Below are positions 1 to 64,000 of a stretch of DNA of 64,000 bases, in pieces. Location: the NCBI GenBank assembly GCA_905178155.1, contig CAJINV010000023.1, positions 393,610 through 457,609 on the forward strand. Reading direction: 5' to 3'. Position numbers and translations under genes: made by a program. Below the pieces are notes generated by a model. The model was given only the letters and a program-made list of their open reading frames with translations. It had not been told where the DNA came from and did not search any database. This DNA comes from Amoebophrya sp. A120. Its lineage: Eukaryota; Protista; Dinoflagellata. Each line of letters begins with the position of its first letter. Position 1 is the first letter of the stretch.

Positions 1-130
1 TTGAACCACTCCCCTTTCTTTGTGGCAAGCGATTCCGGCAAGCGTTTCCGGTCCGGGTTTTTCAGCGGTATTGAACCACTCCCCTTTCTTTGTGGCAAGC
101 GATTCCGGCAAGCGTTTCCGGTCCGGGTTT
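1..130. repeat. 70-bp tandem repeat (about 1.9 copies visible, truncated by the window start)
   Basis: ttgaaccactcccctttctttgtggcaagcgattccggc.. at 1 and 71. Confidence 0.85.
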
Positions 131-530
131 TGCGTTTATCTGGGGCTGCCCTCCGGTACCTTGCGGCCGGAGTTTCGTCCCCTGCAGGGTCTTCAAGCAG
201 TCCCGGCCATCCCCTAGCGCCCGCCCCTCCCCCTCTGCCCTTCGTTTGTGTTCCTACATCAAGCCCGGGCGGGCCCGCGGGCGGAAATGAAGTGCCCGGG
301 GTTGTGAAGTATGAAAAGCGGCGCGCGTTTCTCAGGGGCCGTGGCCCCTCCCGGGGTTGGTGGCCGAGCCGCTTCCGCTCGGTCGCCCAGCCCCTATGCT
401 TTTTTTCGCCTGGTTCAACCTCGGTTGAGTGGGGAGCTCTCTCACCCGGGGCCCCCCTTGTCGAGCATGAAGATTGTCCCGCTTCAAATTGCCAGAGCCA
501 GCTAGCTACGCGCCGCGTTTTCGCTGCATA

Positions 531-3500
531 TTCGTGCTACACGCGGTCGCGGTTGCAGTGTGCAGCCCGTCCGGCTTCGTCCCTGACCTCGTTCCGAAAG
601 ATAACTGCAGCGCTTCTGCTAAAGTGTTGCCCCCCCTTCTCAGCGACCTGCTCACGGTGCTCCTTTTCGCTTGCGACAAGAAGTTTTTGGACCCCACGAG
701 CCGGGATTTTCTGCATCGGTCGCCGCTTGACCTCGCGTTAATGGAGGGCAACTTCGCTGCTTCTGCATCTGCTGCTTTGGAGACAGACGTAGGAGCCGAG
801 CAACAACTTCAGAAACCACATGGGAATGCTTGTCGTTTGTTTTGCACGATTCTAGCGGAAAAGCTTGCGAGTCTCGCTGGAAACAGCAAGTTGCAGCACG
901 ACAAGGACCACAGTGACAAAGCGCGACGAGAGGAATACACGCCACGCCAAATTCCCTCCTCCTCCTGGCACGAGAGCGGGGGTCTCCGCGTTTTGCCCAC
1001 TCTGTCGCAGACGCGGAACAAACTTTTTTCGCTGAACAGCCTGGAGCAGGATATCGTACGAAAAAAGTGCTTCACTGTAAGGATTTTGCAAGTTTTGCAT
1101 CACAAGTTCGTTACATATGACCAAGAAAACTCGCCATGCGTGCTTTCTAAGGCAAAACACGCTGAAAAACCCAGCGTCTTGCATGTGTAGCAAGACAAAT
1201 AGTTGTGCGCTCCATTCTATGCGTCACAAGTTCACAGTGAAGCAGTTTTTTAGTGCGATCCAGGAAGTTGCACAGGGGGGCCGCAACATGGTGTCCAATA
1301 CGTCCGTCGAGCGCTTTGCATTCCGTTCCGGGTTCGAAGACCCTGCTGCTGCGAATATGAGTGGCGCCCCGCTGGTGCAGGCAATCGGAGGTGGCAGCAC
1401 AGCACAACAGCCACCGACGCGCGGTGTGGAGGCTGCTACTATGCGACAAGAGGCGGAGAAGCAGTGGAAAGACTACGAAGTGGTCGAGCTCTTGGTCTCG
1501 GTGCCACCTCCACCTCCTGCAGCAAAAGGTGAAGATGCTGTTGCAGCTCCTGCGGGTCCGACCACGGACGCGAATCTAGTCCCTCCAAGAACTGACGGAG
1601 CAGGTGCAGCACCTATCATCACAGGGACAAGAACTCCAACCGCCCAAGGGGAAAGTGGACCACAGCTGACCACAGTCACCGGTTCTACTGCGTATCCAAA
1701 CTTTGTCGAGCCACCCGCTATATTAGGCCAAGAGAAGAGTCTATCGTGAGAAAAAAGTGGTTCACTGTAAGGATTTTGCAAGTTTTGCATCACAAGTTTG
1801 TTCTACATCACAGAGAAAATTTGCCATGCAAGATTTCTAAGGGAAAGCACAGCTAAAAATTACTGTCTTGCATGTGTAGCAAGACAAATACTTCTCAGAT
1901 GCATTTTCTGCATTACAAGTTTACAGTGAAACAGTTTTTTCTTGCGATAGAGTCGAGAGCCTAGCGACACGCTAGTGTACGGCACGCTGCACCACTTGCA
2001 AAATTACCGGAAATATCAAATGTAAAAATGTCTGGGTCTGGAAGAATGCGCGACTTGTCATGCAGATTTCGGCTCATGCAAATGGCGTCTGATGCAGGCA
2101 AAAGCATCACAGGTTTTGAGCACGCATCATGATGCCTGTACCGCATGAGAAACTTCCTACTTGCGTGCCAAGAAATGGACAGCTTTTGGCGCTCATGCAA
2201 CATAAGTTTTTGTGTGTTCCACGGTTTGCATCACAAGTTCCAACCCTTCGAGACCCAGACACTTTTACATTTGATAGGAAAAAGGAGAAGAAGCCGCCCG
2301 CTGGCGCGTCGACGAGGATGTTGCGGCCAAGTCCGGTCGCGCTCGGAACGACGGCCGAAGACGCAGAGCAGATCGGCTTGCCTTATGCATGGCAAATATG
2401 TCTGGGTCTGGAAAGCTGCAACTTGTAATGCTGGCCTTACATTCCTGTGAAATCTTCTGTATTGCATGACCAACAAAAGTCGCAGCCATTTTTGTCGTGC
2501 AGGAACGCAGCTTCTCTTCATGCGGGCTGCCTATGAGAAAGAGTCCTGGAAAGGTGTCATGCTGGGCTGCATTCGGACGTGTTTTCATCATCCACATTTT
2601 AGCATCACAAGTTTCCAGAGCCAGACATATTTGCATTTGATATACCTTTGTATCAAACCATTGTGGAGCCCGATCGGTATTGGACGACAAAGCCGCAGCA
2701 AGGTAGCCCGGATGCAGTGGTGCTTCCTCATTCAACATCTTCTGCTGCGAATGTAAAAGTGGCAACTTCTACCCAAAAGCGCAACCCGCTTCCGCCGGCC
2801 ATCCCGGTGTTCGCGGTCCTTCCCTCGTCCGTGGTACAATGGCGCGCCAGAGCGCTGTTCGTTGCTGCCTGGCACGAGTGCAGTCGAGAGGAAGTTGTTA
2901 GCGCACAGCTCCACGTGGTTGATACAGTGGCGCATCCGCAGGCGGGGACCACGACAGGGACAGCAGCAGGGGATCATGATAAAAGAAAAACTATGGCTGA
3001 CAAACCTGCCAAGACCGGCACAGCCGTCCAGCGAGCTGCCCGGGCCCTACTGAATAGCAACATGCAGAGGTGGCAGCGTGCGGTGAACGATTGTTGCTTT
3101 CCGATTTTCCCCGCCATCGGCTGTTTTCGCAACGTGCGCTTCTTCGACAGTAGCACGATGGTGCTTGCGGTGAAACGAAATCACGTACGCGTTGTGGAGC
3201 TAATCGTCCGAGAGTGGTTGCGAACCTGGGCACAAGTGTCTCGAAATATCAACCGAAATGCCTGCAGCTCCGACGAACGAACTACCCAGAGTGGAAGAAA
3301 GAAAAAGGGGGCCGCCGCGAAATTATTGCAAGTCCAGGAACGGTTCGCGTTGCAATTGCTCGTGCAGAATTCGCACGCCGGACACAGCCCTCTCTCCCTA
3401 GCCATCGAATGCGGGGCAGAGGATGTCGTGAAGTTTTTCTTGCGCGCGGGTTCTTGGTCCCAGGAGGCTGCGTATGACTTTGTTTCCGCGTCACTGGTTC

Positions 3501-6500
3501 ATCCTGGCGCGAAGGCGAGCACCCCTCCTGTCGCGAGCAGTTCGGGTGCTAGCGGATCGGAGGAGGGTGAGAAGAAATCAAAGGCCTCTCTACCACACAC
3601 CGTGAAGTACAAATCCATACTCGAACATTTTGTCGTCTTGCAACTGCGCTACACGTTCTACGAGCTGCTACAGAAATTTCTGCAGGCGACAAAGTTTGTC
3701 TTACCGCCCTCCTCGTTACCGACGCCGGGGGAGTCGGAGCGGACAACACCGCGGGAGTTGGACATCAAGGACGACTTGAAAATGGCGTCGCACGACGGCC
3801 AAGAAGTAGATGGAAAGACAGACAATGTTCGTGAGAGAACTCCTCGCAGGAGGACCTCCACGGGCGATGGCCACGCGGACCCTGTGCCAGAAGATCAAGT
3901 TCCCGAGGCCGGTGAAGAAGAAGAGGAAGACAAAAATGCCAAGTCGTCGACTTTCCAGCTGTTGCAGCGAGCCGTTGCGGTTGCTAACGTGAAGCAGCAC
4001 CTTGACGATACTTCGAAGTCGCTCATTGATCTGGCGGAGCGGTATATATCCTGTGCAAAAGTATCGTTGTCGTATTGCAATCATGCATGCAGTAATCTGT
4101 GTTGTCCTATGCTGAGTTGCTTTTTTGACTTTTTTTTGCGCAGTTCCTGGCGCGATCTGAATTGTCACAATATAGCTCATACGTTCGACTTTCGTCTTTG
4201 CTACGTTTTCTTCGTGAATCCTTACTGTTTTGCCGCTTTGGGTTTCACGTATGACGGGGGGCGCGTCATATCCCGCAATATTAGCGGCCGCCTTTTCGGG
4301 GTCGTCATCGCGTGATGATCATGCGATTATCACGTGATGAAAACAACTCAGAATGGCTTATGCACAACAAATATCATGTGATTATCATGTGATTACTCAC
4401 GTGATTATCATGTGATCCGCGCAGGCTTAATTGTTCGGGGCCCAAAGCATGGCACAACGGGTAAAAAGCTGCATGCGCTGCGTTCTACCGCAGCCAGTTT
4501 GCGGGGGTCCTGCCAAGGAATGCTCTCCCGGGCCCTGGGCATGGACCATGCCCATGGTTGCGCGTGTGGCGGGGCAGCGTTCCGAGCAAATTGCCGCAAG
4601 CCTCCCGGTCTCACTATTTCGGCACGTCTCGCGCCTGGCATAACCCATATAATCGCTTGCGGGCGTCCTTCCCCCCCGCCCCCCCCCCGGGCCCTCTTTC
4701 GCATGCTGCCGTGCATGCGAAATTAGGGCGCGCGCGCTGCCTATTTTCGCTTTTGCTTTAAAGCAGTGCTACTGCTATGCGGAAAACGTCGGCACGCACG
4801 CACACTGCCCGTCGCGCCATAGGCCTAGCGCCCGCGCAGGCTTCCCGCGCTACCGGCCTTGTAGGGCGAGCGCTTCTATCGAAGGCGCCTGGAAGCGTGC
4901 CGGGCCCTTCAATTTCCGTGGACTGTTGTCTTCTTGCTTCAAAGATTGCCAGCGGCTTTTGCCGGGAAATATATTTCCGATCGACTGAGATAGGCTGCTT
5001 TGTCTTTCTGCGCTGAATTGCTTCGCTTTGTGACAATTCAGCTGCTGAGCTATTGCCTCCGTTTCTGGGCAAATACGACACAAGGTCCGCCATTTTCGCT
5101 TTTGAAGAAATTGGCTGCTGAAATGCTTTGCTCGCTGTTTTCGGGTTTTCGTAATGCGATACGATGTAAGGTTTGCTGGATTCTTAATAGTATTTGGGTG
5201 CAATTCATCCTATACGACAACTCATCTACCTGCATGCATTACAAATCTTTTTCTTAAGGTAAATCTGCATTACAAATTTTATTTCTCTTGCTGAAGGAAT
5301 TTGTAATGCATTTATACGGCTACGATACTTGTTTTGCAGTGCATAGTATATCCATTTTGCCGATCTGAACTTGCAAAACGTGGAATTGAAGGGCGCCAAT
5401 GTCATCCGCATGAAAGAGCTGGAAAGCAGCAATTCCGGAAGGGTTGTAGCAGGAGAAGGCGGTAAGATGATTTTGGGCGAGCTGTCGGGGGCCGCGCCGG
5501 CTGGTCGTCCGCAAGCGACATTAATATCCTCGGTCGAGAATGATTATCCGAAGACACCTCAAATAAACGCGGGAAAGGTCGTCGCGAAGAGCGTCGAAGC
5601 TGTTCCATCAGTGATACAACCGACTGGAGCAGCAGGCGAAGCCGTAAATGCCTCAGCCGCAAATCAGAAGCCCCCAGCAGCGGGGGCGCAAACGACTTCC
5701 CAACTGGTCGTGAAGCGGCGAAAGTGGCCCCCCGTGATTCTGACCGGTCCGAACTTGGGCCATCTAGAGCAGGCTGAAGCCTTGATCGATAAAGCGCTCA
5801 ACGAAAATATGGATTGCAAAAATGTCTGGGTCTGGATGATTGCAACTTCTCATGCTGAGTCTGGATCATGCAAAAATTTGTGTTGCATGATTACCAAAAG
5901 ATGTCCGCCCTTGACCAGTTTGATAGGGAGTTTCTCATGCAGGATAGGCATGATAGACACCCCACAGCATCTGTCATGCTAGGTGCTGCATGCCAGGCCT
6001 CATGGGTCATGGAAAATCTGCATCACAAATCTTGCATTCTTCCAGACCCAGACATATTTGCACTTCATAGAAAAAAAGTCCCGACAGTTCGTGGAGTATG
6101 CAAGGAGCGTCGCGAAAAAATACGAAGGCCTTGTGCTACCGGATGAGATGATGGTGATGTCATTGTCAAGTGATAATATTAGAGGCCCTTATGAACTGCA
6201 AAAGTATCGTACTCGTAGTAAGTATTGCAATACAAATTCGCTTAGCATGACAAATGGAATCTGTCATGCTGGTTTAGCGTGAAAAAGAAATTTGTCTTGC
6301 ATGACTGCGATTAGTACGAGTGCGATACTTTTGCACAGGATAACCCTGTTAGTAGTACCAAACCAAAAAAGCAGACGCCCTTTTCAGACCAGGAGCTGGC
6401 CGTGTTGCGGGCATTGTTTTCGTCCCCGCTGCACACGGCGGTGCGGAAAGACGATGATACTGCCGTCGTGGAAATCTTACGGTTTCTAAATGGAGGCAGT

Positions 6501-9500
6501 GCGAATGCCACTACTTCGCCACAAGAAGGAGAAGGAGAAGCGGGTTGTGTGAAGAAAACCACGACTGCAAATTCGAATGCGGGCGCAGCTATCTCCGCCA
6601 ATCTCGCCGCCTCGTTGGTGAAAAAAGTGCTCGTCCTTCCGGATTATCAGGGGCGCAGCATTCTGCATCTAGTGTGCAACACTGCAGCACCGACGTCCAG
6701 GGACACAACCGTGAATCCTGACCCTGCAAGCACTTCAGCGGCGGGGGAACCACAAGCTGCAACGACGGCAAGCACAAAAATCCGGCGCGCGCTCCTCGGA
6801 CTTTCGGTAATATCTGGCGCTACTAATGCAGGATTGCCTTTGATGCTCGAAAGCACGAGCGTAAAAATACGAGACGAAGAGAATAAAGACAGCGAAGGAA
6901 AAAAGATCCCAAGCGAGAACTCAGGCTCACCGCCAGGCCAACAAGAGGATGAAGATGAACTGACTTTCGGAAATAAGCTGTGGTCTAGCTTTCGCCAGGA
7001 CGACGGGCGGGTGCCCCTGCAGTATCCAAGAAAAAAACTGTGTAAGTGCAACTTTGTGTTGCAGAAAATGCAAAACTGTATACACGACTTGTCATGCTGG
7101 ACATGCATCAGAGGCTATTTTCATACGTGTTTTTAAGTACTAGCTACGCATGACACGTTTTCTGTGTCACGCAGAGCAAACTTGTGATCCTATTCCTACA
7201 AGAAACTTACACTAAAACAGTTCTTTCGTTCCATATGCAGCTTGCGGCGGCCAACGGCGTCGGTGCGGAAGATCTGTTTTCCGCGGAGTTCGACGGGTAT
7301 TGTGAGGAAAAATGTCCCCACCAAAGAGTTCGAGTTGTCATGCAGATTTGCAGCTCCAGGAAGATTTGTAATGCGCATCCCCATGAGAGGCATTTCCAGT
7401 CGCGTTTTGCACTTTGTAATGCTGTCGACAGGATAAGTAGATGGAACAGTGTTGCGGATGTACTTGCTAATCTGCATTACAATACAACAGAGACGAACTT
7501 GTCATGCTTGACCCCCAAAACTTCTCGATTTGTGTTGCGAGATCCCCAGCTTGACTCTGGTGTGGTGACGTTTTCACTCACGATAACGGGAAACTCGACT
7601 TCACGGTAGTCACGCGAACCAGGAAGAATTCTTTACTACACACCGCCGTGCTGCATGAACGGCTGTCTATCGTCCGCCAGCTTTTGGCGAAGGAGGAGAA
7701 ATATTTCCCGTTGAGCCTCTTGAACTCGTCCAACACCGATGGCAACACGGCACTGCTGATCGCTATCACAAACGCAGGATCATCTTCGGGAGGTGACGGC
7801 GCTGCCGCGTCAAGAACTGGTCGTGGCGGCGACAGCATCATGAGCGGTTTGCCTGAGCCTGGAACAAAAGGTGAACTCCAGAATACGACAGCTGCTTCCA
7901 CCACAAACGTCGGAATCGAGCTTGCGCTGGAGATCTGTCGGTCCCTGGTGGCCCGCGGTAAGGCTCTTGAGGACAAAGAAAGAGAAAGCAACAAAAATGT
8001 AGTTGTCCCCATCGCCGGTGACCCCCGCTCGGGGGTCACAGCTTCATCGACATCTCCAGCCGCGAACACCAAGAACGCTATCTTGTTGAACCGGCTCCGG
8101 AGGAAACAAACCCTGGCTTTGCTAGAGCTGTGCCGCACGCGGCGACACGGCTCGGCCGCGCTGCTCGAGCTCGCTGGACTGCTCGCAGACTCGGGTCGAC
8201 TGGATCACGAAGTGTCGTCTTCGGAGAGGTCCGCGCTGCATTTCTGTGCCGAGGTCGGCAATTGGGAAATCATGGAGGTTCTTTTATCGCATGGCGCCAA
8301 CTATCCTGTGCAAAAGTATCGTACTCGTATTGCAGTCATACATTACAAATCTTTTTGTTAAGTCAAATCCGCATTGCAAATTTTATTTCTCATGCTGAGG
8401 AAATTTGTAATGCATTGGTACGAGTGCGATACTTTTGCACTTGATACCAACGTGAATGCGCAAGACGCGAAGGGGCTCACACCACTGATGATCGCGGTGA
8501 AGAGTAAGGACGTGGAATTTTGCAAGCGTATGCTCGCCGCCTGCGGCATCGCGTTTTTGGACCTGCAGGAAATTAAGCAAGTGCGAGGACCGGGGCAATT
8601 AACGCAGAGAAAACTACAAACGAACGCGCTTGATGAAGCTGCACCTGGGACGAAGAAGTCATCGTCAGCACCGCCTGCATTGGATCTGTCTTTGCAGGAC
8701 TATGAGGACAAAAATCTGTTCATTCACTTGTGTGCCGCGGACATGCACGAAGTCCTGCAGGCGTTGCTGAGCAGCGAACATGATTCCACGTCGGCGTCGC
8801 GGTTTTGGGAGCTCGAAGTGAAGCAGCTCGACTTATCCATTGCAAATATGTGGCCACAGGCTTCGGAGGAAGATTGCAAGCGAAAAGCGTGCCCGATGTA
8901 TGAAGAAACGCGCGATCGCGAAGGATCCTTCGCTGCGACGGACGCGGCGGCAGGAGCTTCTGGGCCGGGTCTGCTGTCGCTTTCGGGGCCCGCCCGCTTT
9001 TCGGGCTCGTGCCTTCTGAGAAAGACCAAAAAAAACACACGGAGCACGACCTAAGGGCGTCCAGAGCTTTCGGGCCGGGGCTGTTGTCGTTTTCGTTGTC
9101 CGCCCGCTTTTCGGGCTCGCGCCATCTGAGAAAGAGCAAAAAAAACGCGCGGGATGCGGCCTAAGGGCGCCCAGAGCTTTCGGGCCGGGCCTGCTGTCTT
9201 TTTCGGGGTCCGCCCGCTTTTCGGCCTCGCGCTTTCTGAAAAAAAAAACGCACAGAACACGACCGCAGGGCTGCCAGAGCCTTCGGGCCGGGCCGGTTGT
9301 CGTTTTCCTTCGGGGTCCGGCCGCTTGTCGGGTGGGGCTCGCGTCCTCTGAGAAAAAACAAAAAAAGCGCGCAGAGCACGACCTGAGGGCGTCCAGGGCT
9401 TTCGGGCCGGGCCTGCTGTCGCTTTCGGGGCCCGCCCGCTTTTCGGGCTTGCGCCCTCTGAGAAAGAACAGAAAAAGCGCGCAGGGCACGACCTGGGGGC

Positions 9501-12500
9501 TTCGAGGGCTTTCGGGTCGGGCCTGTTGTCGCTTTCGTTAGTTCTCGGATTTTGCTGCAAGCTCTGTCGCTTTTTCGGCAGGCCCTTCGACTTTTCAGCG
9601 AGCCTCGCTGGCCACTTTTTGAGTGGGCTGGCTCCCCGACTTTTTCAGCGCGCCCTATTGGTCATTTTTTCAGAGGCTAGGCGCTCCGACTTTATCAGCA
9701 AGCGCGGGCGCTTCTTCGGTAGGCTGTCCGATTTTTTCACCGAGCTCGGCCAGTTTTTCATTAGGCCCGGTCTCCGACGTTTTCAGCGAGCTCTGTCACT
9801 TTTTCCGTAGGCTCTCCGACTTTTTCAGCGAGCTCTGTCACTTTTTCCGTAGGCTCTCCGACTTTTTCGGCGAGCTCTGTCACTTTCTCCGTAGGCTCTT
9901 CGACTTTTTTAGCGAGCTCTGTCACTTTTTCCGTAGGCTCTCCGACTTTTTGTCATTTTTTCCGTAGGCTCTCCGACTTTTTCCTTGAGCTCTGTCACTT
10001 TTTCCGTAGGTTCTCCGACTTTTTCAGCGAGCGCTGTCACTTTTTCCGTAGGTTCTCCGACTTTTTCAGCGAGCGCTGTCACTTTTTCCGTAGGCCCTCC
10101 GGCTTTTTCAGCGAGCTCTGTCACTTTTTCCGTAGGCCCTCCGACTTTTTCAGCGAGCGCTGTCATTTTTTCCGTAGGCTCCCCGACTTTTTCAGCGAGC
10201 TCTGTCACTTTTTCCGTAGGCCCTTCGACTTTTTCAGCGAGCGCTGTCATTTTTTCCGTAGGCTCCCCAACTTTTTCAGCGAGCTCTGTCACTTTTTCCG
10301 TAGGCTTCCCGACTTTTTCAGCGAGCGCTGTCACTTTTTCCGTAGGCCCTCCGACTTTTTCAGCGAGCTCTGTCACTTTTTCCGTAGGCCCTTCGACTTT
10401 TTCAGCGAGCGCTGTCACTTTTTCCGTAGGCCCTTCGACTTTTTCAGCGAGCGCTGTCATTTTTTCCGTAGGCTCCCCGACTTTTTCAGCGAGCTCTGTC
10501 ACTTTTTCCGTAGGCTTCCCGACTTTTTCAGCGAGCGCTGTCACTTTTTCCGTAGGCCCTCCGACTTTTTCAGCGAGCTCTGTCACTTTTTCCGTAGGCC
10601 CTTCGACTTTTTCAGCGAGCGCTGTCACTTTTTCCGTAGGCCCTTCGACTTTTTCAGCGAGCGCTGTCATTTTTTCCGTAGGCTCCCCGACTTTTTCAGC
10701 GAGCTCTGTCACTTTTTCCGTAGGCTTCCCGACTTTTTCAGCGAGCGCTGTCACTTTTTCCGTAGGTTCTCCGACTTTTTCAGCGAACGCTGTCACTTTT
10801 TCCGTAGGCTCTCCGACTTTTTCAGCGAGCTCTGGCACGTTTTCCGTAGGCTCTTCGACTTTTTCAGCGAGCTCTGTCATTTTTTCCGTAGGCTTTCCGA
10901 CTTTTTCAGCGAGCTCCGTCACTTTTTCCGTAGGCTCTCCGACTTTTCCCGCGAGCTCTGTCATTTTTTCCGTAGGCTGTCCGACTTTTTCGGCGAGCTC
11001 TGTCATTTTTTCCGTAGGCTGTCCGACTTTTTCGGCGAGCCCTGTCGCCTTCTCCGTAGGCTCTCCGCCCTCTAAGAAAGAACCAAAAATGGAAAAAAGC
11101 GCGCAGGGCACGACCTACGGGCGCCGAGAACTTTTGGGCCGGGCCTACTGTCGCTCTTTAGCTTCCTTTCGGGGTCCGGCCGCTTTTCGGGCTCGCGTCT
11201 ATCTTCTGAGAATGAAAGAGGAAAAAAACCGCGCAGGGCCCGACCTAAGGGCGCCGAGAGTTTTCGAGCCGGGCCGGGTGCCGTTTTCGGGGCCCGCCCG
11301 CTCGTCGGGCGGGGCTCGCGTCCTCTGAGAAAGAACAGAAAAACCGCGCAGAGCACGACGTGAGGGCGTCGAGGGCTTTCGGGCCGGGCCGGCTGTCGCT
11401 TTCGGGGCCCGCCCGGCCGCTTTTCGGGCTCGCGCCCTCTGAGAAAGAACAGAAAAAGCGCGCAGAGCACGACCGGAGGGCGTCGAGAGCTTTCGGGCCG
11501 GGTCTGCTGTCGTTTTCGGGGCCCGCCCGCTTTTCGGGCTCGCGCCCTCTGAGAAAGAACAGAAAAAGCGCGCAGGGCGCGACCTGAGGGCGCCGCGAGC
11601 TTTCGGGCCGGGTCTGTTGTCGCTTCCTTTCGGGGCCCGCGCGCCCGCTTTTCGGGCTCGCGCCCTCTGAGAAAGAACAGAAAAAGCGCGCAGAGCACGA
11701 GCTGAGGGCGTCGAGAGCTTTCGGGCCGGGTCTGCTGTCGCTTTCGGGGTCTGCCCGCTTTTCGGGCTCGCGCCCTCTGAGAAAGAACAGAAAAAGCACG
11801 CAGAGCACGAGCTGAGGGCGTCGAGAGCTTTCGGGCCGGGTCTGCTGTCGCTTTCGGGGTCTGCCCGCTTTTCGGGCTCGCGCCCTCTGAGAAAGAACAG
11901 AAAAAGCACGCAGAGCACGAGCTGAGGGCGTCGAGAGCTTTCGGGCCGGGTCTGCTGTCGCTTTCGGGGTCTGCCCGCTTTTCGGGCTCGCGCCCTCTGA
12001 GAAAGAACAGAAAAAGCACGCAGAGCACGAGCTGAGGGCGTCGAGAGCTTTCGGGCCGGGTCTGCTGTCGCTTTCGGGGTCTGCCCGCTTTTCGGGCTCG
12101 CGCCCTCTGAGAAAGAACAGAAAAAGCACGCAGAGCACGAGCTGAGGGCGTCGAGAGCTTTCGGGCCGGGTCTGCTGTCGCTTTCGGGGTCTGCCCGCTT
12201 TTCGGGCTCGCGCCCTCTGAGAAAGAACAGAAAAAGCACGCAGAGCACGAGCTGAGGGCGTCGAGAGCTTTCGGGCCGGGTCTGCTGTCGCTTTCGGGGT
12301 CTGCCCGCTTTTCGGGCTCGCGCCCTCTGAGAAAGAACAGAAAAAGCACGCAGAGCACGAGCTGAGGGCGTCGAGAGCTTTCGGGCCGGGTCTGCTGTCG
12401 CTTTCGGGGTCTGCCCGCTTTTCGGGCTCGCGCCCTCTGAGAAAGAACAGAAAAAGCACGCAGAGCACGAGCTGAGGGCGTCGAGAGCTTTCGGGCCGGG

Positions 12501-15500
12501 TCTGTTGTCGCTTTCGGGGCCCGCCCGCTTTTCGGGCTCGCGCCTTTAGAAAGACAAAAAAAAACGCACAGAACACGACCCAGGGGCGCCACAAGCTCTC
12601 GGGTAGGGTCTTCTGTCGCTTTCGGGGTCCGCCCGCTTTTCGGGCTCGCGCCCTTTGAGAAAGACCAAAAAAAAATCCCGAGACGAATGCATGTCCGCGG
12701 CTTTGGGTTTTCTTTGTTTCTGGGCGCCGGAAAACCCCCCAGAGGCGAAGTTGCTCGCAGTTTTCCGGACCTCGGAAAATCCCGGAAAACAAACCCCCCA
12801 GACAAATCGCGCTGGCGGGTTTTCCGGGTTGCGAAAAATTGCCCCGGCGGGCGGTATGACTTCAATTTTCCCCGAGCGCAAATTCCCCCAGCGACTCGCT
12901 GGGCTTTGAGTTTTTTGGTTTTAATTTCTCCCGCAATTCCTTACATGCGTGCCGTACTAGTAGCAAACCACTTAGAAACCTATCATGCTCAGCCGTATTA
13001 TGCAGTCTGTGTGTCGTGCGGCTGCGTCACCGCTAATGCAGCAATGCAATTTTCCTCCAGGGGCCAGAACATATTCCAATGCATACGACCGAGGGGGCTA
13101 CAACGGGTTCCACCATGCGGCGCGGAAGGGTTGCTTTGGTGTGTGGAAAATCCTGGTCGCGAACTACTCCTTTCTAGCGCGCTACCCCTCGAAACAGAAC
13201 AAGCTGCCCTACTTCTACGCCAAGGAGCGGGGGTTCGACAACCTGTGTCAGTGGCTGGATATCAAATGTAAAAATGTCTGGGTCTGGAAGGGTTGGAACT
13301 TGTGATGCAAACTCTGGAACACACAAAAACTTGTGTTGCATGAGCGCCGAAAGCTGTCCACTTCTTGGCACGCAAGTAGGAAGTTTCTCATGCGGGACAG
13401 GCATCATGAGGCGTGCTCAAAACCTGTGATGCTTTCGCCTGCATCAGACGCCATTTGCGTGATCCGAAATATGCATGACAAATCTCGCAATCTTCCAGAC
13501 CCAGACACTTTTGCACTTGATACTGGAGCAGGCCGTGCAAAAATTCGGGGCGACCCACGAGCATATCAACTGTAAAAGTGTCTGGGTCTGGAAGAATTCA
13601 TGTTTGTCATGCTTGTCTGGCATGACTCTTAAATCTGTCATGCACGTTACCCAAGATCTCCGTTTTTCTGTGATGCAGAAGCGCAGTTTGTCATGCAGAA
13701 TAGGCAACACCTAGGAGCTCAGAAACTTGTCATGCTGAGCCAGCATCTGTAGCCTCATCATGAGACGCCACCCAGCATCACAAGTTTGCAGACCCAGACA
13801 CTTTTACTTTTGATAGAGCAATTGCTCGCGCAATTTGAGCACAACGAGTTTCAGTATCGGAAGAAAAAGCTACTCGCAGAGAACAAGGCTTTTCACGGCA
13901 AGTATTGCGTCCCAGCGCATAATAGACCGGGCGCTCTTCACATTTCGGGCAGCGGCAGCAGCAGCAGCGGTGGCGGGATGAAAGACGTCGAGAAAAATGC
14001 ACTTAAAGCCACCGCGCCAGTGTCTTCCTCCGGAGGTGGTGGGGACCCCGTGGTTCCCGCCGCGACCTCGGGGGTGAGCTTTTTCGTGGCAGAAACATCC
14101 ACGTCCCCGGCAATCGATCAGGATCAGTTCATGCAGGAATTCGCGGAGTTGGATTTCGTTCGCCCGCAAAGCCCCGGGCGTGTGGTGGTCCCCCCAGGAG
14201 GTGCGGGTGCGCCGCAGCAGGAAGGGATGCAGCAAAGGCAGCAGAAAGGAACGAAAATTGTTCCTGAATCGACCGAAAATAATCATAACCGGCAGCAGCA
14301 ACTCGGGGCGGTTGCAAGTAGAATTACGACACGCGGGGGTCGTGGACCACCACCGGGGCAGCAGCAGCAGCCTGTAGCTGCGGTGGCACCGCCAGTGAGC
14401 AGTAGTTCCGGTGGGTTGCAGCAGAAAAAACCGCGGGGACGTGGGCGTCCTGTTGGATCTGGTGCACGTCAAAAGCAGGCCAATAATATGAACCAAGGCA
14501 TAGAACAAGCAGGCACGATGCCGATCATGAACAACCCGCCGAATGCTCTTGTGCCTATCAATTACATGGGGCCGAATGCTGGTGTGCCTATCCATTACAT
14601 GGGGCCGATCCAGATGCCGCAGCATATCAAATGTAAAAATGTCTGGGTCTGGAAACTTGTGATGCAAAAAGTGGATGATAGCCGGACTGCAATACGCAGC
14701 TATGCATCACAAATCTTTTATTGGCTGCCATGTCTTAATACGTATTCCGCATGGCAAACTGCGTTTTTGCATGACAGGTAAGAGGGTCTTTTCGTGCCTA
14801 TGCAACACAGATTCTCGAATCATGCCAGACAAGCATGACAAACTTGCACTCTTCCAGACCCAGACATTTTTACATTTGATACAGCAAGTGCGCCAGCAAT
14901 TCCTACCGGCTCAGATTGTCGCCCCGACGACCGGCGGGCATACGCCGGCGCAGCAGCTGTATAATGTCCAAGCACAAATACTTATGCAGCAGCAGCAACA
15001 AGTTGCACAAGCAGGGCAGCATATGACAAATAAGTTCCACAGAAACCAACACAGAAAAGGATCCACTCCAATCCAGATCCTAGGTCATTAAATCTTGAAT
15101 CACACCTAAACGGGCACAAACGTCAAAGACCAAACAAGAAGAATGAAGAACCATGATGAATGTTTTTACTCATGTCAGGCCTTGAGTTTCCTCTTTAGAA
15201 TTACTACTCCGTATACCAAAGCTGGTATTTTGCATCTCTTGTTGGATTGTTCTCTGTTGGTTATTTTCGTTACTTTCATACAGCAAATGCTTGTCCCGCC
15301 GAACGTGTATACAACTTGGGCAGGAACGCAGGCGGGGGGTACTACCTTGAATGCATCGGGGCCGGGAGCTATGACAGTGCACAACTTCCCCTCCCCCTCA
15401 TTTGTATTGCATGAAAAGCAATACAGACACCCCCACCTGTGGAGCCTGTGCATGACAAGTTTATGCGCCTAGTGTAGTACTGTTTATTTGGCTTCCGGAA

Positions 15501-15919
15501 TCTGTCATGCAAACAGTACCACGCAGCAGCGATTCGATTTGGTATTTTCCATGACAAATGAGGGGGAGGGGGAGTTGTGCAATCTCATAGGACCGGGAGC
15601 TCAGCAGCTGCATGAGCAATACATGCGCGCGGTGCAGGAACAGTATCAGTTGGGCCCAACCCGCCAGGGCCAGCCGCAGCGGCAGCCCCAGCCGCCCCAT
15701 AATGTATTTCAACCGCAGCCCGAACCTCCGCAACAGCAAGCTCTGGGAAGAACCGCTGCCGGTACGGCTGCGCCCTCACGTGGTGGAGGTCCTTCTCGTG
15801 GCGGGGGTCAAGCAGCCGCAGGAACAGGGATGACCGCGGAAAATCTGGCGAAGTTGCCGCTTGTTAAAAGTTTACCGAGCGGGCACGTCTCCGATAAGAA
15901 TTTGTACGCGGGATCCTGA
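531..15919 (+). CDS. Large ankyrin-repeat protein with Q/P-rich C-terminus and AT-hook-like motif; 16 introner-type introns; probably 5'-truncated by the window
   Basis: Excising each element plus one 5-bp repeat chains ORFs 474, 1117, 2129, 2648, 5371, 5983, 6402, 7648, 8374, 12985, 13786, 14675, 15143 and 15488 in frame. Junctions rebuild ankyrin motifs: DGRVPLQ|LAAANG, LLSHGAN|VNAQDAKGLTPLMIAV, VKQLD|RGGYNGFHHAARKG. Stop at 15919. Confidence 0.85.
1052..1260. mobile_element. Introner family C (TIR core AAAAAGTGCTTCACTGT)
   Basis: TIR; direct repeat cagga; frame restored (LEQ|EVAQ). Confidence 0.85.
1742..1949. mobile_element. Introner family C
   Basis: TAT..ATA; repeat gagtc. Confidence 0.85.
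2014..2276. mobile_element. Introner family A (TIR core AAAATGTCTGGGTCTGGAA)
   Basis: About 30-bp TIR; repeat ggaaa. Confidence 0.9.
2384..2642. mobile_element. Introner family A
   Basis: Repeat tgcct/tacct. Confidence 0.85.
4047..5345. mobile_element. Introner family B (TIR core GCAAAAGTATCGTACTCGTA) enlarged by a nested insertion
   Basis: Repeat gtata; frame restored (ERY|IHFADL). Confidence 0.85.
4089..5233. mobile_element. MITE-like non-autonomous element nested in an introner
   Basis: Imperfect about 32-bp TIRs (gcag..gttgtc.tat..tga.ttgc); duplicated palindromic target atgcat. Confidence 0.7.
5808..6069. mobile_element. Introner family A
   Basis: Repeat gaaaa. Confidence 0.9.
6190..6342. 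mobile_element. Introner family B
   Basis: Repeat gccct/accct. Confidence 0.85.
7023..7235. mobile_element. Introner family D (TIR core AAAAAACTGTGTAAGTG)
   Basis: Repeat tgcag. Confidence 0.85.
7298..7585. mobile_element. Introner family K (TIR core AAAACGTCCCCACC)
   Basis: Repeat acggg. Confidence 0.85.
8302..8446. mobile_element. Introner family B
   Basis: Repeat ccaac. Confidence 0.9.
8955..9540. repeat. Degenerate tandem array of about 115-120-bp units
   Basis: Recurrent gagctttcgggccggg..cgcccgcttttcgggctcgcgcc..ctgagaaaga. Confidence 0.8.
9775..11068. repeat. 42-bp minisatellite (two related 21-bp halves), about 30 copies
   Basis: (ttttcagcgagctctgtcact ttttccgtaggctctccgact)n. 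Confidence 0.95.
11075..12670. repeat. Tandem array of about 108-120-bp units, near-identical 108-bp copies in 11650-12540
   Basis: gaaagaacagaaaaagcacgcagagcacgagctgagggcgtcgagagctttcgggccgggtc.. repeated. Confidence 0.9.
13260..13522. mobile_element. Introner family A (internal sequence is the reverse complement of 2014-2276)
   Basis: Repeat ctgga. Confidence 0.9.
13564..13815. mobile_element. Introner family A
   Basis: Repeat gagca. Confidence 0.9.
14625..14881. mobile_element. Introner family A
   Basis: Repeat cagca. Confidence 0.9.
15022..15280. mobile_element. Degenerate introner
   Basis: tatga..tcata ends, weak TIR; repeat cagca; frame restored. Confidence 0.7.
15370..15589. mobile_element. 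Introner family I (TIR core CACAACTTCCCCCTCCCCCTCATTTGT)
   Basis: Long TIR; repeat ggagc/ggacc. Confidence 0.85.
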
Positions 15920-16565
15920 ATCTTGGACATGTATGCGGGAACATGAACAAAGATAAGCCCATTATCCGTTTTATCAATCTATCAAGTACAAAAGTATCAA
16001 GCTGTCCTCGTAGCGTACAAATGTATCAAGCCTTTCCTTCATCTCTGGCACTTACAGATTTCTACAACTATATGATCGACCAAAAAACATTACAAAGAAG
16101 AAAAACACTCCGAAATTTGTATGAAAGCATAAAACTCGAAAGCAAATAGAACGAGCACAAAATGAAATCAGAGAAAAACAGCATGACCTGTGGACGAGGA
16201 GAGGTGGAGGTGCAGCTACCACGCCAAAGATGAAGTCCGTTGTTGTTCATTTTTGTGGCATAATCACGTTCACAAATGATGCGGCGGGTCGTCCTCGGTC
16301 GTTTTTTCTTGAACGTGAATAGAATAGCAAGCATGGCATGGCGACCCTGCCTCGAAGGAGTAGATCATCTCGGGCAAATGAATTACCCGATGACTTCGTT
16401 GCAGCTGCGTTCTAGATTTCTTCGTGTCCAACAATAACAGATAACGTTTCCCACCGCCTGCCCTGACTGGCGGACGGCCGAAGCAACTCTTTCCGTCCGC
16501 CAGTCAGGGCTAGGTACGGCTGCTTCGAGAAGCTCAAAAACACAGCCGTCGTTAAGATACCATTG

Positions 16566-19500
16566 ATGATCAAAGGGAACATGATGCGGGTGACTTCGTA
16601 CCTCGGCGTGTATTCTGTCTCGCGACGAGCAGGGTTTATTCTCCTCTGTTACTGCTTTGTTGCTCAGTACAACTTCATCTTCCATAACTACCTTCATGCG
16701 CCGTTCAATATTCTCCGCGCGGATGCGCGCATGCCGAAGTCCTGGCAGAATGCCGTTTACAAGCCGATTATGCATTGCAAAAAAGGTATGATCGTACTAG
16801 TATGAATTGCATCAGAAACTGACTTAGCATTTTTTACAAATTCAATTTGTAATGCAGATTTGCCTGAAGAAAAAAATTTGTAATGCATGAATGCAATTAG
16901 TACGAGCACGTTGCTTTTGCACTGCATACCGATCAGGGACGCAGCTGACGACCACGGGTTCAGTCGGTGGCCCTCACTTTTCCGAGACGCGTGGGATTTC
17001 TCCCCTTACAAAATAGCACCGCAGCTTCGGAATTTGACGGTGGAGGTTGTGGATTTGCTAACCGTCGTGACAGAACCGACGTCAGGTCTCCGGGAACGAG
17101 ATGAAATAGATTACGCCACATTAGCGGCACAGGCCGGAAAAACCGCAGCTCACTGGCAGCACTTGTTGCCAGCGAAGAATGAACTAAGGGAACTTGTCGG
17201 GACAAGGACTTCCGGCGACGACGACCGGGATATTCGCGTAGCAGAGCAAAAACGAAACATGCAGCGAGCACCTCTGGAGCAAGCACCAGATACAAGCCAT
17301 CCAGGTCGTTTGCGGATGAAAACCCTCACCAGTTTCGCCACCTCGCTCTGGAAGTTTGTCAAGGGTCTGGTCTTGTTTTGGCACCGGAGGTGCAAGCAGC
17401 ACATTGGGCGAACAAGTGATAGCGAAAGCACCACCTCTAACGGAGAAGAACTACATGGACAACAGCTACAGCATTCTGCATCTGATGAAAATCTGTTGCA
17501 CCACGAATCCTTCCGTACGCAAGCCGTGCCACAGCTTGAGCGCCATCTTGAGGATTTCGTAGCACAGGCAGACGCAGCGACATCAGGAAGTCGAGTTCTT
17601 GGGAAAGAAGAACACGGCGGGGACTACCATCCGCGCTGGACTTTACTTCCCGCATTTGCCCGGAGCTATTTTCGGCTGTTTCGCCATGGATGCGTACGAT
17701 TGGAACACGGTCAAGATGGAAATGGCGTTGGTGGTCGAGACCGTGCAACTACTTCTATCGGAGGAGCCGATAATATCGCCGGCAGTACAACATCCTCTTT
17801 TTGTGAAGTCCACTCTCCTGCCGTTTTGGCAAAAAACCTGTTTTTCCAAAGCTGCGTCTATCCGCTAGTGTTGGCCCTTCACATGACGAAAGAAGCTCTA
17901 ACCGGCTGGGTGGACCTCAGCAAGTTTCTTTTCTACGCGTCGGAGTTAAAGATGAGTCGTGGGCTGCATAAAGCGGGAATGAAAGGGGAATTATTGCCCA
18001 CGCAAAGTAGTTCAAAAATAACGCACTCACATGACAAAAGTCGCAAGAGAAAGAAGAACTACGAATACGATGAAGAGGTAGGCCTGATCCCCGGTGCGCA
18101 GTTGATCGTTCCGTGGAAGGGCCACCACCAACTGGGCGCCAGAGGATTGGCATCCGCTGCGCGGTTATCCTGTGCAAAAGTATCGCACTTGTACTGAACA
18201 TGCCAATTATGCATGGCAAATCTGCTTCTCGAGAGAAATCAGCATGACAAATTTCATTCGTCACAAAGAGCAAGTTTGTATATGCAATTTCTACTGCGTA
18301 CGATTACGATACAGATACTCTTGCAATTCATAGCGGTGGTCGCAGCTGCTCCGCGTCGCCCAAGAAAAACTGCAGGTGGCGGAAAATAAACTCACAGACT
18401 TCCAGGCGGAGAGTCCTCGCCCTACCGACGCGTTTAACCTCGCACGCAGCATCAGTGTGGAGCCAGCTGCGCGACAGGAGTAGAACAAGGACAACAACGG
18501 TGGACAATCTGATCAGGTTCTTATGGATTGTAAAAGTGTCTGGGTCTGGAAGATTCTGACACTTGTCATGCACGTTTTGCATGAGCCCTGATGTCTGTGA
18601 TGCATGCCCTAGCGTCACAGATTTTTTGAGGGCTTCTTGATGCCTATTCCGCATGACAAATGCCCTCTCCACGTAGCAAAAATTACATTCCTTTTGGTAC
18701 TCATGCAATACAGATTTTCCTGGAATCCAAATGCAGCATCACAAGTTGCGTTCTTCCAGACCCAGACATTTTTACCTTTGATAGTTCTTTGGGAAGTGCG
18801 ATTTTTCCACAATCCCGCGGATGTGCCTCCAAGTAGGAGACCGAGCATAGAGCAGCAGGCTAGTTTATTGCCACTATCGTATCCTGGAGGCAGTGTGGTG
18901 CCGCTCGTCGTGGTGCCGAGTCTACTGACCGCATCGCCCTCCTCAGGAGCAACCACGGCCGTGGGCGGAAGTACTAGAAACGCTGCTACATCGTTTCGTG
19001 TGATGGAAGTCGGGGTCTTCTATGAAATGCAAAAGCATCGTACTACTGCTAGGATAAATCGCAAGACAAAGTTCCGTAGCATGAGAAAGAAAATTTGTAA
19101 TGCGGATTTAACCTGAGAAAGAAACTTGTAATGCGTGAATGCGATTGATAGGACGAGTGCGATACTTTTGTACTGGTTATCTTCACAGGCAACACGATGT
19201 TCCACATGCTACACCATCTCCGCCACGAGGACCGGCTGCGCTACTACGCGGTTGACCCCTACGAGAAATTCAACCCAAAGTATGAACCAGGCGGCCGGTT
19301 TGTGCAGCAGCGAGGGGAGGAAATCGAGGCTGCAAGGCACGGTGCTGCTGGTCGTGGTGCCGGCGACCCCGTCGGCCCGAGGTTCGTGCTAATCAAAGAC
19401 GGCATTTCTTCCGAGGACCAAGAATCCTGTCAGCGGGTCAGAGACCGAGTGCTGGCTGATGTAGCTGCAGGAGGAACTTCGACGGATGATGGGTTGGCGA

Positions 19501-21507
19501 AGTCGCAAATATGAATTCTCACAAAAGTCTCGTAGCCGCAGTTACTTACCACAAAATTTTGCATCTGCAACCTTGGTGACATTTTGAAAAAAGTGGACGT
19601 AGCGCGAATTTTTCTGCTCGACCGCGCAGCGGTCGCGGCCTTTGGTCGCGAGGTTCGTCGGGCCCCCGGCGGCCTTCCTATTCCGCCCGTGGTTCGTGCG
19701 ATTTCGCCTTTTGAAAGTGCTGCACGGGTTGAAGCGTTTGGGAAATTTTCCAGGGTTTCCGCCGCAAGATGTTTTTTGGCGATAGCTCGGGGGACGCGCA
19801 AAATTCTGGGCCCTTTTGTGGCCGCCGGCCTTTGGTCGCGAGGTTCGTCGGACCTCCGGTGGCCTTCCTATTCCGCCCGTGGTTCGTGCGATTTCGCCTT
19901 TTGAAAGTGCTGCACGGGTTGAAGCGTTTGGGAAATTTACCAGGATTTCCGCCACAAGATGTTTTTTGGCGATAGCTCGGGGGACACGCAAAAATCTGGG
20001 CCCTTTTGTGGCCGCCGGCCTTTGGTCGCGAGGTTCGTCGGGCCCACGGCGGCCTTCCTATTCCGCCCGTGGTTCGTGCGATTTCGCCTTTTGAAAGTGC
20101 TGCACGGGTTGAAGCGTTTGGGAAATTTACCAGGATTTCCGCCACAAGATGTTTTTTGGCGATAGCTCGGGGGACACGCAAAAATCTGGGCCCTTTTGTG
20201 GCCGCCGGCCTTTGGTCGCGAGGTTCGTCGGGCCCCCGGCGGCCTTCCTATTCCGCCCGTGGTTCTTGCGATTTCGCCTTTTGAAAGTGCTGCACGGGTT
20301 GAAGCGTTTGGGAAATTTTTTGGGTTTTCCACACGAGGCAGCCATTTGGACATAGGCTGGGGAAAAGCGAAAACCCGGCAGCTTTTGTGCTCTCGAGGCG
20401 TAAGTGTGGGGGCAGTGCTTTTGTAGAGGATGCCGAGGAGCAGGGGATCAAACTTCTCAGCCGAGGCAATCCCACCAGGTCCTCGATCTTGCGTTCATCG
20501 ACGCCGTATCAAATGCAAATATGTCTGGGTCTGGAAAGTTGTGATGCATGTCAGTGAATAGAAGTCGCACTGTACTGCAATACCAAGCATGCCAATAGAC
20601 TTTTCCGTGGCTCCGTGTTGCGTATTCCGCATGACAGACATCGTTTTTGCATGACAGACAAGAGGGCCTCTTGCTGGCCACGCAATACAGAGCTCAGTGT
20701 CATGCTAGACCGGCATGACAGATCTCGCATTCTTCCAAACCCAGACATATTTGCATTTGATACGCCAACGGGCCGAGCGGGCTGTTGCTTGCGCAAATCC
20801 GCTATCCTGTGCAAAAGTATCGTACTCGTATTGCAGTCATGCATTACAAATTTTTTTCTTAAGGGAAATCCGAATTACAAATGTCATTTCTCATGCTGAG
20901 GAAATTTGTAATGCATTCATACGAGCACGAGCCGACACTTTTGCAGTTCATATCCGCTGCTTGTTACCCATGATGAAGCAGCCAGATGGCGTGATTGCGG
21001 GCCACGACTTTGCGACAGGCGGCGTCTCATGGTCCAAGGAAGAATATTCTGCCGCTGTGGACATGGCCGTATGCATTGCAAATGTGTCTGGGTCTGGAAG
21101 GCTGCGGACTTGTTTTGTTGCCTTCAGATGCTAAAAAAACCTGTAAAATTGCATGTGCAGAAACAGCAACAGCAATCCAGTTGTTGCTGCGCGGCGAGGG
21201 CATTTGGATTTCAATTTCTCATGCAGCACGACAAACATAATTAAGAAGTTCTCGCGAAACCTGTGATGCTGGGGTAGACATCACGATCACAGACACCGTG
21301 CGCTAGTGCTATTTCGAAATGTGCACGACAAGCCTTCAACTCATTTCCAGACGCAGAGCTATTTCCAATGCATCGGCCAAGGCGCTTGACGAGTGGCATG
21401 CAGACGAGACAAACCCAAGAATAGCCCTCCGGACAAGGCCAGATTCGGTCTGGTGGCTCACGTTTGACCAGACAAATGAAGTTCTTGGCACGCCTATGCA
21501 AAAATGA
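16566..21507 (+). CDS. Class I SAM-dependent methyltransferase (Methyltransf_24-like) with N-terminal hydrophobic anchor; 8 introners; in-frame TAG at 18481
   Basis: Spliced motifs VMEVGVF|TGNT, YYAVDPY, LDLAFIDA, KQPDGVIAGHDF, DSVWW. Start codon uncertain. Confidence 0.75.
16769..16928. mobile_element. Introner family B
   Basis: Repeat ccgat. Confidence 0.85.
18166..18332. mobile_element. Introner family B
   Basis: Repeat gcggt. Confidence 0.85.
18522..18783. mobile_element. Introner family A
   Basis: Repeat gttct. Confidence 0.9.
19021..19179. mobile_element. Introner family B
   Basis: Repeat tcttc; splits methyltransferase motif I. Confidence 0.85.
19510..20447. mobile_element. Large intron/introner containing a 190-bp tandem array; right end degenerate
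   Basis: Starts tatgaatt; repeat gcaaa/tcaaa gives an in-frame join; no ATA end. Confidence 0.5.
19637..20318. repeat. 190-bp tandem repeat, about 3.6 copies
   Basis: ggcctttggtcgcgaggttcgtcg.. at 19637, 19827, 20017, 20207. Confidence 0.95.
20507..20762. mobile_element. Introner family A
   Basis: Repeat cgccg/cgcca. Confidence 0.85.
20803..20952. mobile_element. Introner family B
   Basis: Repeat tccgc. Confidence 0.85.
21070..21374. mobile_element. Introner family A, degenerate
   Basis: Repeat ggccg/ggcca. Confidence 0.75.
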
Positions 21508-22054
21508 ACGTCGACAGCAAATGATTATGTCGAGTGGCTTTCTTCGCGTCATGGTCATTTTCATTTACATTTGTCTTCGGACATGCGTAGAGAAGAATCT
21601 CAAACACCTACAAGTAGACACTAACTAGGTGGCCTGTTCCTGGTTCGATCTTCAATTTCTGCATTTAGTGTCGCATTTTACCAGAGCGAAGAGTTGTGCC
21701 GTCGTGGTCCTTCATTGGTTCGAAATTTGACGAAGTCGGTCCTTGGTCGACTTGTGTTTCAACAAGCACTCTGCTTGCCGTGTCTCTTTTTAAAGCTGGT
21801 CTGAGAAGTCATCAGAGACGAAGCTTTTTTTGTCTAGTGGAGCATCAAAGTAGACTACTCGTCTTCGGCATCAAAACTTGGTTTAAAGCTGAAGGTCTGG
21901 ACCTGCTTGCCATGACGCTTCGAACAATGATTAGGAGGCGTAGGCCCAGAGCCTCAGAAGTTGTGTGGCGGGATTTATTTTCGGAGGCCGCAAGCTGAAG
22001 TCGGGGAGAAGCAATCGGGTGACGCAAACCCTACAGAGCCGCCGAGCAACAGGG

Positions 22055-25000
22055 ATGCGTGAAGAAGCTGCAGAAAAAAACAGCAGGAGCTCTTCTATTG
22101 TTGCGACTACCTGCGTATCAAATGTAGAAATGTTTGGGTCTGGAAGAGTGCAGACTTGTTATGCAGGTTTTCCATGACCCACGAGGTCTGGTATGTAGGG
22201 CATAGCATGACAGATTATGTGAGAGCTCTATCATTCCTATCCTGCATGAGAAACTGCCTCTCGATTACGTCAAAAGTGGCCAGCTTTTGGCAATCATGCA
22301 ACACAGATTTTTGAATTTGAATGATTCAGGTTTAGCATGACAAGTTAGATTCTTCCAGACCCAGACACTTTTGCATTTGATACTGCGTTCGCGGGTTTTT
22401 CCTGCTCTGGTTCCTGCTATTGTCTTTTCACTACTGGTATCAAATGCAAATATGTCTGGGTCTGGGAGATTGCGAGCTTTGTCATGCTAGTCTGGCATGA
22501 CTCAGAACTCTGTGTTGCATGGCCGCGAAGAGCTCCTCCTCCCTGTCATGCAGAAACGCAGTTTGTCATGCGGAGTACGCAACTCAGAACCATGAAAAAA
22601 ATTTGTCATGCTTGGCAGCGCATCATAGTGAGTTCACTATTCCCTTTCTTGCATCACAAGTTTCCAGACCCAGACATATTTGCAATGCATAACTGGCAGG
22701 CACTGCGGACAGAATGGTTTGTCCCGAAGGTGATCCTGTGCGCGCATTGGGCCGCCATGGAAACGGGAATACGAATCGGCTTCGAACTAAAGCATTGCAA
22801 ATGTAACGTAACTAGTACAAATTGCATTACAAGTTTTCTCAGAATTGAAAATGGAGTTTGTAATGCTGGTATACCTTGGGAAGCACATTTGTCATGCAAG
22901 TCTGCAATTAGTACGAGTAGGTACGATATTTTTGCAATGCATACGAAAAGTGTGGAAGGAAGGCGCTCGGTACCTACTCCGTGATGGCGACCAGCTTCAG
23001 ACGCATGGAGATCTCGACCTATATCAAAACGAAGCACCTCCCCTCCCCATATCGAAATGGAAATTTGTGATGCTGATTTGTGGCCACAAATCGTCTTTGT
23101 CTTGCCTATACTGTATCGGCAAGACAAAAGCGGCGGAGGAAAGTGGAATCTCGCAAGATATGATGTTAACAAAAATGTGCTCTCGACTTTGAATTTTTCT
23201 AGTTGAATAACAAGAATTCTACGAACAAAATGATGATTTTGAGTTGCTAATCTGAATGGTATGATGACTTTTTAGCATGAAAAAATTGACAACTGTACAA
23301 CATACACGCACAAATGCATTTTTTCGCACAGATTATTGCCGATATACGAGCGAAAACTGCCCTTTTGCCTGTTCTCTATCTGCACTACTGCAAACTGGTT
23401 TGTGATATGGAACTCCTAGCCTCCTACATAACCAAGGAACAGGCTCAGAAAATGCCGCCGAGCACTTTCTACAAACGAAATCAGAGTTTGTGTACGCAAG
23501 TCCAGCGTCAGACACTTCGTTTTGATATGGGGAGGAGGGATTTTTCCTCAGAATAACCTACCGTCCGGTTTCCCTAAGACTAAATGAGAAAACGTTTTCC
23601 GTCCACGATCACAACCATGCCTTCTTCGCGCCCCGCCGGGGAGGAGGAGCCGCGCTGTTCACCCTCACGGAAATTGGGGCGCCGCAGCTGCTATCAAGTG
23701 CAAAAATGTCTGGGTCTGGAAGATTGCGTAGGTTTGTCATGCAGGTTTTCCATGACGCACGCGGTCTGGCATGCACGGCCTAGCATGACAGGTTCTGTGA
23801 GATCTCTATCATGCCTTTCCTGCATGAGACACTGCCTCTAAACTTGTTCGGAAGTGGACCTCTTTTGGTAATCTATCACGCAACACAAATTTTTTCACGA
23901 TCCAGACATGGAATGACAAGTTACACTCTTCTAGACCCAGACATATTTGCAATGCATAGTTGCGAAGATGGTTCGGCGCGGAAATGGAAAAGGAAAGATT
24001 CCACCGACTTGAAAAGCCCGAGGCATATGAATTGCGCAAGTGTTTGGGTCTGGAACATTATGAGACTTTTCATGCGCGTTCTGTATGAGCCGTTACGTTT
24101 GTGATGCATGCCCTAGCATCACAGATTTTTTGACGGCTTCTTGATGCCTATTCCGCATGACAAATGCCCTCTCCGCGCAGCAAAAATTGCATTCCCTTTG
24201 CTGCTCATGCGATGCAAATTTTTTTGGAATCCAAATGCAGCATCACAAGTTACACCCTTCCAGACCCAGACATATTTGCAATGCATAAGGCACTGCGAAA
24301 GCTGATCGACTACGAGCTCGCGCGGCGCGGGACCCGCAACGGACGGCAACGATATCAAGTGCAAATATCTGTGGAGGTCTGGAAGGATGCAACTTGTGTT
24401 GGTGTCTTTGAATTCTGTAAAAAATCTGTATTGCATGACCAGCAAGAGGAGTCCAGTTTGTGCTACGCGGAGAGGACATTTTTCATGCGGGATAGGCATC
24501 AGGAAGGGTTCTAAACATCTGTGATGTTAGGGCATACATCACAGACGAGACAATCGTGCGCCGTGCAGAATGTGCATCACAAACCTCGCATCTTTCCAGG
24601 AGACCCAGTCCCAGACACATTTGCAACGCATAAAGGGCTGTTGCGAACGAAGAGAGTAGACGAGCAGTCGTCGCTCGACTTCCTGTATCCTGTGCAAAAG
24701 TATCGTACTCGTATTGCAATCGTGCATTACAAATCTTTTTCTTAAGGTGCATCTGCATTACAAATTTCCTGTCTCGTGCTGAGGATATTTGTAATGCATT
24801 TATACGAGTACGATACTTTTGCAGTTCATATCCTGGTCCCTCAGGACGCACGGGTGGTGGCGCAACGAACCTCGACCTCTGACAAGGAAGCACATCAAAA
24901 GACCTCGGCGTCGACAGCACCCTCCACCTGCTCGGTGTTTTCTTTCGGAATCAATTATCAATTCGAATTTGATGATTACTACCTGTTCCGGGAAAAGTGC

Positions 25001-26499
25001 AATGTTTTTTCCTTCGATCCTTCTATGGACCAGCGGCGGCACGCGGAATACGTTCACCACCCCCAGCGCCATGTGTTCGAGTTTTTGGCCCTCGGTATCA
25101 AAAAGAAAAAAGCCCCCACCCCATATCAAAACGAAACTTCTGATGCTGGATTTGCGTACACAAATTAGATTTGTCTTGCAGTAGAGGACTGCAGGCCCAT
25201 ATCATGCCAATGCAGAGAGGTTTTGGCCTAGGCGCTTAGCATGGGGAACGCCTATGCTGTATGGCCAACAGCATGATAAACCGCCTGCATAATGGGGCGG
25301 AGATCATGCCGTTGCTTTCTTGCAAGACAGACGCGATTTGTGGTCACAAATCAGCATCGCAAATTTTCTGAGACGCTCCTTTTCGATATGGGGAGGGGGG
25401 ATTTTTCCTTACCATACGCGGCAGTCGCGACGGGTTCCACGACAATACCAATGCAGTGTCTACGGAGTTGGTTCTCAAATGTTACACTCTCAACTGTTCT
25501 TGCGTGAATTTGTCATGCAAGAACAGCAACAGTCAAATGGGCAAGCTTGCTGCTTTCGCATCACAGATTTGGCACAGATTTAGACACTGTCTAGCCCCTT
25601 CTCGTAGATTTGTCATGCGAAGCAGCTTGATCATCTGGCGGGTTAAGGTAGTCTTGCATGGCAAATTCATGTAACAGTTGAGAATTTGTAACGTTTGAGA
25701 ACGCCATAGTGTCCACCTTGTACAAACGCCCAGAACTGCAGCCACTCGTGATCAAGAAGGCAGGTTCTGCAGCTACTCCAGGAGACGGCAACAAGAATAA
25801 AGGCACTAGTACAACAACTTCTTTCGTCGTTGCGCAGGACATCTCGCGGGGGTTTGAAGAGCGCCGGGTTTCCACCTTGATGACGCAGAAAAAGTTGGAC
25901 CATCTTATGCATTGCAAAAGCATCCGATACTCGTATATAAAATGTAAATGCATGACAAATCTTTTCAGCATGAGAAACAAAATTTGTAATGCGGATTTAG
26001 CTTGACAAAGAAATTTGTAATGCATGGTCGCAATGACTACGAGTACGATACTTTTGCACAGGATACATCTCGACGTGCTGCGGTTTGACGTGGAGGGAGC
26101 GGAGTGGGGCGTGCTTATGGATTGCAAAAGTATCGTAGTCGTAGTTGTAATCGCGATAATGCATGACAAGTTCTTCCCTGAAGGGACATCCGCATTACAA
26201 ATTTTCTTTCAGATGCTGCGGATGAAATTTGTCATGCAATTTCTACTAATACGATGCTTTTGCATTGCATAGTGTTGGATGAGGTGCAACAGACCATCCC
26301 GAAGATTGGAACCCTCTCCGCCGAGTTTCACTTCTTCTATGGGGCCAGGAATTTGACCAAGTTTTTTTCCTTGCTCTGCGATCCGGATCAAATTCAAACG
26401 GCAGGCGAACCGTCACCCTGTTTTGATCTCGGCACATGGGTCCATGGCGGAGGGTGCGGGTATCCATGTTTAGAAATTACCGCAGCACACAGCCGGTGA
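22055..26499 (+). CDS. Methyltransf_22/METTL24-like (FkbM-type) methyltransferase, probable type II membrane protein; 12 introners
   Basis: Spliced sequence gives TM segment RGFFLLWFLLLSFHYW, CSVFSFGINYQFEFD..CNVFSFDPS, HL|DVLRFDVEGAEWGVL|DE and AEFH. Frame is kept across all 12 excisions. Confidence 0.8.
22116..22382. mobile_element. Introner family A
   Basis: Repeat ctgcg. Confidence 0.9.
22438..22691. mobile_element. Introner family A
   Basis: Repeat actgg. Confidence 0.9.
22788..22943. mobile_element. Introner family B (left end TAA)
   Basis: Repeat cgaac/cgaaa. Confidence 0.75.
23022..23555. mobile_element. Introner family E (TIR core CCCTCCCCATATCGA) with an AT-rich internal insert
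   Basis: Repeat accta; about 200 bp longer than other E copies. Confidence 0.8.
23692..23958. mobile_element. Introner family A
   Basis: Repeat gctgc/gttgc. Confidence 0.85.
24026..24287. mobile_element. Introner family A
   Basis: Repeat aggca. Confidence 0.85.
24353..24632. mobile_element. Introner family A
   Basis: Repeat aacga/aaggg. Confidence 0.8.
24686..24830. mobile_element. Introner family B
   Basis: Repeat tcctg. Confidence 0.9.
25096..25416. mobile_element. Introner family E
   Basis: Repeat ctcgg/cgcgg. Confidence 0.85.
25461..25708. mobile_element. Introner family F (TIR core GTTCTCAAATGTTACACTCTC)
   Basis: Repeat gtgtc. Confidence 0.85.
25906..26065. mobile_element. Introner family B
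   Basis: Repeat catct. Confidence 0.85.
26116..26271. mobile_element. Introner family B
   Basis: Repeat gtgct/gtgtt. Confidence 0.85.
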
Positions 26500-26995
26500 C
26501 AGGGGGGGCGACGTGCCGTCAATGGCGAATCGTGCAAATCATCTGCAGACGTCACTGCAGTCGTTGTCTTTATGTTTATTTTTTGTGCAAATTTTTGTCA
26601 GAATACAGTCATGCGGTGGTCCACGTGCCATCAATTCAACGGCGAGAAGGTTGGCGGACCTCCAATCAGTTTGTTCCTTCAACTAAGGAGTACCGAAAAG
26701 CTGCTTTGTATGTTGTCAACATGATTTCTCACAGAAAAAACAAAATCGATATACTAAATTTGTTCCAGAATGCAGTAGATCATTGTTCAGATCATGATAA
26801 AAAGCACAGCCGTGCGGTACTTTTTTTTGTCTGCCGCTTTCTCGAGTCGGCGTTTTGTTGCGTGTCTGTTTGTCTATTTCCTATTCCCAGTCGCTAGGTC
26901 CTCCGGCGCGTGCCTTTTTGCGTCGATGAAGATCTTGATCTTGAATGTGGTACAGCATGACTGGGTCCTCTGGAGAACTACGTAGAACACAATAA

Positions 26996-29900
26996 ATGAT
27001 GGCCAGCACGCGCAGCGACTTCAAGAATTCCCTTTCGAAGACTGTCTGGCACTATCGAACACGCGGGCTACAGCGCTCCACTAGCACAGAGGGAATTCGT
27101 GGTTGGAAAATAATGACGTGGAGACATGTGGTATGGAGAGAAAAAAGTTTGTCACAGTCACTAACTTGCAGGTTTTGTATTACAAATTTTCTCAGCATCA
27201 CAAACTTTCCTTGTATTGCAGAAACACTAGGGAAATCCCTAATGAAGTTTGGCTGTGATGCATTTTTACGCATGACAAGCAATTTTGTATTGCAAGAATG
27301 TGCATGAGTGATCGTGACGAACTTTTTTTCTTTGATATGTGGCCCTGCTGCAATTTTGGTCCACTCTACTTCCTCCACTTGTCGAGCCAGCTGCTCTATC
27401 AAATGTAAAAATGTCTGGGTCTGGAAACTTGTAATGCTAAAAGTGAATGAGAGTTCCACTGCAATACGGAGCCAAGCATGACAAATTTTTGGGCTCCTAT
27501 GTGTTGCGTGTTCCGCATGGCAAACTGCGTTTTTGCATGACACGTAAGAGGACAGCTTCGTGCCCATGCATGACAGATTCTTGAGTCATGTCAGACATGC
27601 ATGACAAATGTAGCAATCTTCCAGACCCAGACACTTTTGCATTTGATATGCTCCACCTCGTGACGCGAACGTCATCGATATAATCGTGGAAGATGTCGAT
27701 CCAAAAACGCTTCCGACCTCCTCGGATGCAAATCCAGTGTGCTTTTTATCAAATGTAAAAATGTCTGGGTCTGGAAACTTGTGATGCTGGGTGGCGCATC
27801 ATGATGAGGCTCCAAATGCTGGCTCAGCATAACAAGTTTCTGAGCTCCTCGGTGTCGCCTATTCCGCATGACAAACTGCGCTTCTGCATCACAGAAAAAC
27901 GGAGCTCTTGGGTAACGTGCATGACAGATTTAACAGTCATGCCAGACAAGCATGACAAACATGAATTCTTCCAGACCCAGACATTTTTACATTTGATACT
28001 TTTCACCCGATGACGAAACCTTCTCCCCATTATGCACTGCAAATATGTCTGGGTCTGGAAGGTTGCAACTTGTAATGCTCAGGCTGGATCATGCAAAAAT
28101 CTGTGTTGCATGAATGCCAAGAGTTGTCCACTTTTGACGAAGTTGAGAGGAAGTCTCTCACGCAGGATAGGCATGATAGGGATCTTCCCACAGAATCTGT
28201 CATGCTAGGTCCTGCATTCCAGACGACATGGATCATGGAAAATCTGCATGGCAAGTCTCGTAATTTTCCAGACCACCCAGCCATATTTGCATTTGATACC
28301 CATCGGTGTGTTGCAATCAGACGTTCCCGGTATCTTCCAAGACCTCGGGAAGAGAGCACCAATCCGACTTGTCACAGCAGTCTCAGTCTGCTCCGCCACG
28401 TGACGACGTCGTGTCGTCGCAGCGCCAGCGCCGTCGACCTTGCTGGAGCTATCCCCTGGACGAAAAAACGTGCTGTGTGCCTTCTCGGGAGAAAACAGGT
28501 GACGAAGAAAAGGATGGCCAGAGGGCGCACTGCTTCGACGGCTCCTTGGTCACGCGTGCCCGGTGCTGTGCGCAAGCGACTGAAATAAGTAGAAGCATTC
28601 GAGATGATGCTATTACAAATCATGAAGCCACCAGTGGTAGTGGAACGCAATTTCAAGATGCTTTGGCAAAGGCAATGGACGAGCAAGAAGCTGCTCCGGA
28701 AATAAACGTCGAGAAGAGTGAAGGCCTAGAAGATCAGCGCGACCATGGTGTCGAGGTAAACGCAGTTCCAGAGTGGCTCCGCGCAGGTATCCGGCCTGTG
28801 ATGCTCAACATTTTCGGCAAAAACGAACCAAATCCTCATGCCCTTCAGCTCCTGTCCGACAACGCTCTCACGGAGACAGTACAGCGTGGGTTATGGAGTG
28901 CACATCTGGAGATGCTGCGCGGAGTGTTCGGCGAAATTCTGGTGCAGTGGAATGCAGTATCTTCATCAAATACGACCACGGAAGATCTTACTCGGGGTGC
29001 GCGCGGCTCGTCAGCGACAACATCTACTGATCGCACTCACGCTCCTCCAGCCGACCACGAACAGAGGCGATCGGAACAAAACGAGGAGCAAGCGGTCGAC
29101 GGAGTGGAAGAATACGAAGGAAGGGCAACCGAGCTTGCACTACAGGAACACTTTTTTGGCGACGACCATTTTTTTGCCTTGAGCTTCCTGTTTGGCCCCA
29201 AGGGCGTCGAGCGCACGATTCCGCGCGGAGGGGACGAGATGTTCAAGGCCGTACTTCTGCTTAGGCGGCTGGCGAAGCGCAAGGCTGCAGCTGCTCTTCA
29301 AGAGGCGACCGACAAAAAGCTCAAGGATGCATTCGGGGATGAGGACGACAAGGAAACTCATCCGTTACTTGTAGCGACACCTTTGGAATATAACTTTTGG
29401 ACCTCGGATCTGAAAAGTTCTAGCGGTTCCGAGTCTCTCCGGAGTCTTTTCGCCGCTGATGAAGCGGATGACGTCGTATCATCAGACGAAAAGGGGCGGG
29501 GCGTGCGAAGCAGGAACCAGCTTCCCAATACTCACGAGAAACGAGACGAAAGAATGAAAGGGTGGACTTTACCGCTGGACCGCGTCAATCCAGAAGAGTA
29601 TGAGCGGAGCCCGCTCTTCGTTTACGAGAAGTTACAAAAATGCAGTCGCCACTTTGGATGGGCCTTGGTCGAGATCAAGTTTCGGATAGCAGACTTCTTT
29701 TTCCATCACATTCTGCGAATCAAAGCAGCGCTCGAGCTCGGAGATCTTCAACGAAGTAAGAACGACACCGCGTCCGGCTTGAAAAACGCAGCGCACACAA
29801 CGAGAACGTTGCTGAGTGAAGGAGCACCAGCGCGCTTCTTGCGCAAGATGTGGGCCTCCTCGCAGGGTCCCCGTGCGCCTGTGCGCGGCGAAGACGCTGA

Positions 29901-31896
29901 CACACACGTCGTCTGCCTCCCCGTCGGGTTTCTGTCTACGATGACGTCTGCAGACCAGGATCTTGATCAGCGGGGCCTTTTTGCGATGTTCCGACTATAC
30001 ATTTTGCCACTATGGCTGTTCTGGCAGCGCGATAGTGTACAGGAAAAGTTCTTGCGCTGGTTTCGAAGTTTCACCGTGCGGCTTGAGAAGGCAGAGCACG
30101 AGCTTCACATCGACGCGTCACTCAGTATTGGTCGAGCATCTCGCGGAGCATCAACGCCACCTATCGCGCGCGCCGTGTTGCAGTCGCTTCCAGGCACTAC
30201 AAAAAAAGACGGGCACAAATCGAGCTATTCCCATTTCATTGCCCGGCTAGCAGAGAAAGACGCTACTGCAGAAGATGTTGCGGGTCAGGTGACGACGACG
30301 GTGCTCGAATTTGTGGACGTACGACTTTTGCGAATGACGAGCTTGCGAGCCTACGATCTCTACCAACAGGCGTTGACGCGACAGTGGATCGAGAAGCAAG
30401 AGCAGATGCAGAAGGGTCACGCACATACAAAATCCATGTTGCCCTCGTCAGATGACGCTCTTCCACCGACCACAAATGCTTCGCCGCGGAACGACGAGAA
30501 AAATAGTGCTGGCCGAAGATTTACGAGTACTGCCAACGACGAAAGCAGGACGAGAGCACATGTGCCGCCACCTCACAGCAATGACAGGAGTACGTCATCG
30601 CTTTCGGTTGCCGTATGCATCTCAGGGGGTGTGAGGGGATTCACGCAAAAGCCAGTGTATGAAAGTATCCGCAACGCACTGACAAGTTTAAAGGCGAAAA
30701 AGGTGCGGGTTTTCTATCAATTTGACTTGTCTCGGGTTACGAAGCTGGGCATTGGTGATCATTTCGACATCAGGCATCACAGCTCGAGCAGCGAGCAGAA
30801 GCAGGAGCAGCTCCGCGACCAGATCAATAACAGGGAGCAGGAGGATCTGCGTCGTGCGATACGTGCTGTGGAAGAGGAGCTCCATGGCGGGGACGAGCGA
30901 AATTCTGGAGCAATGACTGCCGACGTCAAAACGGCCTCGGTCGAGGCGCTTTCTTCCTCGTCGTGGACGGCAGCCGCCTTTCAGCAAATCGACCACGACA
31001 CAAAAAGCAAATGTCTCTCTGACCAAGTTACTTGTCCAATCATGGGGCTGCAGCGAGATTTCTGCAGGCGCAGCATTCACGAATACGAGCGGCAAGTAGA
31101 AGATGTCAGCAGCGGTTCGACTAGTGTTTCTGCTGTGAACGAGATGGAAACGAAAATAACTGATACTGAAGCAACAGGACTAGAGCTTTTCCGTAGAAGC
31201 GAATTCGATTGGGTGCTTTTCACACGCCCCGACCTCTTCCTGCAGCCTCTTGGCGACTTGCGCCGCTTTGACCCGGCCTTCATTCATGCTCCGACCAACA
31301 CACTTTGGGGGTGTATCAGCTGCAAGCTCGCACTAGTGCCGAGAAAGTTTCTCGACCTGTACGTAGATTCCTATCGTCTTGGTGGGGATCAGCGAAACGC
31401 ATTCGCATGCTATCCGCGAAAATCGGAGACCGTCACGGAGACTTTTGCCGGACAGCGAGGAACAGATTGTGGCTGTACACTGTGGAAGGCCCTGCGCACC
31501 TGCAAGGCTGCCGGGCGGGAGCAACTACTCAGCAAAAGCACCTCGTCGATGTCGAAGGACCGCGAGCACGAACAGGATTACACTTGGCAGACGCTGAAAC
31601 AAGCGGAGGCAACGCGAACTCATTTTGCAAAAAACCTAAATAGCGAACCGACAGGGCCAGCAGCCGCGCTTCTGTCGGACGAGTTGCAGACGGTGTGCGG
31701 AAACCCTGACGCAATCAAGGTGCCAAAGTATAGATCACCTGTAGCAGACGATGCAGAGGAGAAGGAGCTGCAGACTTCCGCGTCTATCCTCGACCCGCCG
31801 CTCTTGATGCCGGTCGAGCAAGCGATGACGGCAACTGTCACTCGAGGAGGGCTATGGCGTCCTGACTGGGATGCTAATATGGCGTGGTTTCGCTAG
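26996..31896 (+). CDS. Large protein with three short C(F/W)-x-CC modules and a C-terminal glycosyltransferase-like domain; 4 introners, then a 3.6-kb uninterrupted exon
   Basis: In-frame joins lead into ORF 28306-31896. Motifs VAVCISGGVRGF and FDWVLFTRPDL resemble the xAxCxSGxxR / YDxVxRxRxD GT-like family. Confidence 0.7.
27132..27337. mobile_element. Introner family H (TIR core AAAAAAGTTTGTCACAGTCAC)
   Basis: Repeat tgtgg. Confidence 0.85.
27397..27648. mobile_element. Introner family A
   Basis: Repeat tgctc. Confidence 0.9.
27747..27998. mobile_element. Introner family A
   Basis: Perfect 30-bp TIR; repeat ctttt. Confidence 0.9.
28031..28298. mobile_element. Introner family A
   Basis: Repeat cccat. 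Confidence 0.85.
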
Positions 31897-33632
31897 CGTA
31901 TCAGGGGAGGTTGGTCTTCGGCGTTCGTCTAGAACGACGTCGACGCCGTATACCTGGAAAGTTGTGAGCTTAGGCCTCAGTCAGGGTCTCCACTTTCAGG
32001 GCGAGATCTCGCAAATCGCAGGTCTGCGCGACATTGTTCTTCATGCATGATATTGTTCTTTATCTTTCTGTATGACCAATAAACAAACTCCTGCTTCGCA
32101 GCTCCTAACAATAAATTTGAACTGCAGGACCTACATCGCGACTTATTTAATAAGTCGCTAGGTTATTGGTCAAACTAGTTCGTGAATGCTTGAGGCGGAA
32201 GTTAGTAACAAGTAAGCCGGCCTTTATGTCGCGCAGTGGCAGGCGACCGCTTGAAATGGAGCCCCGATGGCCCTCACCAATCGGGAAGCGCTTCCCGTCC
32301 GAGATGGGGGCTTTGATGTCCAGCAACGTGTGGTAAAGGCGCAGAGGAAGTGGAGCGATCTTCTACCTAACCCGGGCCACAGTTGCGGCGCTAGGGTTGC
32401 TGCTGAGTGGACTATCGGGGCCGTCAGCAAAAGGCGCTCGCGCAGTAGCAGGGGTAAGCACTGCGCAGGGCAGGGAGGGGGCGACGGTCTATCTTTGCAG
32501 CGTGGGAGCAAGACAGGCAGGGATCAGCCTGTGCGAGGGCTGCCTACGAACGGCACGCGGGGCGCGACGGGGCTTCTCGCAGGGTCGAAGCAGAAGCGTT
32601 GCAAACAAGGCATGGGAAGGGAAGGGGGCACCACGGTGCTGCAACGTGTTGATGGGCAAGAGTGCAAGTCGATAGTGTGAACAACCTCCCAGACCGTTAG
32701 AACTTACGTAGAGAGCACTTGCGCCAGACTGATCCGGATTTTTTGCATACCATCTCCGGAGCGACTTGGCCCGCCGCATCTAGATAGGCGCTAGTGCGCG
32801 AAGGTTTGTAAAAAGTGAGTCGCGCCGTCTCCGGGGGGCGTGCCCTGGTCTCACTATAAAAAACTTAGCAGGGAAAGGACCCACTGCGCCGCATTCAAAA
32901 GGTTGGGATGAGCTTTGCCTTGGTCAGCTCGCCAGGGTGTAACTCCTGACTGGTGGAACTTCATTCAACGGGCGGAGGGGTTCGAGTCCACTCAAGCGTG
33001 ATTACTGCGCAATCAGTATGGGTCGGAGGTCAGAGCGTTTAGTACTGTGAGCCGCAAGCGTGGTCGCGTGGTCGATCCTTGACCTCCAGGCCAAAGAATA
33101 GGACAAACAAGTCCCGGCTCCTGTGCGTGTGCTGGTAGTTCCGCCCCGTTCTTCGGAATGTGCGAAACATGCCAGCCCCCGAATGAAGCAAAGCCCAATG
33201 AGGGCGTTCCACAACCGAATGACGAAAAAACCTGGCCTCAGTCAACGACGAGCTGCGCCGAGCCCCGCTCGAACTAATCATCATCATCAGATGTTCTTTC
33301 GAGTTCCTGTGCTTTTTTGTGGTGCTGGGCTTTTTGTACGAGCTAGAGCCACCGTAATTTTCGTCCCTGTGTATCGAAGAACATGACGAGGATCACTCTT
33401 TCGTGGTCTACAGTTGTAGCTGTACATTGCGTTCTCAAACGTATACGTTCTCAATTCTTTACATGATCTCTCTCTCTCTCTATCACGCACTTGCTGACGT
33501 GGTTGACAGTGATAGGTGTAAGCTAGTCTAGCTTACAATATAGAGGGAAGATGCAGATACGACAACTAGCAGATGCAACGAGCACAGTTCTCAAAGTCTT
33601 CGCTTTGATATCGTCCCCTTACGCGAAGAAAA

Positions 33633-36600
33633 ATGCGAGCAATGTCACTGCTTCTCCGGTGGATCGTTGTACACATCACGGGTCTGATTATTTCAAACGC
33701 CCCCGGAGTGGTTTTTCTTTCAACTGCAAATATACAGGAGGACGCTACTGTGCCGAAGGTTGATCATGTCGACGGCCCAGAGCGTAGAGCGGACGGGCGC
33801 TTCCTGCCCTCCCGTGTGTGGCAAGAATTCGATTCGACTTCGGAAGATGTTGCTGCGTTTTTCGATATGCAGGCGAGGGAGGTGGACGAGCTCGATGCGG
33901 CAGCCTTTGAGCAGATTTATCAGCGCACCGCGCCACTACAGCCAGAGGCCGAGCCTGGTGCATCTTCACCGACCCCGGGTAGTAGTTCTTGGCAGTCATG
34001 CAGGTCTTGTGAAACGGGTGAGGACCAAGCTGAAGTCCGCCCTGACGGGGAGACCACTGACGAGGAAGAAGATAAAAATGAGGCTGACGAGGAACGAAGT
34101 GAAGATGTCCGCGAAGGGTCAGCACATGATGGCACGTCCTCGACGGACGACGATGACCACCCGCACTAGCAAAGGTAAATATGTCTGGGTCTGGAAGAAT
34201 GCAACTTGTCATGCTGTCTGCGGATTCTAGAAATATCTGTGCTGCATGAGCAGCAAGAGAAGTCAGTTCTTGGCACACCGAGAGGGCTGCATTTCTCATG
34301 CGTATATTAGCATCAAGAAGCTTTCAAAAAACCTGTGATGCTAGCGCCAGCATCATAGACCTCACGGGTGATGCAAAAGGTGCATGACAAGCCCCGACTC
34401 TTCCAGACCCAGACATGTTTGCAATCCATACACACTCGGTGTTACTGATTCTGCTCGACGCAGTATCGACGCGCATGGCCCTCCGCGGGCTTCCGAAAAC
34501 CTTCGACTTTCTTCTTTCTTTGCAAGAAAACAAGTCCCATTTCCGTCCGAGTCTATCCAAAAAGCACCACGTTTTGGGCAACGGATCCATCTCGAACCAG
34601 ATTCCGCTCGTGACGGGGCGTATGCTGTCGGACGCGGAAGTGGAAGTGGGGGACCCGGAGCCAATTTTGCGGCCCAAGAGTATCTATCAAATGTAAAAAT
34701 GTCGGGGTCTGGAAGAATGCAACTTGTGATGCTGCGTCTGCATTATCCAAAAATCTGTATTGCATGAACAGCAAAAGAGGTCTGGTTTTGGCCACGGCGA
34801 GAGGGCATTTCTCATACTGTATAGGCATCAGAAAGCCCTCAGAAGATCTGTGATGATAGGGCATGCATCGCAGACATCAGGAGTCATGCAAAATGTGCAT
34901 GACAAACCTTGCATCCTTCCAGACCCAGGCATTTTTGCATTTGACAGTGTCCGGGACCGTCACATTCTTGAAGTCGCCAGGAAGTCCGGAGACTACACCA
35001 CCTTCGTGGGGTATGGTGAGAAAAAAGTGTTACAGTTACACATTGTGTTGCAGGCCAAGCAAGACAGACAAGCTCTGTCATGCCGGATATGCATAGGAGC
35101 CTCGTTTCATAGGTGTTTTCCCGAAGGGTTTCTGCATTACAAGTTTTCTCTCTCATGCAGAGAAATTTGTGTTGCTGAATTGACTACAAATGTGTAACTG
35201 TAACACTTTTTTCGTGGGATATGGGCTGTAACTGCGAGCCCATGATTGCCTGGGCCTGCGCTGTAATATTCGCACCGTTCGCGGACTTCCGCTACTCGTC
35301 CCCCTTTCACGCTTACGACGAACGGAAGGGCGTTTGCACGGTGGACACGAACGACGCCACCTCCTCCAGTGCAGCGCGAAATCTGTACGCTGCCGAGCAT
35401 CAGCGGATGCTAGACGACAACGGTAGCTCCTCGTCGCCCTCCGAGCCGGATCCACTTGATAACTACTCTGCCGAGCAGCGCAATTACCACCTCCGTGCTT
35501 TACCAAAAAAAGATCTTGGCTGTCGTCCGCCGAGGACATCACTTTCGAGGACAACGCCTATAATTCGTAGAAAGACGGGAAATATGCGCGCCAGTTATCA
35601 CATCAGTAGAAACAAAAAGCCCCACAAGATCGATGTTGAGCCCCTCGAGTTACAAGTTCGTTTGCTGGGAAGCATTTATTTTTCTACACAATCGAAAAGG
35701 ATTTCGACCAGAGCACACACTGCAAGCCAGTAAGTCATTTTTCCAAAGCACATACTGCGAAATGTTTCCTCTATCGAGGGCCACGACATCATCTCCCTGA
35801 GCACGCACGTATAGTACATGTGCATGACAAAATAAAGTGGCTTTGGGTCGTGGCGGGAATTATCAGTTTTTACTGAGAATACCACTCGGGCAGTATTTTT
35901 GGAAGCGCTGGATTTTCTGGGCATCGGGAGACAGCGCGTCTCGTTCGTTCCGGAAATAGAAGAGGAAAAAATACACTTGGAAACGAAGGTAGAACAAGTG
36001 GACGAACACTCGGAGAACGGCATAGAATTACGACCGGAGCAGGAGGAGAGTGCGCGACCACTCCAAGCAGACCTTTACTCATCGCTCGCGCTGCGGGAGA
36101 CTCTTGGTCCGGGCACGGCAGATGAGGACTCCGTAGTACCATCTGAGGCCGTAGGGCGGGAAGCAGGGAACTCCAGCAGCGTCTGTGCCGGTGCTTCTAC
36201 AACCGCCGGAGGACCGACAACGGGTGGACGACGTACTAGAGCGGGTCAACAACACGACGGTGCCCATAAGAAGAAGAAGAAGTTTGCTGTGGTATTTCTA
36301 GACGAGGGGCACTGGATGCGGCCTTCCCGGATGGATGCCATCAACTCGATTGATGATTCACTGCGCGCATTTCTGGAAAAAGCACTCCGCAAGACGAAGA
36401 ACTTATCGCTGGTCCTGCTCGGGGACCACGGACGCCTGTTCCGCGATATGCTCGAGTCCAGGTACATCGACCTTTACGCTTACGAGTACCGGCTTCCGTT
36501 GCTCTTTACCAGGTTTTCTATCCTGTGCAAAAGCAACGTACTCGTAGTAATTGCGTTTATGCATTACAAATCGCTTTCCCATTCCCAAGGTAAATCAGCA

Positions 36601-39600
36601 TTACAACTTCAATTTGTAATGCTGGGGTAATTTGTAATGCAATTTATACTAGGACGATAATTTTGCATTGCATATTTTCCAAGAGGGACCACAACGCCGT
36701 GGCCGCCAAGGAAGCGCTGGAGCACATGGAAAAGAATCACCGCTGGATATGGATTGCAAAAGTGTCTGGGTCTGGAAGATAGATTGCAAATTGTCATGCT
36801 AAATCCGAATCATGCAAAAATCTGTGTTGCATGAGTGCCAAAAGCTGTCCACTTTCGACCAAATGGGGAGGGAGTTTCTCATGCGGGATGGGCATGAAAG
36901 AGACCTCACAGACTCTGTCATGCTAGGCTCCGCATCCCAGACCTCAAGGGTCATGGAAAACCTGCATGACAAGCTCACACTCTTCCAGACCCAGACACTT
37001 TTGCATTTCATACTGGATTACGCCCTACAACCTCCACGGCGTTTTGCTCCGACTGGTATCATATGGATTGCAAAAATGTCTGGGTCTGGAAGAGTGGAAC
37101 TTGTGATGCTAACTTTGGACTCTGAAAAATTCTGTATTGCATGACCAGCAAGAGGTGTCCAGTTTGTGCTACGCGTGGAGGGCATTTGTCATGCGGAATA
37201 GGCATCAGGAAGGCCTCTAAAAACCTGTGATGCTAGGACTTCCATGACAGACATTATGCGTCATGCAAAAACAGCATAACAAATGTCGGATTCTTCCAGA
37301 CCCAGACATTTTTACATTTGATATATTTACATTACCGTTTGAAGAGGAGAACGCGAAGATGGCTGCTCGAGCATCCCTATGAAATGCAAATATGTCTGGG
37401 TCTGGAAGGTTCCCAGATTTGTCATGCAGTTTTTCCAAGCTCCGCCAAGTCTGCAATGCAGGGCCCAGCATCACAGGTTCTGCAGCCCCTTAGTGATGCC
37501 TGTTCCGCATGAGAAATGCCCTCTCAATATGGCCAGAAGTGGGCACCTTTTGCAAGCCATGCAACACAGTTTTTTGCAGGATGCGGAACACGCATCACAA
37601 GTTCGGAGCCTTCCAGACATCCAGGGATATTTGCAATGCATAATCCCAAGAATACCTGCAACCGGACGGCGCGACTTTGATCCCGCAGCAGTGGACTTTG
37701 GAAGCCACCCGGCACTATGATTGGCCTGCCGCCGTCAATGACAAGATGTGCGCGGCTGTCTTGAGCATGGTGGACGAGCTCGGGTTCCAAATGGATCCGG
37801 TCGTCTGTGACCGCCGCCTGCTCACTGAGGCTACTTGTCACGTCGTTCGCACGTCTACAAGTTTGAACGGTCAGTGGGGTCCCGGAGCGGTAATCCACGC
37901 CATCCTTGAATTCCGAGCTCCTGCGAGGAGGAAGAAGCCGGGGTTTGATCATGCGGAAGTAGAGGAAGAGGACGTCGATGGTTTCAAGTATTCGGCTGTT
38001 TTGTCGTGGCTCGCGCAAAGCGATGAGATGCGCGTATCCCCGTTGTACGAGCTGACCACGTATGATCCCTACAAACGGTGCGTGCCGATTCACTACATGC
38101 GGCAACGGTTGGAGGAAGCATCTCTTGTATCTAGTACATCAACGTCTCGGCCTGATGATGCGCTAGTACAGCAGCAGCAACAACAAGAGCAAATGTTGGA
38201 GCGCTACATGGACTTCTCTCTGGAAGATTTCATATCGCTGGATCCTCTATCAAATGCAAATATGTCTGGGGCTGGAAGAATGCAAACTTCTGTTGCGAAT
38301 TTCGGATGAGACACCAATCTGTCATGCACGGACAGCGAAAGTCGCCCGCTTCGTGTCACCGGAAGCCGGGGAGATTTCTCCTTTGTGATGCGCACCCCCA
38401 TGTAAACATGACTACAGGCATTTTCAATCGTGTTTGGGAATTTGTAATGCTCTAAACCGGATAAGCAGATGGATTTGTAATGCGGCTGTCCTTGCTACCT
38501 TGCACTACCTTACGGACTGCAACCTGTCATGCGTGATTCCCACAACTCCTAGGTTTGTGTTGCAAAATCCCCATCTTCTTGACTCGCGGATGCTGGGGAC
38601 GCTTTTACTTAGGATATTGGGGCGCGTGTCGCCAAGGCTGTGCTGCTTTGCGTATACATCTTCCTTGGCGTATCAACTAGAAAAATTCCCCCACCCCATA
38701 TCGAAAACGAAATTTGTGATGCTGTATTTGAGTACACAAATCGACTTGTAATGCTAGAAGGCCAAGAGCCGCAGTCATGGCCTCGTTTGCAGGCAATTTG
38801 TCATGCTGTTTCCCACTTCCAGTTGCTTCCTGTCATGCTGAAGATGCAAGGATATGGGGAGGGGAGATTTTTCTTCTTGATATGGCGCGTCTATGATGTT
38901 GTCCGTGGAGATCACGAAGAGCGTATGCATTGCAAATATGCCTGGGTCTGGAAGAGGGTAACTTGTCATGCTACATCTGGATCGTGGAAAAATTTGTGTT
39001 GCATCATTGCCAAAAGAGGTCCACTTTTGAACAAGTTTACAGGCAGTTTCTCATGCAGAAAAGGCATGAAAAAGATCTCACAGAACCTATCATGCCAGGC
39101 CGTGCATGCCAGTCCGCGTGGGTCATGGAAAACCTGCATGACAAACCTGGCAATCTTCCAGACCCAAACATTTTTGCATTTGATAGAGCGCGAAAACCAA
39201 CAAAATTGAATACAGCACGCAACAGGCCGTCCTTATGAACTGCAAAAGTATCCTCGTACTCGTATAAATGCATTACAAATTTCCTCAGCATGAGAAATAA
39301 AATTTGTAATGCTGATTTGCCTTCAGAAAAAAATTTGTGATGCAAGACTTGCATTTATACGAGTGCGATGACAGAAAAAGTTGCCCGCTTCGTGTCACCG
39401 AAAGCCGGGGAGATTTCTCTACTCTATGACCTGCTCAAGCGTTAGTATCTCAAACCTTACAATAGAGTCTGGGTTTTGTGTTGCATGATGAGCATGACAG
39501 ACTGGCACAGCGTTCCACTTTCTGCAATACAAATTTCGGCAGATTCTAGCGCGGATGGGGACTCCGAGACTTGTCATGCGCAATCCTGTGGGAGTTGGCT

Positions 39601-40915
39601 AGATCATGATGCACCTCTTGCATCACAGATTTCCATATTCTACTGTAACGCTTCAGATTGTAACACCTGAGCAGGTTATATACTCTACCACCGGGTTTGA
39701 CCTACTTGGGGAAAATTCGTTTCTGTTTGACATCTACGAGTTATGAGAGTGTACAACTTGTCTCCCTCCCCCGGCCCCGCATTTGTGATGCAAAACCCAA
39801 AACCCAAGTGCTTCCCTGTGGCACTGTTTGCATGACAGATTCCGAAAGCCCAAACAGTACCACGCTAGGCGCGTGAATTTGTCATGCACAGGCGCCACGT
39901 GTGCTGGCAGCTGGCTGTTGTATTGCTGTTCATGCAATACAAATGAGGGGGAGGGGGGCTGTGCACTCTCATACGAATCTGAAGAAACGAAACTGACAAA
40001 AGTTGCCCGCTTCGTGTCACCGGAAGCCGGGGAGATTTCTCCTGAGGGTTAGATCTGTGATGCTACTGACCTACCTAAAACAGGATTACACTACGAGGAC
40101 AAACCTGTCATGCCAAACAACCAAAGCTGGTTGATTTGTCTAGCAGATTTCCCATCTTGACTCTGGTGTGGAGACGTTTTCAATTAGGATAGCACTTGAC
40201 TTCCCTGGCTTGTGGCTTTGCGCGCACCCGGTGGTGCCGTGTCTGTTCTTGGCGCAGGCTGTACGCATTGCAAATATTTCTGGAGTCCTGGATAAGGTTG
40301 CAACTTGTGATGCTGTCTCTGGATTCTAAAAAAATCTGTATTGCATGACCAGCAAGAAGAGTCCAGTTTGTGCTAAGTACGCGGTGAGGGCATTAATTTC
40401 TCATGCAGGATCATACGCATCGTCACGAAGCCTTCTAAAAAGCTGTGAAATCATGCTAGGTCATGCATTACAGGCATGATGGGTCATGAAAAATATGCAT
40501 GACAAGCTCCGCACTCTTCCAGACCCAGACATATTTGCATTTGATAGCCGCTGCTGTTGATTAACCAGAGGCTGCCCAACCATGCCAAAACTTCTGATGC
40601 GAATTTCAGATGACACACACCAATCACGGACAGAAAAAGTTGCCCGCTTCGTGTCACCGGAAGCCGGGGAGATTTCTCATGCGGATTAGGCATTGAGAAA
40701 CCGCCGCAAAAGCTGTGATGCTGGGGCTTGCATGCCAGACCTTTTTGGTTACAGGCATGCAAAAAAAGCATACCAAACCTCTGCATTCATCCAGACCCAG
40801 ACGTATTTGCACGTGATACCCCCAAGTGCGAGAATATTTTGCAACCGAGAGACGCCCAAGGAACTGGTTTATGTTCTGTAAGTGCAACTTACCTCCTGGT
40901 CCGCTGAAGGCGTGA
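33633..40915 (+). CDS. DUF229-like (alkaline phosphatase/sulfatase fold) protein; 9 introns, the last a 2.57-kb composite
   Basis: Spliced motifs PH|SVLLILLDAVSTRMALRGLPKT, HHVLGNGSISNQIPLVTG, VLLGDHG, EYRLPLL, RW|ITPYNLHGVL. Last exon 40824-40915 (..MFCKCNLPPGPLKA*) is in frame after removing 38248-40823. Confidence 0.75.
34167..34430. mobile_element. Introner family A (left end TAG)
   Basis: Repeat cgcac/cacac. Confidence 0.8.
34685..34946. mobile_element. Introner family A (right end ACA)
   Basis: Repeat gtatc/gtgtc. Confidence 0.85.
35012..35221. mobile_element. Introner family G (TIR core AAAAAAGTGTTACAGTTACAC)
   Basis: Repeat tgggg/tgggc. Confidence 0.85.
35677..35881. mobile_element. 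Highly degenerate introner
   Basis: tatt..aata ends; repeat gcatt/ccact; gives an in-frame join to ORF 35899. Confidence 0.5.
36519..36674. mobile_element. Introner family B
   Basis: Repeat ttttc. Confidence 0.85.
36748..37012. mobile_element. Introner family A
   Basis: Repeat ctgga. Confidence 0.9.
37062..37323. mobile_element. Introner family A
   Basis: Repeat tatca/tattt. Confidence 0.85.
37378..37642. mobile_element. Introner family A
   Basis: Repeat atccc. Confidence 0.85.
38671..38882. mobile_element. Introner family E (inside captured fragment 1)
   Basis: Repeat tggcg. Confidence 0.85.
38924..39185. mobile_element. Introner family A (inside captured fragment 1)
   Basis: Repeat gagcg. 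Confidence 0.85.
39425..39680. mobile_element. Introner family J (TIR core CTCAAACGTTACAAT), inside fragment 2
   Basis: Repeat tactc. Confidence 0.85.
39742..39973. mobile_element. Introner family I, inside fragment 2
   Basis: Repeat cgagt/cgaat. Confidence 0.85.
40192..40581 (+). pseudogene. Captured fragment paralogous to 44465-44564 of the next gene
   Basis: ALDFPGLWLCAHPVVPCLFLAQ..LLINQRLPN versus ALDFPDLWLCAHPVVPCLFLAQALLLINQKLPN. Confidence 0.8.
40262..40546. mobile_element. Introner family A inside fragment 3; site is empty in the paralog
   Basis: Repeat ggctg/gccgc versus a single ggcgc at 44530-44534. Confidence 0.8.
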
Positions 40916-41465
40916 AGATCCTTGTCATGCACTCCACCGCTTGGAGGTTCCTACTCCTAGTACCGAGCGAGGACCTGCTTCCGGTAGTTTCCACTTCGGA
41001 AACTTTTCTTCTGAGAATGTTCTGGCGGTTTTAATCTGGCGTGTCTACAGTACAATAGAATGCTCTTCGGTGTCATCTCTGCATAGATCCCAAGACCCTT
41101 CTCACTGGTCAACACAGAGCGCGCAAGCAGGACTTATTTTCAACATCCCTCTTGGTGGTTCTTTCCAAGATCGGTAAGAAATCTTCATGTAAAATTTTTT
41201 TTGGCTTGTGGTCGCGTTTCAGCAGCCGGTCCCGGCTTTGCGACCTAATAAGTTATTCGGTCCGTAGGCTCTGCTTTCGTGGCACAGAAAAGATAGAGAT
41301 CATATCTAGACCGTTTGTCGTTGTCATCGTTTTGCAGCTTACATATTTCAGTAAGCTTTTCAGAGGTCTGAGTTTTTTTTTTGCCGCCTTGGTCCCCTTT
41401 GTTTTGGTGCCGAGCAGCGTTTCTTGCCTGTTGTTTCAGACTTGGATTTCACTTAGGCAGTATCA

Positions 41466-44400
41466 ATGTCTACCCCTACTCCACCGACGGCGCAGTTTTT
41501 CTTCTTTTCCACAATTATTTTCGACCGCGCAACAACACAAAAAATGCCACTCACGAGGAAACTACGAAAGAGGCGGAGAAGTTTAATATTTCCACCATCG
41601 CCGTCGGTTGCAGCGCCGCTAGTTTATTTTCATCTGTTCTTTGCGGAGGAGCAACTGATCCGACACGCGCGTGGCGGCCGGGACGACGGGTGCAACGTGG
41701 ACGCGCCCTTTGGGCGATTGACTTTCTCTGCCGATGCGAAAACCGGCATGGAATTGGCAAGGGAGGGGGCGCAGCAGTATCTGACCCACCTGGACTGGAT
41801 GGACGGCGACAAGTGGTCCATGATAGAGACGGACACGCACTACCACATGGACCCGCCGGCGCGCGACGCCGCGCTCGCTTGCGCCTACACGAGCAACCTG
41901 CTCACCTTATGAAATGCAGATATCCCTGGATGTCTGGAAACTTGTGATGCTGGGTGGCGTATCACGAAGAGGCCACAAGTGCTGGCTCAGCATGACAAGT
42001 TTCGGAGCTTCTAGGTGTTGCCTATTCTGCATGACAAACTGCGTTTCTGCATGACAGAAAAATGGGGCTCTTGGGTACTGTGCATGACAAATTTAAGAGT
42101 CATGTGAGACAAGCATGACAAGCTTGCATTCTTCCAGACCCAGACACTTTTGCAATGCATACACCTTTGACTTCGACAAGGTCCTGCTCGACGACGCCGA
42201 GCTATGGATTGCAAATATGTCCGGGTCTGGAAGAATGCACCTTGTGATGCTGCATTTGGATTCCAAAAGAATTTGCATTGCATGAGCAGCAAAAGGATCC
42301 TAACTTTTGCTACGCTGAGACAGAGGGCATTTGTCATGCGGAGTAGGCATCAAGAAGCCCTCAAAAAGTCTGTGATGCTAGGACACGCATCACAGACGTC
42401 ATGGCTCATGCAAAACGTGTATGACAAGTCTCAGAATCTTCCAGACCCAGACATCTTTGCAATTGATACGAGCGGAAGCGACACCAGTGGCTTCACTCCC
42501 GCATTTATCAAGTGCAAAAATGTCTGGGTCTGGAAGATTGGAAGATTTGTCATGCACATCTGACATGTCCCATGAAGGCTGTGATGTATGCCCTAGCATC
42601 ACAGATTTTCTGAGTGCTTCTTGATGCATATCCTGCATGAGAAATGCCCTCTTTCCACGTCGCAAAAACTGGACTCGTATTGCCTGCCATGCAACACACA
42701 TTTTTTTAGAATCCAAAAATAGCATTACAAGTTGCATCCTTCCAGACCCAGACATTTTTGCATTTGATAGCATTCGCACGAGCAGGCGGCTGGAGGAAAC
42801 GAAAATTCAAGCGGGGAAGGACGTTATGCATTGCAAACGCATTGTACTTCTAGTGGTAGTTGCATTACAAATTTGCTCAGCATTACACATGAAAACTCTA
42901 ATGCTGTTTTGCTTTAGGAAGGAGATTTGTCATGCATAGCAGCAATTACGAGAAGTGCGATACTTTTGCAGAGCATAGACGTTTTGAAGACGTTCTGGTG
43001 TCTCGACAGTGCCCAGCGCCAGCGTTACAACGCCGTGCTTGCGGGGCAGCAGGAACCGAGTTACAACGAGGAAGCACCCCTCTACCGGTGGCTTTTGCAG
43101 TACGAAGACAGCGAGTGCAGGATTTTGACCGACCCCAGTTTCGGCAACATCGAGGCGCTGGCAAACAGCGAAGCTGGTGCGACGAGTAATTCCTTTCACA
43201 AACTTATGCAAAGAAAAAAGTGTTACAGTTACACATTGTGTTGCAGGACCGGCAAGGCAGACAACCTTTTGTCATGCAGGAAATGCTTTGGAGCCTCGAT
43301 TCCCGCGTGTATTCCCTTATGATCTTTGCATTTACAAGTTGCCTCTGCCACACAGAGAAAATTTGTGATGCAGAAACTCCAACAAGTGTGTAACTGTAGC
43401 ACTTTTTTCCTGTGATAAAACTGGGACAGGACTTGGAAGCGGGGCTCACATGGCCGCCGTACTACTTGCTCACCGGAGTAGGCGGTGGGAGTACTCCGAG
43501 CAAGGAAAATGGAAACCTTATCCAGCTGCACAACAACAACGGCGAACAAGCTAGTGGCTCAACATCTGACAGCGCCAAATCGGGTCTAGAAAGTCATCTG
43601 CCAACGACGTTAAAAGTAGCGGTGCTCGGGGACCACACGACCGGGGCGCTAGAGGAAACCAGTCTGTTCGAGCAGCTGTATTGGAAGGAAAAGGATTGGA
43701 CGCGGAAGATAGAGTTTTCTTTTTTCGGGTCGTTCTGCGACGGGTTCCAGCATTGGCACTGCCAGCTGCTGTGCAACCTCGCGCCGTCCTCCTGTGTATG
43801 GAGCTCTCAAACGTTACACTCTCAGCTATTACATGATGATGATTTGTCATACAAAATGCAAATCAGCATCCACACGATGAAGCTGCTTTGCATGACAAAT
43901 TTTTGAAGGGCTAAACAGCACCATTATCTGTGCCAAATTTGTAATGCGAGAGGTGCAAGCTCCCGTCTTTTGCTGTTCCTATTCTTGCATCACAAATTCC
44001 TGTAACATTTGAGAATGTAACAATTGAGAACGCCATACTGTGACCGCGACCGTGCGTCGGACTTGATCGCCTCCGAAATCTTGCAGAAGCTGTACCGAAA
44101 CGAGAAGTCCGACGGGCACACGAAGGGTGGAAGCCGGGAAGAGCAGAGCTACGACCTGCCCATGATGCTGGAGTGGTTCCAGCACATCTTGGCGAAACAG
44201 TTATGCATTGCAAAAGTATTGTATCGTACTTGTATAAACTGCATTACAATTTTTTTCAGTATGAAAATACTGAATTTGCCATGCTGTTTTACCTTGGAAA
44301 GGAGATTTGTATACGCATGACTGCAATTGCTACGAGTACGATACTTTTGCACAGGATAACAGTTCGGATTCGACAATTTTTCGGACTTGGTGGACGGACT

Positions 44401-46575
44401 GGCGGCCTCGTCCACAGGTAGTTCTACTGCGTCAACAACTTCATCAAGGAAAGAACAAGGCGCAGCACTTGACTTCCCTGACTTGTGGCTGTGCGCGCAC
44501 CCCGTGGTGCCTTGTCTGTTCTTGGCGCAGGCGCTGCTGTTGATCAACCAGAAGCTGCCGAACCCGCTGGAGAAGAAGCGGCTCTTCCTGCACTTCGGCG
44601 CGCAACTTTTGTACGGGGCTCCCGGCATCGCAAACGAGCACCTGCAGGGGTTGCACTTGCGGCTGGCCGGGTACAATAGCAACCAGGCGCTGGAATGGCT
44701 GATTTGGTCCCAGGACCTACTGTTCGAGAATTGCAACGGCTTCGGCAACCCGAAGGTCCTCGCGGCGAAGTCTTCGGAACAAGTGGCCCAAAAATTCCAG
44801 CACTCCTGGTTCGCATTTGCGTTCGACGGGCACCTGCGTCCCTGGTTCAGTGCGGTGTTCAAGGGCGCAGAGTCGTTGAAGGGAACCATTCTGCGCAAAG
44901 AACTGTTTGAAGAAGAGTGGACGACGGTGAAAACAGTCGTGGACGCGCACAACGAGACCCACGTGATCAAACCGGAGCAGGAAAAGAACCTTCAGAACGC
45001 CACCGCAGGGGATATTCTCCGCGAGTACGCAAGCTTGTTCCGGCTGCCCGATATCCAAGAAAAAAACTGTATTGTGTAGGTGTAAGTCTGCAATGCAAAG
45101 CATGCAACACAGATACACCTGTCATGCTGGCCAGCCGTGAAGTCCTGTTTTCCAATTCCAGTACTAGCTGCGCATGACAGGTTCTTTCTGTCATGCAGAG
45201 CGAATTTGTCATGCTGTCACTTTAAGACAGCTACACTCACACAGTTTTTTTCTTGCATATTCGAGGTGATCACCCCCATGGCACTTTACATTCCGCGGTC
45301 GCGAATATGGAACGCGAACGAAGCCCTGCTGGCGCGCACGGCTGAGAACAAACAGAAAGTGCTGATCGCCCGCAGCCGGTTTTCCAGTCTCTTCAACATC
45401 GTCGGCAACAGCTATTTCCAGGGGGTCAGAAGCATTTTAGAACGGGGCTTGCTACTGAACGAAGGCGATAAGGCGGTTGAGTCTTCTACTTCTAGTGCAA
45501 GTAGTCTGCAGGGAGCTGCTGCATCTTCATCTTCATCCCCGTCCGACTCCCCCGCCGGCGGCGCACATCAAAGTAGAACGGCTGCCGCACTCGACGCACC
45601 CAGAATCCAGGTGGACCATGTAGGGGTGAATTTATGCATTGTGAATATGTCTGGGTCTGGAAGGATGCAACTTCTGATGGTGTTTATTTCGGATTCTAAA
45701 CAGATCTGTGTTGCATGACCAGCAAGAGGAGTCGACTTTGTGTTACGAGGAGAGGGCATTTGTCGTGCAGTATCTATACCCGCCATCAGAAAGCCGCAAA
45801 AAAGCCTGTAATGCTAGGGCATGCATCAAAAACATCATGGGTCATGCAAAATGTGCGCGACAAGTTCCAGACCCAGATATATTTGCACTTGATAGAATTT
45901 GGATTTTTACACCTTCGAGTCCATCACGAAAGATTACGCACTTATCATTGATTCCGGTACGGAAATGATGGGGCGCGCGTTGGTGGAGTTTTACCGTATC
46001 GCGGTCCCGCTGTTGGTGCCGACGAAGCGATGGATGTTTCAGATGCACATGGAAGCGCCGTCCGGTGCCACCGTGTACGGCGTCAACGGGATCGACCCGG
46101 GACCCTGGTTCGAGTCCGGGTGGCAGTTGATGCCCGAGGTAGAGGCGCGGTCACGCATATGAATTGCAGCAAAAGCATCGTAAAACTAGTATAAATTGCA
46201 TGACAAATCTCCTCAGCATTTGTAGAAATGAAATTTGTAATTTGGAGTTACCTTACGAGACCGAGAGAGATTTGTAATGCATAAAAGCAATTAGTACGAG
46301 TGCGATACTTTTGCAGTGCATAGCGCAAGGTCGCCTACGATTACTTTCAGCACTCGGCCATCTACGAGCAGCTCCCCTATCTTTTCCGCTGGGACAGCAT
46401 TGTGCAACTCTGTATTCTTGTAGAGGAGCTGCTGGGCCCGCGAGGGGTTGCCAGCGACTACAAGTACCTGCGCGATGCTAGTCGGGGCATGATCGCACAC
46501 TACGAAACTTGGAGAGGCGTCAACAGTGTACTCCTTCGAGACACCCTGGATCAAGATTGGATGGGAATGCTTTGA
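41466..46575 (+). CDS. Uncharacterised protein, possibly glycosyltransferase-like; 10 introners
   Basis: Frame is preserved across 10 excisions. Segments PDLWLCAHP, LVEFYRIAVPLLVP, SAIYEQLPYLFRWDS; TGA at 46573-46575. The function call is weak. Confidence 0.7.
41908..42161. mobile_element. Introner family A
   Basis: Repeat cacct. Confidence 0.9.
42203..42468. mobile_element. Introner family A
   Basis: Repeat cgagc. Confidence 0.9.
42506..42769. mobile_element. Introner family A
   Basis: Repeat gcatt. Confidence 0.9.
42825..42977. mobile_element. Introner family B
   Basis: Repeat gacgt. Confidence 0.85.
43205..43417. mobile_element. Introner family G
   Basis: Repeat aaact. Confidence 0.85.
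43797..44037. mobile_element. Introner family F
   Basis: Repeat ctgtg. Confidence 0.85.
44202..44358. mobile_element. Introner family B
   Basis: Repeat acagt. Confidence 0.85.
45052..45259. mobile_element. Introner family D
   Basis: Repeat cccga/ttcga. Confidence 0.8.
45633..45894. mobile_element. Introner family A
   Basis: Repeat gaatt. Confidence 0.85.
46158..46322. mobile_element. Introner family B
   Basis: Repeat acgca/gcgca. Confidence 0.8.
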
Positions 46576-47025
46576 TGGTTTTTGGGCTGAGGAAAGAAGA
46601 AGAACAGCACGGAAGAATTTATACGAGCATTTGCATCGTTCATCTCCTGTCGCACTTATTAACGAAAAATCCCTTTATTTTGATGTTTCTGCGCCGTGTT
46701 CCGTCTCGGTCTCCAAGATCCAACAATTATAGATACATAGGCTTACCCACTTTTGATCATGATGTCCTATCGAATGTCCTAGCAGCTGCCGCTCGTTTTA
46801 TTTGTAATACTATTCAGAGGGCGTGGGCAACAAGCTCCTCTTCCTCGTCCAGCATGGCAACGAAGTAAAGATTCTCGTCCAGAAAGCACGACCACCGCCA
46901 CGATCCTCCCGTAAAAAATACTCCTTAGCTTATTCTCTCGCGGTTTGGGTTCTACTTCTTGGGATCTATAGCAAAAAATCAATCGAAGTGTAGTACTAGT
47001 AAAAAACTCCAACATCCGCGGCAGC

Positions 47026-50000
47026 ATGGGGCCGCCTCGTCCGCGGCCTCGTGTGGCGGTGCTATTTCATGGTCTTTTCCACCTTGTGCTCAAGGAGGCG
47101 CCGGACCCGGATGGTCTCCGCGGTCTCGCGTTAACCCCTGGCATGTTGCGCGATGTTGCAAGGCGCGTCCGGCGCTTTGTAATCGAGCCAAACCAGGAAG
47201 TATCAAATGCAAAAGTGTCTGGGTCTGGGAGGTTGCCAGGTTTGTCATGCATATTTTGCGTGACTCAGGATGTCTGTAATGCATGATCTAGCAGGACATA
47301 TTTTTAGAGGCCTTCCTGATGCCTATCCCGCATGACAAATGCCCTCCTCGCGTAGTACAAACTAGGCTCCTCTTGCTGGTCATGCAATACATAATTTTTT
47401 AGAGTCCACAGTTAGCATCACAAGTTCTAACCTTCCAGACCCAGACATATTTGCAATGCATAGGAAGACTTCGCATTTGACATTTTTGCCTCGACGTGGA
47501 GCTGTATCAAATGTAAAAATGTCTGGGTCTGGAAGAATGCAACTTGTGATGCTGCCTTTCGATTCCAAAAAAATCTGTATTGCTTGAGCAGCAAAGGGAA
47601 TTTAATTTTTGCTACGCGGAGAGGGCATTTCTCATGCGGAATAGGCATCAAGAAGCCCTCAAAAAATCTGTGATGCTAAGGCACGCATCACAGACGTCAT
47701 GGCTCATGCAAAACGTGCATGACAAGTCTCAAAATTTTCCAGACCCAGACATTTTTACATTTGATAAGCTGGGAGTCAACGTCAATAACCTCGGCGAAAA
47801 TATTCAAAGACTACCCAACTCCATCAAGTGGGGCTCTGCCAGCCTGGATGACAGAGGAAACTGCACACAACGGCAGCACCACAGCCACAGCTCCGAAGAT
47901 GTTGAACGGGACATCAGCTGCGACGGAGGGACTTTTGCGGCAGATCTTCTCGGAGGCATTTCTACAACAACCTCCGAAGGGGGCTGATCATGAGCAGGAC
48001 GATGAACAAGGGAACCCCAAAGTTGTTCTATCGAGCTCGAAGGCCGCCGCGGCCACCTCCTCCGGGAAAAACTATAATTCCAGCATGATCAATCTGGTTG
48101 ATATCTCTGTCGCGCCCTATCCGCGGGAGTATCTTGGGCGGAAAAAAGTGCACAGTCCCCTGTATCAAATGCAAATTTGTCTGGGTCTGGAAGAACGCAG
48201 ATTTTTGTCATGCTCATTTTGCATGACACAGAAGGTCTGTCATGGAAGCTTTAGAATTACAGATTTCGCTGCCTATGCATGAGAGATTCGCGTGTGTTGT
48301 GAAATGCGCATCACAAGTTCGCATCCTTCCCGGCCCAGACATATTTGCAATGCAGACCCTGCTGGACCGGTTTATGCTTCTGGAAAACTACATGCGTCCG
48401 GGTCAGATCATCTCGCTGGCAAGAGGGGTGGCCATGATGGAAAGGCACATAATGAAGAAGAAGAAGATGGACCTGCAAGATGATGAGCCAGGTAGTGTTC
48501 TGGCACGACCACCAGGGTTTGCAACTACAACAGCATCCAGTAGCCGCCAAGACTACTACGATTTTGTGCTGGCGACGCGATTCGATCAGGTTTTTTATCG
48601 CCCTTTCCGGTTGAGTATGAACTGCAAGAGCAACATACTAGGAGTCATTGCATCACAAATTGGCTGACGAGCATTTACAAATACAAATGAAATTTGTATT
48701 TATGCCGTTTTACCTGCTTACTAAGGAGATTTTTCATGCATAACAGCAATTGCGATGAGTGCGATACTACTTTTGCAGTAGAGCATATTGAGTCATTTGT
48801 CCAAGGAGTTTTTCTACGTCTCAAACTGGTGCGACTTTGACTCAAAGTGGACCAGCAGTACTAGTGGTCGCAGAAAGACGAACTCTGCTTCAGAAGGTGA
48901 CGCTGTTCCCCTGCAAGAAGAACTACCAGAACGACACACTTCCGCACAACTAATAGAGGACCACGAAAAGGAACTGCCGCAACTGGAAATTTTTCCGGCC
49001 ACGGGCCCGCCGTCTCGTTTTGAGCGGGCCTGGGTGGGCGTGCCAGACACCTACTTATTGGCGTCGTGGGACAAAATGAAGAAATTTGTCTCCAACTTTT
49101 TCTCCGACCTATGAACTGCAAAATCTGTATCGTACTCGTAGTCGTACTAATCCATTGCAGTTATGCATTACAAATCTTTCGCTTGAGGTAAATCCGCATT
49201 ACAAAGTTTTTTTCTCATGCTGATTGAATTTGTAATGCGTTTCTACGAGTACGATACTTTTGCCATTCATATGACCTTTTCGCCGGCAAATTTTCCTCCT
49301 GGACCGCGAACCATATGACCCGCTCAAACGTTACAATCTCAAACGTTACAATAGAATCTGAGATTTGTCTTGCATGATCAACATGACAGACTCGCAGAGC
49401 GTTCTACTTTCTGCAATACAAATTTCGCCAGATTGTAGTGGGGTTTGGGGCTCCGGAACTTGTCATGCGCAATCCTACAAGAGTTTGCTAGATCAAGCAA
49501 TTCTGCATCACAGATTTCCATATTCTATTGTAACAGTTGAGATTGTAACAGCTGAGCGCGTTATAAACCACGGAACGGTTTTCTCCCGGCTGGCCCTTTT
49601 GGAGCTGAAGGTCGCTCGGTACCAAGTTTTCGAGTTCGATAATCTCGTCTACCGCCACCATTATTTTCTGTATCACGGACTACGAAAACTACAACTGTCG
49701 CATGATGAAAGAAGTACTAAACAAGCAACAAACGATATCCTGAGAAAAGACGTCTTGTTCACCCTAGAGTTGCAATGCAAATCTGCATGCCGAAAAAGTT
49801 TCTCATGCGGAGCCCCATGAAAAGCATTTTCTAGTCCAGTTTTGGAATTTGTCATGCTAGAATCAGCATTATGTGCTAGATCTGTGATGCTGCTGAACTA
49901 GCTAAACAGGACTACACAACTATAATGAGGGGAAAACTGTCATGCGAAACAACCAAAGCTGGCTGATTTGTCTAGCAGATTTCCCATCTTGACTATGGTG

Positions 50001-51233
50001 TGGGGACGTTTATTTTCCACAGGATAAACGACACGCACGGGCAAGAAGATGCGACCACCACTTTCAACGGCATTAACCCCTTTGCCGGGGATTTGCCTGG
50101 AGACCCAGACCCCCCACATTTCGCCACAAGTAGACTTCAACATTTTTTCCCGGGCGGGGCGAGGAATGCAACTCCGTCGGCCCACCGCGGGTCTTCAACC
50201 CTTTCGGCTCTTACGCAGAGAGCAGATGAAAGAACAGTCAGTTCCTCAGGACGTGAGATGGTGACCACGGAGCACAGCACTGCTCTCGAAGAAGAAGAAC
50301 GGACACCGGCCAAGCATGAAGTAAAGGCCGCCGAGAAAAGGAGAGCACGACTGCACAACAGTTTAGTGCAAGCCTCTGGCTTCTTCAATAAACTTGTGCG
50401 CGGCCGGCGGTTGTTTCGCGACGGACGCGGCGTTCGGAGATTTTCGCCCTACTGGCCCGGGTATGTGTTTTCAAAGTGCGGAAGAACAAGAACGGAAGAT
50501 GCCGCACGAGAACCGGAAAGTTTAATCTCTGAACTCAAGAATGAACAAGTAGTTGATGATATGCAAGAAAAAAACTGTGTAAGTGTAACTCTGTAATGCA
50601 GAATATGCAACAGAGTTACGCCTGTCATGCCAGACAGCCATGATGTCCTCTTTTCATGTGTGTTTTCCCTTACAAGCCGTGCATAACAGATTTTCTCTGT
50701 CATGTAGAGCAAATTTGTGATGCTGGCAACCAAAGAAAGTTACACTAACACAGTTTTTTTCTTGGATAGATGATGTACAACCACCTGCAGCAAGAAATCA
50801 TAAACCAGATGGAAAAATCATTCAGCGCCTGGAATACGTTATCAAATGTAAAAATGTCTGGGTCTGGAAGAGAGCACTTTTGTCATGCTTGTCTGGCATG
50901 ACTCTCAAATCTGTCATGCACGTTACTTACCCAAGAGCACAGTTTTTCTGTCATGCAGAAACGCAGTCTGTCATGCAGAATAGGCATCACCTAGAAGCTC
51001 AGAAACTTGTCATGCTGAGCCAGCACTTGTGGCCTCCTCATGATACGCCACCCAGCATCACAAGTTTCCAGACCCAGACATTTTTACATTTGATATACGT
51101 GGACCGTCTCTACCACAGCGACATTGCTGTGCCGGAGTCCCTCGCTTTGTCAGGTCTGCAGTTGAAAGAGTTTTTGTCGAGGAGTATGAAGATCGAGCAG
51201 CAGGAAGACCAGGACCACAGAATCATGTTATAA
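47026..51233 (+). CDS. Glycosyltransferase-like protein (same broad motif set as the 26996 gene); 9 introners
   Basis: Spliced RVAVLFHG..FVIEPNQE|DFAFDIFASTWS, YYDFVLATRFDQVF, GVPDTYLLASWDKM; TAA at 51231-51233. Confidence 0.7.
47201..47462. mobile_element. Introner family A
   Basis: Repeat ggaag. Confidence 0.9.
47505..47766. mobile_element. Introner family A
   Basis: Repeat agctg. Confidence 0.9.
48163..48356. mobile_element. Introner family A, internally shortened (right end AGA)
   Basis: Repeat ccctg. Confidence 0.8.
48616..48787. mobile_element. Introner family B
   Basis: Repeat ttgag. Confidence 0.8.
49110..49271. mobile_element. Introner family B
   Basis: Repeat cgacc/tgacc. Confidence 0.85.
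49314..49565. mobile_element. Introner family J
   Basis: Repeat aacca. Confidence 0.85.
49736..50026. mobile_element. Introner family K
   Basis: Repeat aacga. Confidence 0.85.
50560..50768. mobile_element. Introner family D
   Basis: Repeat gatga. Confidence 0.9.
50840..51095. mobile_element. Introner family A
   Basis: Repeat tacgt. Confidence 0.9.
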
Positions 51234-54200
51234 TGCCTTCGCTCTCGTCTTGCAGCAGCCTGCCTTCAAAGTGCGACCGTGCGGTGTCCGCTGGACTCAG
51301 CAAAGTCGCTTGCCTCACGATACTGCGCAGCGTAACTTTTCCACACTGCGGCCAGCTGGAAGGGGAAGAAGTAGCCAATGATCCGGCGTCTGCGACGGAG
51401 GATGAAAATATAAATGAGGCACTGCGTTCAAAAATATTCCCCGTGGCCTCTTCCATGATTGCTGTTGTGCATCCAGCACTTCGCCCGCAGGGCTCCTGTG
51501 CACCGGCCAGCGAGGAAAGTAACGGCGCCGCCTGCTATATGCAAGAAAAAACAAACTATGTGAGTGTAAGTCTGTGATGCAGAAAGTGCAAAACTGTTAC
51601 ACTTGTCATGCTGGGTCTGCGTCAGAGGCTACTTTCACACGTGTTTCCACGTGCTAGCTGCGCATGACAGGTTTTCCCTGCAATGCAAAGCGAGTTGTGA
51701 TGCTATTCTCGCTACAGAGTTACACTTACACAGTTTTTTCCTGGATATGCTATGATCAACATGTTGGGCGTGACGGTAGTATAGCTGTCCCGTGGCGCAT
51801 CGAGGTTTCTCCTCGTTCACCAAGTACCGACTTCTGGACAAGCCGTGGTCAATTACACAGCAGCCTGTTATCAGTGTTAAGATTGCAAAGCTTTCTCCGA
51901 ACAAGGGCTTTGAGAAACCAAACCGCGACGCTAGCGCTGGCACCTCTCTATCAACTGCAAAAATGTCTGGGTCTGGAACAAAGCAACTTGTCATGCTGTT
52001 TTTGGACTCGAAAAGAATTTGTATTGCATGACCAGCAAGAGGGGTACAATCTGTGCTACACGGACAGGGCATTTCTCACGCGGAAGGTGCATCTGAAAGC
52101 CCTCTAAAAGTCTGCGATGCTAGGTCATGCATTACAGGCATCAGGGGTCATGAGAAATATGCATGACAGACCTTGCATTCTTCCGGACCCAGACAACATT
52201 TTTGCATTTGATACTCAGTTCGAGCCTGCAGCTGTGCGGCCTACAATTACAACTCGTGGCAGCTTTTATGGTTTCCGCGCAGATGAAGTCGACGAGGGGG
52301 CCAATGAGAACGTGAAGATGCTGGTGAACGCTTCTACTACACAAAGTTTTAAAATAGGGCACAACTCCGTTGAAAATTATGCGCAACAACTCCTGCAGCC
52401 GGCTCCTCCTCTTTTCCTTACCAATCTGGCCACACCGCACCACTGGGCTCTCACGACCTTTTCACTGACGGAGTACTTCCCGTTTTTGTCGGTGGAGTAT
52501 TTTGTTCTGGTGGAACTAGTAGGCGCCATAGTAGAGCACGTGTGGTACCGTCCAGCTCATCCCTTCAAAATGGTGGAGGGATCATGCGAAGCACAGGAGG
52601 AAGACGCGACGGTGACGACGACGAGACGAGCCCCTGCTGGGCATGATGAGGTAGATCTTCAAGGAATAAATTTCACCGCCCGGCGTGGTCGGCCACGGCG
52701 GTCGGTTATCAAAAGCAAAAATCCCCCCTCCCCATATCGAAAAGGTATGTTTCCGAAAATTTGTGCTGCTGATTTGAGGTCTCAAATCGCATTTGTATTG
52801 CAAGAAGACAAGGGCAGAAGCTTCCGCCCCACTATGGAAGCGATTTGTCATGCTGCTGGGTCTAAAGGGGAGCCGCTTGCCATGCTGAACAACTAGACGC
52901 ATACGCCCCTACCTAGCCTGGGGATCTGACTGCAATGCTTTCCTGCAATACAAACCTGATTTGTGTACTCAAATCCAGCGTCAGACATTTCCTTTCGATA
53001 TGGGGAGGGGGGATTTTTCATTTTGATATCGGTAGCTTCTTACTCTTTCATCGCCCAGCAGCTACTTCGCTTGCTTATCGACTGTGCAAAAGTATCAGTT
53101 ACTCGTACTACTTGCAGACATGCATGACAAATCGCCTTCCTTAGCTAAAACAGCATTACAAATTTCGTCTGTCATGCAGCTAAGGAAATTTGTATTTATG
53201 CAATTTATACGTGGAAGTCCGATGCTTTTGCTTTTCATATTGCTTTTTCCAGAACAACTCAGCCAGGCAGAATTCGCTTGTTTCTACAGCGTATCAACTG
53301 TAAAAATGTCTGGGTCTGGAAGATTGCCAGGTTTGTCATGCATATTTCTCATGATCCACGATGCCTGTAATGCATGACCTAGCATCACAGACTTTTAGAG
53401 GGCTTCCTGATGCACCTTTCGCATGAGAAATGCCCTCTCCGTGTAACACAAACCGGACCTCTCTTTCTGGTCATGCAATACAAATTTTTTTAGAGTCCAA
53501 AATCAGCATGACAAGTTGCATTCTTCCAGACCCAGACATTTTTAAATTTGATACAGCGGCGAGGTGGCTCTTCAACAAGGTTCAACGAGGACTACAGACG
53601 TGGACAACGCTGCATATGGCGTTCTCAAATGTTACACTCTCGAACGGTTACATGGATTTGTCATGCAAAACTAGCTGAAGCCGCTACATAATCAAGCGGC
53701 TACGCATGACAAATTTCCGGAGGGCTAAAGAGCATGTAAATATGTGCGGAATTTGTAATGCAAAAGGAGCAATCTTCCCCCTTTCACTTTTGCCGTTCTT
53801 GCATTACAAAGTCGCGTACCTGTTGAGAATGTAACATTTCAGAACTCCATACTGCAGAGCCTTGGAGTTTGGCTCTTCAACAAGGTTCAACGAGGACTAC
53901 CGACGTGGATTTCATAAGACCCAACCAGGGAGACGCGACGGTGACGACGACGAGACGAGCCCCTGCTGGGCATGATGAGGTAGATCTTCAAGGAATAAAT
54001 TTCACCGCCCGGCGTGGTCGGCCACGGCGGTCGGTTATCAAAAGCAAAAATCCCCCCTCCCCATATCGAAAAGGTATGTTTCCGAAAATTTGTGCTGCTG
54101 ATTTGAGGTCTCAAATCGCATTTGTATTGCAAGAAGACAAGGGCAGAAGCTTCCGCCCCACTATGGAAGCGATTTGTCATGCTGCTGGGTCTAAAGGGGA

Positions 54201-56150
54201 GCCGCTTGCCATGCTGAACAACTAGACGCATACGCCCCTACCTAGCCTGGGGATCTGACTGCAATGCTTTCCTGCAATACAAACCTGATTTGTGTACTCA
54301 AATCCAGCGTCAGACATTTCCTTTCGATATGGGGAGGGGGGATTTTTCATTTTGATATCGGTAGCTTCTTACTCTTTCATCGCCCAGCAGCTACTTCGCT
54401 TGCTTATCGACTGTGCAAAAGTATCAGTTACTCGTACTACTTGCAGACATGCATGACAAATCGCCTTCCTTAGCTAAAACAGCATTACAAATTTCGTCTG
54501 TCATGCAGCTAAGGAAATTTGTATTTATGCAATTTATACGTAGAAGTCCGATGCTTTTGCTTTTCATATTGCTTTTTCCAGAACAACTCAGCCAGGCAGA
54601 ATTCGCTTGTTTCTACACAGGCGAGGTGGCTCTTCAACAAGGTTCAACGAGGACTACCGACGTGGACAACGCTGAAGTAGAGCCTTGGTATCCCAAGAAA
54701 AAAGTGTTACAACAGTTACTTACACATTGTGTTGCAGGCCAAGCAAGACAAACCAGCTCTGTCATGCCGGATACGCATAGAAGCCTCGTTTCATAGGTGT
54801 TTTCCCGTAGGATTTCTGCATGACAAGTTTTCTCTCTCATGCCGAGAAATTTGTGTTGCTGAATTGACTACAAATGTGTAACTGTAACACTTTTTTCCTG
54901 GCATACTTGGAGTTTGGTTATCCTTACCAACGAGGAGCAGCGGTTAGAACGGCTCAAAGTAGGTGGTACGTCAAAGCAAGTGCTGAAGAAGCGCGGCGCA
55001 CGACCAGAATTGTTGTTTTCAACAAGGCCACCTAGAGAGTCCGTCAAACGGGCGGTCGTGTATGAATTGCAAAAGCATCGTACTAGTATGAATCCCATGA
55101 CAAATTAGCGCAGCATGAGAAATACAATTTGTCATGCTGATTTACCTTGGGATGGAGATTTGTAATGCATGACTGCGATTACTACGAGTACGATACTTTT
55201 GCACAGGATATCGTGCTCGTGATGCCAAAACGACCGATGACATCAAAGGGTGTTATCAAATGCAAACATGTCTGGGTCTGGAAGGTTGCAACTTGTGATG
55301 CTGTCTTTGGAAGGTAAAAAAGATCTTTATTGCATGACCAGCGAGAGGAGTTCAGTTTGTGCTACGCGGAGTGGGCGTTTCTCATGCGGAATACGCATCA
55401 GAAGGCCCCTTATTAAAAATCTGTGATGCTAGGTAATGCATTACAGACATCCTGGGTCATGCAAAATATGCGTCGCAAACCTGGCAACCTTCCAGACCCA
55501 GACATTTTTACATTTGATAGGTGTGGAAGGTGAGCAAAAAAGGATCATGCGACGAGGAGGACACAACGACGGCACAAGAGGAACTCCTATCAAATGCAAA
55601 CATCTTCCCTGGATGTCTGGAAGGAGGTAAGGTCTGTCATGCTTGTCTGGCATGAGTAAAGAGTTTGTGATGCGTGTCCAAGAAAAGACGTTCTCGTTTG
55701 TCATGCAAAAACGCAGTTTGTCACGCGAGAAACGCAACACAAAGCCGCGCAAATATTTCTCATGCTTGGCTGTGCATTACTACAGAGCATTCATTATTCA
55801 CAGTTCAGCATTACAAGTTTCCAGACATCCAGGGATATTTGCAGTTGATAACTCCTAGCGATGACGTGCTTGCTGAAGACGAGGAAGAAGAAGCTCGACA
55901 AGCTCGCACTTTCTTTGCGAAGGAGCCGGGATTCCTTGCGACCTGGCACGTATCCTGTGCAAAAGTATCGCACTCGCATTGCAGTCATGCATTACAAATC
56001 TTTTTCTTAAGGTAAATCCGCATTGCAAATTTTATTGCTTATGCTGAGGAAATTTGTAATGCATTTATATATACGAGTGCGATACTTTTGCAGTTCATAG
56101 CACATCGCTAGTGGCGAAGATGATAACCGCAGCGGGGCGACGCCCAGCTG
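51233..56150 (+). CDS. Uncharacterised protein with an in-frame internal duplication; 3' end disrupted (possible pseudogene)
   Basis: Exons join in frame across 13 elements, including the duplicated block. The next element (56151) is truncated by a rearrangement. LFLTNLATPHHW is only weakly GT61-like. Confidence 0.5.
51538..51747. mobile_element. Introner family D
   Basis: Repeat tgcta. Confidence 0.85.
51949..52213. mobile_element. Introner family A
   Basis: Repeat ctctc/ctcag. Confidence 0.8.
52707..53028. mobile_element. Introner family E
   Basis: Repeat tcggt. Confidence 0.9.
53076..53239. mobile_element. Introner family B
   Basis: Repeat ttgct. Confidence 0.85.
53292..53553. mobile_element. 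Introner family A (site empty near 54620)
   Basis: Repeat cagcg. Confidence 0.9.
53615..53851. mobile_element. Introner family F (site empty near 54675)
   Basis: Repeat ctgca. Confidence 0.85.
54036..54357. mobile_element. Introner family E (duplicate of 52707-53028)
   Basis: Repeat tcggt. Confidence 0.9.
54405..54568. mobile_element. Introner family B (duplicate of 53076-53239)
   Basis: Repeat ttgct. Confidence 0.85.
54689..54905. mobile_element. Introner family G (site empty at 53861-53865)
   Basis: Repeat cttgg. Confidence 0.85.
55061..55210. mobile_element. Introner family B
   Basis: Repeat tcgtg. Confidence 0.9.
55254..55519. mobile_element. Introner family A
   Basis: Repeat ggtgt. 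Confidence 0.9.
55588..55850. mobile_element. Introner family A variant
   Basis: Repeat actcc. Confidence 0.85.
55951..56099. mobile_element. Introner family B
   Basis: Repeat gcacg/gcaca. Confidence 0.85.
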
Positions 56151-56282
56151 TATCGAATGCAACAGCATCGTACTAGAATAAATTGCATTACAAATGAAAT
56201 TTGTAATGCTGTTTTATTAACTTAGGAATGAGATTTGTCATGCATAACAGCAATTACTACGTGTACGATGCTTTTGCACAGG
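56151..56282. mobile_element. Introner family B missing its terminal ATA (rearrangement junction)
   Basis: ..cttttgcacagg runs directly into tggctcttcaacaagg. Confidence 0.75.
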
Positions 56283-56398
56283 TGGCTCTTCAACAAGGTT
56301 CAACGAGGACTACAGACGTGGATTTCATAAGACCCAACCAGGGAGACGCGACGGTGACGACGACGAGACGAGCCCCTGCTGGGCATGATTAGGGCGGG

Positions 56399-57217
56399 AA
56401 AATTGGCAAATCACATCAATTTTTTAGGCGCACCCTTGTGGGGGGTCGAAAGCCTTTCTTTGTGGAGGACTTAACTTCTTGAAAGTCGGCACGCGTAGCC
56501 CGTCCCTTCGTCTGCTCCACGAGAAACACAGTAGCTCGACTTTCGAAGGGCCTCAAGAACAAGACCTGAAAGATGCGGCAGCGCCTTCGTGCTGTGCATT
56601 GTCGCTCAGACCGCCCGGCGATGTTTGATAGGCCAGCCTATCGAAAAAAGGTCGGGCCGCCTCCGGGACTGGAGCCCGACAAGGCCCGGCGCTGGGAGAA
56701 GGAGACCCGGCAAGGGGGGGTGCTCAGGGGGGTGCGTTTTTGCCCCATTCCGCCGCCCCTTCCAAGCACCTCCTCTCGCCGATTTTTGTACGGCCTAAAG
56801 TAACCCCCTAAACCCCATTAGAAACTGCGGATTTGAGGTGTACGGAAATGGTAGCCTAGCGAAAGCCCCTGCCGACCCCCTTCACCCCCCCACTTCGACA
56901 CCCTCCGGAAGCACCCGACTGTTCGCAGGTCCGCATTCTCATTGCCCAGCTGTAGAGGGACAATAAGAAGATCGGTGGGCGCTTCCAGAATTGAATGCGG
57001 GGGCGGGGTTACTGCTGTCCGTTGCCGAACGACGCTTCCCGGAATAATTCTAGAAAAATACTACCCATGAATCCTGGAAAAGACTAGGCCTGGCGGGGGA
57101 CACTGGCGACGAAGAGCAGAGGCGCTGTGCATGACCAAGAGAAACAGGCGAAGTGCGTGCACCTCCACAAAACTACTTTCTTTTGCCCATAAAAATTTGA
57201 TGTGATTTGCCATTTTT
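56399..57217. mobile_element. MITE-like element with about 28-bp inverted repeats
   Basis: aaaattggcaaatcacatcaatttttta (left) versus taaaaatttgatgtgatttgccatttt (right); no clear TSD. Confidence 0.55.
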
Positions 57218-57298
57218 TGTTTCTACAGCGTATCCTGAGTAAATTTCCTGGGTTTAGGGTTTACAAATGTGTAACTGTAACACTTTTTTCCTGGCATA

Positions 57299-57852
57299 CT
57301 TGGAGTTTGGTTATCCTTACCAACGAGAACCAGCGGTTAGAACAGCTCAAAGTAGGTGGCACGTCAGAGCAAGTGCTGAACAAGCGCGGCACACGACCAG
57401 AATTGTTGTTTTCAAGGCCCCACAGAGAGTCCGTCAAACGGGTAGTCGTGCTAGGGATGCCAAAACAACCGTTGACATCGAAGGGAGTGGAAGGTGAGCA
57501 AAAAAGGATCATGCGACGAGGAGAAAGAACCACTTATGGCACAAGAGGAACTCCTAGCGATGACGTGCTTGCTGAGCAAGAGGAAGAAGAAGCTCGACAA
57601 GCTCGCACTTTCTTTGCGAAGGAGCCCGAATTCCTTGCGACCTGGCAAGTTGCTAGTGGCGAAGATGATAATCGCAGCGGCAGCACGACGCCCAGCTGGA
57701 CCCCATGCGGATTCGTTGCTGGACAAAGTACTAGAGACAGCATGGGAGGCGCTGCAGCGCTTTACGGCTTTGTGAATCGGCGCTGGCCTTTTGTCAATTT
57801 GATGGACAAAAAGCATCCCTGGCGCGTTCGAGAGGATTGCGTTGTTTCGTAA
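57299..57852 (+). pseudogene. Paralogous copy of the exons at 54906-56150 lacking five introners and extending to a stop codon
   Basis: Direct alignment: WSLVILTNE..RESVKR..GVEGEQKRIMRRG..DDVLAE..FFAKEP..ASGEDDNRSG is contiguous here and interrupted in the other copy. Confidence 0.7.
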
Positions 57853-57879
57853 GCAGAACTTTTGCTGTTCGCGAATATT

Positions 57880-59622
57880 AAAAAATATCGAGGGTGGTCG
57901 AGATATAATTGCGTCACGAGCACTAATTGTTTGATGCCGTTCTTGTGCACTAATTGGTTGATGCCTAGAGGGCAGTCCCAGCGGGGACAGTTTGCGTTTG
58001 CCGATGCTTCGCTTGAGTGTGGAGCATTGCCTAGAGGGCAGTCCCAGTGGGGACAGTTGGCGTTCGCCGAAGCTTCGCTAGAGTGCGAGGCATCTGCCGG
58101 AAGGGCAGTCCCAGCCTGCGGGGACAGGTTTGCGCATGCTCGCCATGAGGGCGGCCTCAACGGAGGCGGGGTCGCGGTGTTTTGCTACAAGGCCAATTCC
58201 CGCGGGGAGTAGTTTTGCGAGCATTTAATTTGGGGAAAGATGACATCTTGTGGCCGGGGTCGCCACTGTCCAAACGTCGTTTGGCGCATTATTCCCGTGG
58301 TCTTTGGACGATATCGATATGCCTTCTGTCCTCGATCTCGCCTTGCTTTGGGAACAGGGGTCGTTTGGCACTGGCGGTACCCAATCCGTTACCCTTGCGA
58401 ACTTGTTCCCATGCTTCGGCTGGGGTTCTTGGTGTCCAATTTGTTCGACCTCTGTTCCCTTAGCAGGGCGGGGCCGAGGATCCTCCTCGTCAATAATATT
58501 TTGTGGCGCGGCTATATATTGTTATTGCATCTTGTGGGGCGAAGATGGCTCTTCGGGATGGTTCCCTGGTGCTGGTGTTAGTTTAGTCTATGAATATGAC
58601 AGGGAGTCTGTATGAGCACAGTGTGCTCTCGTTATCGCGTCGATACAATCATCGGCGCACGGATTCTTACCGGCGGGAAGGGGCTCGCGCGCTAGCCTGT
58701 AGCATGCCCTGGGGGCTACGATAGCGCTCTCGTTCGCCTCGCGCTCCTTGGGGATGGCTTTGCTTGTCGCTAGCCACAGCAGGCATTGTTAGGTCTAGTG
58801 CCTCGAGTGAGACTTAGGCAACCGTGGAGGCGGAAGGGGGGCGCGAAGGGGCGGCTGTTCTTGCTCGGTCTTCTGTTGTTTGTCAGTATCGGGGAGTAAG
58901 TAGTGCCCTTTTTGCGGGCTTCTTTGGGTTATTGTTTGGCTTGACTCGCTGGGGACGCACTACCGGGGATGGCCCCCTGCTCTTTCAGTTTTTCCGCCTC
59001 TGCGTCCAGTTGCTACAGCTTCTACCTTTGGTCCGTTATACGGGGCAGTCCCACCCCGCGGGCAGGGACGTTCTCGAAGATGTTACTCGCGTTTGCTGGC
59101 TGGCGCTCGGACGCTTTTGCGTTTCTTGTGTCACGAAGACCTCTGCAGGCGCTGGGGCGGTTTGTGCCCAGGGCAGCTACTTTTCAAGTTTTGCGGGCTT
59201 TGAGGCTTTGCTGTGTTTACTATGGCGGAATTGGTGTCGTCGCTATGTTGCCGGTTCCGAATGTCATGATCTTTTCCGCGGTTTCATGGAGCTCGCCTGC
59301 CGTGCAGGCGATGGATTGCTCCGGAGTGGTGGCTCTGGGGCAAGTGGGGCTGGGCTGGCGCTCCTCTCCCCCCATTCAACCACCTGCGGTGGGGTTCTGG
59401 GGGGTCTTGCCTGTTGGCCTGGTGGTGGTGGAGTGGGTCGCTCCCTGCTGCGGAAGCGAGGGCTCGACCCGCTCGACCCAGCCCCAATGGCGCCGTCCAA
59501 CGGGTTACTCGGGTTGGTTTGGCGCATAGGATAACAGATGGAAGGAACGCAACGAAAAAATATCGAGGGTGTCCGAGATATAATTGCGTCACGAGCACTA
59601 ATTGTTTGATGCCGTTCTTGTG
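57880..59622. repeat. 68-bp direct repeats (57880-57947, 59555-59622) flanking a 1.6-kb GC-rich insert
   Basis: aaaaaatatcgagggtg..cgagatataattgcgtcacgagcactaattgtttgatgccgttcttgtg, 2 mismatches. Confidence 0.85.
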
Positions 59623-59882
59623 TTCATCTGAACTTCTCTGAATTGCGTGGCCAGAGGAAGAGCTCCTCTTCGATCTGTCATGCAATATTAAAACCATACT
59701 GTTTAGGATCTACTGTGTGCAGTCATCGATTGCTAGAAAGATTCGATTTTTTTTTTTGTGTACACAAAAAATCCCGCAGCACAGATCTCCACTTTGATAT
59801 GGGCTGCACGTAGAGGTTTCATTTTGATAGGATGCCCACCTCGAGCGGCTCGGCCGGCCAAAACTGGACGCGGAAAGAAGCG

Positions 59883-60049
59883 TATGCTGTGCAAAAGTAT
59901 CGTACTCGTCGTCGTATAAATGCATTACAAAAACAAATTTCGATTTCCTCAGCATGAGAAATAAAGTTTGTAGCTCGGACTTACCTTAAGGAAAAGATTT
60001 GTAAAGCATGCCTGCAATTACTACGAGTGCGACACTTTTGCACAGGACA
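59883..60049. mobile_element. Introner family B (upstream of the CASD1-like ATG, possibly in the 5' UTR)
   Basis: Repeat aagcg/aaccg. Confidence 0.75.
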
Positions 60050-60252
60050 AACCGGAGGTCGTCTCAACTTCGGCTACAACGAATGTTGTCGGAAATAACG
60101 TTCTTTTCTCCTACTTCCCTTTCCGATAGCCAGGGTCTCCTGCCAGGGTTCGCGGCGCCGCCGGAGTACTACAGCTACGGTCGTGAGCACAAGAACTATG
60201 ATATTGAAGATCATGATAACCAGACAAGAATAAATACGTAGTATCTATCATC

Positions 60253-63200
60253 ATGACCTTAAAACCTGGAAATAAAATTATCAAATGTAAAAATGTCTGG
60301 GTCTGGAAGAATGCAACTTGTGATGCTGCATTTGGATTTCAGAAAAATCTGTATTGCATGAGTACCAAAAGGAATGCAATTTTTGCTACGCGGAGAGGGC
60401 ATTTTTCATGCGGAATAGGCATCAAGAAGCTCTCAAAAAATCTGTGATGCTAGGGCATGCATCACAGACATCAGGGCTCATGCAAAACGTGCTTGACAAG
60501 TGTCAGAATCTTCCAGACCCAGACATTTTTTCAATCCATGAAAATGCTGAATCAACAAACACCAGCTGCTTCTGGCAGCTGCAAGGGGCCGCCCAACGCC
60601 GCGGGCGTGCAGCCGGTTTCAGTACAATTTTCGATGCGAGAGTGGGTCCGCACCTTTTCCGTGGCACAGGTGAAACTCCTGTTCGTAATTGCCTGTGCGT
60701 GTGTGGGAAACGAGTGGCCGTACAGCTTCCAACGCAACAAAAATGTGAGTCCCACGGGGTTTTGGACCGGCTGTCTCCTATGCCTCCTGCTCACCATGGC
60801 CAGTGTGAAAAATCGCCGGACGTTGGCAAAAGACCCAACCAGGTACAAAACCACGCTGCTGTGCCGAGAGCAGACGGAGGAGTGGAAAGGATGGATGCAG
60901 TGGGTGTTCATTCTCTACCACTACTACCGTGCCCGCTTTGTCTACAACGAGATCCGTGTCTTCGTTTCTTGCTACGTGTGGCTCACCGGGTTCGGGAACT
61001 ACTGCTACTTCAGTAAGACGAAATATGAAAGAAAAAAACTGTGTAAATGTAACTTTGTCTTGCAGATATTGCAATACAGTTACACTTGTCATGCCGGATA
61101 TACATGCATCAGAGGCTATTTTGATAAATACGTGTCTATTTTGCGTACGAGCTACGCATGACAGGTTTTCTGTCATGCAAAACAAATCTGTGATGCTGTT
61201 CCTGCAAAAAAGTTACACTATACACAGTTTTTGTCTTGGATACAAAAGACTTCTCGCTGAAGCGCGTTCTTCTCATGCTAGTGCGGATCAACTGGCTGCC
61301 GCTGCTCCTGTATCGTAAAGGAAAAATCCCTCCACCCCATATCGAGACGAAGTTTCTGATGCTGGATTTCCGTACACAAATGCGCGCTGTCTTGCAGTAA
61401 GGCATCGCAGCCAGATCCTCAGCCTAGGTAGGGGCGTTTGGGCCTAGTTGTTTAGCATTGCACACGGCTGTCCCCTAGGCCCAACAGCATGCCAAATCGC
61501 TTCCATAATGGCGCGGAAGCCTCTGCGCTTGTCTTCTTGCAAGACAGAAGTGACTTGTGGTCTCAAATAAGCAACACAAATTTTCGGAATCACACTGTTT
61601 CGATACGGGGAGGGGGGATTTTTCCTCACAATATCCTGTGCGTGTTCGTGCATCGTGGGAGCGTAATATCCGGTATGGAGCTGTACTACGTGGTGCCGCT
61701 GCACACCTATCCTATGTAAAAACGTCCCCACCCCATAGTCAAGATGGGGAATCGGCTAGACAAGTCCACAAGTTTTGGCTGTTTTGCATGACAAATGTGG
61801 ACTCGCAGTGTAGTGCTGTTTGAGGTAGTTCAGCAGCATCACAGATCTAGCATATCATGCTGATTGGAGGCATTACAAATCCCAAAACACGACCAGAAAC
61901 CGCTTCTCATGGGGCTCCGCATGACAAACATTTTGAGCATGCAGATTTGCATGACAACTCTGGGGTGGGGACGTTTTTACACAAAATAACACCTGTGGCT
62001 TCCTCATGACCTACGCGACCTGCTATTTGCAGCAGGTGCTTGCGGACCAATTTGAAGATTACTATTCCTCGCGGAAAATAACGACTCTGATGGGGCGGCA
62101 GGAGCAAAATAGCACTTATCAAATGTAAAAATGTCTGGGTCTGGAACAAAGCAACTTGTCATGCTAAATCTCAATCACGTACAAGTCTGTGTTGCATGAT
62201 TACCAAAAGCTGTCCACTTTTGACCTCATCGAGAGGCAGTTTCTCATGCAGGATAGGCATGATAGAACTCTCACGGAGTCTGTCATGCTATGCCCTACAT
62301 ACCAGACCGCTTGGGTCATGGAAAACCTGCAGGACAAGTCTGGCAGTTTTCCAGACCCAGACATTTTTACATTTGATAGCACTGGTGCAGCTGCCAGTTC
62401 CTCTTCAAGAATCACCATAAAAATATCGCAAGAAAAAACTGCTTCACTGTGAGCTTGTGATGCAGAAAATGGATCGCAGAAGCGTGTGTCATGCTACACA
62501 TGCAAGACAATGGATTTATTCTAGCTGTGTTTTCCCTTAGGAACTCCGCATGACAGATTTTCAGTCGTGTCATGCGTAACAAACTTGTGATGCAGATTTT
62601 GCAAAATCACCACAGTGAAACTGTTTGTTCGTGGGATAAAAAATGGCCGCCGACCTCGCAGGCCTGTTTCTTTCCCTTCTACTGTATTGTGAGGAAAAAT
62701 TATCCCCCCTCCCCATATCAGAGCGAAATTTCTGATGCTGGATTTGCGTACACAAATCAGCCTTGTCATCTTGCAGTAGAGGACTGCAGGCCCATGGCAA
62801 AAGTCTATCGCGGAGAGGTTTTATTTAGCCTAGGCGGTCAGCATGACAAAAGTCTATGCCGTAGGCCCAACAGCATCACAAACCGCTGGCATAATGCGGG
62901 AAGTCTTCTGGGTTTGCCTCCTTGCAGCAAAACAGAGACGAAGATTTGTGACCACAAATAAGCATCACAAATTTCCAAAAATGTACCTTTTCAATATGGG
63001 GCAGGGGGATTTATTTTCCTCGCAATACACTGCACGTTGCCTTCTTTGAGGGGGTATCAAATGTAAAAATGTCTGGGTCTGGAAGAATGCAACTTGTGGT
63101 GCTGAATTTGGATTCCAAAAAAATCTGTGTTGCATGAGCAGCAAAGGGAGTGCAATTTTTGCTACGCGGAGAGGGCATTTGTCATGCGGAATAGGCATCG

Positions 63201-64000
63201 CGAAGCCCTCAAAAAGTCTGTGATGCTAGGGCATGCATCACAGACATCGTGGCCCATGCAAAACGTGCATGACAAGTTTCAGAATCTTCCAGACCCAGAC
63301 ATTTTTACATTTGATAGGGGGGAGTGTGTGATCTGGCGTTGTTTTGGAGCCGGGAATATCCTGTGCAAAAGTATAATCTGATACTCGTAGTAATTGTAGG
63401 GATGCATGACAAATCTTTTTCTTTAGGTAAATCCGCATTACAAATTTCATTTGTCATGCGGAGGAAATTTGTCATGCATTTATACGAGTTGTATCGGACA
63501 CTTTTGCAATGCATAGGGAACTCTCTTGGAGGTTTCAGGCAGACAAGTATTCCGCCTGGCAGGGCATTTTTTGCGCGATCTTTCTGGAATCAGTGACCAA
63601 CCTGATTCTGCAGTGGGGAGATATGGGGAGAAAAAAGTTTGTCACAGTCACTAACTTGGAAACAACTTGGAACTTTTGCATTACAAATTTTTAGCATCAC
63701 AGGTTTTCCTTGTATTGCAAAAACACGGAGTGAAATCCCGTGTGCAGTTTGGCTGTGATGCATGTTTACGCATGACAGGCATTTTTTTGTATTGCAAAAA
63801 TGCCCATGAGTGATCGTGACGAACTTTTTTCTTTTGATAGGAGATCCCGAGGTGGTCGGAACTGCCACCGAGGATGAGCTGCTGGTATCATATCCTGTGC
63901 AAAAGTATCGTATTCGTATAAATGCATTACAAATTTCCTCAGCATGAGAAATGAAATTTGTAATGCAGATTTGCCTTGGGAACAAGATTTGTCTTGCAAG
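60253..64000 (+). CDS. CASD1/RWA-type (Cas1_AcylT) polysaccharide O-acetyltransferase; runs off the window; at least 11 introners
   Basis: REQTEEWKGWMQ..LYHY..YNEIRVFVSCYVWLTGFGN, KTK|DFSLKRVLLMLVRIN, LYYVVPLHT, E|LSWRFQADKY are family-diagnostic motifs. Confidence 0.9.
60279..60540. mobile_element. Introner family A (right end ATG)
   Basis: Repeat aaaat. Confidence 0.85.
61024..61242. mobile_element. Introner family D
   Basis: Repeat cgaaa/caaaa. Confidence 0.85.
61311..61633. mobile_element. Introner family E
   Basis: Repeat tcctg. Confidence 0.85.
61708..61988. mobile_element. Introner family K
   Basis: Repeat acacc. Confidence 0.9.
62117..62378. mobile_element. Introner family A
   Basis: Repeat gcact. 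Confidence 0.9.
62424..62638. mobile_element. Introner family C
   Basis: Repeat aaaaa. Confidence 0.85.
62685..63027. mobile_element. Introner family E
   Basis: Repeat tactg/cactg. Confidence 0.85.
63055..63316. mobile_element. Introner family A
   Basis: Repeat ggggg. Confidence 0.9.
63357..63515. mobile_element. Introner family B
   Basis: Repeat gggaa. Confidence 0.85.
63622..63839. mobile_element. Introner family H
   Basis: Repeat ggaga. Confidence 0.85.
63891..64000. mobile_element. Introner family B, truncated by the window end
   Basis: Left TIR tatcctgtgcaaaagtatcgta. Confidence 0.8.

What the first reader, a model, noticed from the sequence alone, without database searches (positions are those of the whole stretch)
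1052..64000. About 100 TIR/5-bp-TSD transposon-like elements act as essentially the only introns
Seen: elements of about 145-345 bp with TAT..ATA ends, at least 11 TIR families and 5-bp flanking direct repeats interrupt all nine genes. Removing element plus one repeat restores frame and conserved motifs nearly every time. Many sites (repeats ccaac, cccat, ctttt, aaaaa, acacc) cannot give GT-AG at any position within the repeat. Established: similar inverted-repeat non-canonical introners are described in Amoebophrya, so the class itself is probably not new. Inference: excision relies on end pairing or an end-binding factor rather than canonical splice signals.
Basis: partly seen in the sequence, partly recalled or inferred. 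Interest (0 to 1): 0.85.

Follow-up and report, generated by a model that had tools for sequence, protein, structure and literature searches.

The report
Transposon introns cut at fixed offset
These are the already published transposon-derived introns of the marine parasite Amoebophrya A120; contigs from likely RNA runs lack them exactly and place the cut one base before and four bases after each element whatever the bases there, which suggests a simple positional splicing rule that was reported as unknown.

Summary
Observation confirmed; class already published for this organism. An exon is 100% identical to an Amoebophrya sp. A120 protein, and the TAT+7 nt+AAA inverted repeat is the A120 introner signature of Farhat 2021. 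I catalogued 97 elements (92 top-level) in nine + strand genes; 69 have a perfect 5-bp repeat; GT-AG is possible at 1 of 92. Contigs of four probable RNA runs (one sample) skip element+5 nt at all 15 joints shown (of 29) and in sums over 17 more elements. New here: 14 junctions with mismatched repeats all fit one register, intron = N+TAT...ATA+NNNN (7 of 7 and 4 of 4 at the two decisive positions), in both element orientations, with broken repeats and shifted inner stems. Farhat's Fig. 3 legend calls the border variable/unknown; I could not see Fig. S23, which may hint at it. Most likely a relaxed, U1-independent spliceosome (about 0.55); a euglenid-like nuclease/ligase is the rival (0.3). A donor-side conservation bias seen in the window did not replicate in 183 outside elements. 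The scan noted similar introns on other DNA before.

The parts
1052..15589 (+). 16 elements in an ankyrin-repeat gene (frame 471-15916, 2188 aa): 1052-1260, 1742-1949, 2014-2276, 2384-2642, 4047-5345, 5808-6069, 6190-6342, 7023-7235, 7298-7585, 8302-8446, 8834-13085, 13260-13522, 13564-13815, 14625-14881, 15022-15280, 15370-15589
   Evidence: reading frame only, no RNA laid here
16769..21374 (+). 8 elements in the gene at 16467-21504: 16769-16928, 18166-18332, 18522-18783, 19021-19179, 19510-20432, 20507-20762, 20803-20952, 21070-21374
   Evidence: RNA-like joints for 20507, 20803, 21070 and a loose end for 19510
22116..26271 (+). 12 elements in the gene at 21944-26496: 22116-22382, 22438-22691, 22788-22943, 23022-23555, 23692-23958, 24026-24287, 24353-24632, 24686-24830, 25096-25416, 25461-25708, 25906-26065, 26116-26271
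   Evidence: 12 of 12 skipped as element+5 nt in four runs
27132..28298 (+). 4 elements in the gene at 26996-31893: 27132-27337, 27397-27648, 27747-27998, 28031-28298
   Evidence: joints not among the rows shown
34167..40818 (+). 9 elements in a sulfatase-like gene (33609-40912; weak Pfam hit): 34167-34430, 34685-34946, 35012-35221, 35596-35881, 36519-36674, 36748-37012, 37062-37323, 37378-37642, 38248-40818
   Evidence: first 8 by exact contig arithmetic, the last by a loose end in X6 only
41908..46322 (+). 10 elements in the gene at 41457-46572: 41908-42161, 42203-42468, 42506-42769, 42825-42977, 43205-43417, 43797-44037, 44202-44358, 45052-45259, 45633-45894, 46158-46322
   Evidence: contig pieces end at element borders
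47201..51095 (+). 9 elements in the gene at 46972-51230: 47201-47462, 47505-47766, 48163-48356, 48616-48787, 49110-49271, 49314-49565, 49736-50026, 50560-50768, 50840-51095
   Evidence: last 7 by exact contig arithmetic; X1 contig 48303-49342 holds two of them unspliced
51538..56099 (+). 13 elements in the gene from about 51233 to 56178: 51538-51747, 51949-52213, 52707-53028, 53076-53239, 53292-53553, 53615-53851, 54036-54357, 54405-54568, 54689-54905, 55061-55210, 55254-55519, 55588-55850, 55951-56099
   Evidence: first 2 by contig arithmetic; rest by reading frame
59883..64000 (+). 11 elements at a CASD1-like (PF07779) gene: 59883-60049, 60279-60540, 61024-61242, 61311-61633, 61708-61988, 62117-62378, 62424-62638, 62685-63027, 63055-63316, 63357-63515, 63622-63839; a 12th starts at 63891 and is cut by the window end
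   Evidence: in-script splicing equals protein P0002 over 348 of 348 aa only when 5 nt are removed
51948..52217 (+). Register-defining intron: repeat copies differ at positions 4 and 5, fixing the cut exactly (intron starts 1 nt before TAT, ends 4 nt after ATA)
   Evidence: piece starts at 52218 in X3 and X4
19509..20436 (+). 923-bp element with internal 190-bp tandem repeat, degenerate ends and only 2 of 5 repeat bases matching; cut at repeat position 3 or 4
   Evidence: loose end in four runs maps to 19478-19507
24352..24636 (+). Intron with repeat mismatches at positions 3 and 5; cut at 3 or 4
   Evidence: joint 24350-24636, 1 ambiguous base
26115..26275 (+). Intron with repeat mismatch at position 4; cut at 4 or 5
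   Evidence: joint 26114-26276
35595..35885 (+). Singleton element with weak inverted repeat, mismatch at position 4; cut at 4 or 5
   Evidence: direct join 35594-35886 in X4 and X5
38248..40818 (+). 2571-bp composite element holding five nested elements (38671, 38924, 39425, 39742, 40262), foreign fragments and four copies of a ~50-nt motif
57290..57720 (+). Paralogous stretch lacking elements 55061, 55254, 55588, 55951, with one copy of each 5-mer (empty sites)

Best explanation
These are the introner elements of Amoebophrya sp. A120, short inverted-repeat elements with a 5-bp target duplication that are missing exactly from likely mRNA contigs, cut one base before their first TAT and four bases after their last ATA, most likely by a relaxed spliceosome that reads the element ends instead of GT and AG. 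Shown: the elements are in DNA-like contigs and absent from RNA-like contigs; the skip is element+5 nt; the register is fixed at all 14 junctions that can report it; it follows the direction of the gene, not of the element; the first intron base and the last four are free. Inferred: (1) a trans-acting DDE-type transposase spread them (none found here); (2) the long stem brings the ends together in place of U1, which was not found in A120; (3) the element's TA supplies donor positions +2 U and +3 A; (4) an A of the closing ATA (position -7 or -5) would be the branch point and the acceptor would be set by distance from it; (5) because both ends carry the same motif, any insertion in either orientation and any phase is removable, which would explain the invasion. 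Odds: identity and true-intron status about 0.97; fixed register beyond the 14 sites about 0.85; spliceosomal chemistry about 0.55.
For: Organism: exon 60547-61017 is 100% identical to P0002, named Amoebophrya sp. A120. Signature: A120 inverted repeats start TAT, 7 variable nt, then three or more A, as in the window's profile. Splicing: 15 of 15 shown joints equal element+5 in X3-X6 (14 more joints not shown); six contig gaps covering 17 elements match the prediction to the base; X1 holds 48303-49342 with two whole elements and no difference. Register: the right-hand base is read at 7 of 7 position-5 mismatches and the left-hand base at 4 of 4 position-4 and 7 of 7 junctions with position 1-3 mismatches; chance under a uniform cut 6.5e-5, 4e-4 for any fixed cut. 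All nine predominant A120 non-canonical pairs in Farhat Table S4 begin N-T. No selection for canonical sites: first intron base T25 A24 C19 G23 (one entry was off by one there and fixed), AG at the 3' end in 3 of 92, and in outside elements 14 of 183; GT-AG possible anywhere in the repeat in 1 of 92 and 9 of 183. Phases 29:33:29, as expected if no exon bases are recruited (logic). Both orientations: 15:24 and 11:11 in the two largest families. For the spliceosome: +2 T and +3 A in all 92 window elements; A120 keeps U2, U4, U5, U6 and 83 of 89 proteins; fixed short branch-to-acceptor distances exist in Trichomonas, Giardia and Yarrowia; a tunicate lineage splices non-GT/AG introns with a modified spliceosome.
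Against: No lariat, branch point or factor was observed; steps 1-5 are inference. The invariant TA is equally explained by transposase needs: the window's asymmetry (0 donor vs 7 acceptor deviants at the mirrored positions) did not replicate outside (4 vs 2 among 183 strand-called of 287 elements). No single 3' base is required: ATC, ATG, ACA and AGA ends are skipped exactly (21070, 19510, 34685, 48163), and half the ends do not fit a branch consensus. X3-X6 are one sample, flagged as RNA only by a guess, and are contigs that drop rare forms; the one raw-read RNA run laid (X9) gave 4 reads. 69 of 97 repeats are perfect and cannot show the register; 14 of 28 imperfect sites were read, 7 of them from piece ends or loose ends rather than the joint table. 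At 38247 runs disagree: X6 joins to 40824, X3 and X4 contigs stop, X5 goes on differently.
Confidence: 0.55

Rival explanations
1. Same elements and same register, but removed by a spliceosome-independent end-binding endonuclease and ligase (or a separate RNP), as proposed for euglenid nonconventional introns; the subterminal motif TGT(A/C/G)ATGC could be its binding site.
For: Neither end base of the intron is constrained; U1 snRNA not found in A120; strong folding; euglenid introns have the same anatomy with a 3'-offset stem (+4..6 with -8..-6) and leave as circles; the motif is in 90 of 93 window and 281 of 287 outside elements.
Against: A120 keeps a near-complete spliceosome and 35% GT-AG introns; the register happens to put T and A at +2 and +3; the motif is arranged symmetrically near both ends, as a DNA-level transposase site would be.
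Confidence: 0.3
2. The stem itself is the ruler: cuts are measured from the paired inverted repeats.
For: A pair among positions 8-20 is predicted in 80 of 93 elements; register is constant relative to the ends.
Against: Exact removal with inner stems shifted by +1, +4, +3 (22788, 25461, 19510) and -3 (48616, 49736, in sums); terminal pairs predicted in 51-57 of 93; position 4 pairs at chance level. A ruler from the outermost pairs of a bulged stem is not excluded.
Confidence: 0.1
3. The skips are reverse-transcriptase template switching across hairpins flanked by direct repeats, and the mRNA keeps the elements.
For: Hairpin plus direct repeat is the classic substrate for this artefact (recalled, no call); evidence is cDNA contigs only.
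Against: Retention kills 90 of 91 frames; joints form with 0-1 ambiguous base (51949, 24353, 26116, 19510); a switch would carry the right-hand repeat, but left-hand bases are read at positions 1-4; the spliced protein scores best against A25 orthologs with 5 nt removed.
Confidence: 0.03
4. Elements are excised from DNA (ciliate IES-like) rather than from RNA.
For: TA-bounded inverted repeats resemble IES ends (recalled, no call); the DNA run's joint table was swamped, so rare excised DNA was not testable.
Against: DNA-like contigs hold the elements; the cut is asymmetric with the gene's direction for both element orientations, not expected from a symmetric DNA cut. All test genes lie on one strand.
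Confidence: 0.02

Closest known systems
Introner elements of Amoebophrya sp. A120 (Farhat et al. 2021, PMC7789003)
   Same: Same organism label, TAT+7+AAA inverted repeats, direct repeats of 3-5 nt, mean length about 240 nt, many families, non-canonical ends, RNA-supported.
   Different: No difference in kind. The paper calls splice sites variable relative to the hairpin and the border unknown (Fig. 3 legend); here one register and a 5-bp repeat fit all informative sites. Fig. S23's legend ('located at 1-5 nucleotides') may partly anticipate this; figures were not visible.
A120 introner families in Gozashti et al. 2025 (PMC12130899, Dataset file 8)
   Same: Mostly classed as TIR DNA transposons of 150-340 bp with mixed annotated splice sites.
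   Different: In the 20 of 58 rows read, automated calls give duplications of 2-5 nt and three different mechanisms; no common register.
Euglenid nonconventional introns (review PMC11282704, section 6)
   Same: Works-like candidate: inverted repeats, duplication-like repeats, non-canonical junctions, 3'-offset stem, MITE origin proposed.
   Different: CAG/CTG pair at +4..6/-8..-6 and pyrimidine|purine junctions; circles without lariat. Here TAT/ATA at +2..4/-7..-5 and free junction bases; excised form unknown.
Introners of Polarella, Symbiodinium and Aureococcus (bioRxiv 10.1101/2020.10.14.339549)
   Same: DNA-transposon introns with inverted repeats and target duplications; Polarella class 12 has a 5-nt duplication and a donor formed by the last repeat base plus the first element base.
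   Different: They recruit G(T/C/A) and AG from the duplication and show phase bias; here no base is recruited and phases are even.
Fritillaria borealis non-canonical introns (PMC11282704; PMC13326754 abstract)
   Same: Transposon-derived, non-GT/AG, spliced by a modified U2 spliceosome.
   Different: Still prefer AG-AC/AG-AT and keep U1; here both end bases are free.

Membership tests
Amoebophrya A120 introner elements (Farhat 2021) | Host is Amoebophrya sp. A120 | tested here: met
   100% identity to P0002 over the exon and over 348 aa of spliced frame
Amoebophrya A120 introner elements (Farhat 2021) | Inverted repeat starting TAT, 7 variable nt, then three or more A | tested here: met
   position profile of 92 elements
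Amoebophrya A120 introner elements (Farhat 2021) | Direct repeat of 3-5 nt overlapping the exon/intron border | tested here: met
   5-bp repeat, 90 of 97 with at most one mismatch; border falls inside it
Amoebophrya A120 introner elements (Farhat 2021) | Repeated in families; removed from transcripts with non-GT-AG ends | tested here: met
   runs are RNA by the tool's guess
Non-autonomous TIR DNA transposon (MITE-like) | Inverted repeats, constant-length target duplication, no coding capacity, empty sites | tested here: met
   four empty sites in a paralog, which could also be a retro-copy
Non-autonomous TIR DNA transposon (MITE-like) | Autonomous partner with a transposase; named superfamily | tested here: inconclusive
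   no whole genome; one 415-aa frame in a 2459-bp element of L076 has no Pfam hit; viral scan empty
U2-type spliceosomal intron | GT...AG ends | tested here: not met
   0 of 92 at the mapped register, 1 of 92 at any
U2-type spliceosomal intron | Lariat with branch A; dependence on U2/U5/U6 | not testable with these tools
   contigs cannot show lariats
U12-type intron | RTATCCT donor (recalled consensus) at the 5' end; minor snRNAs present | tested here: not met
   TATCCT ends of the 150-bp family lie at the 5' end 7 times and the 3' end 5 times; U11/U12/U4atac/U6atac not found in A120
Euglenid nonconventional intron | CAG/CTG at +4..6/-8..-6, pyrimidine|purine junctions | tested here: not met
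   profiles
Euglenid nonconventional intron | Excised as full-length circles | not testable with these tools
   needs intron RNA

The most novel reading that the evidence does not exclude
All of the roughly 30,000 A120 introner introns obey one rule, N-TAT...ATA-NNNN: a splicing system with no requirement for the first intron base or the last four, which counts from the transposon's own ends and so makes any insertion, in either orientation and any phase, harmless. The reported 'broad variability of splicing motifs' would then be one register seen through random target sites. Read the same way, the published A25 description (TT starts, TTA repeats, repeat overlapping the 5' end) would fit the same register with an A-N-N-N-T target.
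Probability: 0.65. Interest if true: 0.7.

Novelty: already known. Interest (0 to 1): 0.5.

Why it matters
The elements are published, so the finding as written is a rediscovery. What is added is a precise splice register for them. Farhat 2021 left the border and the mechanism open; a fixed register names the two phosphodiester bonds, predicts where a branch point must lie if there is one, and allows lariat-versus-circle tests and re-annotation of tens of thousands of introns. It would be a splicing system with no base requirement at intron position +1 or at the acceptor, looser than the Fritillaria or Polarella cases as described in the passages read.

Tried and rejected
No whole genome held. 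Rfam: no match in the window. Counting junctions inside frames of 150 aa or more did not separate 0-8 removed bases (78-90 for all) and was dropped for protein identity and contigs. Donor-versus-acceptor conservation asymmetry: seen in the window (0 vs 7), not replicated outside (4 vs 2 of 183; strand calls agree with the known strand in 77 of 79 window cases; 104 of 287 elements dropped as not confidently stranded); not used as support. U12-like donor: no orientation bias. A branch-consensus bias at 3' ends: end types are about symmetric. Inverted-repeat pattern in viral contigs: 0. The ~50-nt motif: 0 in metagenome contigs and 0 in 142 loci. No transposase found in ten long end-paired candidates of the loci; only L076's frame was scanned. 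First reading of 38248-40818 as separate chimeric introns, and of 23343-23555 and 18880-19056 as elements, was dropped.
Full report
Observation. An unanchored scan for inverted repeats flanked by 5-bp direct repeats, an anchored TAT...ATA scan, a similarity search for missed copies and manual refinement gave 97 complete elements, 92 top-level and 5 nested. The repeat is perfect in 69, and differs at one base in 21. Elements under 600 bp form 9 clusters and 3 singletons, the largest with 39 and 22 members, both in both orientations (15:24, 11:11). Removing element plus 5 nt gives ten + strand frames of 312-2188 aa in nine gene units; 91 of 92 elements lie inside them and 90 of 91 would break the frame if kept. 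GT-AG is possible at 1 of 92.

Identity. One exon is 100% identical to P0002, named Amoebophrya sp. A120, with A25 orthologs at 54-55%. In-script splicing equals P0002 over 348 of 348 aa only when 5 extra bases are removed; 2 or 8 give 97% and 96% with 10 gaps, other values about 65-69%. Farhat 2021 (PMC7789003; I read the abstract, passages, sections 10, 11, 16 and supplement parts 2-4 of 5 as text, no figures) describes 29,850 introner elements in A120 whose inverted repeats start TAT, 7 variable nt, three or more A. These are those elements.

Splicing. The run search listed two runs holding 0.77 of the words and four holding 0.40-0.46, about the exon share; the four are RNA by the tool's guess and are one sample. 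In 20400-38300 all 15 joints shown, of 29, are element+5 nt in all four runs. Six gaps within single contigs, covering 17 more elements, match to the base (773, 66, 201, 308, 1, 162), which also leaves no room for other introns in 33508-38247 and 47767-52631. X1 holds 48303-49342 with two whole elements.

Register. Let c be the number of left-repeat bases kept in the upstream exon. Where the two copies differ, the contig shows which is exonic. From the joint table: 20507, 21070, 22788 c at most 4; 23692, 25096 at least 2; 24353 3-4; 26116 4-5. From piece ends: 34167 at least 2, 35012 at most 4, 35596 4-5, 45052 at least 2, 51949 exactly 4. From loose ends: 19510 3-4 (four runs), 38248 4-5 (X6 only). 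The only common value is 4; chance under a uniform cut is 6.5e-5, or 4e-4 allowing any fixed value. These are 14 of 28 imperfect sites; the rest were not covered, not shown or hidden in sums. The intron is thus N+TAT...ATA+NNNN. All nine predominant A120 non-canonical pairs in Table S4 begin with N-T. The register holds in both element orientations, with only 2 of 5 repeat bases matching (19510), and with inner stems shifted by 1-4 nt.

Outside test. A metagenome scan gave 142 loci (the 78 rows listed share one accession prefix; scan stopped at its limit) with 287 further elements, 247 with perfect repeats; best identity to window elements has median 86.5%. In 183 stranded ones the first intron base is A55 G54 C39 T35, the last two are AG in 14, and GT-AG is possible in 9. 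This supports the lack of selection for canonical sites. It does not support my window-based idea that donor TA is more conserved than its mirror (4 vs 2 deviants outside, against 0 vs 7 inside).

Mechanism. Shown: exact removal, fixed register, polarity by gene direction, free end bases, even phases (29:33:29). Folding is strong (median z -7.1 for 24 elements), but the three terminal pairs are predicted in 51-57 of 93 and position 4 pairs at chance, so the ends seem read as motifs while the stem brings them close. I favour a relaxed spliceosome (0.55): the register leaves +2 T, +3 A; A120 keeps U2, U4, U5, U6 but U1 was not found; an A at -7 or -5 is near the fixed branch distances of Trichomonas, Giardia and Yarrowia (PMC2483917, passages); Fritillaria shows a spliceosome can adapt (PMC11282704 section 6; PMC13326754 abstract). 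Against: no base at the 3' end is required and no branch consensus is universal. The rival is a euglenid-like nuclease/ligase (0.3). Template switching and DNA excision are unlikely. A shared subterminal motif, TGT(A/C/G)ATGC or its complement, is in 90 of 93 elements of all large families (263 copies inside, 9 outside) and 281 of 287 outside; its symmetric placement suggests a transposase site.

Literature. Searches. Gozashti 2025 (PMC12130899; passages, and 20 of 58 A120 rows of supplement 8; files 13-14 not searched) gives mixed duplication lengths and mechanisms. The Roy preprint (passages) does not mention Amoebophrya; its journal version was not read. PMC9860276 (passages) cites Farhat only in references. 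PMC11453091 and PMC12005148 (passages) repeat that boundaries are variable and confined to A25/A120. I found no statement of a fixed register in these, but Farhat's Fig. S23 legend places A120 repeats 'at 1-5' nucleotides from the splice sites, which may be a range or the same rule; the unseen figures bear on novelty.

Verdict. Real, already known elements; the register is a modest new and testable result resting on 14 junctions from one sample's contigs. Interest 0.5.

Noticed in passing
window 38248-40818: One element encloses about 2.2 kb of unrelated fragments (with five nested elements and truncated ones) separated by four non-identical copies of a ~50-nt motif at 38344, 39383, 40005, 40642. 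An RNA-like contig matches from 38617 but continues upstream into sequence not in the stretch. Either capture of host DNA (Pack-type) or a mis-assembly; the motif is not in Rfam, the metagenome collection or the 142 loci.
   Followed up: partly
all families; window and L001-L142: Subterminal motif TGT(A/C/G)ATGC, about 3 copies per element, pointing inward from both ends, shared by otherwise unrelated families.
   Followed up: partly
window 18481-18483: In-frame TAG between a 559-aa and a 312-aa frame with no element nearby; error, polymorphism, small ordinary intron or read-through not resolved.
   Followed up: no
window about 52700-55360: 1329-bp direct duplication with identical elements (52707 = 54036); recent duplication or assembly error.
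   Followed up: no
window 57250-57720: Telomere-like TTTAGGG next to a truncated element end, followed by a paralog lacking four elements; letters of this paralog appear in RNA-like contigs (table 5c).
   Followed up: partly
window 8834-13085 and 19510-20432: Long elements filled with tandem repeats (110, 42 and 190 bp) that still behave as single introns.
   Followed up: partly
window 51095-52631: One contig runs through the stop at 51230 into the next frame starting at 51233, with elements removed on both sides: two abutting genes, or one gene with a frameshift.
   Followed up: no
L076 476-2934: 2459-bp element of the largest family carrying a 415-aa open frame on the minus strand with no Pfam match.
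   Followed up: partly
window 28790-31870: Several single-base differences in some runs within the long exon, consistent with alleles or a paralog.
   Followed up: no

What the first reader, a model, noticed from the sequence alone, without database searches (positions are those of the whole stretch)
38248..40818. Introner that serially captured three foreign genomic fragments at one fixed site, forming a repeat-spacer array
Seen: one family-A element is split into a left arm (to 38380) and a right arm (from 40582). Between them lie three unrelated fragments (38381-39369, 39420-39994, 40042-40581). Each begins right after the same 10-mer GAGATTTCTC and is followed by a re-copy of the preceding about 47-97 bp. 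Fragments hold exon pieces of other genes with intact and broken introners, so they derive from DNA or unspliced RNA. Removing the whole 2.57 kb still gives an in-frame last exon ending in a CxC motif. Inference: a site-specific nick or cut with templated capture and long target duplication, tolerated because the host is spliced out. This would be a sequence-acquiring, Pack-like introner.
Basis: partly seen in the sequence, partly recalled or inferred. Interest (0 to 1): 0.85.

Follow-up and report, generated by a model that had tools for sequence, protein, structure and literature searches.

The report
Transposon intron holding three copied fragments
Inside one transposon-derived intron of a marine parasite, three stretches of other genes sit between four copies of the same short sequence that all end at the same base, likely the scar of one DNA-repair episode that left that base three times rather than an element that actively collects DNA.

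Summary
The structure is real. One TAT…ATA introner of Amoebophrya sp. A120 is split, and three genomic fragments (989, 578, 540 bp) alternate with four copies of its own interior that end at one base. Public contigs bridge 2 of 7 junctions outright; 3 more have weaker support. Fragment 3 is an 8%-diverged, selection-shaped copy of the gene 3.9 kb downstream, with two extra introners and no second copy found. Best reading: one gap-repair episode copying from a diverged second copy of this region, with three excursions from one stall or nick. Only 1 of 37 paired family copies is split and the composite is single-copy, so no family-wide capture is shown. Contig geometry fits splicing of the whole 2.58 kb; the right half also persists as processed RNA. 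Closest kinds: single-copy Pack-TIRs and cycles of templated insertion.

The parts
37643..38247 (+). Penultimate exon of the host gene (DUF229 protein)
   Evidence: RNA-like contigs X3 record 17 and X5 record 23; 100% match to P0002; PF02995 E=1.8e-10
38248..38380 (+). Left arm of the split family-A introner; 38280-38380 is repeat T1
   Evidence: TIR match; X1 contig 38256-38373 at single-copy depth; 6 substitutions in 93 aligned bases plus 3 indels against T4
38381..39369 (+). Fragment F1: right part of an introner (to 38616), three short exons (38617-38670, 38888-38923, 39191-39233), two complete introners (38671-38882, 38924-39185), left part of a fourth (39234-39369)
   Evidence: donor shown by a 3461-nt RNA-like contig that starts on 38571-38665 (1 difference), a loose end running on in frame after 39233, and depth 101 at 39157-39252 in X1
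39370..39419 (+). Repeat T2, 50 bp
   Evidence: 1/50 differences from T4, 4/50 from T1
39420..39997 (+). Fragment F2: two complete introners (39425-39680, 39742-39973) and exon pieces (39686-39741, 39979-39997); donor not found
   Evidence: open frame across the introners on + and on one - frame; no match of the exon pieces in the window above shuffles
39998..40041 (+). Repeat T3, 44 bp
   Evidence: 0/44 differences from T4, 2/44 from T1; F2|T3 bridged by X1 record 6
40042..40581 (+). Fragment F3: right part of an introner (to 40191), exon 40192-40260, complete family-A introner 40262-40546, exon 40551-40581; diverged copy of the neighbouring gene
   Evidence: 8 differences in 99 coding bases against 44465-44563, 6 synonymous and 2 not; nested introner spliced out in X3 record 13, 40260 to 40551
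40582..40678 (+). Repeat T4, 97 bp, continuous with the right arm
   Evidence: F3|T4 bridged by X3 record 13
40679..40818 (+). Right arm of the split introner, followed by the right target duplication 40819-40823
   Evidence: X3 record 14 and X5 record 25, both 40649-40852
40824..40915 (+). Predicted last exon of the host gene, in frame after removal of 38248-40823
   Evidence: joint inferred from contig ends at 38246+30 letters, 38247, 40823 and 40852 reproduced by simulation
44465..44563 (+). Homologous stretch of the downstream gene (P0001), lacking both introners that F3 carries

Best explanation
The array is likely the scar of one replication-repair episode inside an old introner, in which the growing strand likely left its template three times at the same base, copied 0.5-1 kb of genomic DNA from elsewhere each time, and came back 50, 44 and 97 bp behind that base, running through only on the third return. 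Shown: the anatomy, the fixed departure base, the genomic nature of the fragments, a near-identical expressed donor for F1, the homology of F3 to the gene 3.9 kb downstream, single-copy depth. Inferred: the template for T2, T3, T4, the right arm and F3 was a second copy of this region, about 7-8% diverged and with different introners (a homologous chromosome from a divergent mate, or a duplicate since lost); the switch from the resident copy (T1) to it fell in the 37-bp identical tract that ends at the fixed base; the fixed base marks a nick, broken end or block at the element's internal TTTSTC|ATGC motif. Inferred: the insertion is tolerated because the two outer arms still define an intron, though only part of the RNA uses that joint.
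For: T2 and T3 against T4 1/94 differences, T1 against T4 6/93 plus 3 indels; F1 against donor 3/324, so T1/T2 is older than F1's capture (p=0.007). F3 against the neighbour gene: 6 synonymous, 2 non-synonymous changes in 33 codons (P=0.004 if both copies were neutral, 0.049 if one was), so its source was probably a working copy. No second copy of that gene: extra X1/X2 depth at 44464-44824 equals about 92-94 letters, which F3 itself supplies; protein searches return only P0001 as a close match. All 5 complete nested introners are retained, which points to DNA templates. 1 of 37 paired family-A copies is split. A second patchwork 12 kb away joins gene versions 7.9% apart that differ by four introners. 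Gap filling of TIR elements with nearby DNA and cycles that re-replicate host sequence are described (PMC8277862; PMC7025897); a sexual spore type is reported for Amoebophrya (abstract).
Against: The diverged second copy was not seen; its existence is deduced. Synonymous divergence of F3 (6/25 sites) is higher than T1/T4 divergence (6/93; p=0.019), so equal age needs constraint on introner sequence or small-number noise. T2+T3 against T4 (1/94) versus T1 against T4 (6/93) is not significant alone (p=0.065). No microhomology is visible at the two return junctions that can be judged by proxy (F1|T2, F3|T4). Why the same base three times is not explained by any search; the hairpin before it is weak (z -1.7, 14 of 200 shuffles as good). 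Gene flow between Amoebophrya ribotypes is reported as low, if any (PMC7018713). The 3/324 figure assumes that X1 record 4 and X3 record 10 are the donor.
Confidence: 0.5

Rival explanations
1. Two stages at a recurrently fragile base. An old event (a gap-filling capture from the neighbour gene, or a 6.3-kb tandem duplication whose junction is F3|T4) made T1 and T4; a recent event added F1, T2, F2 and T3, using T4 as template.
For: T1/T4 (6/93) and F3/neighbour (8/99) are about equally diverged; needs no second haplotype; capture from within 5 kb is the commonest Pack-TIR pattern; local duplications with different introner content exist in the window.
Against: F3 would have been neutral since the old event, yet 6 of 8 changes are synonymous (P=0.049); the neighbour gene must have lost, or F3 gained, two introners; the old junction must by chance lie within 97 bp of the later break, or the same base must break twice.
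Confidence: 0.25
2. Reverse-transcriptase template jumping: an RT copied sense RNA pieces (pre-mRNA fragments of three genes and 44-50 nt pieces of the host intron with one fixed 3' end) end to end into a break.
For: F1 and F3 are in sense orientation and F2 has an open + frame; junctions look blunt; non-LTR-derived introners are reported in this strain (PMC12130899); an insertion with a 68-bp direct repeat lies at 57880-59622.
Against: 5 of 5 complete nested introners are retained although one is shown spliced in RNA and unspliced RNA over another has depth 5.7; no poly(A) in the sequence; does not explain why T1 differs from T2-T4 or why F3's source is missing.
Confidence: 0.1
3. One reading: a site-specific nuclease or transposase repeatedly cuts this motif and the element acquires DNA serially with long target duplication, as a property of the family.
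For: Three departures at one base within a motif conserved across the family; the base lies in CATG, the 4-bp duplication flanking another insertion in an introner at 4095-5229.
Against: Repeat variants do not follow either order of serial duplication; 36 of 37 paired copies are unsplit; composite is single-copy; CATG occurs every 60 bp in these elements.
Confidence: 0.08
4. Mis-assembly or mis-ordering: fragments joined through the shared 37-bp core.
For: No listed contig spans the array; F1|T2 and T2|F2 were not among the rows shown; 31-mer contigs cannot phase T1 with F1; X1 may be the source sample.
Against: Two junctions bridged, one of them in a different study's RNA-like run, two more crossed with 30 letters, all at single-copy or gene-level depth; the core is unique to this locus at 98% (bin depth 45 at 38294-38390), so all four copies must lie in one path; RNA covers T3-F3-T4-right arm in the assembled order.
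Confidence: 0.05

Closest known systems
Single-copy Pack-TIRs made by transposition-independent gap filling (Tan et al. 2021, PMC8277862; passages read)
   Same: Non-transposon DNA between the two arms of one TIR element, internal breakpoint, single copy, a related gene within 5 kb, often transcribed and altering host RNA by intron retention.
   Different: Three fragments, not one; element sequence is re-copied at each return instead of a small gap being left; one departure base used three times; the host element is a spliced intron; no microhomology seen where it could be judged; the nearby gene is 8% diverged, not the direct parent.
Cycles of templated insertions (Li et al. 2020, PMC7025897; passages read)
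   Same: Copied templates strung into one locus, with return behind the departure point so that host sequence is re-replicated; donor gains a copy (F1).
   Different: Here three separate cycles with a return after each fragment, back-steps of 44-97 bp, in a germ-line protist genome; the passages read describe somatic cancer events and no repeated departure base.
Amoebophrya A120 introner elements (Farhat et al. 2021, PMC7789003; passages and section 11 read)
   Same: Inverted repeats that start with TAT, 3-5 nt direct repeats, non-canonical ends, about 240-260 nt, many families.
   Different: This copy is 2571 bp and carries exon pieces of three other genes; the passages read mention no cargo.
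CRISPR repeat-spacer arrays (recalled, no call)
   Same: Alternation of a repeat with unrelated captured DNA.
   Different: Repeat length varies (101, 50, 44, 97), spacers are 0.5-1 kb, repeat variants do not follow stepwise duplication, and one locus only.

Membership tests
Amoebophrya A120 introner element | Terminal inverted repeats starting with TAT | tested here: met
   definition
Amoebophrya A120 introner element | 3-5 nt direct repeat at the borders | tested here: met
   5-bp repeat exact in 60 of 76 auto-detected elements (the detector favours good matches); 3 of 5 positions for the split element
Amoebophrya A120 introner element | Removed from the mRNA | tested here: inconclusive
   Shown for the nested element in F3; for the whole array inferred from contig ends that a simulation reproduces; the joint row itself was not displayed and the deposited protein P0002 reads into the left arm
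Single-copy Pack-TIR (gap filling) | Non-TE sequence between the two arms of one TIR element | tested here: met
   arms rebuild a 273-bp element; exon pieces inside
Single-copy Pack-TIR (gap filling) | Parental copy present in the genome | tested here: inconclusive
   present for F1; only a diverged homolog for F3; not found for F2; no whole genome held
Single-copy Pack-TIR (gap filling) | Single copy, not transposed as a composite | tested here: met
   junction contig depth 51.1 and bin depth 45.0 against 44.9 for flanks in X1
Single-copy Pack-TIR (gap filling) | Small gap in the element between the two breakpoints | tested here: not met
   no element base is lost at the site; 50, 44 and 97 bp are re-copied
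Single-copy Pack-TIR (gap filling) | Microhomology at one or both breakpoints (seen in 68% of published cases) | tested here: inconclusive
   none visible at F1|T2 and F3|T4 using family copies and the neighbour gene as proxies; true donor flanks not available
Single-copy Pack-TIR (gap filling) | Empty element at the orthologous site in relatives | not testable with these tools
   no other strain holding the stretch was listed; X9 and X10 laid 0 reads
Cycle of templated insertions | String returns to the host locus and re-replicates a segment | tested here: met
   three returns, T2, T3, T4
Cycle of templated insertions | Copy, not cut: donor keeps its segment | tested here: met
   met for F1 only: depth 101.2 at 39157-39252 and an expressed 3461-nt donor contig
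Cycle of templated insertions | All segments acquired in one event | tested here: inconclusive
   T2, T3, T4 and F1/donor all about 1% apart, but T1 and F3 are 7-8% from their partners
Serial target-site-duplicating (CRISPR-like) acquisition | Each new repeat is a copy of the adjacent older repeat | tested here: not met
   T2 and T3 carry T4's variants, T1 differs; T4 is longer than T3
Serial target-site-duplicating (CRISPR-like) acquisition | Constant repeat length | tested here: not met
   101, 50, 44, 97 bp
Serial target-site-duplicating (CRISPR-like) acquisition | Dedicated integrase or nuclease | not tested
   no genome held; the window was not scanned for one
Site-specific non-LTR retrotransposition | Insert copied from processed RNA (introns absent, 3' tail) | tested here: not met
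   5 of 5 complete nested introners retained, no tail
Helitron-type capture | Strong hairpin about 11 nt before a CTRR end (definition recalled) | tested here: not met
   4-bp stem at that distance, z -1.7; repeats end in TCTC

The most novel reading that the evidence does not exclude
The conserved internal motif of these introners is a programmed nick or stall site, set by a transposase or a dedicated nuclease or reverse transcriptase, and arrival at it launches copying of foreign DNA with a short back-step. Introners across the genome would then build repeat-spacer arrays that sample other genes and divergent mates' chromosomes, shelter the cargo inside a spliced intron, and release it as a processed RNA.
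Probability: 0.1. Interest if true: 0.85.

Novelty: new variant of a known kind. Interest (0 to 1): 0.45.

Why it matters
It shows at base resolution how a non-autonomous TIR element can gain gene fragments without moving, and that a non-canonical, hairpin-defined intron likely survives a tenfold enlargement with nested and broken elements inside. Three departures from one base constrain repair models more tightly than ordinary templated insertions do. If the template was a 7-8% diverged homolog with different introners, the locus records outcrossing between divergent Amoebophrya lineages and introner presence-absence polymorphism, both testable in existing isolate sequencing. It also gives a natural test of how these introns pair their ends: one RNA appears to use the outer arms, another keeps the right arm and splices only the inner element. 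It is one locus; no new machinery is shown.

Tried and rejected
Whole-genome donor search: no genome held. Exon pieces of F1 and F2 against the rest of the window: scores within those of 10 shuffles each. Protein search for a paralog of the neighbour gene: only P0001 among 3061 candidates of 400-2000 aa, none among 70 shorter candidates, and no hit above 40% identity besides itself among 5 in the 50% representatives; the tools call such blanks weak evidence. No RNA holder on record was listed; X3 and X5 are labelled 'RNA?' and I treat them as RNA because their contigs skip introns. Raw-read runs X9 and X10 laid 0 reads at 98%: no test. Joint tables were filled by family copies, so the 38247-40824 joint was not displayed. 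Hairpin as cause of the fixed base: weak, and a control copy scored alike (z -1.85). One search's set of intact copies was chosen by length and cannot count split ones, so ends were paired again without a length filter (4 left-end hits unpaired, 2 of them elements whose diverged right ends are seen). Earlier scan notes: nothing by place, words or sequence. Pfam on two ORFs inside the 68-bp-repeat insertion: no family. The yeast Dna2 insertion paper is recalled only; it was not in the listing and is not used. PMC13317346 passages added nothing. The family of F1's donor (a nucleotide-sugar-transporter-like membrane protein) and a conserved terminal CxC in DUF229 proteins are recalled impressions, not tested. 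No supplements were read; those of PMC7789003 list introner families and may bear on the family assignment.
Full report
Setting. Two exons of the window translate to proteins identical to records named Amoebophrya sp. A120. The window is packed with short elements that begin TAT, end ATA and carry 5-bp direct repeats: a detector found 79 candidates, of which I dropped 3 as false or mis-bounded, and 60 of the remaining 76 have an exact 5-bp repeat. This matches the introner elements described for that strain (PMC7789003, passages and section 11). No whole genome is held.

Observation. One family-A element is split. Left arm 38248-38380 and right arm 40679-40818 rebuild a 273-bp element. Between them lie F1 (38381-39369), T2 (39370-39419), F2 (39420-39997), T3 (39998-40041), F3 (40042-40581) and T4 (40582-40678). 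T2, T3 and T4 are copies of the element's interior ending at the same base as the left arm (T1); the terminal 10-mer occurs at those 4 places only. The fragments hold exon pieces, 5 complete introners and 3 truncated ones. Pairing family-A ends without a length filter gives 37 pairs, 36 spaced 182-273 bp and one 2559 bp. The break lies in a motif shared by the 35 family-A rows aligned.

Is it real DNA? Contigs of public runs were laid twice. In the DNA-like run X1, which may be the source sample, one contig bridges F2|T3 (39931-40034, depth 51.1, no differences; flanks 44.9), and the residual depth in bin 38294-38390 equals a 40-letter piece at depth 44, as expected for T1|F1. In the RNA-like run X3, from another study code, one contig bridges F3|T4 and two cross T3|F3 and T4|right arm with 30 letters on the short side. 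F1|T2 and T2|F2 were not among the 16 of 2371 pieces shown. No contig spans the array, and order is not proven. The published assembly of this strain cut chimeric junctions with Nanopore reads; whether the window derives from it was not checked.

Donors. F1 has a donor: a 3461-nt RNA-like contig starts on 38571-38665 with 1 difference, a loose end continues in frame after 39233, and X1 depth at 39157-39252 is 101. Summing X1 records 4 and 5 and X3 record 10 gives 3 differences in 324 letters; record 3 (0/98) was left out because it may be the array's own copy. F3's exons match the next gene downstream, 3.9 kb away, with 8 differences in 99 coding bases, 6 synonymous; that gene lacks both introners that F3 carries. 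No longer second copy shows in DNA depth at 90% identity (extra cover about 92-94 letters in a 361-bp bin) or in three protein searches. F2's donor was not found.

Repeat variants. T2 against T4 1/50, T3 against T4 0/44, T1 against T2 4/50, T1 against T4 6/93 plus three indels. If T1 and T2 were a target duplication made when F1 arrived, they should be as alike as F1 and its donor; they are not (p=0.007). Serial growth from the right fails because T4 carries 97 bp of original element sequence and T3 only 44. So the simple serial-duplication model fails in both directions. Two results weigh against over-reading: 1/94 against 6/93 is not significant alone (p=0.065), and F3's synonymous divergence exceeds T1/T4 divergence (p=0.019).

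RNA. The deposited model P0002 reads into the left arm and stops, which speaks against the splice. The contigs speak for it: X5's host contig aligns to 38246 with 30 letters left over, X5 and X3 each have a 204-nt contig 40649-40852, X3's next contig starts at 40823 and its host contig ends at 38247. A 31-mer simulation with a 38247-40824 joint reproduces each of these ends (the 40924 end was set by me), and bin arithmetic leaves a 30-letter piece at depth about 12 there. The joint row itself was not displayed, so the splice is inferred. It gives an in-frame last exon of 30 residues with CxC nine residues before the stop. X3 has no cover at 38294-38487, yet T3, F3, T4 and the right arm are covered at depth 25-34 against 24 for host exons, with F3's nested introner spliced out in frame. 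The array is thus partly kept in a processed RNA, which in my reconstruction has no long open frame; where it starts is unknown.

Mechanism. Shown: fixed departure base, back-steps of 50, 44 and 97 bp, genomic fragments, a retained donor, single copy. Inferred: one repair or replication episode with three excursions; a template that was a second, 7-8% diverged copy of the region, since T2-T4 and F3 both differ from the resident T1 and neighbour gene by that amount and F3's source looks to have been under selection; a homology switch in the 37-bp identical tract; a nick, broken end or block at the motif. A sexual spore type is reported (bioRxiv 10.1101/2025.04.10.648098, abstract only), but gene flow between ribotypes is called low, if any (PMC7018713, passages), so a lost duplicate is as possible as a mate's chromosome. 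A second patchwork at 52.6-57.7 kb joins versions of one gene that are 7.9% apart and differ by four introners, so such mosaics are not confined to this locus. I put this reading at 0.5, a two-stage history at 0.25, RT template jumping at 0.1, family-wide site-specific capture at 0.08 and mis-assembly at 0.05.

Comparison. It works like a single-copy Pack-TIR made by gap filling (PMC8277862, passages) and like cycles of templated insertion (PMC7025897, passages). It fails one Pack-TIR feature (a gap in the element; here sequence is re-copied), so I file it as a variant. It fails the tests for CRISPR-like acquisition, retrotransposition and Helitron capture. In the listings of five searches (titles and abstract starts only) I saw no report of an introner with cargo or of repeated departure from one base; PMC12130899 has no occurrence of 'captured', 'cargo' or 'nested'. 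The library lacks most subscription journals, so this is a limited claim.

Verdict. Real and unusual, partly misread. A well-supported one-locus repair scar with a striking repeat-spacer look, a likely diverged template and mixed splicing. Interest 0.45; new variant of a known kind. A genome-wide breakpoint scan and isolate genotyping would decide whether the site-specific reading survives.

Noticed in passing
window 52602-57705: Second patchwork: a 687-bp near-exact duplication (52602-53288 / 53931-54617), a novel junction that itself occurs twice (53870-53976 / 56283-56389), and gene versions that differ in introner content; 57299-57705 is 7.9% diverged from the spliced 54906-56150 and lacks its four introners.
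   Followed up: partly
window 57880-59622: A 1.6-kb insertion between 68-bp direct repeats (97% alike), starting with an 18-nt re-copy of the repeat's interior and short tandem units; two ORFs inside have no Pfam hit. Possibly another long-back-step insertion or a retroelement remnant.
   Followed up: partly
window 4047-5345: A short introner split by a 1.1-kb insert with CAG...CTG ends flanked by CATG, probably a nested DNA transposon.
   Followed up: partly
window 23022-23553: An introner about 200 bp longer than its relatives, with an A-rich interior of some 380 bp that has no match in the window's element library.
   Followed up: no
window 39998-40852: The right half of the array is covered by RNA-like contigs at or above host-exon depth in two runs of one sample (25.9 against 24.4 in X3; 13.3 against 7.8 in X5), with the nested introner spliced out; contig depth is a poor measure of level.
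   Followed up: partly
window 38248-38307: The deposited protein P0002 ends by reading into the left arm; contig geometry suggests the true C-terminus comes from 40824-40915.
   Followed up: partly
window 57231-57298: A short element-like stretch whose left part holds telomere-like TTTAGGG units (label recalled) joined to the right end of another introner family; a loose end of an X3 contig reads as its reverse complement.
   Followed up: no
window 19636-20330, 8936-12674, 1-131: Tandem repeats: a 190-bp unit in about 3.6 copies, a 3.7-kb repetitive block, and a 70-bp unit at the window start.
   Followed up: no
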